In this document: positions 1 through 64,000 of the stretch, piece after piece | Layout of the letters: every line of letters begins with the position of its first letter | How positions within the stretch are numbered: position 1 is the stretch's first letter | Source of the DNA: Candidatus Latescibacterota bacterium | GTDB taxonomy: Bacteria > Latescibacterota > UBA2968 > UBA8231 | Length of the DNA: 64,000 nucleotides | Assembly: GCA_965248355.1 (NCBI GenBank) | Contig: OZ252098.1 | Coordinates: forward strand, 1,952,001 to 2,016,000 | Reading direction: 5' to 3' | Program-made: the position numbers and the translations under genes | The notes under the pieces: generated by a model | The model's database searches: none | Told to the model about the DNA's origin: nothing | What the model saw: only the letters and a program-made list of their open reading frames with translations

Positions 1-1689
1 TGGAGCCGTTGGTACTACGTGGACATCCCCGCCGACGCCCTGCGACCGGGGGAAAACGAGCTCACCGTGTGGTCCGAGGGCGGGAGTCCGGGCTGGCAGC
101 TCATGGTGGCCGACTACCGCGACTTCCACAAAGGCATGGAAGACCCCGTGGTCCTGCCTCACGCCACGGAGCGCAGCGACGACGGCGGCCGCACTTGGAC
201 CGGCGAGCGGGGCGAGCTCGTTCTGCGTCTGGCTCTCGACCGCTATCGCCGCTCGGGCAAGCTGCTCTCTCCCGTCCTCGACGCGGCCGGCGAAGACGAG
301 GTTGTAGTCCGCAGCCGTCACCAGGTGGGGTCGGCCCGCATCGCCTGGGAGGCCGACACGCCGGAGCCGGCCGGGTTGGACTTGGTCTGCCGCAGCGGCT
401 CCCAGCCCTGCCCGGAGGGCGGCGGCTGGAGCGATTGGCAGCCCTGTGAGGCCGGCCGCCCCGTTGCCGATCTGCGAGGCCGCTACCTCCAGTGGGAGGC
501 CCGGTTCCACACCTCCGACCCCAGGGTCACGCCGGCCCTGCGCCGGGTGCAGATGGAGGCGGACGTCCTGCCGGGCCCCGAACCGGGGCTGCGGGTGGCG
601 CGGGCCCACAACCCAAGGATCCAGCGCTCCTCCTGGGAGATGCCCCACGAGAACCCCCGCTGCCGGCCGCTGATCCGGCTGCGCCGGGAGTGTGAGCTGG
701 ATGCCGTCATCGCCGGCGCCCAGACCGAGTTCGAGGCGATCCAGCGGCTCCACCGCTGGGCCTACCACATCCCCCTGGGGGACTGCCGCCACTTCCCGTG
801 GGACGTGCTCTCCTGGATCCGCCTCGAACGGGGGCCGGACTGCCAGATCCTCATGAACGAGTACCCGCAGCGGCGCCGGGACAGGATGTGCCTCTACCCC
901 AACGTGGTTCTCGCGGCCGCCCTGCAGAGCTTCGGCATCCCTGCCCGCCACCTGAACTTCCACAGCGAGGGTATGACCGGCCACGAGATCGCCGAGGTCT
1001 GGTCCAACGACTTCGGCAAGTGGATCCACCTGGACGCCACCCGCGACTACTACTGGTACGACCGCAGGACCCTGGTACCCCTCGACACCGAGGAGATCCA
1101 CCGGGCCCTCGTGGACCGCCTCGACCGCGTCGAGCGCTGGGACCGGCCATACCTCTACCACCAGGATCTCGAGCGGCTGGTGGCGGACCTGCCCATCGCC
1201 TTCTGGGACGGCGAGTACGAACACTCCTGCGATGCCGGGGACCACGGCGCCCTCTTCCTGTTCCGCAGCTTCTGCCACTTCCGGGTCGTCCCGCGCTTCG
1301 ACGTCTTCAGCCGCCAGCGGCCCCTTCCGGTGAGCCAGGGGACCGAGGTCTGGTCCTGGGACGGGTACCTCAACTGGGCTGACGACCGCGTCCCTCCCTT
1401 GCCGCACTTCTCCCACCACACGAACCGCCGCGCCGACTTCTACCCCACCCTCAACCAGACCCGCATGACCGTGGAGAGCACCGCCGACGTGATGACCCTT
1501 CAGGTGCACCTCGAGACGGAGACGCCGGACTTCGCCGCCAGCGAGGCGCGTTTCGACCGGCGTTCCTGGCGCGAGACGGCGGTCCCCTTCCAGTGGCCTC
1601 TGCACACGGGTGTGAACACCCTCGAGGTGCGCAGCCGCAACGGTTCCGGCTGGACCGGCGTGGTCAGCTCCGTGAGCCTCGTCGCATGA
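1..1689 (+). CDS. Transglutaminase-like (Cys-His-Asp) domain protein, 5'-partial
   Basis: Frame is open from base 1. Motifs RMCLYPNVVLAAALQSFGIPAR, GHEIAEVWSNDFGKWIHLDAT match the transglutaminase-like triad pattern; Asp-box-like RSDDGGRTW near the N-terminus. Confidence 0.75.
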   Translation, partial: WSRWYYVDIPADALRPGENELTVWSEGGSPGWQLMVADYRDFHKGMEDPVVLPHATERSDDGGRTWTGERGELVLRLALDRYRRSGKLLSPVLDAAGEDEVVVRSRHQVGSARIAWEADTPEPAGLDLVCRSGSQPCPEGGGWSDWQPCEAGRPVADLRGRYLQWEARFHTSDPRVTPALRRVQMEADVLPGPEPGLRVARAHNPRIQRSSWEMPHENPRCRPLIRLRRECELDAVIAGAQTEFEAIQRLHRWAYHIPLGDCRHFPWDVLSWIRLERGPDCQILMNEYPQRRRDRMCLYPNVVLAAALQSFGIPARHLNFHSEGMTGHEIAEVWSNDFGKWIHLDATRDYYWYDRRTLVPLDTEEIHRALVDRLDRVERWDRPYLYHQDLERLVADLPIAFWDGEYEHSCDAGDHGALFLFRSFCHFRVVPRFDVFSRQRPLPVSQGTEVWSWDGYLNWADDRVPPLPHFSHHTNRRADFYPTLNQTRMTVESTADVMTLQVHLETETPDFAASEARFDRRSWRETAVPFQWPLHTGVNTLEVRSRNGSGWTGVVSSVSLVA

Positions 1690-2507
1690 GACCGGATCCC
1701 CGGCGGGCAACGGTCCGACGCGCCTTGGGGGCTGTCGCCCTGTGCGTCGCCACAGCCCTCCGGCTCCACGCCGACGAGCTCCCCGGCCGGGTAGTCACAC
1801 TTTCCTCCGGGCTGCCTTCCTACACGATCGAGCGCGTCTCGTCCGGGATCTCCGTCGACGGACGGTCCGACGAGGGGGACTGGAAAACCGCCGCCGTCAT
1901 CGAGCTGAACGTTCCCTGGCGCCACGACGAGGCCGAGCCCGTGCAGGCCACCGAAGTGAGCATGCTCTGGAGCCCCGAGGATCTGTTCATCATATACAGG
2001 TGTGCAGATCCTCATATCGGCGCCGAGATCGTCGAGCACGACGGGGCCACCTACCTCGAAGACACGGTGGAGATCTTCGCGACCCCCAACCCCGACCACG
2101 TGTACAGCTACTACGGCTACGAGATGAACGTCCTTGGGACGCTGCTGGATTACGTCACCTTCTGGCGGGACGGCCAGCGGCTCACGGGAGGCCGCGAGTG
2201 GCAGAGCGAGGGGGTGCGGATCGCCACCACCATCGACGGCACCCGCAACGATGATTCCGACGTGGATTCGGGCTGGATCCTCGAAATCGCCATCCCTTTC
2301 GACAACTTCCGCCATCTGGGAGGCAGCATCCCGCCCCGCGCCGGCGACCGGTGGCGCCTGAACCTGAATCGCTGCGCCGGCAGGACCGCGGGTCAGTACG
2401 CCATGTGGTCGGACTCGGGGACCCCGAAACCCCAGTTCCACGTTCCCGAGCGCTTCGGAGTCGCCCTGTTCTCCGACCGGACGGTGGGCGCCGCCGGCCC
2501 CCGCTAG
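1686..2507 (+). CDS. Secreted carbohydrate-binding family 9-like (CBM9-like) protein
   Basis: ATG overlaps the upstream stop (ATGA); signal-peptide-like N-terminus; motifs VDGRSDEGDW, EDTVEIF, YEMNVLG, WILEIAIPF, GDRWRLNLNR, FHVPERFG. Confidence 0.75.
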   Translation: MRPDPRRATVRRALGAVALCVATALRLHADELPGRVVTLSSGLPSYTIERVSSGISVDGRSDEGDWKTAAVIELNVPWRHDEAEPVQATEVSMLWSPEDLFIIYRCADPHIGAEIVEHDGATYLEDTVEIFATPNPDHVYSYYGYEMNVLGTLLDYVTFWRDGQRLTGGREWQSEGVRIATTIDGTRNDDSDVDSGWILEIAIPFDNFRHLGGSIPPRAGDRWRLNLNRCAGRTAGQYAMWSDSGTPKPQFHVPERFGVALFSDRTVGAAGPR

Positions 2508-2516
2508 CGAAACCAC

Positions 2517-2544
2517 TTGACTTCCCATGGAGGTGCCGTAACTT
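2517..2544 (+). promoter_or_regulatory. Putative sigma70-type promoter
   Basis: TTGACT-16 nt-TAACTT in a relatively AT-rich intergenic gap upstream of the 2708 gene. Confidence 0.5.
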
Positions 2545-2707
2545 TCACCCAGTTTTCTCGAAGTTTCGCCTGCTGAGCGCCTGACCCGACCGTAACTGAC
2601 TGTTTTCGCGTAACATCAAGGAGGTTCCGGAGACCACGCACTCGGGCATGCGAAACAAGATCGCTCATCATCACCCTTTCCATCCCCAATCCCGGAGAGA
2701 TAGTCCC

Positions 2708-4600
2708 ATGCATCTCAGACGTATAGGCATCGCGGGCTCGGCGACGCTCCTGCTGCTCGCAGGAACCGCGAGTGCCCAGTTCCTGCACGCCGGCAACCCC
2801 GACGTCACGTCCCTTTCGGACATGACCAGCGGAGGCCCGCCGACCGTGTTGAAGATCGAAGGTTTGTCGAGCTTCCCCGACTATGCCTTCGACGGCTCCG
2901 ACCTCGATGTCAACTTCACCCTCGAAGGCAGCGGAGCCACCGTCTGGCTCTTCGTCTATACCTCCGGCCAGAACCCGCCTCTGACCATCGAGGGAGAGGG
3001 TGATCCTCCTTACAAGGATCCCGTGCGCAACCAGCCCGGCTGGCACGTGTACGAAGGCGTCGACTACCTCGTCTACAAGTCCGCCGGCGAGCGCATGGAC
3101 GAGGGCGAGAACACCATTACCTGGAACGGCCGCGACAACGCCGGCAACGTCGTCTCCGCCGGCGCCTACAGCCTGCACCTGGCCGCCTTCGACGACGAGG
3201 CCTTCCCCCACCTCGTGGCCGGCTCCGTCTTCCGCAAGCTCGGGCCGCCCGGGCGCCCTTACTGGGATCTCGGCCGGGAGCAGATCTTCGACTTCCGCTT
3301 CGTCAACGACATGAACAACGACTGGGTCGAGAACTTCGAGGGCTTCGACACGATGGATCTGACCGCCGTCACCGACGCCGGCGGCAGCACGCCGAACTCG
3401 GCTGTGTTCCTCAATGACGACTTCACCGAGGCCCTCGCCATCGGCCAGAGCAACTTCCTCGAGCGCCTCACCCTCGACTGGGACGCCAACCGCGTCTCCA
3501 CCGTCGAGGACTGGGGCGAGGACTACGGCGGCGTCAACGGCGTCATCAACGTCGAGGACCTCGGCGCCAGCGCCGGCCAACGGATGATCGCCACCAATCC
3601 CGACAAGACCATCGCCTATCTCGCGGCGGGCGTGACCGGTACGGTGGCGCAGATCGCTTCCTACTCCATCGAGACCGGTGAGAAGCTTGCCAGCTGGGAC
3701 ATGACCGATCTCTTCCTCTACGACAACAAGGGGGCCGACCGGGTCAGCGCGCCCATGGAGTTTGCCCAGTTCTACGACGGCGCTCCGGATCCCTGGGGGA
3801 TCACCACGACATCTCACCACTCCTCCGTGATCGCGCGCTTCGACTACGACGGCAACCTCAAGTGGGCCAACCGCAACGGTGACGGCTTCGGCGATACCCA
3901 GGCCTACAACAGCGCCGACGGCACCTTCGGGGACCTGGTCTACGGACATACCGAGGCGCCCAACTTCAAGTACTCCCTGTTCTCGGCCCCGGACGGATGG
4001 GTCTCGGTCTGCGAGAACGGCCGCGACAACACCAGCTTCGGCGCCATGCTCGGTCAGGACGGTTCCGGCCTGTTCAAGTTCGAGCCCAAGAACACGCCCC
4101 TCACCTGGTCGCAGTACGTCTGCATCGTCGACGGGGACACCGAGTGGGACGGTCTGCACATGCAGATCGGCGGCTTCGGCGACGCGATCCCGTCCAACGA
4201 CTGGGTCTCGAACGACGTCACCGTCTCGCCGACCCATCCCCTCGCCCACTATCCGTACGACCAGAAGAAAGTAAGTCTGGGGATGCCCACGGCCGTTGCC
4301 GAGGTGGGAGGGCAGGTGCCCGGTGGCTACGAGGTCAGCGACGCCTACCCCAACCCCTTCAACCCGGAGACCACGGTTCGCTTCTCCCTGCCCTGGGAGG
4401 TGGATGTACGGGTCACGGTCTACAACGAGCAGGGCCAGAAGGTGGCCACCTTGGCCGATGAGCGCCTGGGTCCGGGCAACTTCGACATCACCTGGGACGG
4501 CACCGATGACAGTGGGGCCGCCGTCGCCTCCGGTGTTTATCTGTATCGGATCGAGGCCCCCGATCTGCGTCTGAACAAGAAGGTCACCTTCCTCAAGTAG
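2708..4600 (+). CDS. Secreted protein with two FlgD-Ig-like domains and a T9SS type-A-like C-terminal domain
   Basis: GGAGA RBS before ATG 2708; signal peptide ending ASA-Q; internal ITWNGRDNAGNVVSAGAY; C-terminal AYPNPFNPETTVRFSLP...WDGTDDSGAAVASGVYLYRI...KKVTFLK. Confidence 0.8.
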   Translation: MHLRRIGIAGSATLLLLAGTASAQFLHAGNPDVTSLSDMTSGGPPTVLKIEGLSSFPDYAFDGSDLDVNFTLEGSGATVWLFVYTSGQNPPLTIEGEGDPPYKDPVRNQPGWHVYEGVDYLVYKSAGERMDEGENTITWNGRDNAGNVVSAGAYSLHLAAFDDEAFPHLVAGSVFRKLGPPGRPYWDLGREQIFDFRFVNDMNNDWVENFEGFDTMDLTAVTDAGGSTPNSAVFLNDDFTEALAIGQSNFLERLTLDWDANRVSTVEDWGEDYGGVNGVINVEDLGASAGQRMIATNPDKTIAYLAAGVTGTVAQIASYSIETGEKLASWDMTDLFLYDNKGADRVSAPMEFAQFYDGAPDPWGITTTSHHSSVIARFDYDGNLKWANRNGDGFGDTQAYNSADGTFGDLVYGHTEAPNFKYSLFSAPDGWVSVCENGRDNTSFGAMLGQDGSGLFKFEPKNTPLTWSQYVCIVDGDTEWDGLHMQIGGFGDAIPSNDWVSNDVTVSPTHPLAHYPYDQKKVSLGMPTAVAEVGGQVPGGYEVSDAYPNPFNPETTVRFSLPWEVDVRVTVYNEQGQKVATLADERLGPGNFDITWDGTDDSGAAVASGVYLYRIEAPDLRLNKKVTFLK

Positions 4601-4610
4601 GGAGGCCCCG

Positions 4611-4651
4611 GAGGTGCCGCCGGCTTGCTGCCGGCGGCACCTCTTTTTTTT
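4611..4651 (+). terminator. Rho-independent terminator
   Basis: Perfect 14-bp stem GAGGTGCCGCCGGC / GCCGGCGGCACCTC, 5-nt loop, then T8, starting 10 nt after the stop at 4600. Confidence 0.92.
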
Positions 4652-4764
4652 CCGGCGAGCGGCCTGCGGCGGCGAGTCGGTAGATCCCCGCGCCAGTGGA
4701 TTGCTGCCTCAGTCTCGCGGCAGGATCGACTGTCGATGATTCCCTTCTCCACACGAGGTAAACA

Positions 4765-6903
4765 GTGAAGATTGCCAGACACCCCGGCTGGGCGCGACCC
4801 CTGGCTGTCGCGGGACTCTTCCTGTGTTGTGGCGGTCTGTCCGCCCAGGACCTGTCCAGCGTCGGGATCTCCACCTGGCCCTCCACGACTCGCTATCTCG
4901 GCTTCCCCGAGTTCGCAGCCGGTCAGGACGGCCAGATCCGGATCACCGCCGGCGGGCCCTACACCCTCTACCTCAACGGCGATCTCGTGGGCAGTGACGC
5001 GGATCCCTCCACCGTGGAGATCTGGCCGGACCTCGCCTTCAAGAAGAAGGAGAACCAGGTAGCCGTGGTGGTCGACCACGACGGCACCCGGAGCCCGTAC
5101 GGCGCCTACCTCGTGATCGACGGCGAGGAAGAGCAGTTCATCAGCTCTCCCACGGACCGCTCCATGCCCTGGTTCTGGTCCGGCGACCCCCTGCCCAACA
5201 AGGAGGGCGGCTGGACCAAGCTGAAGCTGAGCAAGCTCGACGAGCACGAGGAGGACGGGCGGCTCATCACCTGGCAGGCGGCGCAGCAGGGAACCCTGGA
5301 ACCACGGGACTTCGTGGAGTTCGAGGACCTGGACCTGACCCGGGCCGGCAGCGTGGCCGGCTTCCCCGGAGGCCTGTCCGGTCAGGAGCAGGGGCTGCAG
5401 TTGCGCAGCCTGGTGGGCCAGAACATGGCCCTCAACTCCCGCACCTCCGACCCGAATCTCGTCGATGGCGACATCACCAAGGGCGTCGCCTTCCGCAAGG
5501 GCGCCGCATCCTTGGGCCAGGGGGTGGGCACCGACCTCGGCCGGCTCCTGCTCCTCGAGCGGGTGCGCGTCATCACCGAGCCGCCCGGCCGCAACGACAC
5601 CTACGAAGACCTCGCCATCAGGGGCTACAGCGTCCTGATCAGCCAGAACGGCATCAGCTACCGCGAGGCGGGGGCGCGCAATCAGATCAGCACCTACCGG
5701 GAGAGCGACGTCGTCTTCCCGCCGACTCCCGCCCGCCACGTGAGCCTGAGGATCACCGAGTTCTCCTCCCGGGACGCCAATCCAAGGATCGGGGAGCTGG
5801 AGGTCTTCGCCCAGGGGCGGGACGACGAGGGCCGATACCGCTCCCCGCCGCTGGATCTGAGCTCCTCCGAGGTCAAGAACTTCGAGCGCGCCATCCGCTA
5901 TGGAGAGGTTCCCGCCAACACGGAGATGGAGCTTCGCTTTCGTAGCGGCGAGGACGGGGAGAGCTGGAGCGAGTGGTCGTCCTGGGACTCGCAGTCCGAG
6001 GTCGGACTGACCGTGCCCGAGCCGCGGAACTATCTCCAGTTCGAGGCGCGCATGCTGAGCCGGATTCTCGACGCCACCCCTCGGCTCGACAGCCTGGTGG
6101 TCTGGTTCGAGGAAGGCCCCTTTCCGGCCTCTCGTGCTTCCGGCTCCATCTCTCCGGCTCGTGCCTCCATCGGCGTCGATACGCTGTTCACCTATACGCT
6201 GCAACTGGAGATGCAGGACACCGACACGGGTGTGGGACGGCTGGCCATCCTGACCTCCTGGCCGGCCCAACTCGATGTCGGCGCCGTGCAGGGTCTGGGA
6301 GAGGCGGCCATCGCCTCCAGCTACGCCACGGCCGACTCCCTCGTGCTGATCTTCGATCCGCCCATCACCTCGGCCACCGGAACGACGGAGGTGGTCATCC
6401 CCTTCACCACGCGGCTGCTCTCCGCCAGCCACGACTTCCAGGGGTTGCTCTTCGCTCCCGGGAGTGCGGCCTCCCTCCAGGTCGAGAGGCGGGAGGGAAC
6501 CGATCCACAGACCGAGCTCCCGTACACCTCCATCACCGAGGCGGCGGACTTCAGCATTCCCATCCTCGACCACGTGCGAGCCCAACCCGGGGTCTTCACC
6601 CCCAACGGAGACGGCGCCAACGACTTCGCGGTGCTGGCCTTCACCCTCGGGCGCGTCTCCGGGTCTTCGGTCCACTTCGAGATCTATGATGTCGGCGGAA
6701 GGTTGGTGCGCAGCCTGCCGCCGAGTCTTCTCGACCCCGGAAGCTACTCCCCCATCGGGGGCCGGGAAGAGGACCTGCCCGGACGATGGGACGGCCTGGA
6801 TGACGAGGGAAGGCTGGTGCCGCCGGGGCTCTACCTGTATCGAATCGTCGTCGATCTGGAACCGGACGAGGTGGCCACGGGCGTGGTCGGACTCGCCTAC
6901 TAG
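4765..6903 (+). CDS. Secreted multidomain protein (discoidin/F5-8C-like domain; C-terminal FTPNGDG type-B-like CTD/FlgD-Ig)
   Basis: GAGG RBS and GTG start; signal peptide; NLVDGD...DLGRLLLLERVRV...ARHVSLRI...IGELEVF is discoidin-like; C-terminal VFTPNGDGAND...IYDVGGRLVR...WDGLDDEGRLVPPGLYLYRI. Confidence 0.72.
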   Translation: MKIARHPGWARPLAVAGLFLCCGGLSAQDLSSVGISTWPSTTRYLGFPEFAAGQDGQIRITAGGPYTLYLNGDLVGSDADPSTVEIWPDLAFKKKENQVAVVVDHDGTRSPYGAYLVIDGEEEQFISSPTDRSMPWFWSGDPLPNKEGGWTKLKLSKLDEHEEDGRLITWQAAQQGTLEPRDFVEFEDLDLTRAGSVAGFPGGLSGQEQGLQLRSLVGQNMALNSRTSDPNLVDGDITKGVAFRKGAASLGQGVGTDLGRLLLLERVRVITEPPGRNDTYEDLAIRGYSVLISQNGISYREAGARNQISTYRESDVVFPPTPARHVSLRITEFSSRDANPRIGELEVFAQGRDDEGRYRSPPLDLSSSEVKNFERAIRYGEVPANTEMELRFRSGEDGESWSEWSSWDSQSEVGLTVPEPRNYLQFEARMLSRILDATPRLDSLVVWFEEGPFPASRASGSISPARASIGVDTLFTYTLQLEMQDTDTGVGRLAILTSWPAQLDVGAVQGLGEAAIASSYATADSLVLIFDPPITSATGTTEVVIPFTTRLLSASHDFQGLLFAPGSAASLQVERREGTDPQTELPYTSITEAADFSIPILDHVRAQPGVFTPNGDGANDFAVLAFTLGRVSGSSVHFEIYDVGGRLVRSLPPSLLDPGSYSPIGGREEDLPGRWDGLDDEGRLVPPGLYLYRIVVDLEPDEVATGVVGLAY

Positions 6904-6914
6904 GCTCGCCTGCT

Positions 6915-9641
6915 ATGAGGAAGAGGGTCCCCCTAGACCAATCCATGCGCGCTCCCGTCGCTCTCACCCTCCTGGCCCTGTTGGGATCCACTCCGGACCT
7001 GGCGGAAGGGCAGTTCCTGTCCCGGGACTTCCGCGGGCTCTGGGCCAACCAGATCTTCGAGAACTACGGGGCCGCGGGCTACCGGGACTACGACCTGGAA
7101 GAGGAGAACCGGCGCTTCGACCTCTTCGGCGATCTCCTCATCGACGGCGTGGACATCATCGAGTACAGCGAGATCCGGCGGGACGCCCCCGGCATCCGGG
7201 GCAGCTTCGAGACACGCAACGCCCGCTACGAGCGCTTCTTCAGGAAGCTTGTCATCGCCAACGAGGGGTTCGGCAACTGGTCCACCCGCCTGATCATAGG
7301 GGATCACATCCGGACCTTCTTCACCCCCATGACGCTGAACCTGCCCAACTACAACGGGATCCGCTGGGACGGCGCCTCCCGGAAGAGCCGCTTCAGCCTC
7401 ATCGCCAGCCACCTGCGGGATCCGGTGGTGCTGGGCGGGGGCCTCGCCGTGGACCAGAACATCGAGGAGCGCCGGATCTGGGGGGGCAGCCTCTTCGGCG
7501 TTCATTGGGAGAGCCAGATCGGCGGCCTGCTCAAGCTCGGAACCACCTACGTCAACCTGCATCGCTTCGACTCCGAGGCCACTGCCAAGGTCAACAGCCT
7601 CAAAGGGACGATACCCGGGGTCATGCAGGGGGGGCTTCGCAAGGTCTTCGTGTTCTTCTCCGACGACTCCCCCCACGACGCCTTCGCCGGCGCCGCGGTT
7701 CACGAGTTGACCCTGACCGTGGACGGCACACCGGTGATGCCCTTGCGGGTGGGTCGGATCGACGGCCTCATCAGCAAAATCCCGGTCACGCCCGATCCGA
7801 CCAGCACCGTCCTGCTCGAGCCCCACGAGGTCGACTACCTCCGCCGCAACCGCTCCTGGCTGCGCGCCGTGGTCGAGGCCAGCCGGGACCGGTTCTTCGC
7901 CTCCCTGCTGGACGACATCACCACCGACATCACCGCCGAGGCCCTCACCTCCCGCGGCGCGCCCCTTCGCGCCGACGGGAGCGACGTCATCTACTTCGAG
8001 TACGAGGTCCCCGACACGGTGAGCGGTATCGACTTCAGCGCTGTCCTCGCCGACGACTACAGCGTGGACGTCGTGGGGGCCATGCTGGTGCCGATCCTGG
8101 CTCCGGGCGAGGACGACTTCTATTACGACTGGTACAACGCCCGCCGCGCCAGGGGACGGCCCGGCCACGGGTCGAACCGGCACCGGGTCGACTTCCACTA
8201 CGGGTTCCCCACCGGGCTGACCATCGCCGGGCTCGACTGGGACCTCAAGGCACTGGGGTTCCACCTCCAGGGGGAGTTCGCTCGCAGCCTGCGCTTCCTC
8301 CAGGTTCCCAACCGCAAGGCCAAGCGTCACCGCCGGGAGAGCTCGACCTTCTACTTCCGCCTCACCCGCCCCGTGCGCGAGCGGACCGAGCTCGGTTTCG
8401 AGTACTTCGACGTGCCCGACGACTACACCACCGAGTTCCCCCTCTTCCTGACCCAGCGCACCACGAAATCGGTCGGCGGCAGGCTCTACACGCCCTTCGC
8501 CCTCGTGGAGGACAACGACGATCTCGACTTCTGGCCGGACCGGGTGGAGCACAACGATCCGCTGGCGCCGTACGCGGACCCCCTGGGCAGTCAGTTCGGC
8601 CATCCCGGAAAGGGGGTCTACCCCGGCCTGGATCCGGACGACGACGGGGTCTTGGACTACAACCTGGACCTCGAGTTCGGCTCCGATTCCAGCCAGCCCT
8701 TCCTCGGCTACTACTCGGAGCCGTCCGGCCTGGTCTACGGCGACGACTTCGACAACAACGGGGTCGTCGACTACCGCGAGAACGACAACCTGCCGGACTA
8801 TGCCTATCCCCTCGACCACCGCGGCTTCCACGCCTTCGGTACCGTGGGGTTGAGCGCCCGGACCCAGATGCGGGCGGGGTGGTACAGGGTACGCCAGCCG
8901 GTCGTGGGAGGCCGCAACAACACCCAGTACGTCGAGGGGCAGTACCGACGGGACTGGGCGGGCCTGGGGTACCTGCGGTTGAACCACCGTATCAAGTGGA
9001 TGGAGGACGACATCCGCAACACGGTCTTCCGGTTCGGCAGCGTCGGCTCGCTCAATCCGGACCGCCTGGGGAGCCGGGACACGGTCAGCAACTTCACCTT
9101 CTTCGAGACCGGCCTGATGGCCGTGCCCGACGTCAACCTCCGCAACATCATCACCTTCGGCTTCTCGGAGCTGGCCGGGCGTCCCGTGGCCGATCCCTTC
9201 CTGACCATGCCGGGCCGATACACCGGTATCTCGGTGATGAACAAGATCGACTACACTTGGAGGCGCGGCCGGCTGACCGTTCTGCCCCAGTTCAAGCACA
9301 TCTACTACCGCAGCACCTCACCGGAGCGCCACCTGCCCTCTTCGCAGAGCCGCCAGGTCATACCGATTCTGCGCGCCGACTACCAGTTGACCCCCAGGAC
9401 CGAGCTCAGGACCGGCATCCAGGGGTTCCCCTTCTGGCGCGAGAAGACCACCTACGCGGTCCGGCCCGAGAGCCAGTACACGCGCCTGACCTACACGGCG
9501 ATGATCCAGAACCGGAGCAACTACCTGGGCTACGACTTGGTGCTGCTCATGGGCACGTACCGCAGCGAGGTTGACTACTCCGGATCCGACCGGCCGGGCA
9601 ACGGTTTCCTGCAGTATTTCTTCAGGATCTTCATCGGCTGA
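6915..9641 (+). CDS. Uncharacterised large exported protein, putative outer-membrane beta-barrel (paralog 1 of 3)
   Basis: Signal peptide; many alternating hydrophobic/aromatic strands; Asp-rich loop; terminal strand QYFFRIFIG. The start may be the second Met at 6945. Confidence 0.6.
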   Translation: MRKRVPLDQSMRAPVALTLLALLGSTPDLAEGQFLSRDFRGLWANQIFENYGAAGYRDYDLEEENRRFDLFGDLLIDGVDIIEYSEIRRDAPGIRGSFETRNARYERFFRKLVIANEGFGNWSTRLIIGDHIRTFFTPMTLNLPNYNGIRWDGASRKSRFSLIASHLRDPVVLGGGLAVDQNIEERRIWGGSLFGVHWESQIGGLLKLGTTYVNLHRFDSEATAKVNSLKGTIPGVMQGGLRKVFVFFSDDSPHDAFAGAAVHELTLTVDGTPVMPLRVGRIDGLISKIPVTPDPTSTVLLEPHEVDYLRRNRSWLRAVVEASRDRFFASLLDDITTDITAEALTSRGAPLRADGSDVIYFEYEVPDTVSGIDFSAVLADDYSVDVVGAMLVPILAPGEDDFYYDWYNARRARGRPGHGSNRHRVDFHYGFPTGLTIAGLDWDLKALGFHLQGEFARSLRFLQVPNRKAKRHRRESSTFYFRLTRPVRERTELGFEYFDVPDDYTTEFPLFLTQRTTKSVGGRLYTPFALVEDNDDLDFWPDRVEHNDPLAPYADPLGSQFGHPGKGVYPGLDPDDDGVLDYNLDLEFGSDSSQPFLGYYSEPSGLVYGDDFDNNGVVDYRENDNLPDYAYPLDHRGFHAFGTVGLSARTQMRAGWYRVRQPVVGGRNNTQYVEGQYRRDWAGLGYLRLNHRIKWMEDDIRNTVFRFGSVGSLNPDRLGSRDTVSNFTFFETGLMAVPDVNLRNIITFGFSELAGRPVADPFLTMPGRYTGISVMNKIDYTWRRGRLTVLPQFKHIYYRSTSPERHLPSSQSRQVIPILRADYQLTPRTELRTGIQGFPFWREKTTYAVRPESQYTRLTYTAMIQNRSNYLGYDLVLLMGTYRSEVDYSGSDRPGNGFLQYFFRIFIG

Positions 9642-9642
9642 C

Positions 9643-12456
9643 ATGGCGCGCCTTCGATATACGGCGGCGGTGGCCGCGGCCTGCTGGCTCATGACCGGGG
9701 GGGCCTCCCCCGGCGAGGCCCAGCTGCTGTTCAAGCCCGGAGAGCCGTACGCCAACTACGCCTACGAGGGCTACCGGAGCTACCAGAACCTGATCTTCGC
9801 CCGTGACCGCCTGCCCGTGTTCGATCCCCTCGGCCAGTTCGTGATGAACGGCACCGAGGTCTTCAAGCTCCAGGAGACCCGGACGCTCGCCCCTGCGCCG
9901 GGCACCCTCATCTCCAAGCCGAGGCTCTACCAGAACTACCTGAACCGCTTGGTGATCGCGGACGACGCCTACGCCGGGGCCACGAGCAAGCTCATCATCG
10001 GCGACCACCTGCGCACCAAGTTCACCTCCCTGACCCTCGACATGGCGGCCATGAACGGACTGCGCTTCGACACCCGCTTCGAGAGCGGCTCCCTGATCCT
10101 GGCCGCCTCCCGGGTGGACCGGCCGATCTTCGAGGCCCTGGGGCAGCAGAACGTCGACCACCGGGTCCACGGCGTGGAGGAACGCTACGAGACGCGGCCC
10201 CGCTGGTCGACCTACCTGCTCGGCGGCGACCTGCGCACCCAGTTGCCGGGGCTGGACATGGGTTTGAGCTGGGTCAACCAGTACCGCACCGACAGCTTCA
10301 AGGAGCTCAACGACAACAGCTTCAAGGGCACCCTCCCGACCACCGGCGCCCCTCCCGAGTGGATCGTGGTGCGCGTCGCCGACCAGGAGCCCGACGACGA
10401 GGTGGGAGTGCGCGTCAAGGTGCCCACCATCACTCTCAACGGCCGCCGGTTGCAGCACCGTCTCGGACCCTATGACAACCTGGACCCGGATGCCCCGACG
10501 CTCACGGTCACCGAGCATTCCGACCGTACCATCATTCCGCCGATCCTCTGGAGGGACGCCCAGGATCCCATCATCGATCACGACCACGTGGCACCCACAC
10601 CCCAGGGTTTCTACGAGACCCGGGGTCCGGGGAGCCTGCTGTTCTGGTTCCGCGTCCCCCACACCTTCGATGGCGCCGGCGAGACCGAGGTGATCAACCA
10701 GGCCTACGTGGACCTGGACGTGGCCGGGGACTACGTGATCGAGTTGTCGGAGATCTTCGACGGCATCTCCAACAACCCGGCGACCTATTTCTACACGGCC
10801 GCCCGGTCGGCGGGCCGACCGGGCAACCTGAGCGACTTCCGGCGCGTACGGGCCCACTACGGCCGCCAGACCGGCCGCACCCTGGCGAGCGCGCATCTGA
10901 ACCTGGACGTCAAGGGGTTCATGCTGCACACGGAGTACGTGCGCAACTTCTCCTTCCGCGCCTATCCGGCCCTCCTGAGCACCGAGCTCGAGCACTTCCA
11001 GGACGAGAGCCAGGCCTGGTTCGCCGTGCTCCGCCGGAATTGGGAGGACTTCTCCGTCGGTGGCGAGCTGTTCGACGTGGACGCGGCCTATTCCACCGTT
11101 CTCGCGGTGCAGGACGACGCCTTCAACACCAGCGCCGGCTTCCCTTCCGCGCCCTTCAACTACCCCCAGCAGATCCACGAGCCGCGGCTGCCGACCAAGA
11201 TCGGCCGGAACATCACCGACCAGACCTACACGCGCGAGTTCGACACCGTCGACGACAACGACGACAAGGACCAGTACCCGGACACCTACTACCTGCGCAA
11301 GACCACGAATCCGGAGACCGGGGGGCGCTTCATCCAGGATCCGGACGGCGTCTTCCCGGGGCTGGACGCCGATCTGAACGGCCGGCCGGACATCAACGAG
11401 AACAGCAACCTGATCCCCGACTACTACGAGCCCTTCCTGCTCTACAAGGTCAATCCGGACGCCTACGAGTGGGGTGAGGACCTCAACAACAACGGCCAGA
11501 TCGACGAGCGCGAGAACGACCTGAAGTCCGACTACCCCTACGATGTCGACCGCCGCGGGTTCCACGGCTTTTCCCGGCTCTTCCACGGCAGGGCGACCTG
11601 GACCGTGGGACATCACAGGTCCTGGGCGCCCTTCGGAGGCGGCAGGGCGGAGGCGACCTACGCCAAGATCGAGTACGAGCGCCGGATCCCCTTTCTCGTG
11701 GATGTCTACGGCGTGGAGCGGCTCAAGCGCGTGCATGACGACATGGCCGACGACATATTCGGCCTGCGGCGAGACCCCATCTACTTCGAGCCGGACGTGA
11801 TCTCCATCGTGCCGCTCACCGAGGAGCAGATCTTCAATCCCCTGGGCGAGGCCGAGCTGCTCAAGGACCCGCTGCAGATGCGCGACAGCTGGGTCAACAC
11901 TCTCTACACGAGGACGCGCTACATCGGCACGTCCAACCTCAATGTCGAGGTCTCGGTCAAGTATGAAACCAACCTCCAGCAGAGTACACCCCTGCAGCCC
12001 GACAACCGCGTCTCCGACCTGGCCACGGTGGTCAAGGCCGACTACACGTGGAATCCCTGGAGCCGCCTCCGTGTCGTTCCCCAGTTCAAGTGGATGCGGC
12101 AGCGCCTGCAGGACGACGAGCAACGGCTCCTGGAGATCGCCGAGGACTACGTCTACCCGATTCTGAGGTTGGAGTACCCCCTCTCCTCCCGCACCGAGGT
12201 CAAGCTCGGGGCCCAGGGCTTTCCCTTCCTCCAGGGCACGTACCGCAACGGAGCGGCCCGGGGGGTGGATTTCGATTCCCAGGTCTACCTGGCGCTGCTG
12301 AGCAATACCTCCACCTACGTGGGCTACCAGATCAACGTCAACCTGGGTTACGAGAAGCGCATCCGGACCTTCCTGGACGAGACCCGCAGCGATCAGGACA
12401 TCGATTTCTCCCGCCTCTTCCTGCGCGTGATCGTCGGCCTGAGGCCGCAATTCTGA
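9643..12456 (+). CDS. Uncharacterised large exported protein, putative outer-membrane beta-barrel (paralog 2 of 3)
   Basis: ATG 1 nt after the upstream stop; signal peptide MARLRYTAAVAAACWLM...GEA-Q; shares ordered motifs with paralogs 1 and 3; ends RLFLRVIVGLRPQF. Confidence 0.6.
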   Translation: MARLRYTAAVAAACWLMTGGASPGEAQLLFKPGEPYANYAYEGYRSYQNLIFARDRLPVFDPLGQFVMNGTEVFKLQETRTLAPAPGTLISKPRLYQNYLNRLVIADDAYAGATSKLIIGDHLRTKFTSLTLDMAAMNGLRFDTRFESGSLILAASRVDRPIFEALGQQNVDHRVHGVEERYETRPRWSTYLLGGDLRTQLPGLDMGLSWVNQYRTDSFKELNDNSFKGTLPTTGAPPEWIVVRVADQEPDDEVGVRVKVPTITLNGRRLQHRLGPYDNLDPDAPTLTVTEHSDRTIIPPILWRDAQDPIIDHDHVAPTPQGFYETRGPGSLLFWFRVPHTFDGAGETEVINQAYVDLDVAGDYVIELSEIFDGISNNPATYFYTAARSAGRPGNLSDFRRVRAHYGRQTGRTLASAHLNLDVKGFMLHTEYVRNFSFRAYPALLSTELEHFQDESQAWFAVLRRNWEDFSVGGELFDVDAAYSTVLAVQDDAFNTSAGFPSAPFNYPQQIHEPRLPTKIGRNITDQTYTREFDTVDDNDDKDQYPDTYYLRKTTNPETGGRFIQDPDGVFPGLDADLNGRPDINENSNLIPDYYEPFLLYKVNPDAYEWGEDLNNNGQIDERENDLKSDYPYDVDRRGFHGFSRLFHGRATWTVGHHRSWAPFGGGRAEATYAKIEYERRIPFLVDVYGVERLKRVHDDMADDIFGLRRDPIYFEPDVISIVPLTEEQIFNPLGEAELLKDPLQMRDSWVNTLYTRTRYIGTSNLNVEVSVKYETNLQQSTPLQPDNRVSDLATVVKADYTWNPWSRLRVVPQFKWMRQRLQDDEQRLLEIAEDYVYPILRLEYPLSSRTEVKLGAQGFPFLQGTYRNGAARGVDFDSQVYLALLSNTSTYVGYQINVNLGYEKRIRTFLDETRSDQDIDFSRLFLRVIVGLRPQF

Positions 12457-12460
12457 CCCC

Positions 12461-15400
12461 ATGAGAGCCGGAATCACAAAGAGCGCCGACCGCCGGAGAG
12501 CGGGCCTCCAGGGTAGCCGGCATCACTCCGCCCTGAGCAGCCTGTGGTCGTGGCCTCTCTTCGGCGTGCTGCTGCTGCTCGCGCCGGCCACCGCCGATGA
12601 GGAGAAGGAGGACCGGCCCGAGCACCCGGCCCTGGGACCGGTGCGCCTGATCCCGGATCAGCCCTTCATCGGCCGCATCGGGCGGCAGACCTACCAGAAC
12701 TACGGGTTCGAGGACTACTCCCGGCGTCCCGTGGCCACGAGCAACCTGAGCAACCGCTACAACTATCTGGGCGACCCTCTGGTCTACGGCACCCAGTCGA
12801 TCCGCTGGGTCGAGTCACGAGGTCTGGGCACCTCCCGCGGCTACAGCTCGGTCAGCGAAGGCGGAGCCCACGGCACCGGCCGGGGCGGCACCGACTACGC
12901 GCCGCCCGGCGGCAGCTTCGCCAATCTCTTCAACTACGTCATGGTCGGCTCCGACGGCACCGATACCTGGCAGGCCCGGGCGATCTACGCCAACGAGCTG
13001 CGCTCGAAGTTCACGCCCCTGACCTTCAAGATGTCCAACGTCGACGGATTGCGCCTCGACGTGGGCACCGAGCACGACAGGTTCTCCGCCCTGTTCTCCA
13101 ATCTGACGCCCACGGGCGGCGGCTTCATCGTGCCCACCACCATGCTCGGCGCCCACTACGAGCGCCGGGTGGGCTTCCTCAACTTCGGCGCCAGCTTCGT
13201 CAACGCTCATCAGTACGAGCACCAGATGTCGAACCGCCACCAGTCCTTCAAGGGATCGGTGGGCAACATCCAGCGTCCGACAGCGATGGTGGCCATCCGC
13301 ATCTCCGACGGCTCGCCTCAGGACGGCAGGGACGGGCCGGTGCTCCACGGCGTGAAGGTCTACATCAACGGGGAGCTGCGTCCGGAGGCGGATCCCTTCC
13401 TGATCCGTCTCAATCGACGCGGCGACGCCCGGACCACCTACGTGGCCGGCCTGCTCGACGAAGGCAAGGACAACGAACGCCGCAGGCCCCTGGAGACCGA
13501 CTACCAGACCGTCAACAAGGGGGCGGTCTTCAACAGTTTCGCCGTGTACATCAACTACGCCGCCTTCGACACCGACGCCTACTACAGGGGCTACGACTTC
13601 CCCTTCTTCATCGACCATCTCTACTACCGGGACTTCGCCCGCTTCGGCCCGGACCACGAGTACGAGGAGGGCGTCACCGTCCACAACCAGTTCGCCCACG
13701 AGCTCTCCGAGCCCGACGGCGCCTTCGCCCTGGCCACGGAGGCCGACCTGCCCCAGGCCTTCGACGGCGAGGAATACGCCGTGGTCTACGTCGATCTGGA
13801 GCCCTTCCAGGAGCAGATCAACTCGGTCGACATCGACTTGGAGCTGTCCAGGGACTACCACGTGGAGGTCTCGGAGATCGATCTGGCCGGCAAGCCCCAT
13901 GACCCGCGCGCGGTGAATCCGCGGGACCGCTACAACTACGCGGGTTTCTTCCGCACCGTGGCCTCGGCGCCCGGCAACTCGCGCAGCGACAACATCGAGA
14001 GGGTGCGCGTGAAGGTGGGCGCCTCCACCGGACTGAGCCTCTACAGCGCCAACGTCTACGGGGTGTTCAAGGGCTTCGAGATCGACGGGGAGTTCAGCCG
14101 CAGCCACAGCTACTACCAGTACGCGAGCGGCATCCCCGGACCCCGGGTATATCCTACCGGCGGCGGGCAGACGGTGAACGCCCTGCTCCGGGAGGAGAAC
14201 CCGGGTGCGCGCTCCAGCATCGACGACGATGCCTATTACCTGACGGTCAAGCGCGACTTCCGGAGCTTCGGCGTGGGCGCGGAAGTCTTCTCCATGGGAG
14301 CCCACTTCAACACCGAGCTGCGCTCCCACATCGGACGTAGCGAGGTCAACTTCGGCAACCCGGTGGTCTACAACAACACCTACCTGCACCGGCTGGTGGA
14401 GGACAACGACGACAACGACCGCTACCCGGACACGTGGTACACCAACCGCCCCTTCATCTGGAACGGGCAGTCGGACCTCGACGGCGTCTTCCCGGGCCTG
14501 GACGAGGACAACGACGGCGTGCCGGACACCAACCGGGACTTCGACGCCACGCCCGACTATCTCGAGCCCTTCCTGACCTACGACGTGGATCCGCAGATCT
14601 TCGACTACGGTCTCGATCTCAACCACAACGACTACATCGACGAGCGCGAGAACGACCTGCAGCCGGACCTGCCCTACGACCCGGGCCTGCGGGGACGCCA
14701 CGTCTACGGGACCTTCAAGCCGATCCGGGGCGCACGGATGACCCTGGGGCTGCTTGACGCCGAGCAGATCGCCGCCGGCGATCCGAACGAGTTCCTCTAC
14801 GCCCGCCTTGGTTACGAGCGCCGGATCCCCAGCCTGGGGCGGTTCCAGGGCTCCCTGTTCACCGAGCGAGTGAGGGACGGCGTCGAGGATCCGCTGAGCG
14901 TGTACAGCGATGAGGTCCTGACAGCGGCCGAGCAGCTCCGGCGGGAGTTCGGCGGGTTTCAGCGCAACATCCGCATCTCCCCCTTCCTGGAGGTGCCGCG
15001 GGAGGATCCCCTGCTGTTCAAGAACAGCACCTTCAGCCGCATCTTCGTCGACGCCCGCTGGACGACCCTGCCCGGCCTCAACATCCACAACAAGGTCAAG
15101 TACGAGATCAACCAGCAGCTCGACGGCGAGCTCTACGACGGCACCCTCCAGGAGGGCCGGACCCTGTCGCGGTGGGCCATGGTGCACCGGCTGGACTACC
15201 TGTGGCCCATCCAGCCCAAGCTCAGCCTGTTCTCCGGGCTCAAGTACCGCTTTCTGCGGGAGTGGCAGACGGGGGATGTGACCACCCAGCACGAGCGGCA
15301 CATCATCCCCATCCTCAAGCTCAACTACGACCTGACCCTGAGGACCCGCCTCCAGTTCGGTGTGGAAGGCCTGGGCACCCTCCTGCCCTACTCGGTCGTC

Positions 15401-15616
15401 GATCTGGCGCAGCCGGAGAACGACTTCGAGCAGTACGACTACGTGCTCATGCTGACGAACAACTCCAAGTACTTCGGCTACATCCTCTCCACCAATGCCG
15501 GCCTCAGCCGCAGGCACAGGGTCTTCGACGACCCGGCCGTGGCGCAGGTCAAGGACGAGAAATTCACGGCGGTCTTCATCAACGTGATCCTCGGCTTCGA
15601 GGAGGAGACCTACTAG
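12461..15616 (+). CDS. Uncharacterised large exported protein, putative outer-membrane beta-barrel (paralog 3 of 3)
   Basis: Signal peptide ending LLLLAPATA-D; same motif series (LRSKFTPLTF, VEDNDDNDRYPD, GVFPGLD, IDEREND, NNSKYFGY); ends AVFINVILGFEEETY. Confidence 0.6.
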   Translation: MRAGITKSADRRRAGLQGSRHHSALSSLWSWPLFGVLLLLAPATADEEKEDRPEHPALGPVRLIPDQPFIGRIGRQTYQNYGFEDYSRRPVATSNLSNRYNYLGDPLVYGTQSIRWVESRGLGTSRGYSSVSEGGAHGTGRGGTDYAPPGGSFANLFNYVMVGSDGTDTWQARAIYANELRSKFTPLTFKMSNVDGLRLDVGTEHDRFSALFSNLTPTGGGFIVPTTMLGAHYERRVGFLNFGASFVNAHQYEHQMSNRHQSFKGSVGNIQRPTAMVAIRISDGSPQDGRDGPVLHGVKVYINGELRPEADPFLIRLNRRGDARTTYVAGLLDEGKDNERRRPLETDYQTVNKGAVFNSFAVYINYAAFDTDAYYRGYDFPFFIDHLYYRDFARFGPDHEYEEGVTVHNQFAHELSEPDGAFALATEADLPQAFDGEEYAVVYVDLEPFQEQINSVDIDLELSRDYHVEVSEIDLAGKPHDPRAVNPRDRYNYAGFFRTVASAPGNSRSDNIERVRVKVGASTGLSLYSANVYGVFKGFEIDGEFSRSHSYYQYASGIPGPRVYPTGGGQTVNALLREENPGARSSIDDDAYYLTVKRDFRSFGVGAEVFSMGAHFNTELRSHIGRSEVNFGNPVVYNNTYLHRLVEDNDDNDRYPDTWYTNRPFIWNGQSDLDGVFPGLDEDNDGVPDTNRDFDATPDYLEPFLTYDVDPQIFDYGLDLNHNDYIDERENDLQPDLPYDPGLRGRHVYGTFKPIRGARMTLGLLDAEQIAAGDPNEFLYARLGYERRIPSLGRFQGSLFTERVRDGVEDPLSVYSDEVLTAAEQLRREFGGFQRNIRISPFLEVPREDPLLFKNSTFSRIFVDARWTTLPGLNIHNKVKYEINQQLDGELYDGTLQEGRTLSRWAMVHRLDYLWPIQPKLSLFSGLKYRFLREWQTGDVTTQHERHIIPILKLNYDLTLRTRLQFGVEGLGTLLPYSVVDLAQPENDFEQYDYVLMLTNNSKYFGYILSTNAGLSRRHRVFDDPAVAQVKDEKFTAVFINVILGFEEETY

Positions 15617-15618
15617 GG

Positions 15619-18600
15619 ATGGGCTTGACCCTGTTCCTCACCGTGCTGGCCGCCACGGGCACCTATCTGGCGACGCGCACGCCCACCGAAGGCGAGCTGG
15701 TCAGCTCCTTTCAGGAGGCCCAGCGGTTCTACGCCGAGGGCGCCTACGACCAGGCCATCTCCGAGTACGCGAATGTCTCCCGCGTGCGGAGCCGGGTGCT
15801 GGCGGTCAACCAGGTCCAGGTGGTCGTGGGCGAGGAGAGCTTTCCCCTCCAGGAAGCCGCCGCCTATCAGATCGGGAACGCCTATTCGAAGCTCTACGAG
15901 GAGTACGACCGGTTCGCGGAGGAATCGAGGAACGCCCTTCGAAGGAGCGAGTACCGGGCGCAGGCGGACACCTCCTTCGCCCGGGCCATCGGCGCCTTCC
16001 GCCAGGTCATCGCCTCCGCCGCCAACGAGATCCTGAAGGTCCAGGCCCACGGTCGCCTCATCGACCTCTATTTCTCGGCCGAGGCCTACCCGGACGTCAT
16101 CATCGCCTCTCGCGAGATGATCGCCGCCTATCCGGACAACCCTCACGTCGTCGTCGCCTACTACAACACCGGATGGGCCTACTACGAGACCAGGAGATTC
16201 GCCCGCGCCATCGAGTCCTTCCAGGCCCTGTTGTCCCGGTTCTCCACGGGCTACCGCGCCGACCGCAGCTTGTTCCAGATCGGCGAGTGCCACCGGGAAC
16301 GGGGGGAGTACGAGGAGGCCATCGAGTCCTACCGCCGGCTCGTGGAACGCCAGCGCATCGGCGAGCTGACGGACGAAGAGCTGCTGCAGATGAAGCGGGA
16401 GAAACTGGCGGGGCTCGTGGACGAGACGGCCCTGGAGCTGGCGGCCAAGGCGGAGATCCGGGTTGGTACCTGCTTCACCAGCCTGGGGCGTTTCGACGAG
16501 GGTCTCGCGGCCTACCAGCGGGTGATCTCCCTCTTCAGCACCGAGCGCCAGCTGGTGGAGGAAGCCTTCCTGCGCCTGGCGGACCTCCACCAGGCCCGGG
16601 GAGACGAGGCCGCGGCCCTGCGCACCTACCGCGAGGCGATCGACGAATCGCAGGACCGCACCCTCAGGGCGAGGATTCAGTACGCCCTGGCCGAGAGGCT
16701 GTTCTCCCAGGGCGCCTACGAGCGGGCGATCCAGGAGTACCGGATCTACCTGCAGGGCTATGGCGACATCGCCCTGAGCGCCGGCTTCAGCGAAGGGCGG
16801 GTACGCTACCGTGTGGGCAGCGGCTACCAGCAGCTGGCCCAGCCCCACCTGCAGGCGGGGGACGGCATCGCCGCGGCCTCCTGGCTGAACCTCGCCATCG
16901 CCCAGTACGACACCCTGTGCGCCGATCCGAACTCCCCCTACTTCCTGGACTCCCAGTTCAACCGCGCCGTCGCCTTCCAGTCCCTGGGCACCCCGGGGGC
17001 CATGGCCCGGGCCCGCGGCGAGTACGAGACCATCATCGATGGGGCGGGGGACGAGCTCTACCTCCAGAGATCCCTGGGCCAGCTCGCGGAGCTGCTCTAT
17101 GACCTCGGTGAATACGAGGGGGCGGTGGAGCGCAGCCGACAGTTGCTGAGGGAGTTCCCCGGGACCGACTACGCCGACGAGGCGTACATGCGCATCGGCC
17201 TGGGCCACCAGGCCTCGGGTGAACTGGAGCCGGCGGCCGAGGCCTTCCTCCAGGTCGCCCCGGACTCCCCCTTCTTCGTCCGCTCCCGGACGGGCGCCGG
17301 CCACGTGCTGCTCTCCGAGCGGCGCTACGCCGACGCCATCCCCGTCCTGCAGGCAGGACTCGCGGAGGCCGAGGCCCCGGCCCAGCAGGGCAGCCTGCAC
17401 TACCTGCTCGGACAGGCCTACAACGGCGAGGGGGAGTACGCGCAAGCCGTCGTCCAGTTCACCGAGGCCCTGGCCCGGCCCATGGGGCCCCGCCTGGTGG
17501 AGGCCCTCCGTCTCAATCGCGGCAGCGCGGCCCTGGCCGCCGGGGATCTCGCCCAGGGAGAGGAGGACCTGCTGTGGGTGGTGTCGAACGTGACCGATCC
17601 CGAAAGGGTGCGCTACGCCCAGGACGCCCTCGCCTTCTCCTACGTAAGGCGGGACCGGGGAGCTGACGCGGCCCGGATCCTCGAGGAAATGGTGATCGCC
17701 GCCCCCACGGTCGAGCAACGCGCCGACCTGCTCAATCGCATGCTGGATCTCTACTACGAGGAGGAGAGCTACTCCCAGACCATCGAGGCCGCCCGCCGCC
17801 TCCTCGCCCTGGACTTCGACGACAAAGCCGTCTCACGGGGAGGGTACGGCACCAAGGAGAAGGCCTACTTCATCCTTGGCGACGCCCTGATGCGGCTCGA
17901 CCGGGGCTCGGAGGCGGTGCGCACCTTCCGCGAGGCCCTCCGGGCCTATCCGGGCTCCCCCTTCGCCCTGGACATCCGGCTGACTCTGGGCGCCTTCCAC
18001 TTCGCCGAGGGAGAGCTGGACCAGGCCAGGAGCCTCTTCCAGGACCTCTCCGGCGTCGACCTGACCGAGGAGCAGGCCCTTCTCGTCTCCTTCTACCTGG
18101 CCAACACCCATTACAGCCTGAGGGAGTTCGAGGAGGCCCGCATCCTCTTCCAGGGACTCCTCGACGAGAATCCGGGTGTCCGGGAACTGCCGGACATCCT
18201 CTTCGGGGTCGCGGAGAGCAACTATCAGCTCGGCGCCTTCGACCGGGCCATCGGCCACTACCGGCGGCTCATCGAGGAGTTCCCCGGGGAGACGGCGGCC
18301 GACGACTCGCAGTACAACATGGCCTGGTGCCTGATCGAGCTGGAAAGACAAGAGGAGGCCATGGCCGCCTTCCGCCAGCTTCTCGACCGCTATCCCCGGA
18401 GCGAGTACGCCGCCTCCGCCCAGTTCACCTTCGGAGATCACGCCTACAACCTGGGCCGCTACCAGGATGCCATGGAGGCTTACCTGCTCGTTCAGCAACG
18501 GTACCCCGACGCGGAGATCACGGCGGAGGTGCCGAGGCTCGTGGCCGAGCTCAAGGAGGCCATCGCCTACGAGCGCTACGAGCAGGGCATCGCCCTGATG

Positions 18601-18867
18601 GACTCGGCCGAGGCTGTCGGGCCGAGCGATTACTACCGCCAGGCGATCGAGGTGTTCGAGGACGTCATCGCCAAGTACCCGGAGACGGAGAGCGAGATCG
18701 GAGCCCTGAGCAACATGGGCGTCTGCCTGGAGGAACTGGGCAGGTGGCAGGACGCCGTCGGGGTTTACGACCGCGTCATCGGCCTTTTCGAAGAGAAGCG
18801 AGCCACCCGGGAGGCCTTCCAGTTCGCCAAGGCCCACCGGGACTGGATTGTGAGCGCCCGGCTGTGA
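15619..18867 (+). CDS. Large tetratricopeptide-repeat (TPR) protein, ~1082 aa
   Basis: ATG 2 nt after the upstream stop; short hydrophobic N-terminus; many TPR units (AYYNTGWAYY, SLFQIGECH, QYNMAWCL, AQFTFGDHAY, LIEEFPG). Confidence 0.85.
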   Translation: MGLTLFLTVLAATGTYLATRTPTEGELVSSFQEAQRFYAEGAYDQAISEYANVSRVRSRVLAVNQVQVVVGEESFPLQEAAAYQIGNAYSKLYEEYDRFAEESRNALRRSEYRAQADTSFARAIGAFRQVIASAANEILKVQAHGRLIDLYFSAEAYPDVIIASREMIAAYPDNPHVVVAYYNTGWAYYETRRFARAIESFQALLSRFSTGYRADRSLFQIGECHRERGEYEEAIESYRRLVERQRIGELTDEELLQMKREKLAGLVDETALELAAKAEIRVGTCFTSLGRFDEGLAAYQRVISLFSTERQLVEEAFLRLADLHQARGDEAAALRTYREAIDESQDRTLRARIQYALAERLFSQGAYERAIQEYRIYLQGYGDIALSAGFSEGRVRYRVGSGYQQLAQPHLQAGDGIAAASWLNLAIAQYDTLCADPNSPYFLDSQFNRAVAFQSLGTPGAMARARGEYETIIDGAGDELYLQRSLGQLAELLYDLGEYEGAVERSRQLLREFPGTDYADEAYMRIGLGHQASGELEPAAEAFLQVAPDSPFFVRSRTGAGHVLLSERRYADAIPVLQAGLAEAEAPAQQGSLHYLLGQAYNGEGEYAQAVVQFTEALARPMGPRLVEALRLNRGSAALAAGDLAQGEEDLLWVVSNVTDPERVRYAQDALAFSYVRRDRGADAARILEEMVIAAPTVEQRADLLNRMLDLYYEEESYSQTIEAARRLLALDFDDKAVSRGGYGTKEKAYFILGDALMRLDRGSEAVRTFREALRAYPGSPFALDIRLTLGAFHFAEGELDQARSLFQDLSGVDLTEEQALLVSFYLANTHYSLREFEEARILFQGLLDENPGVRELPDILFGVAESNYQLGAFDRAIGHYRRLIEEFPGETAADDSQYNMAWCLIELERQEEAMAAFRQLLDRYPRSEYAASAQFTFGDHAYNLGRYQDAMEAYLLVQQRYPDAEITAEVPRLVAELKEAIAYERYEQGIALMDSAEAVGPSDYYRQAIEVFEDVIAKYPETESEIGALSNMGVCLEELGRWQDAVGVYDRVIGLFEEKRATREAFQFAKAHRDWIVSARL

Positions 18868-18891
18868 CCAACTCCCATTCGTGAGGACCGC

Positions 18892-19452
18892 ATGGTTTCG
18901 ATAGATTACCGTTATCTCTTTCTCCTGGCCCTCACCGGGACGCTGCTGACCGCAGGCGGCCCGGGATTGGCTCAGGAGCCGGAGGAGAGGTTCCAGGTAC
19001 GCGAGCAATCCGCCTCCAGGAAGCAGGCCGTGGCCCTCGCCGTGGCCTTTCCCGGACTCGGTCACCTGGCCACCGGACACCGGGAAAAGGGGACCGCCCT
19101 CGTGACCGCCGAGATACTCGGCCTCGTGATATGGCTGACGTCGCACGCCGACTACAAGACCCAGTCCGAGCAGGTCGACGTGGAGAAGATCCGCTACGCG
19201 TCGATTCGAGAGGGCGGAACCCACGATGAGGCGGAGGAGAGCTGGCGGCGTCTGAACAGCCTGAGGGAGGATGCCGACGGCTCGCACCTGCGGCGGCGCC
19301 TCTTCGGGGTCCTCGCCATCGGCGTGTACGGGTACAATCTCCTCGATGCCCTGCTCCTGGGGGGGCTGGAGCCGCCCGGCGGCGGACGCGTCGGTCTGGT
19401 GCCCTCGGCGACTCCGGACCAAGCGGGGCTGGCCCTTGTGGCCCGCTTCTGA
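18892..19452 (+). CDS. Hypothetical exported/membrane protein (DUF5683-like)
   Basis: GAGGA RBS; signal peptide; AVAFPGLGHL motif, hydrophobic helices, YNLLDAL, C-terminal strand ending in F. Confidence 0.55.
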   Translation: MVSIDYRYLFLLALTGTLLTAGGPGLAQEPEERFQVREQSASRKQAVALAVAFPGLGHLATGHREKGTALVTAEILGLVIWLTSHADYKTQSEQVDVEKIRYASIREGGTHDEAEESWRRLNSLREDADGSHLRRRLFGVLAIGVYGYNLLDALLLGGLEPPGGGRVGLVPSATPDQAGLALVARF

Positions 19453-19477
19453 GGCGAGACGAGAGAAGGGAGTCCAG

Positions 19478-19864
19478 ATGGTGAGAAGAGCGGGTTTGAG
19501 CGTCGTCCTGGCCGGGGTGGTTCTCGTCTGGTCATGCAGCGACGACATCGAGCTGCCCACGGCCTATCACGAAGGATACCTGTCGCAACCCTCGGAAGTG
19601 ACCTCCGCCGTGGAGGACGGCGCCATCAATGTCTCCTGGAGCATGGCCTCCGAGGCCGACGTCGAGGGGTTCGTCGTCGGTTTCACGGACTCCAGCGGAG
19701 CCGAGCACACGAGGTCCATCGAGGATCCGGCGGCGAGACTTCACTCGGAGCAGGAGTTGGGCGTCGGCCCGGGCACCGTCTACTTGATCCAGGTGTGGGC
19801 CTTCGATGCGAAGGGGTACTTCGGCCCCCGGTCGGAGGTCGACACCCTGGCGGTCCAGGAGTGA
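19478..19864 (+). CDS. Lipoprotein with a fibronectin type III-like domain
   Basis: GGAG RBS; lipobox-like VWS-C; FN3 pattern INVSW...GFVV...GTVYLIQVWAFD..G..GPRSE. Confidence 0.7.
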   Translation: MVRRAGLSVVLAGVVLVWSCSDDIELPTAYHEGYLSQPSEVTSAVEDGAINVSWSMASEADVEGFVVGFTDSSGAEHTRSIEDPAARLHSEQELGVGPGTVYLIQVWAFDAKGYFGPRSEVDTLAVQE

Positions 19865-19913
19865 CCTGACCGGATGACCTCGGCGCCACCGACCGGAGCC
19901 ACAGGCGGAGAGC

Positions 19914-21146
19914 ATGGCTGAGTCGCAACGCTTCCGCGCTCCCAGTGACGGCCTCGACCTGCAGGGCCTCTGGCGCGAGACCGTCAACTACACCGTCCGC
20001 GGGCTTCTCATCGGTTTCGTGGCGGTGACGGGGGCTCTGCTGTACCTGGTGCTGAGGGTCGAGGAGAGGGCGGCTCCGGAGCCGGCGGTGACCCGGCTCA
20101 TCATCCGCAAGCCCAGATCGACCAAGTCCTTCACCCTCAAGCGGCAGCGCCTCCGCCCGCGGGCCCTGACCAAGCAGGTCACGGCCCTGACCCCCCGGCT
20201 CTCCCTGCCCTCGGCCCGCCGGCTGGCCGGACCCTCCGTCTTCGGTACGGTCCAGAGCTTCGATTACGCGCCGGACACGGACGTGCAGATCAACCTCCAG
20301 TCCGGCCCCATCGAGTTGTCCGCCGCCACCATCCGGGGCACGAAGGAGCCGGGCAAGCGCATCGCCATGCGCGAAGAGCTGATCGACCTGAACGCCCTGG
20401 ACACCGGGAAGTACAAGGGGCTCATCATCCAGGATCCGACGGACCGGCGCAATGTCAAGGGGTTCGTCTATCTGGGTACGGCCTGGGCCAACGATCTGGA
20501 GCCGACCTTCGACAGCGCCGCCCGCGCCATTCCCAACCTCGTGGACGCCCTCAACGCCCAGACGGGGATCACCGCCAAGGTGGACGCCCACCTCTTCCTC
20601 GACTCCCAGGAGCTCTTCCGCACGCCCTTCGTGTACGTCACGGCCGAGGAGGCTTTCGAGCTGACGGAGCGGGAGCTGCGTAACCTGGGAGAGTACCTGA
20701 GGCGGGGGGGATTCATATTCGTCGACAACGCCACGCCTCTGACCGAGTTCAGCCAGGGAGAGGCCTCCCTGCGCCGGATCTTCCGGGACGCCCTCGGAGC
20801 CGAGGGCCAGTTGCGGCCCATCTCCAACAACCACCCCATCTACCACACCTTCTACGACTTCGACGGCCCTCCGGTGGGCACGGAGATGGAGAACCCCACC
20901 TTCACCCAGCAGCGGGAACGGGACTACCTCGTCTTCGCCCAGCAGACCTACTATCTCGAAGGCGTATTCCTGGGGGACCGGCTGGTGGGCGTTTACTCGG
21001 ACAAGGGGTACGTCCACATGTGGGCGCGAAACTTCGGCAACGAGCCACAGTTGAGGTTCGGGATCAACGCCGTCGTCTTCGCCCTGACCCAGGAGGGCTC
21101 CATCGCGCAGCAACAGATCGATTTCTTCAGCCAGCGCACCCAGTGA
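19914..21146 (+). CDS. Membrane-anchored DUF4159 domain protein
   Basis: N-terminal TM helix, basic linker, then AIPNLVDALNAQTGI, PFVYVT, LGEYLRRGGFIFVDN, HPIYHTFYDF, RFGINAVVFALT. Confidence 0.75.
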   Translation: MAESQRFRAPSDGLDLQGLWRETVNYTVRGLLIGFVAVTGALLYLVLRVEERAAPEPAVTRLIIRKPRSTKSFTLKRQRLRPRALTKQVTALTPRLSLPSARRLAGPSVFGTVQSFDYAPDTDVQINLQSGPIELSAATIRGTKEPGKRIAMREELIDLNALDTGKYKGLIIQDPTDRRNVKGFVYLGTAWANDLEPTFDSAARAIPNLVDALNAQTGITAKVDAHLFLDSQELFRTPFVYVTAEEAFELTERELRNLGEYLRRGGFIFVDNATPLTEFSQGEASLRRIFRDALGAEGQLRPISNNHPIYHTFYDFDGPPVGTEMENPTFTQQRERDYLVFAQQTYYLEGVFLGDRLVGVYSDKGYVHMWARNFGNEPQLRFGINAVVFALTQEGSIAQQQIDFFSQRTQ

Positions 21147-21160
21147 GAGAGAGGGTGGCC

Positions 21161-21937
21161 ATGCGTTCAGTCATTCCATCGCTGCTGATCCTCAGTGGCT
21201 GCAGCCATTTTCAACCGGAGGCGATCCTCTACTCGAACGAGCTGGTCCCCAGTTCCTACCAGGCCAGCGAGGATCGGTACACCGTCGACGAGGACGGTGC
21301 CGTCACCTACGTTCTGGAGGGACTCCGCGTCCGGGTGGAGCCCATGGAGGACGACGAGCTCAGCGCGATCTTCCCCGAGGAGTCGACGCGCGGCCAGTTC
21401 TCCACCAATCCCTATACATACGGAGACTGGATCGATCCGCTTGTCGGGCACACGCCCAAGCGCTTTACCGTCTTCCGCGTCACGATCATCAACGACATCT
21501 ACGCCAAGGTGCTGCTCGATCCGATCAAGGCCATGCTGTACACCGATCAGGGAGAGGTTCTTCATGCCTACGGTCTGCCCTCGGTCTCTCCCCACAACAG
21601 CTTCGAGCGCTACTACCGGGCCATCCGGGGACAGAGCGGCAACGAGTTCTACCGCTTCGACCTGCGCATGGGGAACGTGCGCAGCACGGCCTATCTCGAG
21701 GATGTGAGGGTGTTCAAGGGCGAGAGCTACTCCGGCCTGCTCGCCTTCGACCCCCTGAACGAAGAGGTGGGGCAGGTCAGACTGACGCTGAGGGACTTCG
21801 TGACCAAGTTCGACGCTTCCGGTCAGCCCATGGAGACGGTGGACATCTCCATGGAGTTCGACCAGGAGATCGAGAGAAGAGTAGCGCCGCGAACAGCGGC
21901 GAGGCAGGTACCGCCGAGCGGTGACCAGGCTCCCTAG
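21161..21937 (+). CDS. Hypothetical lipoprotein
   Basis: GAGGG RBS; lipobox LSG-C; beta-rich C-half (FTVFRVTIIN...GESYSGLLAF) reminiscent of DUF4352-like Ig folds. Confidence 0.65.
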   Translation: MRSVIPSLLILSGCSHFQPEAILYSNELVPSSYQASEDRYTVDEDGAVTYVLEGLRVRVEPMEDDELSAIFPEESTRGQFSTNPYTYGDWIDPLVGHTPKRFTVFRVTIINDIYAKVLLDPIKAMLYTDQGEVLHAYGLPSVSPHNSFERYYRAIRGQSGNEFYRFDLRMGNVRSTAYLEDVRVFKGESYSGLLAFDPLNEEVGQVRLTLRDFVTKFDASGQPMETVDISMEFDQEIERRVAPRTAARQVPPSGDQAP

Positions 21938-22844
21938 ATGGATCCCGGCGATCGTCCTGGGCGCTGCCTTCGGGCCGGGCGGAGCCGGGGAGATCGTTCA
22001 CCCGCCGCCCCTGAGCATCGCCCTGCTCGACTTCGAGGATCTGGCGGGCTTTCAGGGCAGCTGGACCCTGGCCCGGGACATACCCGAGTTCCTGGGCCGA
22101 CACCTCGACGGAGAGGATGCCTTTGACGTCGTGCCCCCGCAGCGCGTGGTGGAAATCCAGGCGGACCCCCGCCTCTCGGGGCTGGAGGGCCGGGACCTGG
22201 CGGTGGCGGCCGGTCGTCTGCTGGACGCCGATATCGTCATCCGAGGGGTCGTGGAGACCTTCGGCATGCGTCGGGTCACCGCGGGAGATCCGAATCTGGC
22301 GGGATACAAGTCCTACCGTTCGCGCGTTCACATCGAGGATGTGGAGGTGATTCGCGTGGCCACGGAGCAGGTCCTGGGAACTGTCGCGGCGAGCCGGGAC
22401 TCCACGGAGACCCCCCTCGGCCTGGATCTCTTCGGCCGCCCGCGCAGGCAGGATCGCGAGTTCAGGGAGCTCTTCCACCTCGACTTCGGCTCCGAGCGGT
22501 TCTACGAGTTGCCACTGGGCATGGCGGCCGACGCGGTCTTCGAGGAGTTGCGCAGAGAGATCGCCGCCGTGCTGATCGATCGTCCGGCCATCGATCTGAC
22601 GAGTGACAACGCCGTGGTCCTGGCCGTGGACGAGGACGAGGTCTTTCTCGGGATCGGGGTCGACGACAACGTCGAGTACGGAGACCTGCTGCCCCTCTAC
22701 CGGGATGGCCTTCGCGTGGCCCTGGTGAAGGTCAGCGAGGTGATCGGTCCCCACCTGAGCAAGGCGACGATCGTCGACGGCGACCAGGTGGAGACGGGAT
22801 CCAGGATCGGTCAGCGCCTCTCGAGGACCGGAGATGTGGAGTGA
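21921..22844 (+). CDS. Exported CsgG/TolB-N-like protein with a FlgT-C-like C-terminal domain
   Basis: Signal peptide; SIALLDFED...FDVV...AAGRLLDADIVIRGVV; C-terminal VLAVDEDEVFLGIGVDDNVEYGD...VKVSEV...SKATIV. Confidence 0.55.
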   Translation: MTRLPRWIPAIVLGAAFGPGGAGEIVHPPPLSIALLDFEDLAGFQGSWTLARDIPEFLGRHLDGEDAFDVVPPQRVVEIQADPRLSGLEGRDLAVAAGRLLDADIVIRGVVETFGMRRVTAGDPNLAGYKSYRSRVHIEDVEVIRVATEQVLGTVAASRDSTETPLGLDLFGRPRRQDREFRELFHLDFGSERFYELPLGMAADAVFEELRREIAAVLIDRPAIDLTSDNAVVLAVDEDEVFLGIGVDDNVEYGDLLPLYRDGLRVALVKVSEVIGPHLSKATIVDGDQVETGSRIGQRLSRTGDVE

Positions 22845-22921
22845 GCACTGCCTTTGAAGTATCCAATTCCAGAATTCACGCGGTGAGCTGAGAGCTCCGA
22901 CAGCGAGAAGGAGACGGACAG

Positions 22922-23665
22922 ATGTGGGAGGTCATTCAGAGCGGTGGACCCCTGATGGTTCCACTGGCCGCTTGTGCCATCCTGGCCATCGGTTATTCCA
23001 TCGAGCGATTCTGGGTCTTCAGCCAGTTGCCCTCGCACGAGGACGCCCAGGAGAACCTGGAGCGCCTCGAGCACGCCCTGCGGGACGGCGGCGCGGCCCG
23101 GGTCGTGGCGGAGTGCAATGAAGGCAGAGGGTTGCTGAACTTCGTGTTCGCCTCGCTCCTGCGACGCTACGACACTCTCAGGATCGAGCAGCAGGAGTTC
23201 AAGGAGACCAACGAGGAGATCATGCGTCTGGCCCAGGCCGGCGGCGGCGGCGAGGTCAGCCGGTTCATGGTGCTGCAGCGAGAGCTGACCGACCTCAAGG
23301 ACGAGCTGGTCATCGAGACCGAGGAGTCCGCCCGGTCCTATCTCGGCAAGCACCTGCCGATCCTGAACACGATCGGAAACATCACCCCCCTCATCGGGCT
23401 CCTCGGAACGATTCTGGGCATGATCATCGCCTTCGAGTCGATCGCCGTGGCCGGCGCCGGTGATCCCAGGGTCGTGGCCGGAGGCATCTCTCAAGCACTG
23501 GTCACGACGGCATCGGGCCTGATCATCGCCATTCCGACCATCGTTGCCTACCGCTACCTGGCCCGCCGAGCCGACAAGATGCTCGAGCACGTGGAGATGT
23601 ACGGCCACGCCTTCGCCAATGCCCTGATCACCACGGGCCAGCGACAGGAGGCCGCCGGACAGTAG
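22922..23665 (+). CDS. exbB: MotA/TolQ/ExbB proton channel protein
   Basis: GGPLMVPL...SIERF; TPLIGLLGTILGMI; GGISQALVTTASGLIIAIP. Confidence 0.9.
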   Translation: MWEVIQSGGPLMVPLAACAILAIGYSIERFWVFSQLPSHEDAQENLERLEHALRDGGAARVVAECNEGRGLLNFVFASLLRRYDTLRIEQQEFKETNEEIMRLAQAGGGGEVSRFMVLQRELTDLKDELVIETEESARSYLGKHLPILNTIGNITPLIGLLGTILGMIIAFESIAVAGAGDPRVVAGGISQALVTTASGLIIAIPTIVAYRYLARRADKMLEHVEMYGHAFANALITTGQRQEAAGQ

Positions 23666-23680
23666 GTCGGCGCGCAGACC

Positions 23681-24094
23681 GTGGGCAGACACCGCACACG
23701 ACCGGGCTTCGCCGACGAAGGAGGGCCGGATCTCGCTCCTCTCATCGACTGCGTCTTCCTGCTGCTCATCTTCTTCATGGTGACCACCGTCTTTCTGCAC
23801 ACCAAGGGCCTCGAGGTGGACATGCCGGCCAAGAGCGAGGCCACCGAGGAGCAGAAGAAGGACATCAACATCGTTCTCGACCGCGACGGCAAGATCCAGA
23901 TCAAGGGAGAGGAAGTAGCTCCCGACCAGTTGGCCGCCCGTCTCGTGACCGCCATGGAAGAGGCCAACAACGAGAACATCATCATCCAGGGGGATGGCGA
24001 CTGCCCCCAGGAGCACGTGGTCTACGTCGTGGATACGGCCAAGAGCGTGGGAGTGGTGGGAATCGCCTTCGCCAGAGAGCAGGAGGAGGAGTAG
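23681..24094 (+). CDS. exbD: ExbD/TolR family protein
   Basis: LAPLIDCVFLLLIFFMVTT TM segment with the conserved Asp; periplasmic IIIQGD domain. Confidence 0.88.
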   Translation: MGRHRTRPGFADEGGPDLAPLIDCVFLLLIFFMVTTVFLHTKGLEVDMPAKSEATEEQKKDINIVLDRDGKIQIKGEEVAPDQLAARLVTAMEEANNENIIIQGDGDCPQEHVVYVVDTAKSVGVVGIAFAREQEEE

Positions 24095-24097
24095 AAA

Positions 24098-24508
24098 TTG
24101 CCGAGACACCGGTCCGTGTACGAGGAAGATTCCATGGACATGACGCCGCTCATCGACTGCGTCTTCCTCCTGCTGGTGTTCTTCATGGTCACCACGGTGT
24201 TCAAACAGCCCTACAGCCTGCAGGTCGAACTTCCCGAGGCGACGCAGGCGCAGGTGGTGGAAGAGAAGAAGCTGGTGGCGTCGATCACCGCGGACGGCCG
24301 CATGGAGATCAACCGCCATCCCGTGACCTTGGAGAACCTCGAGCAGGTGCTTCAGCGCGAGAAGGTGGGGACCCGCAGCCTGACCCTGGTGGTGCGGACC
24401 GACAAGAAGACCAAGCATCGGCACCTGCTGGACCTGTTCGAGGTGGCCAAGCGCGTCGGGATCGAAAAGATCCCCTTGGCGACGGACAACTTCAAAGAGG
24501 ACGACTGA
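24098..24508 (+). CDS. exbD: ExbD/TolR family protein (second copy)
   Basis: GGAGG RBS, TTG start; MTPLIDCVFLLLVFFMVTT; VELPEA; LVVRTDK. Confidence 0.88.
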   Translation: MPRHRSVYEEDSMDMTPLIDCVFLLLVFFMVTTVFKQPYSLQVELPEATQAQVVEEKKLVASITADGRMEINRHPVTLENLEQVLQREKVGTRSLTLVVRTDKKTKHRHLLDLFEVAKRVGIEKIPLATDNFKEDD

Positions 24509-24690
24509 CCTCCCGCACCGGCGCCACGGCCGCTCCGCGTCCGACCCCAGGGGTCGTTGCGTCCACCCAGGATCTTTCGCGCTCCCCGTCTCTACACCGA
24601 CGGAACCGTGGAGCTCACGGCGCGGGACCGAGCCCCGGCGCGGGCGCCTCCCGGCCCGGGAGCTCACCGGACCCCTGAAGGAGGGAGGAC

Positions 24691-25863
24691 GTGGCAAGCC
24701 GCGCCGAGTTCTACACCTATCCCTGGGACTTGTCGGACGAAGGAGTGGCGGCGGCCTCCGGCGTGATCGCCACCGCCCTCGGACCCGGGGGCGGGGTGCT
24801 GCTCGCCCTCAGCTACCACGTCTCCACCTACTTCTCTCCGCACAACCCGGCGCGAAAGATCTACTTCGGGGAGGAAGGCGCCGTGTACTTCCAGCCCGAC
24901 GAGGGCCTCTATGGCCGCACGCGGATCCGTCCCCTCGTCTCCCATCTGGTCACCGGCGCCGACTACATGCCCGGACTGGTTCGCGGCCTCGGCGACAACG
25001 GCCTGGAGTTCTCGGCCTGGGCCGTCTTCTTCTACAACCATCACATCTCCCAGGCCTGTCCCGACGTGGCCAAGCGCGACTGCTTCGGCCAGCCCCACCT
25101 CGGCCAGCTGTGCCCCGCCCATCCCGATGTGCGCGCCTATGCCCTGGCCCTGAGCCGTGACATGGCCGGACTCGGTCCGCGGCATGTGCAGCTCGAGTCC
25201 CTCGGCTACCTGGGGTTCGGCTACGGCTTCCGCAACCCGAAGGTGGCCGTGGCCATCGATCCGTTTCACCAGTTCCTGATGGGGCTGTGCTTCTGCCGGC
25301 ACTGCCTCGAGGCGGCCGGCCGCGCCGGCCTCGATGGTGAGGAGCTGCGGGCGGAGGTGGCCGCGGATCTCGACCGGGAGCTGCGCCTGGAGCCCGCGGC
25401 CGGGCAGGGGAACCGGGACGAATGGATCGAGGGCGCCTTCGGCGGGCGGCTCGAGAGCTACCTGGAGGCGCGCGTGGCCACGGCCACCTCCATCTTCGAG
25501 GAGGTGGCCGCCACCGTGCGCGAGGGCGGCGCCGGCGTCACCTTCTTCGGTTCCCTGGACCGGGCCACCACCGGCCTCGACCGGCGCCAGGTGCTGGCCT
25601 GCGTCGACGCCGTCTACACCTCGGTGTCCGGCCCCCCGGAGGAAGCCGCGCAACGCGTGGAGCAACTGCGAAGCGAGCTGACGCCGGACGTCCGCCTGGT
25701 CTCCATCGTGCGGCCCGGAGGCTTCGAAGGCGGGTCCTTCACCCGGCGCCTGATCCAGTCCCAGGCCGAGGCCGGGGTGGACGGCTTCGCCTTCTACACC
25801 TACGGCCAGTTGCGCGAGCATCACCTCGCCTGGATCCGGGGAGCCCGTGGCGCCTGGTCCTGA
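24691..25863 (+). CDS. Putative glycoside hydrolase-like TIM-barrel protein
   Basis: GGAGG RBS; YTYPWDL, SYH, LCPAHPDVRAY, QLES, CFCRHC and GVDGFAFYTY resemble GHL10/DUF187-like barrels; no signal peptide. Confidence 0.5.
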   Translation: MASRAEFYTYPWDLSDEGVAAASGVIATALGPGGGVLLALSYHVSTYFSPHNPARKIYFGEEGAVYFQPDEGLYGRTRIRPLVSHLVTGADYMPGLVRGLGDNGLEFSAWAVFFYNHHISQACPDVAKRDCFGQPHLGQLCPAHPDVRAYALALSRDMAGLGPRHVQLESLGYLGFGYGFRNPKVAVAIDPFHQFLMGLCFCRHCLEAAGRAGLDGEELRAEVAADLDRELRLEPAAGQGNRDEWIEGAFGGRLESYLEARVATATSIFEEVAATVREGGAGVTFFGSLDRATTGLDRRQVLACVDAVYTSVSGPPEEAAQRVEQLRSELTPDVRLVSIVRPGGFEGGSFTRRLIQSQAEAGVDGFAFYTYGQLREHHLAWIRGARGAWS

Positions 25864-27259
25864 CCGGATCCGGCTGGGGCGGCGGGCGGCGGCGTGGCTC
25901 CTGTGCGCCGGGGCCCTGTCCGCGCAGGAGGATCGGGACCGATTCCGCGCCGGTGACGCCTTCACCCTTGGCGATCCTGCCCTGCTTCAGGCCCCCGATT
26001 CAGTGGCCGCCGCCGATTTCGGATACGTGCCGGCCTCCGCGGTGCCCCGCGTCGATGCCCTCCTCTACCCGATCCCGCTTCAGGAGGAGGGCAACCTCTG
26101 GTCCCAGTGGGGGGACGGCCTGATCGCCAGCGACGGGCGGTTCTGGTCCGCCATCGGCGACCACGGCGGCCCCGGAGGCCGCAGCTACGTCTACGCCTAC
26201 GACGCGGACCATCGCCGCCTCGAGCTGGTCTTCGACCAGCAGCAGCTCCTCGGGCAGCGGGAGGGGGACTGGGGCTTCGGCAAGATCCACTGCCGCCTCG
26301 AGGAGCTCGAGGACGGGCGCATCTGCTGGGGTACCTACTGGGGCAACGCGCCTCCCGAGGACTGGGAACAGGAGAACGAGCTCTACGGCATGGTGGTCGC
26401 CGCTGATCCCGTCTCCCGCGGGCTCGATGTCCTCGGCGTCCTCAGACGGCCGTACGTGATCCCCGCCGCCATGGCCGACACCCGGCGGGGCCTGTTCTAC
26501 GCCCTGCCCTGCGACCGGCGCTGGCAGGGACAGGGCTTCGCCGTCTTCGACCTGCGGCAGGGGCGCACCGTCTACTACGGGCACGTCGACACCGAGGCCA
26601 GCCGGCGCTTCGTTCTGGTGGACGAGACGGGCGGCGGCGCCTGGTTCTCGGTGCGACCCGACAGCTCCCGGCAGGTGTGGCTGGCCCGCTACGACGCGGC
26701 CACCAACACCGTGGAGGAGCGGGCCCTGCCCCTGCCGGCGGGCTACGGCCCCATGCGCGCCGGCACCGAGAAGCGGGACGGCCTCGGCCTGTTCTACGGC
26801 ATCTGCGATGGCCTTGTCGTCCGCATCGATCCCGACGGCCGAAGGGCCGAGCCACTGGGCGCGATCTGGCCGGAGCGACCTGGCGTCCAGGAAGAAGACC
26901 CCGCCCCGGGCGCCTACACGACCGCCCTCGAGATCAGTCCAGGGGGACGCTACCTGTACGCCGTGCCGTGGGCCCACGGCCAGGCCTGGAGCCACGGGGC
27001 ACCGGTGGTGCAGTTCGATCTGAAGACGGGCGCCCGCAAGGTCCTGGCCTTCCTCGGACCCCTCTTCGAGAGCCGCTTCGGCTACCGCGTGGGCGGCTCC
27101 TACTGCCTGGAGTTGAGCGCCGACGGAGAGCGCCTGTTCTTCGGCATCAACGGTCAGCTGCTGGAGCGGGGCGTCAAGCCGCCCGAAAGCGCCTTCGGCC
27201 ATCCCGCCTGCATGGTCCTTCACATCCCCGACCAGGAGCGCCTCCATGACTCACCGTGA
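25847..27259 (+). CDS. Secreted beta-propeller hypothetical protein
   Basis: Signal-like N-terminus; repeated beta-blade patterns (SDGRFWSAIGDH, GKIH, ISPGGRYLYAVP, LSADGERLFF). Start uncertain. Confidence 0.55.
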   Translation: MAPGPDRIRLGRRAAAWLLCAGALSAQEDRDRFRAGDAFTLGDPALLQAPDSVAAADFGYVPASAVPRVDALLYPIPLQEEGNLWSQWGDGLIASDGRFWSAIGDHGGPGGRSYVYAYDADHRRLELVFDQQQLLGQREGDWGFGKIHCRLEELEDGRICWGTYWGNAPPEDWEQENELYGMVVAADPVSRGLDVLGVLRRPYVIPAAMADTRRGLFYALPCDRRWQGQGFAVFDLRQGRTVYYGHVDTEASRRFVLVDETGGGAWFSVRPDSSRQVWLARYDAATNTVEERALPLPAGYGPMRAGTEKRDGLGLFYGICDGLVVRIDPDGRRAEPLGAIWPERPGVQEEDPAPGAYTTALEISPGGRYLYAVPWAHGQAWSHGAPVVQFDLKTGARKVLAFLGPLFESRFGYRVGGSYCLELSADGERLFFGINGQLLERGVKPPESAFGHPACMVLHIPDQERLHDSP

Positions 27260-28055
27260 GATAATGCTCGTCACCTCCCTGGTGCTGGCCTGCGGCCCCC
27301 TGCCCCTCCGGGGAGAGCCGATCCCCGGGCACGTGCCGCGCGCCGACGTGCAGCGCACGGCCGGTCCCATCGTCGTGGACGGCGTCCTCGACGAACCCTC
27401 CTGGGCCGCGGCGCCCATGATCGACGGCTTCGTCTTTCCCTGGTACGTCTCCGGCCCCAAGGACCGCACCGAGGCCCACCTGCTGTGGGATGACCACGCC
27501 CTCTACGTCGCCTTCCGCGCCTTCGACCCCCACATCTCCGCCGTCTACACGGAACGGGACGACCCGGTCTCCAAGGACGACTGCGTCGAAGTCTTCATCG
27601 CTCCCGACACGGCCGACGTGAGCATCTACTACAACTTCGAGTTCAATGCCCTGGGCACGATCCTCGACCGCTCCCCCAGCCAGGGCCGCGGCTCCGCCTG
27701 GAACGCCGACGGCCTGCGCGTCGCCATCGAGATCCGCGGCACCCTGAACGAGGAGGACGACGTGGACAGCCTGTGGACCACGGAGATCGCCATCCCCTTC
27801 GACACCTTCGCCGGATTCGCCCCCCGTATTCCCCCGGGGGACGGCGACCTGTGGCGCCTCAACCTCTACCGCACCGGCGGCGCCGTGAACCTCCAGTACA
27901 TCACCTGGTCGGACACGGGGACCGAGAAGCCGCAGTTCCACGCCCCCGAAGGCTTCGGCGTCGTTCGGTTCTCGGCGGCCCCGGTACCGGCGGCTCCCGC
28001 CCCCCCGGCGGGCGAGGTCACGCCCCGGACGCCCCAACCTCCCGGAGCGCCGTGA
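27246..28055 (+). CDS. Secreted CBM9-like protein (paralog of 1686-2507)
   Basis: VDGVLDEPSW, DDCVEVF, FEFNALG, WTTEIAIPF, GDLWRLNLYR, FHAPEGFG; Pro-rich tail. Confidence 0.78.
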   Translation: MTHREIMLVTSLVLACGPLPLRGEPIPGHVPRADVQRTAGPIVVDGVLDEPSWAAAPMIDGFVFPWYVSGPKDRTEAHLLWDDHALYVAFRAFDPHISAVYTERDDPVSKDDCVEVFIAPDTADVSIYYNFEFNALGTILDRSPSQGRGSAWNADGLRVAIEIRGTLNEEDDVDSLWTTEIAIPFDTFAGFAPRIPPGDGDLWRLNLYRTGGAVNLQYITWSDTGTEKPQFHAPEGFGVVRFSAAPVPAAPAPPAGEVTPRTPQPPGAP

Positions 28056-28307
28056 TGGGAGGGCCCATGACAGGCGTGCAACCAGCCGATCGGATGGTTT
28101 GTCCGCGCTACGGGTCAAGGTGATATTACCACGGTTGCACCCCCGCGAATCCCCTGATCCGCGAACATCCCCCCTGCGGCGACCTCGGTGACGAAGGCGG
28201 AGAGCCGTCACAAGCAATCTGGGACCGCTCCGGAGGACGGCGCTGCCGGCTCGGCTCACCGCCCAGGCGATGTGCCTGCCGCCAGAGGCCTCGACGAGGC
28301 CTCGCGG

Positions 28308-29543
28308 ATGAGCTTCTCCAGCGGCTTCTCCCTGAACGCGGTCGCCACCGGAGCGGCCTTCGCCCTCGGTTGGGCCAACCAGTGGCTGCTGGCCAACCAC
28401 CTGGACAAGGACACATACGGGCAGCTGGGCCTGTGGACCACCACCGTAGTCATCGCCGCCATGCTGTCTGGAGAGTGGTTGCGCCGCGGCAGCACCATTG
28501 TGGTGGGGAGGGAGGGGGCAGGAGCCGCGGCCCGGGACAATGCCCTGCTCTGCTGCCTGGTGATCCTGGCGGGTGGGATGGGGCTGGCCTATGCAGGTGC
28601 GGGGATCATGGCCGGGTTTCTCGGACCCGAGGCCCAGACCTTCTGGCCCCTTCTGGCGGCGCTGCCCGCCTTCGTGGTGCTGCAGCGCACCGGGCAGGCG
28701 GTGCTGCTGGGATTGGACCGCATCCGGCCCTACGCGGCCATCCCCGTGCTGTTCATCGCCGTCTACCTGGGAGGCAACGCAGTCCTCCTGCTGGCGGGCC
28801 TCCTGCGCCTGGAGCCGATCCTCGTACTCTTCGCGGGGGCTGCGGGACTTGCCGGTCTGGTGGCCTTTGCGATGCTGGGACGTGGGGCCTTCATCTGGGG
28901 CGACCGGAGGATCCTGCGCCGCACCCTTGCCGTCGGCTGGCGCGGCGCGGCTTCGACGGTGTTGATCTATCTGCTGCTGAAGAGCGACTGGTTCCTCATC
29001 GATCACTACCTCGGCAAGGCAGCCGTGGGCAGCTACAGGGTAGCCTCTCTCTTTGCCGAGATGATGCAGCGTGTGCCCGACCTGGCGAGCGCCGTGCTCC
29101 TGGCCAAGGTGGTGCGAGACCAGGATGAGAACCGGTTGAGCCTGCGGGTGGCCCGGAGAATATTGCTCTTTTCGCTGGCGGCAGCCCTGGTCTTGCTGAT
29201 GGCGGGCAAGACCCTGATCGGCTTCCTGTTCCCCTCTTACCCCGAAGCCTTCCTGCCCCTGGCGTGGATGCTGCCGGGCCTGGTCTTCCTCGGCCTGGGG
29301 TCGGTGTGCAACACCAAGCTGGCCGGCCAGGGATATCCGGCCATCACGCTGTGGGCGGCGGCCGCGGCCTTCGCCCTCAACCTGGGACTGAACCTCTATC
29401 TCATACCCTCGCTGGGCCTGCAGGGCGCGGCCCTCTCTACCTCCATTGCCTACGCCGCCTGGGCGCTTCTCGTGGGGACGCGCTACCTGCGCACGGAGGG
29501 CCTGGGTTGGGGCGACCTGTTCCTGGCACGGCGCATCGGATGA
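28308..29543 (+). CDS. wzx: Polysaccharide flippase (Wzx/MOP family)
   Basis: Many TM helices; YGQLG in the first loop, D...I..YLGKAAVGSYRVA, LNLYLIPSLGLQGAALSTSIAY. Confidence 0.8.
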   Translation: MSFSSGFSLNAVATGAAFALGWANQWLLANHLDKDTYGQLGLWTTTVVIAAMLSGEWLRRGSTIVVGREGAGAAARDNALLCCLVILAGGMGLAYAGAGIMAGFLGPEAQTFWPLLAALPAFVVLQRTGQAVLLGLDRIRPYAAIPVLFIAVYLGGNAVLLLAGLLRLEPILVLFAGAAGLAGLVAFAMLGRGAFIWGDRRILRRTLAVGWRGAASTVLIYLLLKSDWFLIDHYLGKAAVGSYRVASLFAEMMQRVPDLASAVLLAKVVRDQDENRLSLRVARRILLFSLAAALVLLMAGKTLIGFLFPSYPEAFLPLAWMLPGLVFLGLGSVCNTKLAGQGYPAITLWAAAAAFALNLGLNLYLIPSLGLQGAALSTSIAYAAWALLVGTRYLRTEGLGWGDLFLARRIG

Positions 29544-30955
29544 GAGACCACACCCTCGGCCGGCGGCACATCGCCGCCTTCCTGCTGGTGCAGGCGGTGG
29601 TCCTGGCATGCTGCCTCTTCCTGCCCCGGGAAGTCCTGCTCTGGAGCCTGGGAATCGCGGCCGTCCTCGCGGCCATTTTCCTGCTGCCCCTGTACCCCTG
29701 GATCGTGATTCCCGCCGTCATCGGCACCACGGCGCTGGACTCGGCGGGGCGCCTGGTTCAGACAACCGCCCTCGGGATCCCGGTCACCGGTTTCCACCTG
29801 GCCTTTGTCCTGCTCTGCGCCGCCTTCGCCACCCACGCCTTTCTGAAGAAGAGGCGCTCCTTTCCCGCTCTGGAAATCCAGGCCCCCCTCCTCGTGTTCC
29901 TGGGATGCATGGCCCTGTCTCTCACCTATTCGCCAAATCAGCCGGAAGCCACGATCAGCTTCTTCCGGATCCTCTTTCTGGCCCTCTTCCTCTACCTGAT
30001 GCGGGCCCTCGTCACTTCGACGCGCATTCTCAACGTGACGATCGTCTCGGTGGCGCTGGTCCTGGCGGGAGCTTCGCTCCTGGCGGTGTTCCAGATCATC
30101 TCGGCCGAGTTCTACCTCCCGGCCAGCGTGGTCTCGAGCGTGGGGGCCAATGTGCCGCGCGCCTCCGGGACCTACCACAACCCGAACATCTTCGGCACCT
30201 TTCTGGCGGTGGATATCGTCCTCCTGGCCGGGATCGTCCTGGTGCCGGGTCTGAGCTGGTGGAAGCGGGGCTTTCTGCTGCTTGCCATCGGCCTCGGGGC
30301 CGCAGCCCTGATCATCACCTTCAGCCGCGCCAACTGGATCGCCCTGGCCATCGGGATTGTGGCCCTCCTGTACCTGGCGGGCAAACTCCGGTACCTGTTC
30401 TACGTCACCTTCGCCTTCATCGTTGCCATCCTGCTGATCATGAACTTCGTGCCCTTTGCGGCCCACATCTACGAGCGCTTCCTGTCCATCTTCTCCATCT
30501 TCCTCGAGTTCGGCACCGACAGCAGGGCTTCGGGCTCGGCCCGGGTATACTTCGTGATCGCCGGCTTCAAGATGTTCCTGGACAACCCGTTGCTTGGAGC
30601 GGGGTGGCGCGCTTTCCCCGTCATCTTCAAGGACTACAAGCCGGTGGACTTTCCCCATTGGCTGCCGACCCATGAGTCGCACACTCTCTTCGCGACGATC
30701 CTGGCCGAACTCGGACTCGTGGGACTCACGGCGGCCGCCTGGATAGCCTGGCGGATCCTGGCCTTCGGGATGCGCCACTTGCGGCTCATGGGGGACCCGT
30801 ATCTGCGCGGCGTGATGATCGCTTTCGTGGCGGTCTTCATTACCTTCCAGGTCAGCCTCACCTTCACGGGGGAGTTCGCCAACAACTTCCTGTGGATGTT
30901 CACGGGAATCATGTTGGCCGTGCCGGCCCTGGAACAAGGCGGGAAGCCGAGTTGA
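29540..30955 (+). CDS. O-antigen ligase/Wzy polymerase family protein
   Basis: ATGA overlap; RASGTYHNPN, TFSRANW, FLDNPLLGAG, HESH...LAELGLVG. Confidence 0.82.
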   Translation: MRDHTLGRRHIAAFLLVQAVVLACCLFLPREVLLWSLGIAAVLAAIFLLPLYPWIVIPAVIGTTALDSAGRLVQTTALGIPVTGFHLAFVLLCAAFATHAFLKKRRSFPALEIQAPLLVFLGCMALSLTYSPNQPEATISFFRILFLALFLYLMRALVTSTRILNVTIVSVALVLAGASLLAVFQIISAEFYLPASVVSSVGANVPRASGTYHNPNIFGTFLAVDIVLLAGIVLVPGLSWWKRGFLLLAIGLGAAALIITFSRANWIALAIGIVALLYLAGKLRYLFYVTFAFIVAILLIMNFVPFAAHIYERFLSIFSIFLEFGTDSRASGSARVYFVIAGFKMFLDNPLLGAGWRAFPVIFKDYKPVDFPHWLPTHESHTLFATILAELGLVGLTAAAWIAWRILAFGMRHLRLMGDPYLRGVMIAFVAVFITFQVSLTFTGEFANNFLWMFTGIMLAVPALEQGGKPS

Positions 30956-32121
30956 ACGTCCTGGTGCTGTCGCACCTCTATCCCAATCCCATCTCCAGGG
31001 TCTATGGGAGCTTCGTCCACAACCAGTTGCGCTTCCTCAGAAGCCATTGCCAGATCGAGGTAGTGGCGCCGGTGCCCTGGTTCCCCCTGCCGGGATTCGG
31101 CTCCTGGAGCCGGTACCGCCATGTTCCCCGCAGCGAGGTGCTGGATGGCATCCAGGTTCGGCACCCCCGCCGTCTGGCCCTGCCGCGCCGCCTCCTCTTC
31201 ACGAGATTGTGGCGCTTTCACCTGAAGGCCCTGGTCGACTCGGTCGAGCAGGTGCCCGATCTCATTCACGCCCACTGCGCCTACCCGGACGGCCGGGCGG
31301 CGGGGGAGTACGGAGCACGGACCGGCCGGCCCGTGGTCATCACCGTCCACGGTTCCGACATCAAGATCCTTCCCCGCCTCAATCCCCGGTGGCGCCAGTT
31401 GACCGTCGAAGCCCTGACACGGGCGGCCGCGGTCATCGCCGTGAGCCGGGACCTGCGCAATGAGACTCTGCAGCTCGGCGTCCGTCCCGACCAGGTCCGC
31501 TGCATTCCCAATGGCGTCGACTGCCGGCTCTTCTCGGGCGGTGGCTCGCGGCGCCCCGGGGAAGGCGGGTGGCGGCTTCTCTACGTGGGCCGATTCGTCA
31601 AGGAAAAGGGACTGAGGGTACTTCTGGAGGCGCTGGCCAAGGTGCGTCTCCACCGTTCGGATGTCTCCCTCGTCCTCATCGGAGGAAACGCCGCCACCGG
31701 AACAGCCGGCCCCTTCCTCCCTCAGGTGCGGGAACTGGGGTTGTCCGATTGCGTCGCCTTCGAGGACGCCGTGCCCTGGGAGGATCTGCCGGGCCGCATG
31801 GCCGCCGCCGATCTCTTTGTCCTGCCGAGTTTCAGCGAAGGTCTCACCACCTCCCTGGTGGAAGCCATGGCCTGCGGCCTGCCCGTGGTCGTCACCCGCT
31901 GCGGAGGCCCCGAGGAGATGGTGGACGATTCCGTGGGCCGCCTGGTCGCGGTCGGGGACGCCGAGGATCTCGCCGCGGGCATCTTGGCGGTGATCGACGG
32001 GTACGAGAGCTACGACAGATCCGAGATTCGCAGGCAGGCCGAGGAGCGCTACGACTACCGCAGGGTGGCCGGCGAGCTGCATGCCCTCTACAAGGAGGTA
32101 CTCGCCCGCCATGAGGCTTGA
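30952..32121 (+). CDS. GT4 glycosyltransferase (TuaC-like)
   Basis: TTGA overlap; VLSHLYPN...GSFV, TVHGSD, IPNGVD, YVGRFVKEKG, FVLPSFSEG...EAMACGLPVV. Confidence 0.88.
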   Translation: MNVLVLSHLYPNPISRVYGSFVHNQLRFLRSHCQIEVVAPVPWFPLPGFGSWSRYRHVPRSEVLDGIQVRHPRRLALPRRLLFTRLWRFHLKALVDSVEQVPDLIHAHCAYPDGRAAGEYGARTGRPVVITVHGSDIKILPRLNPRWRQLTVEALTRAAAVIAVSRDLRNETLQLGVRPDQVRCIPNGVDCRLFSGGGSRRPGEGGWRLLYVGRFVKEKGLRVLLEALAKVRLHRSDVSLVLIGGNAATGTAGPFLPQVRELGLSDCVAFEDAVPWEDLPGRMAAADLFVLPSFSEGLTTSLVEAMACGLPVVVTRCGGPEEMVDDSVGRLVAVGDAEDLAAGILAVIDGYESYDRSEIRRQAEERYDYRRVAGELHALYKEVLARHEA

Positions 32122-32282
32122 GCCGGGTCTACGCCTGCCTCGAACGGATGACCGCTATCGGCCCGAGTCGGGCGGAGTATCCGATATGAAGAGTGCGTCG
32201 GATCGACTCCCGGCATGTTCGCGCTGCCAGGTCGCAACGACGGATCCCGGAGGGGCGCCCGGCCCGGTGATCGGTCCGTCCG

Positions 32283-33032
32283 TCAGCCGGGCGGCCTCTC
32301 CAGTTGCACCACCACCAGCCAGGCTTGGCGCTGGACGAGGGGGAGGCGCAAGAGGATCCCGTCGAGCCACTGCAGGACAGCGAGCAGCCCCCTGAACCCC
32401 GGTACTCTCCGAAAGGGGACGGCCATCAGCGTGCAGAGAGCGTAGTAGCGAATGCGCGCTTCCTGGAAGTACCCGGCCAGCGTTCTCAGGTCGCGCGCCA
32501 GGAGAGGGTGCTCGTCCTCGGAGCGCATCCTGGGCGTGAGCTTGCGGTAGAGATTGATCAGCAGGTTGTGCCCCATGGGCTCGAAGAACACGGCTCGGCC
32601 TTCCGGCTTGAGTACACGGACCAGCTCCCGGCAGGCGGCATGCAGATCGAGGTGATGGAGGATGCCGCTTCCGCAGACGAGATCGAAGCGGTCATCGGGG
32701 AAGGCCAGCGCCTCGGCGTTCATGACATGAAAGGAGAGCCGGTCTTCCAGCCCCCCTTCGCACGCCCGGGTGACGGCCTGCCGAATGCCCTTCCGGGAAA
32801 GGTCGATACCGACGACTTCGGCTCCGAGGCGGGCCAGGGCAAAGGCGTGACTGCCCCTGCCGCACCCGTATTCGAGAACCCTCCGGCCGGCGCAGTCCCG
32901 GTCGATCAGGCCGTGGTAGTGGCCTTTGGCGGCCGAGGCGACCTCGTAGAACTTGCCGGCGGGGGCCCGGATGTTGTCGGCGAAGGCCTGGTCGTGAAAC
33001 CGCGCCTCTCTCCGCAAGCGGGCGTCGCTCAT
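32283..33032 (-). CDS. Class I SAM-dependent methyltransferase
   Basis: VLEYGCGRG, GIDLS, MNAEALAFPDDRFDLV, ILHHL, RVLKPEG; start overlaps the GT stop (ATGA). Confidence 0.85.
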   Translation of the reverse strand: MSDARLRREARFHDQAFADNIRAPAGKFYEVASAAKGHYHGLIDRDCAGRRVLEYGCGRGSHAFALARLGAEVVGIDLSRKGIRQAVTRACEGGLEDRLSFHVMNAEALAFPDDRFDLVCGSGILHHLDLHAACRELVRVLKPEGRAVFFEPMGHNLLINLYRKLTPRMRSEDEHPLLARDLRTLAGYFQEARIRYYALCTLMAVPFRRVPGFRGLLAVLQWLDGILLRLPLVQRQAWLVVVQLERPPG

Positions 33033-34144
33033 GGGCTGCCGGAACTTAGGATGGTGTCGTAGAGACGCAGCAGCTTCTCCGCCTGGGTGTCCCAGTTGTA
33101 CGTGGTCAGCGCCGCGTCCCTCCCCCTTTCCCCCATGAGCCGCGCCGCCTCCGGATTCTCCCACAGGTAGCGCACCGCCTCCACGGCCTCCTCCTCCTTT
33201 TCCGGATCGACGCAGATCCCGCATTCGGCCCCTTCGACGATCCGGCGCAGGTTGGGAAAGTCGGCGCAGACCACGGGAAGGCCGAAGGCCATGTACTCGA
33301 AGATCTTGGTCAGCTCCTTGCGCCGGGTGTGCCGGCTGGGGGGAAAGAGGGCGAGGCCCGCGGTCCAGCTTTCTCGCAGGTAGTACGAGACGATGCGCTC
33401 GTGGGGCACGTGGCCCCCCACGCCTTCGAGGTGGAGGCGCGCCCCGTCGGTGCCAGCCTGCAGGTCAGCCGCCAGGCGCGGGTCGCACCGGCCCACGAGG
33501 AAGAGCTCGGCGTCGGGCAGGTGCTCCAGGAGCCGGGCGTGTCGGTGCGCCCCTCGGTAGGTCGTGACGTTGCCGGTATAGATGAGCCGCGGACTCCCGG
33601 CACGGGACCGGGAAGCGAGTTGGTCTTCGTCCAGGGTGGGGAACCGGACGTAGTTCAGAATCGCTTCGCCGCGGGGGAAGCGCTCGGCGTAGTATCGCTC
33701 CGCCAGGACGAGGTGGAAGTGCCGGCTGGCGCCCTCTTCGACCCAGGCAAGGGCCCCGGCGATCAAGGCGCGTATCCAGGAGGGCAGGTACTCCCGTTCC
33801 TGGAGGGCCGTGTGGTTGTCCTCGTGGATGTCATAGATCACGGGCTTTCCCAGCAGCCGCAACAGCAGGCCGGCGGGGATGAGCTCCGGGTCGTGGAAGT
33901 GATAGAGCTCGGCGGGCGTCGCCAGGGCCTTGAGAAAGGCGCGGCCGACTCCAAGGCTCATGCGCCTGAGCCTGTGGCCGCACCGCGGCAGGCCGCCGAC
34001 GCGGATGCCCTCGATCACCGCACCCTCCCCCGGGGCCAGGAGCACCACTTCGTGGCCGGCAGCGGCCAGGCTCATGCACTCCCGATGAAAGACGCGGTTG
34101 TCGAAAGGGTCGTGGACCGTCGTGAGGTGGACGATTCTGGACAC
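33029..34144 (-). CDS. GT4 glycosyltransferase
   Basis: HLTTVHDPFDNRVFHRE, YHFHDPEL, IYDIHE, KIFEYMAFGLPVV. Confidence 0.88.
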   Translation of the reverse strand: MSRIVHLTTVHDPFDNRVFHRECMSLAAAGHEVVLLAPGEGAVIEGIRVGGLPRCGHRLRRMSLGVGRAFLKALATPAELYHFHDPELIPAGLLLRLLGKPVIYDIHEDNHTALQEREYLPSWIRALIAGALAWVEEGASRHFHLVLAERYYAERFPRGEAILNYVRFPTLDEDQLASRSRAGSPRLIYTGNVTTYRGAHRHARLLEHLPDAELFLVGRCDPRLAADLQAGTDGARLHLEGVGGHVPHERIVSYYLRESWTAGLALFPPSRHTRRKELTKIFEYMAFGLPVVCADFPNLRRIVEGAECGICVDPEKEEEAVEAVRYLWENPEAARLMGERGRDAALTTYNWDTQAEKLLRLYDTILSSGSP

Positions 34145-34289
34145 CCTGTCTCACTACCCTGGGCCCCGAAGGGGTCGGAATGGAGCCGCAGCCAGCCCCC
34201 GGGGCGTTCCGAGACCCCGGGCCTGCGTCCCCCCGCGCTCCGGCAGGGAACCCTCTACCGGCGCACTCTCATGTGGAATCGCCTGACTC

Positions 34290-35468
34290 TCACGTGCTCT
34301 CCCTGCGCTCTTCGAGCCAGCGACGGTGAAGGTCACGCACGTAACCCACTCCCAAGGCATAGAAAACGAAGGCAAAGAGACTCAGCACGCCCGTCACCAG
34401 GACGATCACCATCCGCTGCGGCCTGGCCTTGATCTCGGGGGGCAGCGCCGGATCGAGGATCTGCACCGTGGACGTCGTGTTCTTGGCCTCGATGAGCGCC
34501 TCGGCCTCCTGCTGCAGCAGGAGCTGCAGCAGGGCCTTTTGCACCAGCACGTCCTTTTCCAGGGTCGCGAACTGCTGGGCCACTCCCGGGATCTGCTTCA
34601 GGGGCAGAAAGAGGTTCTCGTCCAGCTCCAACTGCAGGGTCTTCTTGGGCAGGTCGCCTCCTGCATCGAGCCCGTCCCGCAGGAACGCCATGGCCTCCTG
34701 ACGCAACAGGATCTCCTGCTGCAGCTTCTTCACTTTGCCGTGACTGGCGTCCAGCCCCGAGAGAATAAACCCCTGACGGCGGATCGCCAGCTCCATGGCC
34801 TCGGTCTGCATCCAGGCGGCGACCCGGATCACCGCCCGGGCCTGGTCCTGGATGGAGATGGCGTTGTACTCGGACTGGAACTCCTCCAGCTTCTCCATCT
34901 TTTCTAGGAGCTTGTTGTCCTCCTCCTTCAGAAGCCTGCGGATGAAGTCGAGGCGCTCGGAGGCGGTCTTCTGGGAGATCTGCTTGTTGGTGAGGTCCAG
35001 CAACTCGATGTAGAAAGTGGCCATGTCGGCGGCCCTCTGCGGATCCCGGTCGAGAACCGCAATGGCGATCGTGCCTTCTTCGGTCTTGTCCACAATCGTC
35101 TTGACCGCCAGGACCTCGATGGCATCGGTCATCGTCTCGACTTCGTAGAGCTGCAGCAGATCGAATCTCTCCACCATCTGCCGCCGTGTCCTCTGGCTCT
35201 TGAGGGTGGCGATGAAGATGTCGGCCGGCGTCCCCTTCTCGCCCAGGCGCAGGGTCGGGATCGGCAGGGCCGAGAGCAGATCGGAAAAACCGAACCCCTG
35301 CTTCTGCTCCTTGGGCGGCAGGATCTGCGCCCTCGCCTCGTACTCCTCCGGCACCAGAAAACTGAGGGCCCCGGCCAGCACGCACAGGGCCAGGGTGCCG
35401 CCAAGGATCAGGCCCCGGCCCGCGTACAGAGCGGCCAGGAGGTCGAGGAAATCCCTTTCTCTTTCCAT
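34290..35468 (-). CDS. Polysaccharide co-polymerase/chain-length determinant (Wzz/GumC-like)
   Basis: N- and C-terminal TM helices, coiled-coil periplasmic region, VQILDPALPPEIKARP; no kinase domain. Confidence 0.8.
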   Translation of the reverse strand: MERERDFLDLLAALYAGRGLILGGTLALCVLAGALSFLVPEEYEARAQILPPKEQKQGFGFSDLLSALPIPTLRLGEKGTPADIFIATLKSQRTRRQMVERFDLLQLYEVETMTDAIEVLAVKTIVDKTEEGTIAIAVLDRDPQRAADMATFYIELLDLTNKQISQKTASERLDFIRRLLKEEDNKLLEKMEKLEEFQSEYNAISIQDQARAVIRVAAWMQTEAMELAIRRQGFILSGLDASHGKVKKLQQEILLRQEAMAFLRDGLDAGGDLPKKTLQLELDENLFLPLKQIPGVAQQFATLEKDVLVQKALLQLLLQQEAEALIEAKNTTSTVQILDPALPPEIKARPQRMVIVLVTGVLSLFAFVFYALGVGYVRDLHRRWLEERREST

Positions 35469-35489
35469 CTTGGGAGTGCTCCTTGAGGG

Positions 35490-37262
35490 TTACTGGAGGG
35501 ATCGTACCAGGACCACGAGGGTCAGGGCCTCGGCGACGGTTCGCATCGTCCCCTGTGTGAATTCCCAGATATTGACTCGCTCCTTCTGCGGCACCCAGAT
35601 CTCGTCGCCGGCCTCGGCCACCAGATCGTTGTCCAGCTCCTCGCGGAGCCCGCTGCGCGCCCGGATGAGTCGGGCCCCTCCCCGGTTCGCGTCGTACGAG
35701 TATCCACCTGCCTTCTCCAGGTAGTAGCGGATGTCGCGCCCCTCCTCGTAGTCGATCAGGCCGGGCTTCCTCACCTGGCCACTGACGCTGATCGTGCGCC
35801 GCAGGGGTGGGATGTAGATGACGTCGCCGCTCTCGAGCGGGATGTTCTGCTCCTCGTCATTCTCCCTGAAGAGCCTCTCGAAATCGACGGCCACCCGAGC
35901 CTTCTCCTCGCGGCCCTTGGTCTTGAGATAGGCCCGGTCCTCGCCGCTCATGTCGGCCAGCCCCGTGACCCTGGACAGGCTCCGCAGCCGCTCCAGCTCC
36001 GGGTCGATCAGGCCGCGCAGCCGGGTGCGGATCACCTTGGCGCCGACCAGGGAGGCCTGCCCGGTCAGGCCGCCGGCCAGGGCCACCAGGTCCCTGACCC
36101 GGGTGACCCCCGGGACGATGCGGTAGCGGCCCCGGTACTTGACCTGACCATAGACCATCGCGGTGGGCATGTGCTGCCATTGCGCACGGGCGCGGATGAA
36201 GACCATGTCGTTGGGTTGCAGCGCGAAGTGGCGAATGTCCTCGTAGGAGAAACCCTTCTCCCCGGCCTGGTTGCTGCCCAACTCGATGATCTCCGCCTCC
36301 TCGGTCCCCTCCTTGAAGCGCGATAGCTCGACCCTGACCAGCGGCGCGGCGCGGCGCAGCCCCTTGGCCAGATTCACAAGGTCCTCGATGGTGTCCCCGG
36401 GCCGGTACTCCTTCTCGCCCTCCTGGTTGACCGCCCCGAAGACGAACATCCTCGTGTCCCGGTAGACCACGTTGACCACGTCCCCCATGCGCACGTAGGG
36501 GTTGAGGGCGATGTCCCCCGTGGAGTGGAACATGTCGAGATCGACGAAGTCGCCGGTGCCGTCCCGATGTATCAGCTGGATCGAACGCCGGGAGGTGGGC
36601 TGCTCGATGATCTGGCGCACACGGGTGACCTTCTTTCCGCCCACCTCGTCCTCAAAGGTCGTCCCCCGCAACTCGTCGGTGAAACCGCCGGCCCGCTGGA
36701 TCAGGTCCGAGACCCGGGTGGTGGGGTGGATGGTGTAGCTGCCCTCGTTCAGCACCGCGCCGGTGACATAGGCGGTGAAGAAGCGCATGCTCGCCAGGGT
36801 GAGGGTGATCTCCACCCCTGGGTACTTCTCCCCCGCCGCGCCGAGGATGCGTCTCTTCGCCTCGGCCAGGGACAGGCCCGAGACGTCGAAGGCGCCCACC
36901 GTGGGAATGAGGACGTTGCCCACCGGATCGACCTGCACCATGTAGGAGAGGTCGAACTCACCCCAGATATAGAGCTGCAGGACGTCGCCGGGACCGACGA
37001 TGTAGGTCTCCGGGTCGACCTCGCGGTCCTGGCTGATGCGCAGCTTCTCCACCTCCTCGCCGGTGGGCAGGCGGATCTTGCCGGAGACCAGGTCCTGCCC
37101 GAGCCCCGGCAGGTCGGCTCCGGGGATCTGCTGCAGTTCGGCTTCTTCCTCCGCGCCCTGCTCCACCAGCCTTTGCAGCTCTTCCTCGCCCTGAGGATGG
37201 GCAGGCCCCGCCAAGCCGTGAAGCATCAGAGCAAGAGCGAGGCCGAGAATCCTGGTCACCAT
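35490..37262 (-). CDS. Polysaccharide export protein with SLBB domains (Wza/KpsD-like)
   Basis: GGAGG RBS; signal peptide; YIVGPGDVL Poly_export motif; repeated SLBB units (VTGAV, VFGAV, VYGQV, VSGQVRKPG). Confidence 0.85.
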   Translation of the reverse strand: MVTRILGLALALMLHGLAGPAHPQGEEELQRLVEQGAEEEAELQQIPGADLPGLGQDLVSGKIRLPTGEEVEKLRISQDREVDPETYIVGPGDVLQLYIWGEFDLSYMVQVDPVGNVLIPTVGAFDVSGLSLAEAKRRILGAAGEKYPGVEITLTLASMRFFTAYVTGAVLNEGSYTIHPTTRVSDLIQRAGGFTDELRGTTFEDEVGGKKVTRVRQIIEQPTSRRSIQLIHRDGTGDFVDLDMFHSTGDIALNPYVRMGDVVNVVYRDTRMFVFGAVNQEGEKEYRPGDTIEDLVNLAKGLRRAAPLVRVELSRFKEGTEEAEIIELGSNQAGEKGFSYEDIRHFALQPNDMVFIRARAQWQHMPTAMVYGQVKYRGRYRIVPGVTRVRDLVALAGGLTGQASLVGAKVIRTRLRGLIDPELERLRSLSRVTGLADMSGEDRAYLKTKGREEKARVAVDFERLFRENDEEQNIPLESGDVIYIPPLRRTISVSGQVRKPGLIDYEEGRDIRYYLEKAGGYSYDANRGGARLIRARSGLREELDNDLVAEAGDEIWVPQKERVNIWEFTQGTMRTVAEALTLVVLVRSLQ

Positions 37263-37473
37263 GCTTCCTCCTATCGCCGATTGATCGGCTTGGTTTGTAT
37301 CGTCCGGGGGCAGGGTTCCGCGTACCGGTCGACCGCAACGGAGGGCGGAACACCTCCCCTCCACGGTCCCGCAGCTTCAGAGGAGTCGAGCCCCGGCACG
37401 GCTCCTGGCCGGCTGGCCGCAGCTCCGGTGGGCGATCCTCTCACGGGGTGGCAGGCGGAGCGCGACCTCCGGC

Positions 37474-38406
37474 TCAGGGCTCGTACGGCGCGCCCGTGCG
37501 GCGCAGGGACCTGGTCACCGCAAGCTGCACCGTGATGTAGGCGCCCGGTCGGGGACGGCCGCGGGCGCTCAGGTCCCCGGCCGAATAGCCGGGCCGGGCG
37601 TCGGCGATGGTGCCCACGATCAGGTTGGCCTGCTCCACCGTGCAGTCGTAGCGGTCGGCGATGAGCGCCACCATGTCGATCCAGGCCGCCTTCACCGCCT
37701 CCTGCCAGTTGCCCCCCTGGCCGCTGGTGAGCCACTCCTCCCCGTCCTCGACGGGTCGGCTCTTCTCCACCACCGGGGCGTGGCACGGAAACCCCGGCGA
37801 CCGGTCCACCTTCAGGGTCACCGCCGAGTCGATCTCCACCCCGGTGCCGGTGAGCTCGCCGTCGCCCATGCGGGCGTGCACGTCGGTGAGCAGGAAGAGG
37901 CCGCCTCTCTTCTGGGCGCGGATGTGCACGGTGCTTCCCGGCTGGACCGAGTTGTAGTCCAGGTTGCCGCCCGTGTCGATCTCGTACGGGGCCACCGACT
38001 CCAGGCGCACGTAGCCGATCATGGGACGCGCGGGCACGACGAAGTCGGGCGGGAAGTGCACGAGCCCGTCGCGCACCGGGGCCACGCAGCGCATGCTGCC
38101 CCACAGGGGTCCGCCGTTTCGGTAGAACCCGTACGGCCCGACCTCGATGTCGATGATCTCCAGGGAGAGCCAGTCCCCGGCCTCGATCCCCTCCACGTAG
38201 AAGGGACCGCCCTGCCGGGCGTCGCGCTTCTCGCGGACCTCGAAGACCGCCCCCGGCATGAGGCTGTCCTGGTTCGAGTAGTCCTGGTCGTGGCCGCCCA
38301 CCGTCTCGACGACCACCGTCTCTCCGAGCTGCAGCCGGCCGCGGACCTGGCCGCGCTCCGGGTCGTCGGGGCCGGTGTAGAAGGGTGTGCGCGTGAACCG
38401 TCTCAT
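37474..38406 (-). CDS. Acetamidase/formamidase family protein
   Basis: GPFYVEGIEAGDWL, RPMIG, GGNLD, DVHARMGDGELTGTGVE. Confidence 0.8.
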   Translation of the reverse strand: MRRFTRTPFYTGPDDPERGQVRGRLQLGETVVVETVGGHDQDYSNQDSLMPGAVFEVREKRDARQGGPFYVEGIEAGDWLSLEIIDIEVGPYGFYRNGGPLWGSMRCVAPVRDGLVHFPPDFVVPARPMIGYVRLESVAPYEIDTGGNLDYNSVQPGSTVHIRAQKRGGLFLLTDVHARMGDGELTGTGVEIDSAVTLKVDRSPGFPCHAPVVEKSRPVEDGEEWLTSGQGGNWQEAVKAAWIDMVALIADRYDCTVEQANLIVGTIADARPGYSAGDLSARGRPRPGAYITVQLAVTRSLRRTGAPYEP

Positions 38407-38500
38407 GGGGCTGTCCCTGGTTCAGTCTTCAGTCCCGGCTGAGCGGACGGGTGCGAGCGGCGACCGCTGAGGCCGCCGTCCACCCATGCGAAACTCCGCA

Positions 38501-38530
38501 GGGACGGCCGCCAGGGCAAGGCGCCGTCCC
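38501..38530 (-). terminator. GC-rich hairpin after the Ldh-family gene
   Basis: GGGACGGC/GCCGTCCC 8-bp stem 7 nt past the stop at 38538; no U-tract. Confidence 0.3.
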
Positions 38531-38537
38531 CGGAGCG

Positions 38538-39539
38538 TCACCATGGAAGGGGGACATCCAGGTACCGGCTCAGATCCAGCGCCGCCCTCTGCTCCGGTTC
38601 TCCGAAGCGGATCCCCTCGCGGCGGTGCCGGTCCATGACGCGCTCCTCCACGTGCCCGGGGAGCAGCACCTCGTCGTATCCCGGCAGGGGGGCGAAGTTC
38701 TCGCGGATGGCGCGCACGTAGCGGTCCACCTCGCCGGTGAACGCCTCGCCGGGCAGGAGGCTGGCCACGTGGATGGCCAGGACCATGCCGCCGAGATTGG
38801 CCGCCGGCCAGCGCTCGGCGATCTCGTCCCCCTCCGGGAGCGTGACTCCGGCCAGGGCGCCGCCCATGAGGGTGGCCGCCGCCACCAGGCCCATGCTCTT
38901 GAAGAACGTGGCCGGCACCCTCTCGAGCAGGCCGGCCACCTGGTCGCGGCTTTCGCCGGAGACGGCGTGGGCCACCATGTCGAGGACGATGCCGGGCTCA
39001 TCGCCGGCGGGGATGGCGAAGGACATGGGAGGCGCCCCGGTCCAGCCCGCCGACGGCTTGGGATCCTGGCCCGGCTGGCCGCCGGAGCCGCGGTATCCCT
39101 GCACCGAGAAGCCGATGCACCCGGCCTCCATGCACAGGCGCGTGTAGTGGCCGGCCGACCCGTAGTGGCCGATGCCGCGGACGAGCCCGAGGCCGACGCC
39201 GGCGGACTTGGCCTTCTCGATGGCCTTGTCGGTGGCCAGCATGGAAGGCACGTACCCGAGGGATCCGTCGCCGTCGACGATGGCCGTGGTCGCCGTCTCG
39301 TGGGCGACCTGAATGCGGGGATCGGGGTTGAGGCGGCCCTCCCGGAAGTGGCGGCAGTACCCGGGGACGAAGCCGATGCCGTGGCTGCGCACGCCGCGCA
39401 GCTCCGAGTTGGTCAGCAGGCGCGCCGTCCGCGCCGCGTGCTCCCGGCTCTTCATCCCCGACTTGACCAGGCACTCGGTGAGGAAGGCCAGCTCGCGCTC
39501 CTCGGCGACCCGGACGTACTCCCCGGGCGGGCGGTTCAC
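38538..39539 (-). CDS. Ldh_2 (AllD/ComC-like) NAD(P)-dependent oxidoreductase
   Basis: GTGA overlap; SELRGVRSHG, VDGDGSLG, GHYGSAGHY, VLDM, VLLPG. Confidence 0.82.
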   Translation of the reverse strand: MNRPPGEYVRVAEERELAFLTECLVKSGMKSREHAARTARLLTNSELRGVRSHGIGFVPGYCRHFREGRLNPDPRIQVAHETATTAIVDGDGSLGYVPSMLATDKAIEKAKSAGVGLGLVRGIGHYGSAGHYTRLCMEAGCIGFSVQGYRGSGGQPGQDPKPSAGWTGAPPMSFAIPAGDEPGIVLDMVAHAVSGESRDQVAGLLERVPATFFKSMGLVAAATLMGGALAGVTLPEGDEIAERWPAANLGGMVLAIHVASLLPGEAFTGEVDRYVRAIRENFAPLPGYDEVLLPGHVEERVMDRHRREGIRFGEPEQRAALDLSRYLDVPLPW

Positions 39540-40342
39540 GAGCCGTCGCCGGCGAGGCGGCACAGCTGGGCGGCGGCCAGGGTCAGCACCTCGCGGTCGT
39601 CGCAGGCGTTGGCGTCCTTGCCCTCGAAGACGACCCCCAGGGTACCGTTGAAGCCGGCGGCGGCGAGGATGTCGACGATGCGGTCGTAGTCGAGCCACTC
39701 CTCGCGGCCGGAGTCGATCTTGTAGAACTTGGCGCGCACGTGGGAGGCGTGGTGCGCCGTCTGCTCCATGTACCGGTAGATGTCGTGGTCGGGGTCGGGC
39801 TCACCCCGGGTGCGCGCCGGCGAGCCCTCCCACTGGCCGGTGTCGAGGATGAAGGTGAAGTTGTCGCGCCCCACCTCGTCGAACAGCCTCAGGACCCCGT
39901 CTCCGGTGCACGGGTGGTTCTGCAGGCCCACGGCGACGCTGTGCGAGGCCGCGTAGTCGCAGCAGGCCTGGAAGCTCTCCACCTCCCGGCGCCCGGCGCC
40001 GGCGTCCTGAGGCGTGGAGCCGCAGAACACGCGCACCATGGGCGCGCCCAGGGCGACGGCCACGTCCACGTCCGTGCGCACCCGCTCGACCTTCTCCTGC
40101 AACTCGGCCTCGGTGCCCACGAAGTGCCCGCCCGTGGCCAGGTAGCCGATGCTCAGCCCCTTGCGCAGGCAGTTCATCTTGGTCTGGAGCAGGTATCCGG
40201 ACCCGTGCTCCTCGAAGCCGACGTCGCTGCGCAGGTCGATCACGTCGAGGCGCAGGTCGTAGGCCAGGTCGATGAAACTCTCGATGTCGGGGAAGCTGTT
40301 GCGGTCCTTGCCGAACATCGAAGCGTACAGACCTACCTTCAT
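39536..40342 (-). CDS. Sugar phosphate isomerase/epimerase (AP endonuclease 2 TIM barrel)
   Basis: ALGAPMVRVF, GLQNH, ILDTGQW, HVRAK, AGFNG...VFEG. Confidence 0.78.
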   Translation of the reverse strand: MKVGLYASMFGKDRNSFPDIESFIDLAYDLRLDVIDLRSDVGFEEHGSGYLLQTKMNCLRKGLSIGYLATGGHFVGTEAELQEKVERVRTDVDVAVALGAPMVRVFCGSTPQDAGAGRREVESFQACCDYAASHSVAVGLQNHPCTGDGVLRLFDEVGRDNFTFILDTGQWEGSPARTRGEPDPDHDIYRYMEQTAHHASHVRAKFYKIDSGREEWLDYDRIVDILAAAGFNGTLGVVFEGKDANACDDREVLTLAAAQLCRLAGDGS

Positions 40343-40494
40343 TCCGGGTTCTCCTCCGAGATCGGTGTGGTGCAGTTCTCTTGGAACGGCGCCGGTGGAA
40401 ACAACGTCGCCGACATCGGGTAGACAAGAGGGGCCGGGGCGGACAGTTTTCCGGGCTCCACCGTCACCTACCCAGCAACCGAAGGCAGGTACCC

Positions 40495-41730
40495 ATGTCC
40501 TCCCACCGCATCACCGCCGTCGACGTCATCCCCATCTTCCCGAGGCTGGCCCGCCGCTACGCCGACCGCGTGGTCGACCTCTACGGCATCGACTGCCGCC
40601 TCCTGTTCCGGGTGGCCACCGATTCCGGACTCGTGGGCTGGGGGGACCATCGCGTCCGCCCCTGGTACACGCCGCCCGCCGACATGGGCCGGGAGCTCGT
40701 CGGCCGCGACCCCTTCGACTTCCTCAACGGCAACCTGTCCGGCGGCCTGAACACGGCGGCCTACGACCTGATGGGCAAGTGCCTGGAGGTGCCGGCCTGG
40801 AAGCTGATGGGGCCCAAGCGGCGGGACTGGGTGCCGGTGGCGGCGTGGACGAGACCCGCCTCGCCGGAGCACTTCGCCGCCGAGATCCAGAGGGCCGCCA
40901 GCCAGGGCTACCGGATCTTCAAGATCCACACCTGCAGCTACCACGATCTCTTCGAGCAGACGAAGGCGGCCGAGGCGGTGGCCCCCGAGGGCTTCCGCAT
41001 CCACTTCGACTTCAACCACAACCGCTCCCTCGGGGCGGTGCTGCCCATCGTGGCCGAGCTGGAGCGCAACCACCCCATCGTCGGCTACATCGAGGACCCG
41101 ATCCTCAAGGGCGACCTCGAGGGCTGGGCGGCCCTGCGCCGCAAGAGCCGCATCCCCATCATCATGCACGGCACGCCCCACGGCGGCGTGCTGGAGTACC
41201 GGCAGGACCAGGCCGACATCTACATGATCGGCGGCACCATGTACGAGACCATGACCACGGGCTGGGCCCTGGGCCGGGCCAACATCCAGGTGATCCTGCA
41301 GCACGAGTCGGGCACCCTGGGCAAGGCCATGGCCATGCACATGGCCGCCGTCCTGCCGAGCCACTCGGCCCACTCCATCAACCTCGACGACCAGTACGAG
41401 GAGGACGTGACCACCGGAACCATCCCCGTCGTCGAGGGATCTTCGCCCGTGCCGACCGGGATCGGCCTGGGGTACGACGTGGACGAGTCCGCCGTGGAGC
41501 GGATGGCGGCGCAGGCGCCGGCCGAGCCCGGCCGCTATCTCGGCGTCCTGCACATGCCCGGGGGCGCCACCTGGTACGGAAGGGGCTACGTCTCCCCGGG
41601 CAGCGTCACCGGCACCGAGGAGGCCGGCATCCGCGGCTTCCGTTCCGAGTTGTGGGAGGACGACGGCACTTCGGAGTTCGAGGAGATGTACGCCCGCGTG
41701 GAGAAGGAGGGACGGGTGCGGGCCTCCTGA
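40495..41730 (+). CDS. Enolase superfamily (mandelate racemase/MLE-like) enzyme
   Basis: VATDSGLVGWG, AAYDLMGK..VPAWKLMG, FKIH, HFDFN, IEDP, PTGIGLG. Confidence 0.82.
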   Translation: MSSHRITAVDVIPIFPRLARRYADRVVDLYGIDCRLLFRVATDSGLVGWGDHRVRPWYTPPADMGRELVGRDPFDFLNGNLSGGLNTAAYDLMGKCLEVPAWKLMGPKRRDWVPVAAWTRPASPEHFAAEIQRAASQGYRIFKIHTCSYHDLFEQTKAAEAVAPEGFRIHFDFNHNRSLGAVLPIVAELERNHPIVGYIEDPILKGDLEGWAALRRKSRIPIIMHGTPHGGVLEYRQDQADIYMIGGTMYETMTTGWALGRANIQVILQHESGTLGKAMAMHMAAVLPSHSAHSINLDDQYEEDVTTGTIPVVEGSSPVPTGIGLGYDVDESAVERMAAQAPAEPGRYLGVLHMPGGATWYGRGYVSPGSVTGTEEAGIRGFRSELWEDDGTSEFEEMYARVEKEGRVRAS

Positions 41731-41749
41731 GCCCCTGGAGGACCTCCGA

Positions 41750-42577
41750 TCAGCGGAGGCCGAAGACCTGCCGAGCCGTCTCCCCCAGCAGCCAGCGGCG
41801 GTCCTCGTCGGTGAGGAAGTCGAGGTGGCGCTGAAAGAGCTCCAGGGCGGGAGCGTACCCCGTGCTGCTGAGCACGCCCGGGAAGTTCGTCCCCCACATG
41901 ACCCGCCGGGGGCCGTAGGCGTCGAACAGCCTCCGGTAGAGATCGAAGGTGTCGCGGTGGGGGAAGGGTTCCTCCGAGCGGTGACCCTGGGGCGTGAACT
42001 TGACGTGGATGCGCTCGTAGCGGGCCAGTCCGACCACGTAGTCGAAGAGGCGCTCGTGCTCGGGGTCGTCGGCCCGGGGAACGCCGCCCACGTGGTCGAG
42101 GACGACCTTGACGCCGGGGAAGCGGGCCACGATCGGCTCCACCACCTCCAGGTGCGCGGCGGGGCCGTAGAGGGTGAAGTTGGCCCCCAGCTCCTCGGCC
42201 TTCCTCCACAAGGGATCCTGGTCCGGCGTCGCCCACAGGGACGGGTGCTCGACCCGTGACGCCAGGTGGATTCGCAGGCCGCAGAACCCATCCTCGCGCA
42301 CCAGCCTCTCGAAGACCTCCACCGCATCCGGCGCCTTCTGATCGATGAGCGCCGTACCCGCGAAGCGGCCCGGGAACCGCCGCAGGCCGTCGGCGACGTA
42401 GCGGTTGTCGTACAGGTACGGGATCGCCTGCACCATCACGGCCTGATCGACGCCGGCGGCGGCCATGTGCTCGTTGAGGAGCTCCACCGGCGCCGCCTCG
42501 CGGGGCTCGCGCCCTGCGGCCACGGGAAAGCGCTCCAGGTCCGCGCTCCAGACGTGCAGATGGCTGTCGACGATCAT
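41750..42577 (-). CDS. Amidohydrolase family protein (Amidohydro_2, lactonase-like)
   Basis: MIVDSHLHVW, GLRIH, VVLDHVG, RVMWGTNFP, GETARQVF. Confidence 0.85.
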   Translation of the reverse strand: MIVDSHLHVWSADLERFPVAAGREPREAAPVELLNEHMAAAGVDQAVMVQAIPYLYDNRYVADGLRRFPGRFAGTALIDQKAPDAVEVFERLVREDGFCGLRIHLASRVEHPSLWATPDQDPLWRKAEELGANFTLYGPAAHLEVVEPIVARFPGVKVVLDHVGGVPRADDPEHERLFDYVVGLARYERIHVKFTPQGHRSEEPFPHRDTFDLYRRLFDAYGPRRVMWGTNFPGVLSSTGYAPALELFQRHLDFLTDEDRRWLLGETARQVFGLR

Positions 42578-42591
42578 CGGGCTCTCACCTC

Positions 42592-45072
42592 TCAGTGTGG
42601 GATGCGGTGCTGGTGGAGGCGGCGGTGGATCGCTTCCCGCGCCTCCAGGAAGGGCGACTCCAGGTAGGCCATGTGGTCGCCGCCGTGGTGGTGGGTGGCG
42701 CTGCCGGGCCGGTGCTGCCGGCTCTGGCCGCGGATGTACTGGAGGCAGCCATCGACCAGGGTGAGCATGTACTGGGCGGTGCTCTCGTCGAACATCCACC
42801 ACTCCCGGTCGCCGCAGGACAGGTAGACCGGGGAGGTGTGGGCCATGATGGCGCGGCCCCAGCCGTCGTGGTGAGGAACCCCCGTGTACCCGGGTCCGCC
42901 GCAGCGGGCGGCGATCCACGAGTTCCCCTTCACCTCCACCTTCGCCTCCACCCTCAGGGCGCGGGTGCCGCCGGCGTCGTCGGCCGAGGCCACCACGCGC
43001 CCCTCCTGCACGATCTGCAAGGTGTGGATCGGCACCACCGACTCGGCCCGCGCCTCGACCTCGACGGTGCCGCCGTTGCCCGGCAGGCGCAGGGTGTCGC
43101 CGATGTCGCAGCCGTCCACCTTCAGCCGCAGGAGAGGCCCGCCGCTGTGGAAGGTGCGGCCCCGGGCGACGTTGGCGCACCAGTTGTCGTAGGTGAAGGG
43201 CTCGTCCTCGGGGATGCGCACGTAGGTGCGGTAGAGCCCCACGGGCACCTCGTTCGACATCTTGTCGGTGCCCCCCACCAGGGGCAGACGGTAGCCGCAG
43301 TTGAGGTAGCGGTAGTACTCCTGGTGCTCGAAGGGGCCGTGGCGCAGCATCTCCACCGCGTCGGCGCGGCCCGTGGCGATCAGGGTCGCCGGCTCCCCGT
43401 TGGGATTGGGCAGGTGCGGGATCACCACCGTGCCGCCCTGGCCGCGGCACTGGTCGGCCCAGTCGGACATGGTCACCTCCAGGGTGCCGCCGATCTCGGC
43501 CTCGCCGGGCCCGTCCGAGCACCAGGGCATGACCGGCTCCTTGAGACCCCACAGGATCAGGTGCCCGAGGAAGTGCTGGCGGTTCTCCTGGGAGACGTAG
43601 ACCAGGCTCTCGCCGTCGCTGGAGACGCCGCCGGTGAACTCCTGGGCGTCGGTGAACAGGCTGCCCCACTGGGACTGGAGCATGTTGACCACGTCCAGGT
43701 CCTCGCCGTTGGCCTCCAGGTGGCTGCCCTGGGCGGAGAGGAAGTGGACGTGGGAATCGCCCGAGTACCAGCCCTCGCCGTTCATGTCCACCCAGCGCTC
43801 CAGGGTCAGCTCCAGCTCGGTCTGGCCGGGCCGGATCTCGACCTCCCGTCGAAGGGGCTCGTACTCGAAGCCCCGGGCCACGTCGACGATCACGCGGCCC
43901 CGCGGCAGCCAGCCCTGGCAGGTGCCGTCGGTGTAGGCGTAGGAGAGCTGCCCCAGGCGCACGTCTCCTCCCACGTCGATGTGCCAGCTGTCCATGTCGG
44001 AGTTGACGTGACCGTGGTGGCCGTGGGGGGCGTAGGCCACCCCCTCGGGAGAGCGAAAGTGGATTCGGCACGGCACCGGCCGGCCCGTCTGCCCGTCGAG
44101 GACCCGCGTGCGCACCCAGTTGCGGCCGTGGTCGATCATCTCCACGCGCACGCGGCCGTCGGCGCTGTCCGCCGACCCCCCTTCCAGCACGTCGCCCCAG
44201 CGGGCCTCGCCCACGGGCACCCCGTCCTGACTGACCCTCACCGTCGCCGACGGCGACGCCGCGATCTGCAGGCCCGCCGGGCTGCTGGACCGGTTCTGCG
44301 CCTCGCCCCAGCCCTTGCGGCCGGCGACGAACTCCTCCGGCGTCCGCCGCGACAGGGGGTAGGGATAGGTGGCCACGCCGCGGTCGACCTCGACCTCCAG
44401 GCCGAAGGGCCGGTCCGCCGCCTCGGCGTCGGTCAGGGTGATGCGCACGTCGCGCAGACCTTCGCGGCAGAGGGGAAACTCGTCGGCGTGCCCCAGGGTG
44501 ACGGCGCCCACGGCGAAGACCCGGTCCCCGGGTTCCACCTCGATGGCGTCCAGCTTTTGCTCGGGGTGGGGGTTCGTCCACACGTAGAGGGCGAAGTGCA
44601 CGTTGTTGGCGGCTGCCGTCTCGGTCTGCCGCCGGCCGGCCGCGTCCCAGCGGCCCTCCCAGCGCGGCAGCACCTCGTCCTTCTGGTCCGGGAAGGCGAC
44701 GAAGGGGCGGCCTCCATCGCCGGGCACGGTGCAGATCTCGAAGCGCTCCCGCTGCGGCACCGAGACCACCGCGCCGCCGTCCAGATGGAAGTAGTAGGTG
44801 GCCACGGTCTCCCCCGTAGGGGCGCCCTCGCGGATACGGGAGTCGGCCAGCCGGTGGGCGAAGAGGACGTGGCGCGCGCGGCGCCGGACCGGGATTCTCA
44901 GCCTCGACCCCCGGTGCCCCGCACCGAAGGCGATCAGGCAGGATCCGCCCCCGTTGCCCACCTGGAAGGGCAACCCCTGCCAGCATTGCTCCCCGGAGGG
45001 CACGGCCTCGCCGAAGAGATCGGCGCCGGCGTTGCAGTAGGAGGCCAGCTCCAGAGGCTCGTAGTCTTTCAT
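42592..45072 (-). CDS. CehA/McbA-like metallohydrolase (PHP-like domain)
   Basis: WYSGDSHVH, QENR...GHL, VIPH, YLNCGYRLP..GGTD, GRTF..GGPLL, AHTSPVY; His-rich C-terminus. Confidence 0.75.
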   Translation of the reverse strand: MKDYEPLELASYCNAGADLFGEAVPSGEQCWQGLPFQVGNGGGSCLIAFGAGHRGSRLRIPVRRRARHVLFAHRLADSRIREGAPTGETVATYYFHLDGGAVVSVPQRERFEICTVPGDGGRPFVAFPDQKDEVLPRWEGRWDAAGRRQTETAAANNVHFALYVWTNPHPEQKLDAIEVEPGDRVFAVGAVTLGHADEFPLCREGLRDVRITLTDAEAADRPFGLEVEVDRGVATYPYPLSRRTPEEFVAGRKGWGEAQNRSSSPAGLQIAASPSATVRVSQDGVPVGEARWGDVLEGGSADSADGRVRVEMIDHGRNWVRTRVLDGQTGRPVPCRIHFRSPEGVAYAPHGHHGHVNSDMDSWHIDVGGDVRLGQLSYAYTDGTCQGWLPRGRVIVDVARGFEYEPLRREVEIRPGQTELELTLERWVDMNGEGWYSGDSHVHFLSAQGSHLEANGEDLDVVNMLQSQWGSLFTDAQEFTGGVSSDGESLVYVSQENRQHFLGHLILWGLKEPVMPWCSDGPGEAEIGGTLEVTMSDWADQCRGQGGTVVIPHLPNPNGEPATLIATGRADAVEMLRHGPFEHQEYYRYLNCGYRLPLVGGTDKMSNEVPVGLYRTYVRIPEDEPFTYDNWCANVARGRTFHSGGPLLRLKVDGCDIGDTLRLPGNGGTVEVEARAESVVPIHTLQIVQEGRVVASADDAGGTRALRVEAKVEVKGNSWIAARCGGPGYTGVPHHDGWGRAIMAHTSPVYLSCGDREWWMFDESTAQYMLTLVDGCLQYIRGQSRQHRPGSATHHHGGDHMAYLESPFLEAREAIHRRLHQHRIPH

Positions 45073-45185
45073 CACGGACCTTTCCCCGGCGGTCCGCTGC
45101 TGCGCGCCGGGCCGTTTTGCTACATTCCGGTTCACGTCCCGCCAAAGATAGGCTGCGCCGCACGCGCGGACAGAGAGGAGCACCC

Positions 45186-46532
45186 ATGCGCCCCACGCCG
45201 ACCCCGCTCGACGACGACGCCCTGCAGCGGTACCTGCGCCAGGGCTACATCACCCTGGACGCGGGCCTGTCCGCCGACTTCCACCGGGACCTGTTCGAGG
45301 AGGTGGACGGCCTCTTCGAGGCCGAGGGCAATCCCGGCAACAACATCCTGCCGCGGGTCCCCGCCATCCGCCGCGTCCTCGACAGCCCGCCCGTGAACGG
45401 CGCCCTGCAGAGCCTGCTGGGCGGCGACTACTACCTGCACGCCCACCGCTTCTGCCACTACCGCCAGCCCCGGAGCGAGGCCCAGCGGCTGCACAAGGAC
45501 AGCTGGTCGCGGCGCCACCACCGCACCCGCTGGTGCATGGCCTTTTACTACCCCCAGGACACCACCGGGGAGATGGGCCCCACGGGGGTCGTACCGGGGT
45601 CTCAGTACCTCAATTCGCCGCCCGACCCCGACGGCGAGGTCGCCCTGGCCGGCCGCGCCGGCACGGTGACCATCGTCCACTACGACCTCTGGCACCGCGG
45701 CCTGGCCAACACCAGCGACCGCAAGCGCTACATGCTCAAGTTCCTCTTCACGCGCCTCGACGAGCCGGCGGCCAACGGACGCGGGCCGGCCTCCTTCGAC
45801 GAGGAGGACCCGCGGGCTCCCCTGTGGCGCTCCATGTGGCGCTGGCACACGGGCCATGGCTCCCAGGCCGCGGGTGATCTCACCTCCGCGGAGGTGACGG
45901 GCCTGGCGGGTGATCTCGGCGCCGCGGACGAGACCCGGGCCCTGGACGCCGCCTACCGCCTGGGGGAGTCGGCGGATCTCGCCGCCGTCGAGGCCCTGCT
46001 CGGCGGCCTGCGTTCCGAGGATCCCGCGGTCCGACGCAACGCCGCCTACGGTCTGACGGCGGCGGGACGGGCCTCGGTCCCCGGCCTGGTCGAGTGCCTG
46101 GAGCACGGGGACGCCGGGCTGCGCGCGGCGGCCGTCGACTGCCTGGGCGATCTCGGCCGCGAGGCCGCCGAGGCGGAGCCCGCCGCCGCCGGGAGTCTGG
46201 AGGACGAGGACCTCGAGGTGCGGCGGCTCTCCGCCCACGCCCTGGGGACCATGGAGGCGGTCTCGGCGGTGCCGCGCCTGGCGCGGGCCTGCTCCGAGAA
46301 GGACGACTGGGTGGCCCGCAATGCCTCCCTGAGCCTGGCGCGCCTGGGCGCCGCCGCCGAGGAGGCCCTTCCGGCGCTGGACCGCGCCCTGGACCACGAC
46401 AACCGCTACGTGCGCGCCAACGCCCTCCGATGCCTGCAGCGCATCGACAGCGCCGGGGCCCGGGAGCTGCTCTACCACCACCTGGCCACCTCCCGCTGGT
46501 GCCCGATCACGGCCAGCGGCACCCCGTACTGA
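45186..46532 (+). CDS. Phytanoyl-CoA dioxygenase (PhyH)-like domain fused to HEAT repeats
   Basis: GAGGAG RBS; LHKD and LWHRG Fe-binding motifs, MGPTGVVPGS; C-terminal HEAT-like repeats (VRRNAAYGL, VRRLSAHALG, VRANALRCL). Confidence 0.82.
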   Translation: MRPTPTPLDDDALQRYLRQGYITLDAGLSADFHRDLFEEVDGLFEAEGNPGNNILPRVPAIRRVLDSPPVNGALQSLLGGDYYLHAHRFCHYRQPRSEAQRLHKDSWSRRHHRTRWCMAFYYPQDTTGEMGPTGVVPGSQYLNSPPDPDGEVALAGRAGTVTIVHYDLWHRGLANTSDRKRYMLKFLFTRLDEPAANGRGPASFDEEDPRAPLWRSMWRWHTGHGSQAAGDLTSAEVTGLAGDLGAADETRALDAAYRLGESADLAAVEALLGGLRSEDPAVRRNAAYGLTAAGRASVPGLVECLEHGDAGLRAAAVDCLGDLGREAAEAEPAAAGSLEDEDLEVRRLSAHALGTMEAVSAVPRLARACSEKDDWVARNASLSLARLGAAAEEALPALDRALDHDNRYVRANALRCLQRIDSAGARELLYHHLATSRWCPITASGTPY

Positions 46533-46538
46533 GCCCCC

Positions 46539-47360
46539 GTGCTGCGCATCGAGACCCGGGTGGGATGCCGTCTATCCGGCCGGCGTGGAGGAGTGCCGGG
46601 GCATCGCCGCCGGGCTGGGATGGGACGAGGACCTCTACCTGGCGGCCCTCTGCCACCACCGACTGTCCGGCGAGCTGCCGCAGTGCACCCTCGTCGGCCG
46701 GCGGGAGAACGGATCCGTGTCCTTCGGCAAGACCGACGACATCGAGCGCCACCAGCTCGGGCTGAACCTGCTCGAGATCAGCCGTCCCGACGACGGCTAC
46801 GACCACGGCCACTTCCACTTCGCCGCCACGCCCTGGACGGTGGCGGGCGTGAACCGGCCCGGCCTGACCATGGGCATGACCGGCATCCCGGGACCGATGA
46901 AGGAGGAGGACGGCCTGTTCTCGCTGATGGCCCTGCACACGGTGCTGCCGGCCTGCGCGAACGTGGGCGAGGCCCTCGAGCACCTGCGGGCCCTGCCGGT
47001 GAACGCCTACGGTTTCAGTCTGATGCTCGGAGATGCGGAGGACGACAGGCCCCTCGGCCATACGAATCACGTCCTCGATGCGGACTTCGCCCGCCGCAAC
47101 CCTGCCCAGAGCCCCGCCATCGACGCCAACGGGCGGAGACGCCTCGACAACGCCTTGCGGCTGGCCCGGGAAGGCGCCGGCATCGACCGGATCCTGGCCG
47201 ACCGCTCGGCCGCGGGGGCCATCTGCCAGCGCGGGGAGGACGGCCTGCACACGGACTTCGCCGTGCTCTTCGAGCCGGTGGAGGGGCGCCTGCGCCTGTG
47301 GTCCGGCCCCCCGGCCGGAAGCGGCCGGTCACGTACTCCGTGGATCGCCTGCTGGCCTGA
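46539..47360 (+). pseudogene. Frameshifted C45 family (AAT/Ntn-hydrolase) gene remnant
   Basis: C45-like core (EECRGIAAG, QCT, GKTDD, GVNRPGL, HTNH) lies in one frame; the plausible start (MLRIETR) and end (PVTYSVDRLLA*) lie in another. Confidence 0.6.
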
Positions 47361-47373
47361 GACCCTTCCGGGG

Positions 47374-49359
47374 CTACTGCTCCACCCGGAGGAAGCCCCG
47401 AGGGTCGCGCAGGTTCTCCCACGAGGTCCGCACCCAGCCCTCGGGAACGGACCCCACGCGGACCCGGGCGTCCGCGAGCTCGCCCGCCAGCCTCGCCGTG
47501 CCTCCGGGCAGGTGCCCCACCGTGAGGGGCACTTCCGCCTCGACCGGGGTCCCTCGCGACGGCGCCTCGTCGACCAGCTCGCCATCGATCCACAGCTCGG
47601 CTCCCCTGTCGACGCGATAGACGCCGGCCACGTGGTGCCATCCCGGCTGCGGCCGGCGGTGGGCCCGCACCGAGACCGGTCCGGCGGCGCAGTTGACGAG
47701 GAAGGAGGCTCCCGGAAGGGAGCCCCCGAGGCCGCCGTTGTGGCCGCAGTCCATCCAGCGCAGCTGGAAGCGAGCGCCGCCGGCGGCCGTGTCCAGGCGC
47801 AGCACCTGTCCGTGGGAGCGGATCTCCCCCGACGGATCGTCCTCGCGCCAGGGCGCCATGTAGAGGAACCGGCCGTCGAAGGCGCCGCCGTTGAAGCCCC
47901 CGGGATTCGGCGGCGCCAGGTCGCTCCCGTCCCCCGCCTGCCAGGAGGCCGGGTCCTCGAAGGGGCGGGACGTGTCATAGCGCAGGGTGCGGGCGTGGAA
48001 CCCGAGTCCCGGATCCTCGCCCTCCCAGAAGGGGATGAAGTACACGAAGCGGCCGTCGAAGGCGGCGCCGTCGTACCCGCGGGTGCGCAGGCCGCCGACG
48101 CCGGACGCCTCGAAGGCCTGCCAGCTGGCGGGGTCGCCGAAGTGGGACTCGCTGTCGTAACGCACCACCGTGGAGTGGGCGTACGGCGTGAAGTAGATCC
48201 AGCGGCCGTCGAAGACGGCGCCGACGCACATGCCGAAGGGGCTCCCCGGCAGCCGGTCGGGGTCGAAGGCCTCCCAGGCGGCCGGGTCGTCGAAGGGACG
48301 GCGCGGATCGTGGCGCAGCACCGCGCCGCCGCTCAGGGGAGCGAAGTAGACGTGCCTCCCGTCATATAGGGCGCCGTCGTAGTTGCCGCAGTTCAGCCCG
48401 CCGGTGGCGCCGGCGTCGTAGACCGCCCAGCTGGCCTCGTCCCGGAAGGGATCGCTGGTGTCGTAGCGCAGCACCCGGCCGTCGGCGCCGGTCTCCTGGT
48501 GATAGCCGGGGGCGAAGTAGGCGTAGCGGCCGTCGAAGGCGCCGCCCTGGCTCGAGATCGCCCCGCCGGCGTCGCGGGCGGACCAGCTCGACGGATCGCC
48601 GAACTCGCCGGCCGTGTCGAAGCGCAGCACCCGCCGGTGCATGTCGGCGCCGTCGGTGCGCGGCACGTAGTAGACGTAGCGGCCGTCGAAGAGGGCGCCG
48701 TAGTAGCCCCGGGTGACCAGGCCCTCCGTGGCCCCCGCGTCGTACCCCTCCCAAGCGGACGGGTCGTCGAAGGGCCGGCGCGTGTCGTAGCGCAGGGCCT
48801 GGCCGTGGCGGCCCTCGTCGTTGCACTGGGGAGCGAAGTAGACGTGGCGCCCGTCGAAGACGGCGCCGAAGAACCCCCGGGTCCGGAGGCCGCCGGTGGA
48901 CCCGGCGTCGCGAGTGGCGAAGCCGGCCACCTCCTCGGCAAAGGCCCACTGGGCGGCGATCACCTGCACCGCCTCGGCCCGCACCTCGTCGGCGGCGAGC
49001 CAGCCCTCGACGACGAAGTCATCCCCGGGCGTCCGGGGGTCGGTCTCCCTGGCGCCGAACAGCGCGAAGTCGGAGAACCCCTCCATGTCGGCCGGGGCGG
49101 CGCCGAGGTCCAGGAACAGGAGGGCATCCCGTCCACGCTCCAGCCGCCGGGCTTCGATCCAGCCCTCGATCCGCCCGGCGGCCCCGTCTGCCGACAGCCG
49201 GTGCGGCAGCTCTCCGGCGGCGTCGCGCACCCGCAGCCCGGCCCCCGGGGCCTCTCGCGCGTCCCGGGGGAGGGTCAGGTCCACGCGGACCGGAAAGCGC
49301 TCGAGATCCCCGTGGACGCGGTCTCCGGCCACTCGCAGCCCGAGGGTCAGGGGTCTCAC
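47374..49359 (-). CDS. Protein with seven GAxFDGRxxYFxP repeats and LamG-like segments
   Basis: Seven imperfect ~50-55 aa repeats; WHHVAGVY...LWIDG...LAGELADARV LamG motif; DUF2341-like N-terminus (DLERFPVRV). Start approximate. Confidence 0.7.
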   Translation of the reverse strand: MRPLTLGLRVAGDRVHGDLERFPVRVDLTLPRDAREAPGAGLRVRDAAGELPHRLSADGAAGRIEGWIEARRLERGRDALLFLDLGAAPADMEGFSDFALFGARETDPRTPGDDFVVEGWLAADEVRAEAVQVIAAQWAFAEEVAGFATRDAGSTGGLRTRGFFGAVFDGRHVYFAPQCNDEGRHGQALRYDTRRPFDDPSAWEGYDAGATEGLVTRGYYGALFDGRYVYYVPRTDGADMHRRVLRFDTAGEFGDPSSWSARDAGGAISSQGGAFDGRYAYFAPGYHQETGADGRVLRYDTSDPFRDEASWAVYDAGATGGLNCGNYDGALYDGRHVYFAPLSGGAVLRHDPRRPFDDPAAWEAFDPDRLPGSPFGMCVGAVFDGRWIYFTPYAHSTVVRYDSESHFGDPASWQAFEASGVGGLRTRGYDGAAFDGRFVYFIPFWEGEDPGLGFHARTLRYDTSRPFEDPASWQAGDGSDLAPPNPGGFNGGAFDGRFLYMAPWREDDPSGEIRSHGQVLRLDTAAGGARFQLRWMDCGHNGGLGGSLPGASFLVNCAAGPVSVRAHRRPQPGWHHVAGVYRVDRGAELWIDGELVDEAPSRGTPVEAEVPLTVGHLPGGTARLAGELADARVRVGSVPEGWVRTSWENLRDPRGFLRVEQ

Positions 49360-49421
49360 CGTAGCCAAGGAGCGGCTCCACTGCGATCTGGATCGCCTGG
49401 CGGAAAAAGCGGGCCCACGGT

Positions 49422-50693
49422 CTAGGACCGCTGCTCCCGCACCGGCCCGTGCTGCAGGCGGGCGTAGAGGTCGGCCCACTCCCGGGAGCCGTCGTCGTCC
49501 CAGATCTCCAGCTTCACGCCCGGCTCCTGGGCGGGGTCGTTGCCGGCCTGACGGAAGTGCGGCCAGCACTGATGCTGCATGTTGGCGAAGTGCACGACGC
49601 GGCCACCCTCCCAGACCACGGAGAGGATGTGACGCGGCACCGGCAACCGGTGCGGGGGCTCCATGGCGTACCGGGCCAGGGCCTCCTCGTCGACCTCGAC
49701 GCCGAGGCCCGGGCCCTCGGGCACCCGCAGGTATCCGCCCCGGATGGTGAGGGGCTCGCGGAGCAGGTCGTCGGTGTAGTTGTTCATGCAGGTGATGGCC
49801 GGCCACTGGGCGAAGTTCAGCACCGAGCCGAGATGAGCGGCGAAAGCGGTCACCAGGCCGACGCCGACCATCTGCAGCCAGAAGGGCTTCTCGAACTCGG
49901 CGGCGAGCTGGCCCTGGCGCAGCGTCGCGGAGACGCCGCCGCCGATGACGAAGCCGTCGCACACCGCTTCGCGGACGGCCGTGGGGAAGGGGGGCGACCC
50001 GAAGTGGAGGGCGATCGGCCTGGCCACCTTGCGGCGCAGCTCCCGCTGGCCCTCCACGTCCCCCTGGTTGATGGGGCCCTCGTAGATGGAGACGCGCTCG
50101 TATCCGTCGAGCCGCTGCAGGACGGGGGCCGCGGTCCCCACGTTGAGGAGCATGCCGTTCCAGTCCAGGTCGAGCCGGTAGTGGCGGGGGGTGACGGCGC
50201 TGACGGCCTCCACCTGCTGGTAGACGTCGATCCATGGCCGGGTCTTGAACTTGTGGAAGATGTAGCCCCCGGCCACCGCGTCCCGGGCCTCCCCGGCCAG
50301 GTCCTCGGGGCTCATCTTGGTGTTCCACCAGGCGATGGGGCACCAGTCGCGCACCTTCGGCAGGTTGAACAGTCTGTAGGCGGGCACCTCCAGGGCCTTG
50401 CCGACCACGTCGTAGAGGGCCATCTGCAGACCGGCGCCCAGGCCGTCGTCGCCCAGCAGCTCGGCGGGGTTGCGGCCGCGCACGCCCTCCAACGACTCGT
50501 CGCTGACCTGTCCCCAGGTGTAGTGCGGCAGGGTCTCGCCGTAGCCGACGCTGCCGTCGTCGGTGGTGACGCGGACGATCTCGACGATCTGCCACTGCCA
50601 GACCAGCAGCGCGTTCCAGCGGCGCACGCGCTCGGTGAAGGGCACGCGCAGGGTGATGCGCTCGACCTCCTCGATGCGCAGGGGGGCGGGCAT
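49422..50693 (-). CDS. Enolase superfamily (mandelate racemase/MLE-like) enzyme, paralog
   Basis: GGAG RBS; VTTDDGSVGYGE, ALYDVVGKALEVP, HKFK, DLDWN, YEGP, VPEGPGLGVEVD. Confidence 0.85.
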   Translation of the reverse strand: MPAPLRIEEVERITLRVPFTERVRRWNALLVWQWQIVEIVRVTTDDGSVGYGETLPHYTWGQVSDESLEGVRGRNPAELLGDDGLGAGLQMALYDVVGKALEVPAYRLFNLPKVRDWCPIAWWNTKMSPEDLAGEARDAVAGGYIFHKFKTRPWIDVYQQVEAVSAVTPRHYRLDLDWNGMLLNVGTAAPVLQRLDGYERVSIYEGPINQGDVEGQRELRRKVARPIALHFGSPPFPTAVREAVCDGFVIGGGVSATLRQGQLAAEFEKPFWLQMVGVGLVTAFAAHLGSVLNFAQWPAITCMNNYTDDLLREPLTIRGGYLRVPEGPGLGVEVDEEALARYAMEPPHRLPVPRHILSVVWEGGRVVHFANMQHQCWPHFRQAGNDPAQEPGVKLEIWDDDGSREWADLYARLQHGPVREQRS

Positions 50694-50840
50694 GGGACTC
50701 TCCGGGCTGAAGGGGTGGACGTCGATAGCTCCCGCCGAGGACCCGGCCGCCGGGGCGGCCGGTGGAGGGGCGCCTCGTCGGCCAAGGTACGGGGCTCCCG
50801 GCCCGGTCACAAGCGGATGCAGGGAGGCCGGTGGGACCGC

Positions 50841-50870
50841 TTGACGATCCTGAGCCACCCCACCTAACCT
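50841..50870 (+). promoter_or_regulatory. Putative sigma70-type promoter for the mrp operon
   Basis: TTGACG-18 nt-TAACCT in the divergent intergenic region. Confidence 0.45.
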
Positions 50871-50951
50871 TTTGTGGATTCTGCACCTCCGCAGATTCCT
50901 CGCCGCATCGCGCCGCCGCCTGCCGCAAGCACCGTCCCGCCGGAGTCGCCT

Positions 50952-51431
50952 TTGGTACGCGCCGTCAGCTTGGGGTTGGTCTCCTTCGTCGTCTGGCTTC
51001 TCTGGTCCGGCCACTACACCTCCCTGCTGCTGGCCTTGGGCGGGGTCTCCTGCCTGCTCGTCCTCTTCCTCACCCGTCGCATGGGCCTGCTCGATGAGGA
51101 GGGGGTGCCGGTCCACCTCACGCCGCGCCTCCTGCTCTACATACCCTGGCTGATCTGGGCCATCGTCCGGGCCAACCTCGACGTGGCCCTGCGCATCCTG
51201 AGCCCCCGTCTGCCCATCGCCCCGCGCCTTCTCCGGATCCGGCCGGGACAGCGGACGGCTCTGGGCCGCGCCATCTACGCCAACTCGATCACCCTGACGC
51301 CGGGAACCCTGACCTGTGATGCCGACGGTGAGGAGTTCACGGTCCACGCCCTGACGCAGGAGGCTGCCGACGACCTGGAGTCAGGCCTCATGGACCGCCG
51401 CGTCCGGCGTCTCGAAGGCGCGACGGACTGA
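50952..51431 (+). CDS. mrpE: Na+/H+ antiporter subunit E
   Basis: GGAG RBS and TTG start; WLLWSG, ANLDVA, ANSITLTPGT, VHAL. Confidence 0.88.
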   Translation: MVRAVSLGLVSFVVWLLWSGHYTSLLLALGGVSCLLVLFLTRRMGLLDEEGVPVHLTPRLLLYIPWLIWAIVRANLDVALRILSPRLPIAPRLLRIRPGQRTALGRAIYANSITLTPGTLTCDADGEEFTVHALTQEAADDLESGLMDRRVRRLEGATD

Positions 51432-51436
51432 GAGCC

Positions 51437-51712
51437 ATGTTTGCCGCCACCATGGCCGCCGTCCTGTTCACCATGCTGCTGGCCCTGGCGCGCACCGCCC
51501 TCGGTCCCACCGTGTACGACCGCGTCCTCGGGGCCAACATGTGCGGCACGAAGACGGTGCTGCTCATCGCCGTCCTCGGTTTCCTCACGGGCCGGCCCGA
51601 GTTCCTCGACCTGGCCCTGATCTACGTCTTCCTCAACTTCATCTCCACCGTGGCGATCCTGAAGTTCGTCCAGTACGGGAGCTTCGGACGCCGGCGGGTG
51701 AGCGGCCCCTGA
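51437..51712 (+). CDS. mrpF: Na+/H+ antiporter subunit F
   Basis: GPTVYDRVL, FLDLALIY..LNFISTVA. Confidence 0.88.
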   Translation: MFAATMAAVLFTMLLALARTALGPTVYDRVLGANMCGTKTVLLIAVLGFLTGRPEFLDLALIYVFLNFISTVAILKFVQYGSFGRRRVSGP

Positions 51713-51714
51713 CG

Positions 51715-52056
51715 ATGGACCTCATCGACCTGGCCAGCTGGGGACTGCTGATGGCGGGGGCCTTCTTCTGTGTCGTCGGAGGGATCGGGCTGCACCGGCT
51801 GCCCGACTTCTTCAGCCGCATGCACGGTGCGGGCCTCACCGACACCCTGGGGGCGGGGCTGGTGCTCGGGGGCCTGATGCTGCAGGCGGGGTGGACGCTG
51901 GTCCTGGTCAAGCTGGTCTTCGTCCTGGCCCTGCTCTGGGTGACCAGTCCCACGGCGGCTCACGCCATCGCCAAGGCGGCCCGCGAGGACGGGCTGGAGC
52001 CTTACACCGGGGAGGCCGAGCCGCACCGGTCCGGTCCGGAGGCCGACTCGCCGTGA
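51715..52056 (+). CDS. mrpG: Na+/H+ antiporter subunit G
   Basis: GIGLHRLPDFFSRMH, TSPTAAHAIAKAA. Confidence 0.88.
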   Translation: MDLIDLASWGLLMAGAFFCVVGGIGLHRLPDFFSRMHGAGLTDTLGAGLVLGGLMLQAGWTLVLVKLVFVLALLWVTSPTAAHAIAKAAREDGLEPYTGEAEPHRSGPEADSP

Positions 52057-52598
52057 CCTGGCTGATCGACCTGAGCCTGCTGCTCTTCCTGGCCGGCATC
52101 GCCGTGGCCGTGGCCCGCCTGCGGGACCTCTTCGCCGTGGTCGTCTTCATGGGCTTCTACAGCCTCGTCTCGGCCGCCCTGTTCACGGTGCTCGACGCCG
52201 TGGACGTGGCCTTCACCGAGGCCGCCGTCGGCGCCGGCGTCTCCACGGTGATCATGCTCGCCACGCTGCTGCTGACCACGAGGCAGGAGAAGCACGGCCA
52301 TCCGACGGTGGTGCCCTTCCTCGTGGTGGTGATCACCGGGGCCGCCCTGGTCTTCGCAACCCTCGACATGCCGCGCTACGGGGATCCCGGGGCTCCCATC
52401 CACGGACACGTGGCGCCGCGCTACATCGAGCGCTCGGGAGATGAGATCGGCGTGCCCAACATGGTCACCTCGGTGCTGGCCAGCTACCGGGGGTACGACA
52501 CCCTCGGCGAGCTGACCGTGATCTTCACCGCCGGCGTCGGTGTCCTGCTGCTCCTGGGCCGGAGCCGGCGGTCCCGGGGGGAGGAGGGCGCCCCGTGA
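52053..52598 (+). CDS. Mrp DUF4040/MrpB-related subunit
   Basis: GTGA overlap; DAVDVAFTEAAVGAG, PNMVTSVLASYRGYDTLGE. Confidence 0.82.
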   Translation: MTWLIDLSLLLFLAGIAVAVARLRDLFAVVVFMGFYSLVSAALFTVLDAVDVAFTEAAVGAGVSTVIMLATLLLTTRQEKHGHPTVVPFLVVVITGAALVFATLDMPRYGDPGAPIHGHVAPRYIERSGDEIGVPNMVTSVLASYRGYDTLGELTVIFTAGVGVLLLLGRSRRSRGEEGAP

Positions 52599-53032
52599 GT
52601 CACCATCTCATCCTCCGCGTCGCGGCCAAGCTCCTCATCCCCTTCATCCTCCTCTTCGCCCTCTACGTGCAGTTCCACGGCGACTACGGCCCCGGAGGCG
52701 GGTTCCAGGCCGGCGTGATCTTCGCCGCCGCCTTCGTGCTCTACGCCCTCGTCTTCGGCGTCGAGGCCGCCCGCCGGATCGTTCCGGCCCGGCTGCTGGA
52801 GGCCGGCGTCGCCGGCGGCGTCCTGCTCTTCGCGGGCACCGGCCTGGCCGGCCTGCTCATGGGAGGCAACTTCCTCGACTACGGCGTCTTCGCGCCCGGC
52901 GATCCCGTGCGGGGCCAGCATCTCGGCATCCTGCTCGTCGAGCTCGGCGTGGGCGTTACGGTGGCCTCGGTGATGATCACCATCTTCGTCTGCTTCGCCG
53001 GACGGAAGGACGACCCGTGCACGTCGGCCTGA
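52595..53032 (+). CDS. mrpB: Na+/H+ antiporter subunit B
   Basis: HGDYGPGGGFQAGV, VELGVG. Confidence 0.88.
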   Translation: MSHHLILRVAAKLLIPFILLFALYVQFHGDYGPGGGFQAGVIFAAAFVLYALVFGVEAARRIVPARLLEAGVAGGVLLFAGTGLAGLLMGGNFLDYGVFAPGDPVRGQHLGILLVELGVGVTVASVMITIFVCFAGRKDDPCTSA

Positions 53033-53364
53033 TCAACTACTGGTCCGTCATCTTCCTGATGATGACCGGCTTCTACATCGTCATGTCGAGCCGCAACCTG
53101 ATCAAGAAGATGGTCGGCCTGAGCCTGTTCCAGACCTCCGTCTTCATCCTCTACATCACCATGGGCAAGATCGCCGGCGGGACGGCGCCGATCCTCGCCG
53201 AGCCGGGCGCCGCCTACTCCAATCCCCTCCCCCACGTGCTCATCCTCACCGCCATCGTCGTCGGCGTCGCCACGACCGCCCTGGGCCTGGCCCTCATCGT
53301 CCGCATCCAGGAGGCCTACGGCACGGTGGAGGAGGACGAGATCCACGCCGCCGACGCCGGGTGA
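53017..53364 (+). CDS. mrpC: Na+/H+ antiporter subunit C
   Basis: NLIKKMVGL, NPLPHVLILTAIVVG. Confidence 0.88.
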   Translation: MHVGLINYWSVIFLMMTGFYIVMSSRNLIKKMVGLSLFQTSVFILYITMGKIAGGTAPILAEPGAAYSNPLPHVLILTAIVVGVATTALGLALIVRIQEAYGTVEEDEIHAADAG

Positions 53365-54848
53365 GCTTCTCCGACCAGCTGCCGATCCTGCAGATCGTCG
53401 TGCCCCTCGCGGCATCGCCGGTCTGCCTGCTCCTGCGCCGCCGGGCCTGGAGCTGGGGCCTGGCCCTGGCCGTGGGCTGGGCGAGTTTCGGCCTGTCGAT
53501 CCAGCTTCTCCACCGGGCCCTTGCGGAGGGCGTCATCGTCTACGCTCTCGGCAGCTGGGAGCCGCCCTGGGGGATCGAGTACCGCGTCGACGTCGTCAAC
53601 GCCTTCGTCATCCTCCTCGTGGCCCTGATCGGGGCCGTGGTCCTGCTCTACACGCCGCGCAGCCTGGCCGCCGAGCTGCACGATACCCGGGGCAACCTGT
53701 TCTACAGCGCCTACCTGCTCTGCCTCACGGGGCTCATGGGCATGGCCATCACCGGAGACGTCTTCAACCTCTTCGTCTTCCTGGAGATCTCCTCGCTCTC
53801 GAGCTACGCGCTGATCGCCCTGGGACGGGACCGGCGCGCCCTCAGCGCCTCCTTCCAGTACCTCGTCATGGGGACGGTGGGGGCCACCTTCTTCGTCATC
53901 GGCATCGGCCTCCTCTACATGATGACGGGCACCCTGAACATGGTCGATCTCGCCCAGCGTCTGCAGCCGGTGATGCACACGCGCACGGTGCTGGCCGCCT
54001 TCGCCTTCCTCACCGTCGGCATCGGCCTCAAGCTGGCCCTCTTCCCTCTGCACCTGTGGCTGCCCAATGCCTACGCCTATGCCCCCTCGGCGGTGACCGC
54101 CCTGCTCGCGGCCACGGCCACCAAGGTGTCGGTCTACGTCTTCCTGCGGTTCTACTACGGCATCTTCGGCACCGCCTTCGCGTTCGATATCCTGGGCGTG
54201 GACGCCCTGCTCGTCGCCCTGGGGCTGGCGGGCGTCCTGGTCGCCTCCCTGGTGGCCCTGTTCCAGAGCAACCTCAAGCGCCTGCTGGCCTGGTCCAGCA
54301 TCGCCCAGGTCGGCTACATGATGGTCGGCGTCGGGCTGGGCTCGGCCACGGGGCTGACGGCGACGCTCGTGCACCTGTTCAACCACGCCGTGACCAAGGG
54401 GGCCCTGTTCCTCGCCGTGGGCTGTATGGTGGCGCGCCTCGGCGCCTGTGAGCTCGAGGACCTGCGCGGCATCGGCCGGCGCATGCCGGTGACCACGGCG
54501 GCCGTCGTCCTCGGCGGGTTGAGCCTGATCGGGGTGCCCCTCACGGCGGGCTTCGTCAGCAAGTGGTACCTCGTGCTCGCCGCCCTCGAGCGCGGCTGGT
54601 GGCCGGTGGCGGTCCTCGTCCTGCTCGGCTCCCTGATCGCCGTCGCCTACGTGTGGCGGGTCGTGGAGACCGCCTACTTCCACCCCGCCGAAGGCCGGAC
54701 CGCCGACGCAGCCGAAGGGCCGGTCTCGATGCTGGTGCCCACCTGGATCCTCGTGGGCGCCACCCTCTGGTTCGGCGTCACCGCCGTCTTCACGGCCGGC
54801 GTCGCCCGCCGCGGGGCGGAGGTGCTCATGGGAGGCCTGGCGCCTTGA
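53361..54848 (+). CDS. mrpD: Na+/H+ antiporter subunit D family protein
   Basis: WEPPWGIEY, TGDVFNLFVFLEI, KLALFPLHLWLPNAY, KRLLAWSSIAQ, GFVSKW. Confidence 0.9.
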   Translation: MSFSDQLPILQIVVPLAASPVCLLLRRRAWSWGLALAVGWASFGLSIQLLHRALAEGVIVYALGSWEPPWGIEYRVDVVNAFVILLVALIGAVVLLYTPRSLAAELHDTRGNLFYSAYLLCLTGLMGMAITGDVFNLFVFLEISSLSSYALIALGRDRRALSASFQYLVMGTVGATFFVIGIGLLYMMTGTLNMVDLAQRLQPVMHTRTVLAAFAFLTVGIGLKLALFPLHLWLPNAYAYAPSAVTALLAATATKVSVYVFLRFYYGIFGTAFAFDILGVDALLVALGLAGVLVASLVALFQSNLKRLLAWSSIAQVGYMMVGVGLGSATGLTATLVHLFNHAVTKGALFLAVGCMVARLGACELEDLRGIGRRMPVTTAAVVLGGLSLIGVPLTAGFVSKWYLVLAALERGWWPVAVLVLLGSLIAVAYVWRVVETAYFHPAEGRTADAAEGPVSMLVPTWILVGATLWFGVTAVFTAGVARRGAEVLMGGLAP

Positions 54849-56338
54849 CCGCCGGGACGGCCATCCTGCTGGCCCTCCTGCTCCCGGTGGCCACGGGGGC
54901 CCTGGTGGCGCTGGCCGGGTCGCGCCCGAACCTCCGGGACGGCCTGAGCCTGGCCGCGGGGGCCGCCACCTTCGCGGCGGTCCTCACCCTGGTCCCCGTC
55001 GTGGGCGCCGGCCAGGTCCCGGAGGTGGTCCTGCTCGAGGTGATGCCGGGCCTCGATCTCGCCTTCCACGCCGAGCCTCTGGGCATGGTCTTCGCGCTCG
55101 TGGCCTCCGGGCTGTGGATCGTCACCAGCCTCTACGCCGTCGGCTACATGCGCGGCCACCACGAGAGCCATCAGACCCGGTTCTTCTTCTTCTTCGCCGT
55201 CGCCATCAGCGCCGCCCTGGGCGTGGCCTTCGCCCGCAACCTGCTGACCCTGTTCATCTTCTACGAGGTCCTCACCCTCTCCACCTATCCCCTGGTCACG
55301 CACGCGCGCACGGCCGAGGCCCGCGCCGGAGGCCGCCTCTACCTGGGGATCCTCATGGGCACCTCGATGGGCTTTCTGCTGCTGGCGGTGGTGTGGACCT
55401 ACGCCGCCGCCGGCACCCTCGACTTCGAGCCCGGGGGCATCCTGCGGGGCAAGGTCGACGGCCCCGCCCTCTACCTGCTCCTGGGGTTGTTCGCCTTCGG
55501 CACCGGCAAGGCGGCGATCATGCCCTTCCACCGCTGGCTGCCCGCGGCCATGGTGGCCCCGGCGCCGGTAAGCGCCCTGCTCCACGCCGTGGCCGTGGTC
55601 AAGGCGGGTGTGTTCACCATCCTCAAGCTCCTCGTCTATCTCTTCGGCCTCGACTACCTCGGCGAGACGGGGGCCAGCGTGTGGCTGATGTACGTGGCCG
55701 GGGCCACGGTGCTCCTGGCCTCCCTGGTGGCCATGACCCGGGACAACCTCAAGGCGAGGCTGGCCTACTCGACCGTGAGCCAGCTCTCCTACATCGTCCT
55801 GGGCGCGGCTCTGGCCACGCCGCTGGCGGTGGTGGGCGGGGCCATGCACATCGTCATGCACGCCTTCGGAAAGATCACCCTGTTCTTCTGCGCCGGCGCC
55901 ATCGACGTGGCCCTCCACAAGACCGAGATCAGCGACATGCGCGGCATCGGACGGCAGATGCCCTTCACCATGTCCGCCTTCCTCGTGGGGGCGTTGTGCG
56001 TCATCGGGCTGCCTCCGCTGGGCGGCCTGTGGAGCAAGTGGTACCTGTTCCTCGGGGCGCTGGAGGCCGGGCAGCTCGTCTTCGTCGCCGTGCTCATGGT
56101 CAGCTCCCTGCTCAACATCGCCTACCTGATTCCCATCCCGGTGCGCGCCTTCTTCGGCCGCCCCGGCGGCGCCGGGGCGGAAGGCACCGAGGAGGACGGC
56201 CGGGGTATCCAGGAGGCCCCGCTGCTGTGCGTCGCACCCCTCGTGCTCACCGCCCTGGGGTGCGTGGTGCTGTTCTTCTGGGCCGGGCCGATCCGCCGCT
56301 TCCTGGCCCCGCTCGCCCCCGGGCTGGCGGGAGACTGA
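54845..56338 (+). CDS. MrpD-like proton-translocating subunit (second)
   Basis: TTGA overlap; FIFYEVLT, KAAIMPFHRWLPAAMVAP, LHAVAVVKAG, RLAYSTVSQLSY. Confidence 0.85.
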   Translation: MTAGTAILLALLLPVATGALVALAGSRPNLRDGLSLAAGAATFAAVLTLVPVVGAGQVPEVVLLEVMPGLDLAFHAEPLGMVFALVASGLWIVTSLYAVGYMRGHHESHQTRFFFFFAVAISAALGVAFARNLLTLFIFYEVLTLSTYPLVTHARTAEARAGGRLYLGILMGTSMGFLLLAVVWTYAAAGTLDFEPGGILRGKVDGPALYLLLGLFAFGTGKAAIMPFHRWLPAAMVAPAPVSALLHAVAVVKAGVFTILKLLVYLFGLDYLGETGASVWLMYVAGATVLLASLVAMTRDNLKARLAYSTVSQLSYIVLGAALATPLAVVGGAMHIVMHAFGKITLFFCAGAIDVALHKTEISDMRGIGRQMPFTMSAFLVGALCVIGLPPLGGLWSKWYLFLGALEAGQLVFVAVLMVSSLLNIAYLIPIPVRAFFGRPGGAGAEGTEEDGRGIQEAPLLCVAPLVLTALGCVVLFFWAGPIRRFLAPLAPGLAGD

Positions 56339-56341
56339 CCG

Positions 56342-56608
56342 ATGGCGGCCTCCGGCAAGCGCCACCTCTTCGACGAACCGCGAAACGTGAAGCGCATCAT
56401 CCGGCTGCTCTTCGCCTGCTGCGCCCTCCTTCTGCTGGTCGACTTCGCCATCCACGGCCACCTGAGCTTCCGGGAGGGCCTCTTCGACACCGAGGGCTGG
56501 TTCGGCTTCTACCCGGTCTACGGGTTCGTCGCCTGCGTGCTGCTGGTGCTGGCGGCGAAGCAGATGCGCAAGTTCCTCATGCGCGGCGAGGACCACTATG
56601 ACCGCTAG
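56342..56608 (+). CDS. Small two-TM membrane protein within the mrp operon
   Basis: GGAG RBS; two hydrophobic helices; GFYPVYGF and MRGEDHYD; overlaps the next gene. Confidence 0.7.
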   Translation: MAASGKRHLFDEPRNVKRIIRLLFACCALLLLVDFAIHGHLSFREGLFDTEGWFGFYPVYGFVACVLLVLAAKQMRKFLMRGEDHYDR

Positions 56609-58313
56609 CCTCCACCCGGCCCTCATCCTGGTGGCGGGAGCCCTGGTGCTGCCCCTGCTGCGGGGGCGCTGGAGGGGCGCGGCGATGGTGGTCCTTCCCC
56701 TGGCGGGCTTCCTCAACCTCCTCGGGCTGGAGGCCGGGGCCGAGCTGCGGTTGACCCTGGCCGGGCTCGAGCTGCACGTGCTGCGCGTCGACCGGCTCAG
56801 CCTGGTCTTCGGATACCTGTTCCACCTGGCGGCCCTGGTGGGCGCCGTCTATGCCCTGCACCTGAAGGACTCCCTGCAGCCGACGACGGGGCTGATCTAC
56901 GCCGGCAGCGCCGTGGGGGCCGTCTTCGCCGGCGACCTGATCACCCTCTTCCTGTTCTGGGAGCTGCTGGCCGTCACCTCGGTCTTCCAGATCTGGGCCC
57001 GGAGGACCGACCGCGCCCTGGGGGCGGGGATGCGCTACCTCCTCGTCCACGTCACCTCCGGGCTGCTGTTGCTGGCCGGGGCCGCCCTGCGCTACCACGA
57101 GACCGGCTCTCTCGCCTTCGGGCCCACGGATCTCGAGGGAGCGGCGGCCTGGCTGCTGCTGCTGGCCTTCGGCGTCAAGTGCGCCTTTCCCCTGCTGCAC
57201 ACCTGGCTCGTGGACGCCTACCCGGAGGCGACGCCCACGGGCACCGTCTTCCTCTCGGCCTTCACCACCAAAGCCGCGGTCTACTGCCTGGCCCGCGGTT
57301 TCGCCGGCGCCGAGGTCCTGATCTGGGTCGGGGCGGTGATGACCCTCTTCCCCATCTTCTTCGCCGTCATCGAGAACGACCTGCGCCGGGTCCTCGGCTA
57401 CAGCATGATCAACCAGATCGGCTTCATGGTCGTCGGCGTCGGTCTCGGCGAGGGGCTGGGGGTCAACGGCGCCGTGGCCCACGCCTTCAACGACGTGTTC
57501 TTCAAGGGCGTGCTGTTCATGTCCATGGGAGCGGTCCTGCTGCGCACGGGACGCATCAACGGCTCCGACCTGGGGGGCCTCTACAAGTCGATGCCGTGGA
57601 CGGCGGGGTTCTGCATCGTGGGCGCCTCGTCGATCTCCGCCTTTCCTCTCTTCAGCGGCTTCGTCAGCAAGTCGATGGTGATGGCCGAGGCCGCCGACCA
57701 AGGGCATGTCCTGCTGTGGCTGATGCTGCTCTTCGCCTCGGCGGGGGTCTTCCATCACGCCGGCATCAAGATCCCCTTCTTCGCCTTCTTCTCCCACGAC
57801 GCCGGCATCCGCTGCCGGGAAGCTCCGCGGAACATGCTGGTCGCCATGGGCCTGGGGGCCGCCGTCTGCCTCTTCAACGGCATCTGGCCGGGGGTCCTCT
57901 ACGGCCTTCTGCCCCACCCCGTGGTGTTCTCCGACGGCACCGTGTACGACCCGTACACACCGGGCCACGTCCTGCACCAGATGCAGCTCCTGTTCTTCTC
58001 GGCCCTGGCCTTCGCCGCCCTCAAGCTGACCCACGTCTATCCGCCCGAGCTGCGCTCGGTGAACCTCGACGCGGACTGGCTCGGACGGAAGCTCCTGCCC
58101 TCAGCGGTCCGGAGACTGGAGGCCCTCGGCGCGCCGCTGGGCCGGGGATTCGCCGGCGCCGGCCGGAGCCTGGCGGCCTGGGCGATCGACTTCCTCCACG
58201 CCCATCACGGGCCCGCGGCCTGGGCGGGGCGGACCTGGCTCACCAGCACCTCCGTCCTGGTCGTGATGGGAGTCCTGGCGGGCTACCTGCTCTACGTCTA
58301 CCGGACGTTCTGA
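56598..58313 (+). CDS. MrpD/MrpA-like proton-translocating subunit (third)
   Basis: LFLFWELL, PLLHTWLVDAYPEAT, FTTK, RRVLGYSMINQIG, SGFVSK. Confidence 0.85.
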   Translation: MTASLHPALILVAGALVLPLLRGRWRGAAMVVLPLAGFLNLLGLEAGAELRLTLAGLELHVLRVDRLSLVFGYLFHLAALVGAVYALHLKDSLQPTTGLIYAGSAVGAVFAGDLITLFLFWELLAVTSVFQIWARRTDRALGAGMRYLLVHVTSGLLLLAGAALRYHETGSLAFGPTDLEGAAAWLLLLAFGVKCAFPLLHTWLVDAYPEATPTGTVFLSAFTTKAAVYCLARGFAGAEVLIWVGAVMTLFPIFFAVIENDLRRVLGYSMINQIGFMVVGVGLGEGLGVNGAVAHAFNDVFFKGVLFMSMGAVLLRTGRINGSDLGGLYKSMPWTAGFCIVGASSISAFPLFSGFVSKSMVMAEAADQGHVLLWLMLLFASAGVFHHAGIKIPFFAFFSHDAGIRCREAPRNMLVAMGLGAAVCLFNGIWPGVLYGLLPHPVVFSDGTVYDPYTPGHVLHQMQLLFFSALAFAALKLTHVYPPELRSVNLDADWLGRKLLPSAVRRLEALGAPLGRGFAGAGRSLAAWAIDFLHAHHGPAAWAGRTWLTSTSVLVVMGVLAGYLLYVYRTF

Positions 58314-58368
58314 AGGAATTCGGAAGGGCTCGGAGCCTGCGGGAGGCCGCGCCCCGATCCCGGGCGCC

Positions 58369-58872
58369 TCAGGCCTCGAGTCCGAGGGCCGCGACCACGG
58401 CCTCAGCCGCCTGGTCCGGGGTGCCGGAGATGTCCACTCTGACCGCGTCGAGGGGCGGCTCGAGAGCCTCGAACTGGCTGCGGAGCAGGCCGGCGGGCAT
58501 GTAGCGGTGCACGCGGTCCCGCAGGCGCCCCGCGATCAGCGCCTCGGCGCCGGAGAGGTGGACGAAGCGGACCCTCTCCCCCCGGCCCCCCCGCAGGATG
58601 GCCCGGTAGTCCTCCTTGAGGGCCGAGCAGCCGAGGACGCAGCTCTGGCCGGCATCGAGGCGCCGGCCGATCTCGTCGGACAGCCTCCGCAGCCAGGGCC
58701 AGCGGTCCTCGTCCCGCAGGGGGATGCCCGCGGCCATCCTGGCCACGTTGGCCTCGGGGTGGTAGTCGTCGCCGTCGAGGAAGGGCCAGCCGAGGCGCTC
58801 TTCGAGAAGGCGGCCCACCGTGGTCTTGCCGCTTCCGGTGACGCCCATCAGTACCACGGCTGCCGCCCTCAT
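58369..58872 (-). CDS. gntK: Gluconokinase (GntK/IdnK family)
   Basis: MGVTGSGKTT, DGDDYHPEANV..M..GIPL.DEDRWPWL, CSALK, LLRSQFEALEPP. Confidence 0.9.
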   Translation of the reverse strand: MRAAAVVLMGVTGSGKTTVGRLLEERLGWPFLDGDDYHPEANVARMAAGIPLRDEDRWPWLRRLSDEIGRRLDAGQSCVLGCSALKEDYRAILRGGRGERVRFVHLSGAEALIAGRLRDRVHRYMPAGLLRSQFEALEPPLDAVRVDISGTPDQAAEAVVAALGLEA

Positions 58873-59001
58873 AGTCCTCGGCCCCGGCCGGCTTGCGGGA
58901 TCGGTCCGCTCCCTTGCGCAGCGCGGCGCCTCTCGAGCCGCTCTCGTGGCGCCAGGGGGGCCCAGTATACACATTTGCCCGCAGGGAATCCGAGAACCGC
59001 C

Positions 59002-59913
59002 ATGCCCGAGCTCCCCGATGTCCTGGCTTACCTGACCGCCCTCGAGGGCCGCATCGACGGCCTTGTGATCGAGGGGGTCCAGCTGCGCAGCCCCTTCCTG
59101 GTGCGCTCCGTCGAGCCCCGGCTCGAGGCCGCCGAGGGCCTGCGGGTGCTCGCCTTCCGCCGCCTCGGCAAGCGCATCGTGTGGGAGCTGGAGGACGAGC
59201 TGTTCCTCGTCTTCCACCTGATGATCGCCGGGCGCTTCCACTGGAAGAAGGCCGGCTCCCGGCCGGCGCGGAAGGTCGACCTGGCGGCCTTCCACTTCGA
59301 CGCGGGAACGCTGATGCTCACCGAGGCCGGCTCCCGCAAGCGGGCTTCGCTGCACGTGATCCGCGGCGCCGGCGGGCTGGCCGCCCACGACCCGGGCGGC
59401 CTGGAGGTGCTGGAGGCGGGCCTCGACGAGTTCGCCCGCATCCTTCGTCGCCGCAATCACACCCTCAAGCGGGCCCTCACCGACCCGAGGTTGTTCTCCG
59501 GCATCGGCAACGCCTACTCCGACGAGATCCTCCACGCCGCCGGCCTGTCGCCGGTGAAGTGGACCTCCCACCTCGCCGACGACGAGGTCGAGCGCCTGTA
59601 CGAGGCCGCCCGCTCGACTCTCGAGGAATGGTGCGCGCGCCTCCGGGCCGAGGCGGAGCGGGCCTTCCCGGAGAAGGTCACCGCCTTCCGACCCGAGATG
59701 GCCGTCCACGGCCGCTACGGCAAGCCCTGCCCCGCCTGCGGCACCGCCGTGCAGGAGATCGCCTACGCCTCGAAGGAGACCAACTACTGCCCGCGGTGCC
59801 AGACGGGGGGCCGGATGCTGGCCGACCGCCAGTTGTCCCGGATGCTGAAGGACGACTGGCCGCGGACGATCGAGGAGCTCGAGGCGCGGCTGGGCACCGC
59901 CGGCGAAGGCTAG
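59002..59913 (+). CDS. Fpg/Nei family DNA glycosylase/AP lyase
   Basis: MPELPDV N-terminus, RRLGK, HLMIAG, H2TH SGIGNAYSDEIL, zinc finger CPAC...YCPRCQ. Confidence 0.9.
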   Translation: MPELPDVLAYLTALEGRIDGLVIEGVQLRSPFLVRSVEPRLEAAEGLRVLAFRRLGKRIVWELEDELFLVFHLMIAGRFHWKKAGSRPARKVDLAAFHFDAGTLMLTEAGSRKRASLHVIRGAGGLAAHDPGGLEVLEAGLDEFARILRRRNHTLKRALTDPRLFSGIGNAYSDEILHAAGLSPVKWTSHLADDEVERLYEAARSTLEEWCARLRAEAERAFPEKVTAFRPEMAVHGRYGKPCPACGTAVQEIAYASKETNYCPRCQTGGRMLADRQLSRMLKDDWPRTIEELEARLGTAGEG

Positions 59914-59916
59914 CCC

Positions 59917-60828
59917 GTGCCTTGCAGCGTCGACGTGGCCGGTCTCGGCATGGTCACGGTGGATCATCTCTACCGGGTCCCCGCCCTGCCCGCCTTCGGC
60001 GCCCCCCGTCGCGCCTCCGGCCACTCGCGCGCCTGTGGCGGTCCGGTGCCCAACGCCCTGGCCTGCCTGTCGCGCCTGGGGGCCTCGACACGCTTCGTCG
60101 GCAGGGTCGGCGACGACGAGGAAGGCGCCTTCGCGCGGTCCGAGCTGAGCCGCCACGGCGTCGACGTCTCCCGCCTGCGGGTGGCCCGCGGGCGGTCCCG
60201 CCTGGTCCTGGTGCTGGTCGAGGAGACCGGGGGCGAGCGCGCCTTCGTCTCCCGTCCGGAGTCCTTTCCACCGCTGGCCGGCGACGACCTCGAGCCGGAG
60301 GACGTGGCCGGCGCCCGCGTCCTGCACCTCGACGATGCCGACGACGCCGCGATCCGCGCCGCCCGCTGGGCGCGCGCCTCCGGGGCCGCCGTCGTCCTGG
60401 ACGGCACCTGGCAGAGCGAGCGTCTGGGGGAGCTGCTGCCCCTGGTCGACTACGCCGTCGTGAGCGAGTTCTTCGCCCGCCGCTGGCTGCCCGGCGCCGG
60501 CCGCTGGGAGGTGCTGCGGCGGCTGCGCGCCCTCGGGGCGGGGGTTGCCGTCCTCACCCGCGGCGAAGGCGGCGCCGCCGCCGAGGACGAAGCCGGCCGG
60601 GTGGAGTGCCCGGCGCCCTCGGTGGAGGTGGTCGACACCACCGGCGCCGGAGACGCCTTTCACGGGGGGTTCATCTTCGGGCTGCTCCAGGGCTGGCCGC
60701 TGGAGGAGACCCTGCGCTTCGCCTGCGCCACCGGGGCCCTGAACTGCCGCGCTCTCGGCGGCCAGGCCGGGCTTCCCCGCCGGGAGGAGGTGGAGGAGCT
60801 GCTGGACCGACCGGCCTCGGCCTCGTGA
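59917..60828 (+). CDS. PfkB family carbohydrate kinase
   Basis: GGPVPNA, GRVGDDEEG, VLTRGEGG, VVDTTGAGDAFHGG. Confidence 0.88.
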   Translation: MPCSVDVAGLGMVTVDHLYRVPALPAFGAPRRASGHSRACGGPVPNALACLSRLGASTRFVGRVGDDEEGAFARSELSRHGVDVSRLRVARGRSRLVLVLVEETGGERAFVSRPESFPPLAGDDLEPEDVAGARVLHLDDADDAAIRAARWARASGAAVVLDGTWQSERLGELLPLVDYAVVSEFFARRWLPGAGRWEVLRRLRALGAGVAVLTRGEGGAAAEDEAGRVECPAPSVEVVDTTGAGDAFHGGFIFGLLQGWPLEETLRFACATGALNCRALGGQAGLPRREEVEELLDRPASAS

Positions 60829-61005
60829 CCGTCGCAAGGCCGAGGAAGAGCCCCGCCGCATCCGGTCTCAGGAACCGCCCGCGGCGACAGCCCGGAGGCT
60901 TTCGCGCCCTTCGCCGAGGCGGTATCCTGTTCTGCCTCCTGAAGGGCCGCCCGGGAAGGGGCACCACCTCCCGGCCCGCAGCCCCAACCGGGATGGAAAA
61001 GGCCG

Positions 61006-61953
61006 ATGGAACTCCCCGGATCCCAGCCTTTGCCGACCTGCCGCCGACTGCTCGCCGTGATTTTTGCGGCGGCCCTGGCCGCCCCGGCCGCGTGGGCCGT
61101 CGAGACCATCCCCCTGCAGCTGGTCCGAGCCCTTCCGGTGGAGGGCCTGGACAACGCCCATCCCTCGGGCCTGACGATCGTCGACGGGCAGCTCTACGCC
61201 GTCTCCGACCAGCACGATCACGCCGTCTGCCGGATCCGGCTGCGCCCGGACCGCGCCGTCCTCGAGCCCCACGTCACCTTCAACGCCCCCTGGTCCGGCG
61301 CCTGGGTCCTCTCGCTCGACTTCGAGGGTCTGGCCTACAAGGACGGCTTCTTCTTCCTGGTGAGCGAAGCCATCTTCCGGGTGCTGCGCGTCCACGAGAC
61401 CGGCACCGACCTGGCCTGGGTCATCCCCAGCGTCGAGGAGGCGGGCCTGGAGGCCGGTCTCTTCGGCGAGAAGAAGGCCCGCCTCGAGGGCCTGGCCCTG
61501 CTCGGCGGGGGCCGCCTCCTGCTGGCCGCCGAGCGCGCCCCCCGGGGCCTGGTGGAGGTCGTCGTCGGTCCCGGGGCGGGAGGCTCCGGCGAGGCGGCCG
61601 TCTCCGCCCACGCCTTCGACGAGTCCCTCCTCGAGCTGCCGGAACCGCTGCGGCCCGACTTCTCCGATCTGTTCTACGACGGGGAGGATCTCTACGCCCT
61701 GAGCCGCAACGCCGAGGCGGTGCTGCGCATCGAGTACGAGGCCGGCGAGCTCCGCGAGCTCGCCTTCTGGACCTTCGGCGAGGTCACCGGCGCCCCGGAG
61801 CACCGGTACCAGAATCAGCGCTCCGGCCGGGCCGAGGGCCTGTGCCTGGACGACGAGTACGTATACGTGGTGCTCGACAACAACGGCCGGGGCCGCGAGG
61901 CCGACCCCGAGGACATCCGGCCTCAGCTGTTCCTCTTCCGGCGGCCCCCCTGA
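61006..61953 (+). CDS. Secreted beta-propeller protein (SdiA-regulated/phytase-like)
   Basis: Signal peptide; repeated blades PSGLT, DFEGLA, LEGLA, DFSDL, AEGLC. Confidence 0.65.
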   Translation: MELPGSQPLPTCRRLLAVIFAAALAAPAAWAVETIPLQLVRALPVEGLDNAHPSGLTIVDGQLYAVSDQHDHAVCRIRLRPDRAVLEPHVTFNAPWSGAWVLSLDFEGLAYKDGFFFLVSEAIFRVLRVHETGTDLAWVIPSVEEAGLEAGLFGEKKARLEGLALLGGGRLLLAAERAPRGLVEVVVGPGAGGSGEAAVSAHAFDESLLELPEPLRPDFSDLFYDGEDLYALSRNAEAVLRIEYEAGELRELAFWTFGEVTGAPEHRYQNQRSGRAEGLCLDDEYVYVVLDNNGRGREADPEDIRPQLFLFRRPP

Positions 61954-61957
61954 CCGC

Positions 61958-62719
61958 CTAGGGGCCGAACCCGCTCGGGCCCTCGAAGCCGGCCGCCTCC
62001 GTGCCCAGACGCACGAAGGCCTCGGCGAACTCGCACCCCTTCATCCAGGCCGTGGACTGGGCCTCCAGGGCGCGGTACCGGGCCAGGGTCTCGTAGCGGT
62101 CGGGCAGGTCGGGCTGGGCCCTCAGATGTTCGAGGGCCTCCCGCTTGCGGGCCTGGGTCGGCCCGATGTCGACGAACAGGTTGGGAAGGAACCGGGCCAC
62201 CGGGGCGGTGCCCAGGGTGGTCTCGTAGAACGCCACCTGGGGCGCGGGGGAGGGCGGCTCGTCGAGCTCGAGGCCGGGCCGCGAGCAGTAGCGGCTGGCC
62301 CACACGACGGCCCGGGTGGTCTCCATGTGATCGGGGTGCAGGACATCGTCGATCCAGTGGCTCAGCACGAGGTCGGGCCGGTAGGCGCGGAACAGGGTCA
62401 GCAGCTTCTGCCGGCGGTCCTCATCGATCACGAGGGGGCTGTCCCCCCAGTCCAGACACTCGATCTCCGCGCCGAGGACCTGCGCCGCGGCGCGCATCTC
62501 CCGTCCCCGCTCCGCCTTCACCTCCTCCATGGAGGGCGCCGGTTGGCGCGCCCAGAGGGCGGGAGACTCGCACTTCTCGCCGTAGCTCAGGTCGTAGACC
62601 CGGACCTGGCTGCCCTTGTCCGTGAGCCGCGCGATGGTGCCCCCCGCCCGGGAGCAGAAGTCGGCGGCGTGGGCGCTGAAGACCAGCACCCGCCGTCCCT
62701 CTCGAATCATGTCGCTCAC
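61958..62719 (-). CDS. PIG-L family protein, GalB (4-oxalomesaconate hydratase)-like
   Basis: VFSAHAADF..RAGGTIA, LSYGEKCES..LW, HPDH, AEAFVR. Confidence 0.72.
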   Translation of the reverse strand: MSDMIREGRRVLVFSAHAADFCSRAGGTIARLTDKGSQVRVYDLSYGEKCESPALWARQPAPSMEEVKAERGREMRAAAQVLGAEIECLDWGDSPLVIDEDRRQKLLTLFRAYRPDLVLSHWIDDVLHPDHMETTRAVVWASRYCSRPGLELDEPPSPAPQVAFYETTLGTAPVARFLPNLFVDIGPTQARKREALEHLRAQPDLPDRYETLARYRALEAQSTAWMKGCEFAEAFVRLGTEAAGFEGPSGFGP

Positions 62720-62785
62720 TCGTGCCTCCTCGGATGGGCCCTGCGGCCGTGGAGAGGGAGATTCAAGTCCTCCGGGCGGCGCCGA

Positions 62786-63934
62786 TCAACGCCGGGACTC
62801 CTCCCCGAGCACCGGGCGGGCTTCGTACCGCCCCCCCATGGCGCTCGGCTGGATGAGAGCGAAGGCCAGGTGGTTCACGAACATGCGGTTCGCCGCGCAG
62901 GGGTAGCGGGTGTTGAAGCCTGGGGGAGGTATCGTCGCGGTGACGCGCCCGTCGAGGACCAGGGCGGGGACCGGGCCGAAGCCTGTGCAGAGGGCGTTGC
63001 TTCCGGCGTAGCGGGTGATGTCGAAGAAGGAGTGGAACAGGGGATGACCCAGCTCGAGGAGCTGCCGTTCCACACGGCTGCCGTAACGACGGTCCAGCCC
63101 GGCCTCGCACAGGGCCAGCTGCCTCGAATCCATGATGCCGAGTCCTCCCCGCGCCAGGTACTCCACCATGGCCTCGAGGGACTCGACGTCGATGTACCCG
63201 AGATGGAGGACGGAGAACTCCCGCATCTCGCTTCGGTGAAGGATGTGCCGCTCCGGGCATCCGGCGAAACCGTGGATGGGATCGGGCTCGTCACCTATGC
63301 CTTCGATCAGAGCGCCGAAGCGCCCGAGCTTTTTCAGGTGGAACTCGATTTCGAGGGGGACTGGACCGGGAAGCTTGTGTCCGCCTCGAAGGAATGCGGC
63401 CGCTTCGATCTGAGCTCCCAAGGGCCTGCCGTAGGCGGGCAGGTGCAGCCAGGCCCGCTCGAGCTTTCCCGTGGCGGGGGCGATGACGGCCACGTTGCGG
63501 CGCCGCCGCTGCGCGTCCAGCTCGACCGGATCGGGGATCGGCAGGTCCGTCACCTGGTCCTTCCACATCACGCTGTCGGGCAGCGAGTCCGGCTCCCGCT
63601 CCCGGGGCTGCTTGATGTCGAGAGGCTGGATCGCCTCGGCCGCCGGTGGCGGCGTCTCCGGCAGCGGCGCCGGCGAGGCGTCGCCGGGATGGGCCAGGGC
63701 CGCCAGGGATGATTCCAATCCAAGCACGCGCCGAACCATCTCCCGCGACACGGGGACCGGCGCCCGCGGCTCGTGGCGCCGGACGGGCAGGGGTCGGTAA
63801 CGCCGGACGGCGGGGAGCCAGCTCTCCCGATCGACCTTCGGCGGCAGCAGCCACTCAAGGAGGCCGAGCACGACGAGGTGGATCAGGGCCGAGGCGAGAA
63901 GTGAGCCGAGCGCACGTCTGGCGGAGTGGCTCAT
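62786..63934 (-). CDS. Membrane-anchored protein with a TonB-like N-terminal helix, Pro-rich linker and DUF4159-like C-domain
   Basis: LLASALIHLVVL; PAPLPETPPP; EYLARGGLGIMD, GHPLFHSFFDIT, FVNHLAFALIQ parallel the 19914 protein. Confidence 0.6.
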   Translation of the reverse strand: MSHSARRALGSLLASALIHLVVLGLLEWLLPPKVDRESWLPAVRRYRPLPVRRHEPRAPVPVSREMVRRVLGLESSLAALAHPGDASPAPLPETPPPAAEAIQPLDIKQPREREPDSLPDSVMWKDQVTDLPIPDPVELDAQRRRRNVAVIAPATGKLERAWLHLPAYGRPLGAQIEAAAFLRGGHKLPGPVPLEIEFHLKKLGRFGALIEGIGDEPDPIHGFAGCPERHILHRSEMREFSVLHLGYIDVESLEAMVEYLARGGLGIMDSRQLALCEAGLDRRYGSRVERQLLELGHPLFHSFFDITRYAGSNALCTGFGPVPALVLDGRVTATIPPPGFNTRYPCAANRMFVNHLAFALIQPSAMGGRYEARPVLGEESRR

Positions 63935-64000
63935 GGATCAGCCGGCCTCAGGGGCGGCGATGGCGGCCCGATGGCGCCGAAGCCCTCTGCCGGGTCACAG

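Follow-up and report, generated by a model that had tools for sequence, protein, structure and literature searches.

The 14 genes at positions 2708-24508 of the window, the 64,000-nucleotide stretch of Latescibacterota DNA that we analysed, form a real and conserved unit, far beyond chance, since their order is kept in other genomes and four more full loci occur in the same genome. With a probability of roughly 0.45, they encode one trans-envelope machine that would serve as a motor-energised importer of large nutrients, resembling a polysaccharide utilisation locus (PUL) in its way of working. The features are listed in Table 1.

Table 1. Features of the gene cluster and of the region preceding it in the window
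Feature	Position	Strand	Description
Upstream context, possibly associated	1..2507	+	transglutaminase-like protein (runs off window start); CBM9-like protein
g1	2708..4600	+	secreted, ~630 aa, T9SS type A C-terminal sorting domain
g2	4765..6903	+	secreted, 712 aa, weak discoidin (F5/8-C) region, Ig-like CTD
B1	6915..9641	+	giant outer-membrane barrel, 908 aa, position-1 orthogroup
B2	9643..12456	+	giant outer-membrane barrel, 937 aa, position-2 orthogroup
B3	12461..15616	+	giant outer-membrane barrel, 1051 aa, position-3 orthogroup
TPR protein	15619..18867	+	1082 aa, short hydrophobic N-terminus, presumed periplasmic scaffold
g7	18892..19452	+	small exported or membrane protein, conserved FPGLGQ motif
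g8	19478..19864	+	~128 aa lipoprotein, weak fn3-like fold
g9	19914..21146	+	bitopic inner-membrane protein, candidate force transducer
g10	21161..21937	+	258 aa lipoprotein, new family, most constant partner of the barrels
g11	21921..22844	+	exported, 307 aa, CsgG/LpoB/FlgT_C-like lead only
ExbB/TolQ-type proton channel subunit	22922..23665	+	PF01618 2.1e-28
ExbD/TolR-type subunit 1	23681..24094	+	PF02472 1.5e-27; TM Asp kept in 'PLIDCVF'
ExbD/TolR-type subunit 2	24098..24508	+	PF02472 4e-31; same TM Asp kept

The genes are tightly packed on one strand. By their coordinates, g1 and g2 are separated by 164 nt, and all junctions after g2, for which the initial annotation had given gaps of less than 80 nt from 4765 onward, are of at most 77 nt, several being only 1-4 nt or overlapping. 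GC3 ranges from 0.81 to 0.92 in all 14 reading frames. Inside 5000-24900, no promoter-like sites were found, and two terminator-like sites were observed versus 6.9 expected. Contigs from four metatranscriptomic libraries of two studies spanned 20-25 of 30 bins with 95-99% likeness, and contigs of 6.7 kb (over 18185-24600) and 5.6 kb (over 11242-16445) were found in such libraries; these contigs hint at expression but are no proof that the genes are transcribed or share one transcript.

The 5.5 Mb genome of the uncultured host carries five full paralogous loci, lettered A to E, of which B is without ExbD and g10, and about eight reduced loci composed of a g2-like surface protein, a barrel, a g10-like lipoprotein and a SurA-like chaperone. 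Each barrel query matched 27 ORFs in the genome. Loci A and C share 30% identity in g1, 33% in g2, 35% in B1, 37% in B2 and 34% in B3; for the other proteins, the values are 37% (TPR protein), 46% (g9), 53% (g10), 69% (ExbD2) and 71% (ExbB). The outer components thus diversify, and the motor is kept. The gene set proved to be syntenic in other genomes: among 65 related loci, many of them cut off where a contig or the 10 kb flank ended, g2-B1-B2 was present in 55, B1-B2-B3 in 42, g9 in 52, adjacent g9-g10 in 40 and g9-g10-g11-ExbB in 15. The barrels are absent from whole families of the same class (0/3, 0/22 and 0/31 genomes). The host also has one canonical ExbB-ExbD-TonB operon, 21 Plug-domain receptors and a canonical SprA (606 bits), and SusD was not found in its genome; the barrel system is therefore additional to these.

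The three large putative outer-membrane proteins are paralogs, as had been proposed (BLASTP: B1-B2, 8e-78; B2-B3, 1e-63; B1-B3, 1e-32), and constitute a new family. Searches with the barrels returned nothing from Pfam, even at E<=10, and nothing from NCBIfam at E<=0.01, and the best match of a barrel profile (A1) among PDB sequences was an unrelated protein (E 0.49). Since no Plug domain was recognised at E<=10, whereas the genome holds 21 Plug matches elsewhere, the barrels are not ordinary TonB-dependent receptors (TBDTs), and they are not known T9SS components either. Relatives numbered 884 among 1.84 billion representatives. Each barrel position formed its own clade (SH-aLRT 100, 100 and 98 for positions 1, 2 and 3) with the same inner topology, so that the triplet predates the duplication of the loci and none of its members can stand in for another. 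The AF2 model of B2 (pLDDT 77.8, pTM 0.77) shows a large barrel of about 23-24 strands with a beta-sandwich insert at residues 218-399, and Ca-loop-like D/N-rich motifs are present at residues 490-636. Gating of the barrels is conjectural, because no plug is recognisable and the N-terminal ~70 aa of B2 (residues 32-101) are conserved yet unmodelled.

The remaining proteins largely match their first description, which listed a TPR protein of about 1080 aa, two lipoproteins, a DUF4159 membrane protein and exbB with two exbD. The TPR protein matched 21 TPR-type Pfam families, has YbgF/CpoB-type repeats (TIGR02795) in six stretches and gave partial BamD-like and PorW/SprE-like matches; full-length paralogs are present in loci B to E and two more. 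The two ExbD subunits are 32% identical, and ExbB scored under the equivalog cut-offs of TolQ and ExbB alike. Protein g9 consists of a cytoplasmic RFxxPxD motif, one N-terminal TM helix (residues 31-49), a disordered linker of ~150 aa and a DUF4159 (GATase1/ThuA-like) head (Pfam, 4e-30). Its AF2 model is weak (mean pLDDT 56), with a helix at 16-47, pLDDT <50 over residues 50-199 and an alpha/beta head. The head is nearest to 4i66 Hoch_4089 (Z 21.6, rmsd 2.0) and then to ThuA/GATase1, and no vWA entries are among the structural matches listed. In loci B and C the g9 gene adjoins ExbB, and in the locus at 234-240 kb it adjoins TPR-ExbB-ExbD. The lipobox cysteine is conserved in both lipoproteins, g8 and g10. 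In g10 it is invariant and directly followed by a conserved motif; this protein has 10 paralogs in the genome, reduced loci included, and 587 relatives, all unnamed, and gave no match in Pfam, NCBIfam or PDB. Long forms of g10 (in loci D and E and three tested relatives) carry an AgmX/PglI TonB_C-like domain (49-62 bits, cut-off 40). In g8 orthologs the lipobox reads Cys-Ser-Asn/Asp-Asp; an fn3 match was sub-threshold (E 0.003), and the gene occurs in 27 of the 65 related loci. Protein g7, found in 33 of these loci and with one paralog in locus C, is DUF5683-like at a sub-threshold level (1.7e-4, 22 bits versus a Pfam cut-off of 26.7). The proposed CsgG/FlgT-like character of g11 (19 of 65 loci) is backed by ESM Atlas, in which it clusters with CsgG/LpoB/FlgT_C at 0.93-0.94, and not by Pfam, NCBIfam or PDB sequences, which gave nothing.

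In Pfam and NCBIfam searches of the 14 proteins, SusC/D, Plug, TonB_C, TolA/B, Pal and GldKLMN were not matched, in agreement with the initial annotation. Its statement that TonB is missing holds for TonB_C in these proteins but needs qualification, since g9 has the TonB/TolA layout and sister-locus g10 has a TonB_C-like domain. Like the Ton system, the cluster has an ExbB/ExbD-family motor, a bitopic protein of the inner membrane in which a disordered Pro-containing linker joins the TM helix to a globular head in the periplasm, large outer-membrane barrels in many substrate-type copies per genome, and reduced loci without their own motor, comparable to TBDTs. It differs in that the coupler has a DUF4159/GATase1-like head instead of TonB_C and lacks SxxxH in its TM helix, that the barrels are larger, form a conserved triplet with big loop inserts and do not match Plug or TonB_dep_Rec, that two distinct ExbD, a dedicated TPR protein and lipoproteins are present, and that a separate canonical Ton operon is found in the same genome.

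The claim that the complex matches no named system now applies only to its outer-membrane half, because the module of motor, TPR protein, two ExbD and alternative transducer has in-silico parallels in the available parts of two papers (PMC12204202, PMC3169522). Williams-Jones et al. (Mol Biol Evol 2025; PMC12204202) described modules of a TPR protein, a TolQ-like and two TolR-like proteins and a vWA-headed force transducer, the function of which is unknown there too. TonB, TolA and the published vWA transducers dock on the motor through SxxxH, and an SHLS/His motif is reported for the vWA family. In contrast, the g9 type has a DUF4159 head and is without the SHLS/His motif, SxxxH being absent from 36 of the 38 copies in loci holding both g9 and g10. 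The available part of the paper has no description of T9SS cargo, of giant barrels or of the g10 lipoprotein, and "DUF" does not occur in its main text.

Luciano et al. (2011; PMC3169522) defined an Agl-Glt/Nfs core complex of aglRQS, gltD, gltE, gltG and gltC, with no known function outside myxobacteria; for the outer membrane, the part of the paper available names no more than an autotransporter beta-domain and a fold like that of OmpA. Like the Agl-Glt/Nfs machines, as far as that part describes them, the cluster combines a motor of one TolQ-like and two different TolR-like subunits with a TPR protein of >1000 aa, a TonB-like coupler and multiple barrels in the outer membrane, here three; the counterparts are AglRQS, GltD, GltG/J and GltA/B/H (PMC3169522). 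The main rival explanation, which we consider rather unlikely, is an Agl-Glt/Nfs-type surface-transport or export machine, whose motor would move or rotate a three-barrel outer-membrane platform to deploy, move or assemble surface material, either the g1/g2 adhesins or a layer of polysaccharide or glycoprotein, possibly with a different surface polymer for each paralogous locus. In its favour, the AgmX/PglI domain of sister-locus g10 homologs is typical of GltG/GltJ, the nearest solved DUF4159 protein is myxobacterial, g1 and g2 are surface cargo, GT-C-type PMT_2+TPR proteins lie beside three reduced loci, and an EPS cluster (Wzx/Wzy/GT4/Wzz/Wza) is located 4 kb downstream of the operon. However, although the GltG/GltJ models of NCBIfam respond to g10 relatives, the TPR protein matched none of the NCBIfam gliding_Glt families at E<=0.01 and has no detectable GltC/D/E homology, and the TonB_C-like domain of the sister loci belongs to a lipoprotein instead of a TM protein. 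The barrels, at 900-1050 aa, are of another family and size than GltA/B/H, which are much smaller OmpA-like barrels, the coupler head is DUF4159, and the locus is without a synthase, an MglA/MreB-linked or an AglZ-like gene. In addition, thirteen loci per genome with fast-evolving outer parts suit receptors better than motility, the loci are tied to T9SS cargo and degradative genes, and the flanks are dominated by degradative enzymes and putative importers.

Envelope maintenance or tethering by a Tol-Pal or SlpA analogue, in which the motor, the TPR protein and the lipoproteins would lend stability to the outer membrane or attach abundant giant porin-like barrels to the cell wall, appears improbable. 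The barrel of Deinococcus SlpA (7zgx, 8ae1) is the best structural neighbour of B2 (7zgx: VIA Z 16.4, rmsd 7.1, 361 aligned; Foldseek E 1.4e-8), and three barrel homologs gave sub-threshold SlpA_C matches; the remaining neighbours are generic barrels. SlpA is a trimer, so a B1-B2-B3 trimer is thinkable. The TM-score to 7zgx is low (0.22), however, there is no significant sequence relation, about 23-24 strands were counted in B2, and the SLH domain and coiled-coil stalk are missing. Similarly, the TolQ/TolR-like motor, whose subunits score slightly higher against TolQ/TolR than against ExbB/ExbD models, the CpoB-like repeats, the outer-membrane lipoproteins and the LpoB/TolB-N-like lead for g11 recall Tol-Pal, whereas TolA, the TolB beta-propeller and Pal/OmpA_C are missing from the cluster and every Tol match is under its equivalog cut-off. 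The system is, unlike Tol-Pal, multi-copy and lineage-restricted. A housekeeping role would also not lead one to expect diverging copies in five full and eight reduced loci, absence from whole families of the class or a link with degradative genes and T9SS cargo.

Of the two proteins initially described as CTD-bearing, g1 passes TIGR04183, the T9SS type A sorting domain (28.6 bits, cut-off 23), with FlgD_ig at 2.1e-19 and CHU_C at 28 bits in Pfam, whereas g2 is sub-threshold for F5_F8_type_C, CHU_C and FlgD_ig, though its paralogs pass CHU_C or FlgD_ig. The second Met of g1 begins a signal-peptide-like stretch; its N-terminal ~550 aa match no known family, no PDB sequence relative was found outside the CTD, and full-length paralogs are present in loci B to E. 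The g2 family has 27 members in the genome (ORF-level paralogs), always beside barrels and sharing mainly the C-terminal ~300 aa; one shows NedA-like galactose-binding/F5_F8 matches. The T9SS-type CTDs of g1 and the g2 family, and the presence of one or more g2-like genes in each barrel locus, could indicate a T9SS analogue or obligatory accessory, with the barrels as translocons or anchors for CTD proteins and ExbBD replacing GldLM. Type B CTD cargo, which pairs with PorP/SprF-like barrels, offers a comparison, and SprA is among the distant structural matches of B2. Nevertheless, this explanation is very improbable: the host has its canonical SprA, about 70 other host proteins with this CTD are encoded at a distance from all barrels, and SprA was found in 41/41 sampled genomes of the class, including those of families f2, f3 and f4, which are without barrels, so the T9SS does not need them. 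Anchoring of g1 and g2 on the barrels is compatible with the importer explanation and part of it.

Among the three readings originally offered (T9SS analogue, non-Sus importer and gliding-type motor), we infer the importer to be favoured over gliding, since five full and about eight reduced copies lie beside polymer-degradation genes. The flanks of the barrel loci are rich in these and in membrane-transport genes, encoding DUF6785/6784 polytopic proteins, PcRGLX-like proteins, GDSL esterases, a GH43/32-like fragment, GlcNAc-2-epimerase-like, BNR, DUF4838, FGE-sulfatase, CBM9 and FG-GAP/ASPIC proteins and an ABC sugar-binding system. The 8.0% of the genome that lies no more than 15 kb from a barrel contains 8/11 ASPIC, 6/6 long SurA-like PPIase and 8/26 DUF6785 genes, an enrichment biased by the choice of seed genes lying near barrels, so that small families (3/3) prove little. 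For DUF6785, we found no paper that names the family and no PDB relative. Upstream of g1, transglutaminase-like genes occur in 14 and CBM9-like genes in 4 of the 65 related loci. Beyond the window, further upstream, are genes for a DUF6785/DUF6784 membrane protein, an FG-GAP/ASPIC-TPR protein, a PcRGLX-like protein and a second DUF4159 protein.

By analogy, the system may be the Latescibacterota counterpart of the PUL, made from different parts. It works like the SusC/SusD PULs of Bacteroidota in having many paralogous loci with barrels and surface binding proteins beside polymer-degrading enzymes and inner-membrane transporters, and in the faster evolution of outer than of energising components; it differs in having no SusC-type TBDT, surface proteins that are T9SS cargo rather than lipoproteins, motor genes within the loci and few classical GH families. 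In the importer, an ExbB pentamer-type channel with a heterodimeric ExbD1/ExbD2 plunger, the TPR scaffold and g9, which is TonB/TolA-shaped with DUF4159 in place of TonB_C, would form the inner-membrane energy module. The non-redundant B1, B2 and B3, probably a hetero-oligomer, would constitute the outer-membrane module with g10, g7, g8 and g11, and g1 and the g2-type proteins, the latter with lectin-like domains, would be exported by the ordinary T9SS of the cell and held at the barrels. These surface proteins may bind a large substrate, which is most likely a fragment of a glycan or of another polymer. Driven by proton flow through ExbB/ExbD, g9 would then pull on g10 or on the conserved segment at the N-terminus of the barrels, opening the barrels and admitting the substrate to the periplasm, from which polytopic membrane proteins with genes nearby, of the DUF6785 family or of ABC systems, could carry it onward. 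Full loci would supply motors and reduced loci borrow them, as TBDTs borrow TonB. The barrels, a family never described before, and the g10 lipoprotein are without a published parallel, and if the importer reading is true, the machine would represent a new route for the uptake of large nutrients.

Gene calling by third-position GC, in a window whose GC content is 64-75%, placed 14 genes within 2708-24508, all on the + strand, with a gap of 164 nt between g1 and g2 and later junctions of at most 77 nt, several of them only 1-4 nt or overlapping. These calls upheld the gene-by-gene description in the initial annotation, including the domain assignments and the paralogy of the three giant outer-membrane barrels B1, B2 and B3 (BLASTP 8e-78, 1e-63 and 1e-32). 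At the head of the cluster are two secreted proteins; g1 carries, as T9SS cargo does, a C-terminal sorting domain scoring above cut-off, and four tested paralogs of g2 passed CHU_C or FlgD_ig, the window copy of g2 being sub-threshold. At the other end, the two ExbD proteins share 32% identity and, on reading the sequences, both keep the transmembrane Asp of 'PLIDCVF'. The envelope protein g11 clustered with CsgG/LpoB/FlgT_C at 0.93-0.94 in the ESM Atlas, which is a lead only, and PDB sequence searches with g1, g2, the g10 profile and g11 returned no significant match.

Features of the window, followed by related features elsewhere in the host genome (genome coordinates marked as such)
Feature	Position	Strand	Description
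g1	2708-4600	+	TIGR04183 T9SS type A sorting domain, 28.6 bits (cut-off 23); FlgD_ig 2.1e-19
g2	4765-6903	+	sub-threshold discoidin and CTD-like matches only (Pfam, NCBIfam)
B1	6915-9641	+	no Pfam family at E<=10
B2	9643-12456	+	no Pfam family at E<=10
B3	12461-15616	+	no Pfam family at E<=10
TPR protein, 1082 aa	15619-18867	+	TPR families
g7		+	DUF5683, sub-threshold
g8		+	small lipoprotein; weak fn3 signal
g9	19914-21146	+	DUF4159 4e-30; one N-terminal TM helix
g10		+	lipoprotein, no family (Pfam, NCBIfam)
g11		+	no family (Pfam, NCBIfam); ESM Atlas lead only
ExbB		+	PF01618 2.1e-28
ExbD1, ExbD2		+	PF02472 1.5e-27 and 4e-31
Polysaccharide biosynthesis/export	28188-37376	+	Wzx-like flippase, Wzy_C O-antigen-ligase-like protein, GT4 glycosyltransferases
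Polysaccharide biosynthesis/export	28188-37376	-	Wzz/GNVR chain-length determinant, Wza/SLBB exporter
Full locus A	the window		
Full locus B	genome 1574657-1592826		
Full locus C	genome 549760-573453		
Full locus D	genome 151243-169510		
Full locus E	genome 495682-514192		
SurA-like PPIases	genome 2154571, 2820544, 4398057, 4460285, 5399180 and one more		

The initial annotation had supposed that the large proteins were not ordinary TonB-dependent receptors, and this proved right: B1-B3 match no NCBIfam family and, at E<=10, no Pfam family, TonB_dep_Rec included, and on the missing Plug domain (PF07715), whose model gave 21 matches elsewhere in the host genome, we rejected ordinary receptors. 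An AlphaFold2 model of B2, built on a 47-sequence alignment (mean pLDDT 77.8, pTM 0.77), contained, over residues 103-933, some 23 long strands (DSSP string), with the long connections all at every second turn and a beta-sandwich insert (218-399) coming after the sixth long strand. A D/N-rich segment (490-636) bears invariant motifs in the alignment, and residues 32-101 are conserved in sequence, yet have pLDDT <50 in the model. The Foldseek/VIA-align neighbours of B2 were large barrels only, namely Deinococcus SlpA (7zgx; Z 16.4, rmsd 7.1, 361 aligned residues), FimD (Z 11.5) and PapC (Z 11.3), both with rmsd 5.2-6.5, and TBDTs, LptD and SprA (Z about 9-10.6); TBDT structures were generic barrel neighbours only (Z about 10, rmsd 5-12), and the B2 profile had no significant match among PDB sequences. 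Ushers have their plug between strands 6 and 7, and FimD and PapC are the usher neighbours named above; B1-B3 gave no Pfam Usher match, and chaperone or pilin genes were absent. SlpA_C (PF21620) was not found above its gathering score in B1-B3 and was sub-threshold in three barrel homologs (20-27 bits, cut-off 35). For ushers and SlpA alike, the likeness was only generic or sub-threshold; a DUF6029 lead for B2 in the ESM Atlas (0.89) was dropped, its score being lower than the tool itself trusts. In a set of 1.84 billion representative proteins, the barrel profile found only 884 at E<=1e-3, 633 at 1e-10 and 294 at 1e-30; the family is small and lineage-restricted.

A pattern scan using one genome per species gave 448 stretches, 435 of them confirmed, and the best 80 yielded 65 loci, titled by their depositors, whose labels we took as given, as Latescibacterota/Latescibacteria (44), Gemmatimonad (16) or other (5). 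Counts over these 65 loci are lower bounds, since many loci are truncated where a contig or the 10 kb flank ends: B1-B2 were adjacent in at least 60, g2-B1-B2 ran together in at least 55, B1-B2-B3 in at least 42 and g2-B1-B2-B3-TPR in at least 25, while g9 was present in at least 52, adjacent to g10 in at least 40 and part of a g9-g10-g11-ExbB run in at least 15, and the whole order from g1 to g11 was kept in at least 10. The gene set is thus syntenic in other genomes, and chance co-location of unrelated genes was rejected on this synteny together with the paralogy of whole loci. Among 70 matches to B2, those with an organism name belonged to Candidatus Latescibacterota/Latescibacteria (six) and to 'Gemmatimonadetes' MAGs (two), all annotated 'hypothetical protein'. 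Across the phylum, the barrel profile was present in 106 of 168 genomes, including 75/75 of the window's own family and 30/31 of nine other families, and was absent from the sampled genomes of four families (0/3, 0/22, 0/31 and 0/5).

The host genome is a single contig of 5,503,661 bp (95.7% complete, 4.18% contamination), in which the window occupies 1952001-2016000; each barrel query matched 27 of its ORFs, and 51 match segments were counted. Besides the window cluster (locus A), the ORF map revealed four full paralogous loci (B-E) with the order g1-g2-B1-B2-B3, then TPR, g9 and variable accessories, the DUF4159 gene being included in locus E, and about eight reduced loci, where one or two barrels accompany one to three g2-like genes and often a lipoprotein resembling g10. 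In a quick IQ-TREE search with 24 of the 27 ORFs, leaving out ORF 361201-362532 and two IS-split halves at 2469-2473 kb, the barrels of loci A-E sorted by position (1, 2 or 3) into three separate clades (SH-aLRT 100, 100 and 98) with the common inner topology ((A,B),C,(D,E)), and the eight reduced-locus barrels grouped as a clade of their own. The triplet therefore arose first and whole-locus duplication came afterwards, so that B1, B2 and B3 are not interchangeable, as would be expected of a hetero-oligomer. Identity between loci A and C rose from g1 (30%), g2 (33%), B3 (34%), B1 (35%), B2 (37%) and TPR (37%) through g9 (46%) and g10 (53%) to ExbD2 (69%) and ExbB (71%), a gradient along which the outside parts diversify and the motor stays conserved. 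Two departures were seen among the copies. Locus B lacks g7, g8, g10 and g11, and at genome 1592842-1594068 its ExbB is followed by a BamB/PQQ-type beta-propeller protein, not by ExbD. At genome 2469301-2473399 (- strand), a barrel gene is split into frames of 478 and 445 aa with a Mutator-family transposase gene (PF00872, 5e-36) between them, and looks like an IS-disrupted copy.

The candidate coupler is g9. An alignment of 57 sequences showed, from N to C, RFxxPxD as an invariant cytoplasmic motif, a TM helix that varies, a short AP(P)P stretch and a basic segment that is conserved; from residue 143 to the end, conservation is high. The AlphaFold2 model was weak (26 sequences, mean pLDDT only 56), with a helix at 16-47, no order over 50-199 and an alpha/beta head; this head matched 4i66, a crystal structure of the Haliangium ochraceum protein Hoch_4089 (25% identity; VIA Z 21.6 with rmsd 2.0 across 181 residues; Foldseek E 1.9e-11), followed by ThuA/GATase1-like proteins (Z about 9), and no vWA entry was among the neighbours listed for a model of pLDDT 56. 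In layout, g9 is thus like TonB/TolA, but it bears another head. DUF4159 occurred in 71/71 sampled genomes of the class, with one or two copies in barrel-less families and 3-11 in the barrel-bearing family. A short stand-alone DUF4159 copy at genome 2129992-2130567 scored 229 bits with the Pfam model, far above g9; it has orthologs in all genomes sampled from the class, also in families without barrels, and may represent the ancestral form of the head domain.

ExbB and ExbD are the subunits shared with the Ton system, though here they score below the equivalog cut-offs of NCBIfam for both ExbB/ExbD and TolQ/TolR. Unlike that system, the cluster has no TonB_C in any of its 14 proteins (Pfam, NCBIfam), the sole PF03544 match of the genome lying at 2229876 in an ExbB-ExbD-TonB operon at 2.23 Mb, and SxxxH is missing from the TM helix of the window g9. 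Of 38 g9 copies counted in loci that have both g9 and g10, 36 had RFxxPxD without SxxxH, which is confined to a few distant DUF4159 paralogs. A two-type scheme, pairing SxxxH g9 and long g10 without a local motor against RFxxPxD g9 and short g10 with one, was dropped because the tally gave it no support, its local-motor column being unreliable with ExbB often beyond the 10 kb flank. Differing also from Tol-Pal, the cluster gave no match to TolA, the TolB beta-propeller or Pal (OmpA_C) in its 14 proteins; envelope tethering, a further conceivable role, fits poorly and we consider it improbable. A published likeness is to the vWA-headed force transducer modules of Williams-Jones et al. (PMC12204202), whose module logic, coupler layout and gene order, as far as the available text goes, resemble those found here and whose function is given there as unknown, but the head here is identified as DUF4159, and their SHLS/His TM motif is missing from the window g9 and from all but two of the copies counted.

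The g10 lipoproteins (587 relatives) share an invariant Cys with a conserved linear motif immediately after it. The versions encoded by loci D and E and by three relatives extend to about 400 aa and end in an AgmX/PglI domain (NF033768, 49-62 bits, cut-off 40) with weaker GltG, GltJ and TonB_Cterm matches, a second TonB-like element of the system. This GltG/J-type domain, a parallel in the combination of three barrels with a giant TPR protein, and the glycosyltransferase and EPS genes nearby would all suit a surface-transport or export machine of the Glt/Nfs kind, as would, at the level of architecture, a motor of one TolQ-like and two TolR-like subunits as in the Agl-Glt/Nfs core complex; but the domain is found only in those long g10 homologs, with no match in g9, g10 or g11 of the window. 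The TPR protein matched 22 NCBIfam families at E<=0.01, and no gliding Glt model was among those families. We regard such a machine as the serious alternative, albeit a less likely one. In the available text of Luciano et al. (2011; PMC3169522), the Agl-Glt 'core complex' comprises aglRQS and gltD, E, G and C, and its function outside the myxobacteria is unknown.

No SprA/Sov, GldK/L/M/N or PorV match was found among the 14 cluster proteins, and a canonical SprA is encoded elsewhere, at genome 427-433 kb (606 bits summed); the best PorV-like match in the rest of the genome reached 158 bits against a cut-off of 250. This agrees with the view in the initial annotation that the large proteins are not known T9SS components, and we rejected the cluster as either known T9SS parts or a T9SS substitute. 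The same annotation had also considered a T9SS analogue, a reading that fits poorly and seems very improbable, since SprA was present in 41/41 sampled genomes of the class, barrel-less families included, indicating that the T9SS is independent of the barrels.

Upstream of the cluster, the window encodes a transglutaminase-like and a CBM9-like protein. Directly 3' of ExbD2, after 182 nt, are two co-directional proteins (24691-25863, 390 aa; 25847-27259, 470 aa) without Pfam family, the first with two paralogs elsewhere in the host genome, followed by a second CBM9-like protein and a Wzx/Wzy/GT4/Wzz/Wza cluster. The CBM9-like (DOMON-type) proteins at 1593-2507 and 27246-28055, which bracket the cluster, are 41% identical; their family has nine paralogs in the genome, only this pair being near barrels. 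Genes immediately beyond the window encode a polytopic membrane protein with DUF6785+DUF6784 (1.3e-131), an FG-GAP/ASPIC-TPR protein, a PcRGLX-like protein of 1323 aa and another DUF4159. The flanks of the other loci hold DUF6785/6784, PcRGLX-like, GlcNAc-2-epimerase-like, DUF4838, BNR, FGE-sulfatase, FG-GAP/ASPIC and PMT_2+TPR proteins, GDSL esterases, a GH43/32-like fragment, an ABC sugar-binding system and, beside barrels, long SurA-like PPIases. Paralogs lying <=15 kb from a barrel, a zone of 8.0% of the genome, amounted to 8/11 for ASPIC, 6/6 for SurA-like PPIases, 8/26 for DUF6785, 3/3 each for PcRGLX-like, GDSL and PMT_2+TPR proteins, and 2/9 for CBM9, numbers that are biased by seeds picked near barrels and that carry little weight for small families. 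The long SurA-like PPIases (490-570 aa) occur only beside barrel genes and may be dedicated chaperones of the giant barrels. The 26 DUF6785+DUF6784 paralogs, one of them at genome 1949552-1951501 just upstream of the window, have no PDB relative by sequence search for DUF6785 and make up an expanded, unstudied family of candidate transporters. Full-text searches, with most subscription journals outside their scope, found DUF6785/DUF6784 named in no paper, DUF4159 in no more than a paper on a Pfam release, and nothing in print about Hoch_4089 or about any such outer-membrane system in Latescibacterota.

Of the 24 public runs listed, 20 contained part of 14601-24600, and four of these 20 are metatranscriptomic libraries from two studies. 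Contigs from these RNA libraries were 95-99% alike to the window and covered 20-25 of the 30 bins of 4601-24600, including 6674 nt over 18185-24600 and 5579 nt over 11242-16445; contigs cannot prove a single transcript and DNA is possible in such libraries, so that they hint only weakly at expression of the locus in a close relative. Bins without cover, such as 5935-6601 and 8603-9269 in all or most runs, and contig joints with short sides (21-25 letters) were kept out of the interpretation. A consensus scan of 5000-24900, of limited value for this phylum, found no sigma-70-like promoter match and two terminator-like sites against 6.9 expected. At the B2/B3 junction (12488-12590), contigs of two RNA libraries had 101 nt exchanged for 107 other letters, a difference between strains in the N-terminal leader region with which B3 starts. 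Two of the four RNA libraries with near-identical sequence, runs X19 and X20, were labelled 'sponge metagenome' in their records (shares 0.21 and 0.19 over 14601-24600), which is no more than a hint at a habitat; X20 and the runs ranked after it, whose share of words is small, entered no habitat claim.

Taken together, these results reveal an envelope apparatus that is conserved, linked to a motor and new in its outer-membrane half, and a functional ExbBD-coupled trans-envelope unit probably exists. Its job, we propose with a probability of roughly 0.45, is the energised import of polymers in PUL-like loci, a reading favoured by the number of diverging copies, by surface proteins of lectin-like type, by neighbours for degradation and transport, by reduced loci that might share motors and by the absence of SusD (PF07980), which had no match in this 95.7% complete genome, a control search finding it in B. 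thetaiotaomicron. The genome thus differs from those with SusC/SusD PULs in having no SusD, and B1-B3 are not TBDTs; porins and TonB have been assumed for Latescibacteria (Youssef et al. 2015, PMC4454575, in the part available). Polymer import might, as a more tentative joint reading, constitute a third, so far unrecognised mode of energised outer-membrane uptake in Latescibacterota, in which the plug-less giant barrels would act as a B1-B2-B3 hetero-oligomer, T9SS-displayed lectin-like proteins would load them, the ExbB-ExbD1-ExbD2 motor would open them via a transducer with a GATase1-like head and a dedicated lipoprotein, and the apparatus, arranged in PUL-like loci, would replace SusCD.

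To our knowledge, only few ways of spending inner-membrane energy at the outer membrane are known (Ton, Tol, flagellar stators, T9SS/gliding motors and Agl-Glt). To these, the present system adds a motor set whose coupler head is different and a whole new outer-membrane half, made up of the barrel family (884 relatives) and the g10 lipoprotein family (587 relatives, all unnamed). A single genome, from a phylum for which only metagenomes are available, has 13 such loci. Were the system an importer, it would account for polymer capture by a SusD-less member of the FCB group and would provide a new marker gene set for studies of glycan cycling; if it is a Glt/Nfs-like surface transporter, it would give the widespread 'core complex' its long-sought function and its outer-membrane partners. 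Either way, the role of TonB-less ExbBD/TPR modules becomes testable.

Follow-up and report, generated by a model that had tools for sequence, protein, structure and literature searches.

To our knowledge, active import across the outer membrane has so far been known through TonB-dependent transporters of 22 strands. The Ton system with SusC/SusD utilisomes combines ExbB-ExbD-TonB with these 22-strand transporters and surface lids. In the Agl-Glt machinery of Myxococcus, GltA and GltB form a tight core to which GltH is an accessory (cited passages of PMC11761067), and the pore of SlpA contains insertions that bind metal, the protein being perhaps a scaffold and not a pore at all (cited passages of PMC9388160). 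The section of PMC12204202 on vWA clusters names no outer-membrane barrel family, and that paper mentions neither "Latescibacter" nor "DUF4159".

Here we analyse a window of 64,000 nucleotides from a Candidatus Latescibacterota bacterium (contig OZ252098.1), in which three consecutive genes for large predicted barrels, A, B and C, lie between genes for secreted proteins and genes for an ExbB/ExbD-type motor. The relevant features, all on the forward strand, are as follows.

2648-4600, +, tailed secreted protein with a type A-like type IX secretion system (T9SS)/FlgD tail ending ...TFLK; likely start 2708
4765-6903, +, lectin-like secreted protein with an F5/8 discoidin domain and a type B-like T9SS tail (FTPNGDG...AY)
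6915-9641, +, barrel A, 908 aa including a signal peptide; fold predicted through homology with the B model
9643-12456, +, barrel B, 937 aa, predicted outer-membrane beta-barrel of about 23 strands
10318-10863, +, all-beta domain inserted into B (mature residues 200-381), a predicted beta-sandwich variable among A, B and C
11356-11547, +, acidic DxDxDG-type segment of B (mature residues 546-609), predicted lumen plug
12461-15616, +, barrel C, at most 1051 aa, whose insert is the longest of the three; true start may be later
15619-18867, +, TPR protein, 1,082 aa, with an N-terminal hydrophobic anchor or signal
18892-19452, +, DUF5683-like protein
19478-19864, +, small lipoprotein
19914-21146, +, DUF4159 protein (single transmembrane segment, linker, DUF4159)
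21161-21937, +, conserved lipoprotein of no family
21921-22844, +, exported protein, 307 aa
22922-23665, +, ExbB/TolQ (Pfam above cut-off)
23681-24094 and 24098-24508, +, two ExbD/TolR proteins (Pfam above cut-off)

The three barrel genes are co-oriented and tightly coupled, with gaps of 1 base between A and B, 4 between B and C, and 2 between C and the TPR gene; for A, the gene finder prefers the ATG at 6945. The original prediction had described them as tandem, divergent paralogs of an unrecognised family that share a series of motifs. All 21 of the 21 quoted motifs were recovered exactly and in the order given, and pairwise BLASTP identities are 25-31%, far above chance (A-B, 28% over 977 columns, E 2.6e-77; B-C, 31% over 647 columns, E 3.6e-63; A-C, 25% over 606 columns, E 3.1e-32). 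The family is likewise unrecognised in Pfam, NCBIfam and PDB: the Pfam search returned no family for A and B and a chance-level match for C (E 0.06), the NCBIfam search of 25 paralogs from the genome gave no family apart from a single match at E 0.019 in 2 of the 25, and the PDB held no sequence relatives (best E 0.08). The ESM Atlas yielded unnamed clusters only, plus a lead-level DUF6029 barrel (0.89-0.90), and no description of the family was found in the literature searched, subscription journals aside.

DSSP assigns 22-23 long strands to the AlphaFold model of B (pLDDT 85.9, pTM 0.86), the covariation scores of 19 of 21 pairs of neighbouring strands exceed the best of 190 non-adjacent pairs, and every top Foldseek match of the model is an outer-membrane barrel. 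B is thus predicted to be a beta-barrel of roughly 23 strands, neither a soluble fold nor a full-length match to a known family was found, and the suggestion of beta-barrels with large inserted domains is backed by all three lines of evidence. Modelled alone, the B insert reaches a pLDDT of 84.8; it is predicted to face the long-loop, outer side, its identity between classes is 15%, and Foldseek found nothing for it at E<=0.001, the best match being a DUF4425 beta protein (TM 0.28). Residues 509-609 of B form the most conserved region, at 41% between classes. They include the acidic segment, a feature that the original prediction did not mention, with the consensus VxDNDD...PGLD...DY.EPFL...G.D.N.NG..D..END...DYPY. 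Eight couplings of z >5.5 tie this segment to barrel strands 10-19 (for example 590-669, z 13.9, and 574-832, z 11.2); it is predicted to plug the lumen and likely binds metal. The conserved N-terminal NY-x-x-x-x-Y peptide is unfolded in the B model. The last strand shows no covariation with any N-terminal strand (score <=1.6), though 304 rows span both ends. A scan of outward-facing conservation for an oligomer face gave no clear patch.

Membership of the TonB-dependent transporters, SlpA, ushers or LptD was considered and rejected, the structural scores being generic (TM <=0.26 of the query; tied VIA Z scores of 11.6-14.5 with rmsd 6.5-14). Against TonB-dependent transporters the B model gives TM 0.13-0.20, with BtuB (Z 11.6, rmsd 11.2) tied with unrelated barrels. 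Homotrimeric SlpA is the closest structural and weak HMM neighbour: it is the best Foldseek match (E 6e-8), and homologs of the family match SlpA_C (PF21620) at 20-33 bits against a cut-off of 35, over about 90 of 656 positions and at up to E 3.7e-8, while A, B and C themselves have no PF21620 match. Neither an SLH domain in A, B and C nor, for a coiled-coil stalk, a long helix in the B model was detected. None of the 25 barrels matched the GltA/B/H families in NCBIfam.

Gene order and positional orthology are directly observed within and beyond this genome. It holds five A-B-C operons, in whose tree A, B and C each form one clade (support 100/100/97), and the same clades return in a tree of 51 rows from several genomes (support 99/99/100), so that position equals identity and the three are old copies with fixed places. 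The units duplicated, five times, were entire triplets and not individual A or B genes. We further surveyed 71 loci from other genomes with 10-kb flanks, 39 of them with B: 37 of 38 A genes have B as their successor, 37 of 39 B genes have A as their predecessor, and no more than 1-2 of the 39 loci show the two separated or with their order swapped. The notion that homologues always occur as triplets holds only in part, A-B-C being contiguous in 27 of the 39 B loci; elsewhere a gene is inserted before C (6/39), C lies further down (3/39) or is missing within the stretch (1/39), or contig ends cut the locus (2/39). One locus, L042, has A-B without C, C-only loci make up 21 of the 71, and C also multiplies alone in other genomes. 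A separate S clade of single genes or pairs accounts for 6 of the 71 loci. Two further loci, L053 and L062, carry one unsplit barrel beside the same cargo and TPR genes; these barrels branch outside A+B+C (support 93), the position to be expected had a homo-oligomer turned into a hetero-oligomer. Across the phylum, the family occurs in 91 of 151 sampled genomes and is absent from 60; a single genome may have as many as about 30 copies that score. The original prediction had left the choice between a hetero-oligomer and substrate-specific channels. Strict positional orthology together with adjacency favours the hetero-oligomer for A and B, and given the solo C genes and the S clade, found singly or in pairs, substrate-specific variants are plausible in the case of C, not of the whole trio.

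Co-occurrence with secreted cargo is also directly observed. Proteins of the 2648-4600 type, with an Ig-like N-terminus and a hypervariable middle that is probably a beta-propeller, are present once in each of the five operons and in 26 of the 39 B loci; the window copy matches Pfam FlgD_ig (E 2e-19) and TIGR04183 above cut-off. The lectin-like type lies directly upstream of 34 of 38 A genes, with 3 more at contig edges. Type B-like tails cluster with the family, 27 of 30 lying within 12 kb of a family gene as against 8 of 102 type A-like tails. The type B model TIGR04131 matches 19 of 23 tails at E<=0.01 (best 2.3e-7), with 12 of the 23 also matching the type A model, and the window tail of 4765-6903 scores 20.7 bits, below the cut-off of 35; CHU_C is above cut-off in 5 of 20 cargo paralogs and in the KSB1 copy. 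The genome encodes SprA above cut-off and two PorP-like proteins, which match a Pfam-confirmed PorP at E about 1e-21 and were both missed by direct Pfam searches. In L053, L042 and L051 (3 of 71 loci), the cargo gene is separated from the first barrel gene by one for PorP/SprF. The idea that the giant barrels substitute for PorP/SprF was dropped in view of these genes: the barrels coexist with PorP, and the family HMM showed no similarity to PorP/PorV sequences (E>0.06), nor did the barrels match Pfam PF11751, the family of these shuttles of about 300 aa, so that they are not the shuttle and at most the destination. No link between Latescibacterota and type IX secretion was found in the literature searched.

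On the motor side, the TPR gene is present in 30 of the 39 B loci and the DUF4159 gene in 31. The DUF4159 protein is a candidate TonB-like force transducer: an N-terminal hydrophobic segment occurs in 31 of 31 locus copies and 5 of 5 operon copies, and the motor-binding SxxxH motif in 2 of the 5 operon copies here and 7 of 31 elsewhere, the window copy being without it. In two sister operons the conserved lipoprotein is fused to an AgmX/TonB-C domain; the gliding_GltG match on this fusion reaches 35 bits against a cut-off of 650. The motor genes at 22922-24508 reach neither the ExbB nor the TolQ equivalog cut-off of NCBIfam. ExbB is found in three of the five operons here, two having no adjacent copy, and in 11 of the 39 B loci, a count limited by the 10-kb flanks. 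Of 13 clusters, 8 have a DUF6785 gene no more than 8 kb away, where 1.8 would be expected, in a test seeded from cluster neighbours; linkage of DUF4838 was not significant (1/13), and glycoside hydrolase or lyase families had no match at E<=1e-5 among 35 chosen flanking genes. In the literature searched, no paper on DUF6785/DUF6784 was found and, on DUF4159, only a Pfam release paper.

The predicted barrel fold and the repeated operon with sugar-binding-type proteins and proton-motor genes make a three-part, energy-driven gate likely, one by which these uncultured bacteria would capture and take up large nutrients. The explanation we prefer, with a confidence that stops a little short of even, is that A, B and C are plugged outer-membrane barrels, likely one hetero-oligomer and likely the gate of a proton-driven capture-and-import machine, in which A and B are likely the fixed core and C the exchangeable subunit. 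Oligomer, energy coupling and substrate are what we infer here, as follows. Judging from the SprA, PorV and PorP genes and the tails, type IX secretion would export the two tailed proteins, which would attach to the outer face and serve as binding "lids". The conserved acidic segment, predicted to sit in the lumen and probably metal-bound, would keep each lumen shut. The pore may open when ExbB-ExbD-ExbD pulls on the NY-x-x-x-x-Y peptide or the plug, the force being passed on by the membrane-anchored DUF4159 protein and by the TPR protein as a scaffold. Specificity might be set by the variable beta-sandwich inserts, the lids and the solo C copies, with glycans or glycoconjugates, tentatively, as the probable substrates. 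The discoidin domains on the cargo, the co-occurrence of TPR and DUF4159 proteins, the DUF6785 linkage and the prediction of Latescibacteria as polysaccharide degraders (cited passages of PMC4454575) count for import. Against it count the 35 scanned flanking genes without glycoside hydrolase or lyase, unlike a classic utilisation locus; the plug, which is the most conserved rather than the most variable region and would suit a structural function no less than a gate; the scarcity of SxxxH and of ExbB in B loci; the 21 ordinary TonB-plug matches already in the genome; type B-like tails below cut-off; and a C that is not obligatory. A more specific version, possible yet doubtful, is an energised transporter class in which a hetero-trimer of SlpA-like giant barrels with a metal-bound mid-chain plug as its gate would be opened by ExbBD via TPR and DUF4159 proteins, not TonB, receive T9SS-delivered lids and swap C for specificity, as the Latescibacterota counterpart of SusCD. 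In that version, the absent coupling between first and last strands could point to a lateral gate or to a seam where the three lumens meet.

By analogy with Agl-Glt, the barrels could instead form a force-transmitting adhesion or gliding platform that holds a T9SS-delivered lectin adhesin, with ExbB-ExbD-ExbD pulling via the TPR protein and the pore passing nothing. The parts lists are alike in outline (three barrels, a large TPR protein, one TolQ-like and two TolR-like genes), the GltA-GltB core with accessory GltH mirrors the fixed A-B and loose C (cited passages of PMC11761067), an AgmX/GltG-like C-terminal domain is present in a sister operon (NF033768, E 2.6e-14), type B cargo of Flavobacterium includes moving adhesins (cited passages of PMC12618676), and GldL/M/N were not matched in the genome, in a search run without a true positive control. 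We nevertheless regard this as rather unlikely: the PDB and NCBIfam searches revealed no relationship in sequence to Glt barrels, the AgmX-like domain sits on a lipoprotein and not on an inner-membrane protein, barrel size and the conserved lumen plug exceed an anchor's needs, and at least five parallel operons with solo C arrays are more readily explained by a range of specificities than by a single machine for motility.

The barrels might also serve structure or anchoring, as SlpA/OmpM does, or be terminal T9SS receptors: permanently plugged, they would display cargo and tie the outer membrane inward while the motor serves assembly or cargo hand-over. This reading likewise strikes us as improbable. 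The TM values of the B model to SlpA are 0.20-0.26, the strands number about 23 and not 30, SLH domain and stalk were not detected, and absence from 60 of 151 phylum genomes is unlike a basic envelope tether; in its favour are the Foldseek ranking and sub-cut-off SlpA_C matches, the metal-binding pore insertions of the possibly scaffolding SlpA (PMC9388160, as cited) and the presence of only two close PorP copies for about 29 type B-like cargos here, which makes hand-over to another anchor needed or likely. Three independent channels, monomers or homo-oligomers standing side by side with different substrates and no mixed complex, would accommodate the single S-type and solo C genes, the A-B locus without C and the strongly different inserts. 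Such an arrangement is quite improbable given how rarely A and B are apart or reversed, the duplication of entire triplets, and the one cargo pair and one TPR protein that accompany all three barrels.

If the capture-and-import reading is true, a second, unrelated barrel architecture operates on the same kind of motor, and the locus reveals the mode of feeding or attachment of a widespread uncultured group; DUF4159 gains a role, and type IX secretion biology reaches beyond Bacteroidota. A, B and C also offer a clear example of one ancestral gene that split to fill fixed positions.

Compared with the Ton/Sus systems, the locus shares a large barrel with a predicted plug, ExbB/ExbD genes, putative surface sugar-binding partners and many paralogous loci per genome. 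It differs in that plug, a mid-chain acidic segment in place of the N-terminal PF07715 domain (of the 21 matches in the genome, not one falls on a family gene, and the control was positive in 3 known genomes), in proposed lids that carry T9SS tails and are not lipoproteins, in a DUF4159 and a TPR protein in place of classical TonB, and in having three different barrels. With Agl-Glt it has in common a tight pair plus a looser third barrel, a large TPR scaffold, one TolQ-like and two TolR-like subunits, a putative surface ligand-binding protein and, in some operons, an AgmX-like domain (PMC11761067, same passages), whereas the barrels here are sequence-unrelated and of about 900-1050 aa, the cargo is T9SS-tailed and several operons run in parallel. 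SlpA/OmpM of Deinococcus-Thermus resembles the barrels in large size and in having acidic insertions in the lumen and an oligomeric state, both predicted for the barrels here (PMC9388160, same passages), and is set apart by 30 strands, a homo- rather than a hetero-set, and the motor-linked operon found here. An FTPNGDG-tailed cargo directly upstream of an outer-membrane barrel gene recalls type B cargo with PorP/SprF (PMC12618676, same passages). Finally, the motor-side gene set matches the clusters of TPR, tolQ, paired tolR and vWA genes, including a transducer built as transmembrane segment, linker and globular domain, that domain being DUF4159 here and vWA in the clusters described in the cited section of PMC12204202.

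The three adjacent reading frames of the original prediction (A, B and C) are real, with spacings of 1, 4 and 2 bases along A, B, C and the TPR gene; the operon around them, in window coordinates, reads:

2648-4600, ...LK cargo, a secreted protein with a type A-like tail
4765-6903, ...AY cargo, a secreted protein with a type B-like tail
6915-9641, + strand, paralog A
9643-12456, + strand, paralog B
12461-15616, + strand, paralog C
15619-18867, TPR protein
19914-21146, DUF4159 protein
22922-24508, ExbB-ExbD-ExbD

All of the motifs quoted for the paralogs are present (21/21), and their claimed homology is borne out, with identities of 25-31% and E-values as low as 1e-77. Read from the sequence, the start of each protein looks like a signal peptide. 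No family covering A, B or C emerged from Pfam, NCBIfam or PDB searches; the named homologs are hypothetical proteins, mostly from Candidatus Latescibacterota, the phylum from which the window probably derives, and searches of the literature covered turned up no description of the barrel family.

The AlphaFold model of mature B, built from 84 sequences (pLDDT 85.9, pTM 0.86), shows 22-23 long strands by count, and the full barrel may have 22 or 24; one side bears short turns, the opposite side long loops. A and C are probably barrels by homology to modelled B. Covariation over 388 rows (effective 281), which uses the strand limits of the model and not its coordinates, recovers the meander, with 19 of the 21 adjacent strand pairs exceeding the best of 190 non-adjacent pairs; no coupling was found between the last strand and any N-terminal strand. 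Residues 546-609 of B covary with strands 10-19; among their partners, the strongest two (669, 832) and a weaker pair (615, 628) fall at polar positions, 792 and 742 do not, and the coupling pattern overall fits a plug in the predicted lumen. The most conserved region, residues 509-609 (41% identity between classes), contains DxDxDG-like loops, which we take to be of the calcium-binding type; elsewhere between-class identity is 15% in the inserted domain and 7-13% in the other long loops. Folded alone, the insert is an all-beta domain with no significant Foldseek match, and all matches of the whole B model to known structures are barrels, SlpA first, at TM-scores of at most 0.26.

A tree built from 25 full-length paralogs sets each class, A, B, C or S (a further clade, of single or paired genes), apart by one branch (support 100/100/97/100), and a quick-search tree of 51 rows, comprising the paralogs and 29 rows from other genomes with three S rows omitted, keeps these branches at 99/99/100/100. 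Among the best 71 of 502 candidate loci for a B-type query, a sample with counts biased to B, A is followed by B in 37/38, stands directly before B in 37/39, and is itself immediately preceded by type B-like cargo in 34/38. Within the same best 71 of 502, the 39 B loci comprise 27 with contiguous A-B-C (one with C cut at a contig end), six ordered A-B-cargo-C, three with C after the TPR block, two edge-cut and one without C, and 21 of the 71 loci carry C only, some as arrays or beside ...LK cargo. Four solo C genes in the tree cluster with operon C genes. Loci L053 (KSB1) and L062 each hold a single barrel with nearly equal scores against A and against B, and the cargo and TPR genes on either side of it are those of the A-B-C operons; the barrel's position outside A+B+C (support 93, root assumed on S) is suggestive.

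The genome contains 28 gene models of the family, which make up five A-B-C operons together with one additional C, nine S genes of full length and fragments of two broken genes. A profile search retrieved 1,274 representatives when clustered at 50%, of which 434 reach E<=1e-30, with matches in 18/18 genomes of the same family of bacteria, 0/12 genomes from two other families of the class, and 91/151 genomes (10/14 families) phylum-wide; a KSB1 genome also carries a homolog. Positions marked G000:C1 are genome coordinates. L001 (G000:C1:147499-150294) is a solo C on the opposite strand to an operon C 10 kb off, of which it is a near copy (branch lengths about 0.05). At L012 (G000:C1:2469301-2473318), a 423-aa transposase-looking gene interrupts the family gene of an operon reduced to cargo, barrel, TPR, lipoprotein and a DUF4159 fragment, and at L004 (G000:C1:359546-362532) an S-type barrel gene lies as pieces of 443 and 594+ aa in two separate frames, through either a frameshift or an assembly error. 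Some genomes have C-type tandem arrays without A or B (L084, L079, L082, L083, L090). S-type barrels (L004, L011, L013, L014, L015, L016) usually have as neighbours a ~550-aa PpiC/SurA-like gene, which may encode a dedicated folding helper, along with two or three ...AY cargos.

All five operons start with ...LK cargo, ...AY cargo, A, B and C; TPR and DUF4159 genes occur in 5/5 and ExbB in 3/5. The DUF4159 proteins have a TM-linker-domain layout, with an SxxxH motif in a minority, and the 1,082-aa TPR protein carries a highly conserved non-TPR insert, KREKLAGLVDETALELAAKAE (window 16360-16480, residues about 250-285), a candidate binding site. Similar TPR-motor-transducer clusters with vWA domains, of unknown function, are described in PMC12204202. 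In two sister operons, an AgmX/TonB-C-like domain is fused to the conserved operon lipoprotein (G000:C1:168311-169510, 513005-514192). Near 13 clusters, DUF6785 (8/13), FG-GAP (7/13) and CBM9-like (7/13) genes are enriched, the seeds having been picked from cluster neighbours; DUF6785 also occurs in 11/71 loci of other genomes (best 71 of 502). Of 35 chosen flanking genes, none matched a glycoside hydrolase or lyase family. One of the genome's 26 DUF6785/DUF6784-family copies (G000:C1:1949552-1951429) lies just before the window, 3.3 kb upstream of the operon. Two CBM9-like proteins stand one on each side of the operon (window 1593-2507, 27246-28055). Three more window genes have no clear family: one at 19-1689 is transglutaminase-like, and two at 24691-27259 are exported or unknown.

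The genome carries SprA (G000:C1:426938-433123) and PorV, the latter adjoining a possible PorU gene of 1,239 aa (the pair at G000:C1:4989446-4994324). This type IX system is accompanied by about 100 type A-like tails, yet GldL, GldM and GldN gave no match in a genome search lacking a true positive control. Family genes lie within 12 kb of 27/30 ...AY tails (one of the three distant matches is weak) and 8/102 ...LK tails. The ...AY tails show a sub-cut-off resemblance to T9SS type B and, in part, a resemblance to type A; most ...AY-tailed proteins have discoidin domains. In Flavobacterium, according to PMC12618676, type B cargo pairs with a PorP/SprF shuttle encoded downstream. The giant barrels are ruled out as that shuttle because PorP-like genes coexist with them, lying between cargo and barrel in 3/71 loci (best 71 of 502) and, in this genome, as two copies away from the barrel operon. 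These two share N- and C-termini: one (G000:C1:233334-234200) is part of a lipoprotein-PorP-TPR-ExbB-ExbD-DUF4159-like block with S genes nearby, and the other (G000:C1:909376-910242) stands alone. About ten further PorV/PorP-like genes are present.

From gene content and predicted fold, we tentatively favour, at slightly under an even chance, a hetero-oligomeric gate in which A, B and C would assemble together and ExbBD would drive capture and import. This reading is preferred because the predicted lumen is large and plugged, the partner proteins are lectin-like, many parallel operons have variable outer domains, and C is exchangeable. A traction platform resembling Agl-Glt (PMC11761067) is a less likely alternative. 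A scaffold role for the barrels, SlpA-like or T9SS-terminal (by analogy with PMC9388160), is about as unlikely, and independent channels are slightly less likely still.

The new elements are the lumen-plug evidence, PorP-like genes distinct from the barrels, single-barrel loci, and an A-B core with a loose C. We place the barrel system among motor-energised outer-membrane systems because it is proposed to work like Ton/Sus or Agl-Glt, yet it does not qualify as a member of either, nor of SlpA or PorP, and there is a real chance that it represents a new class of such systems.
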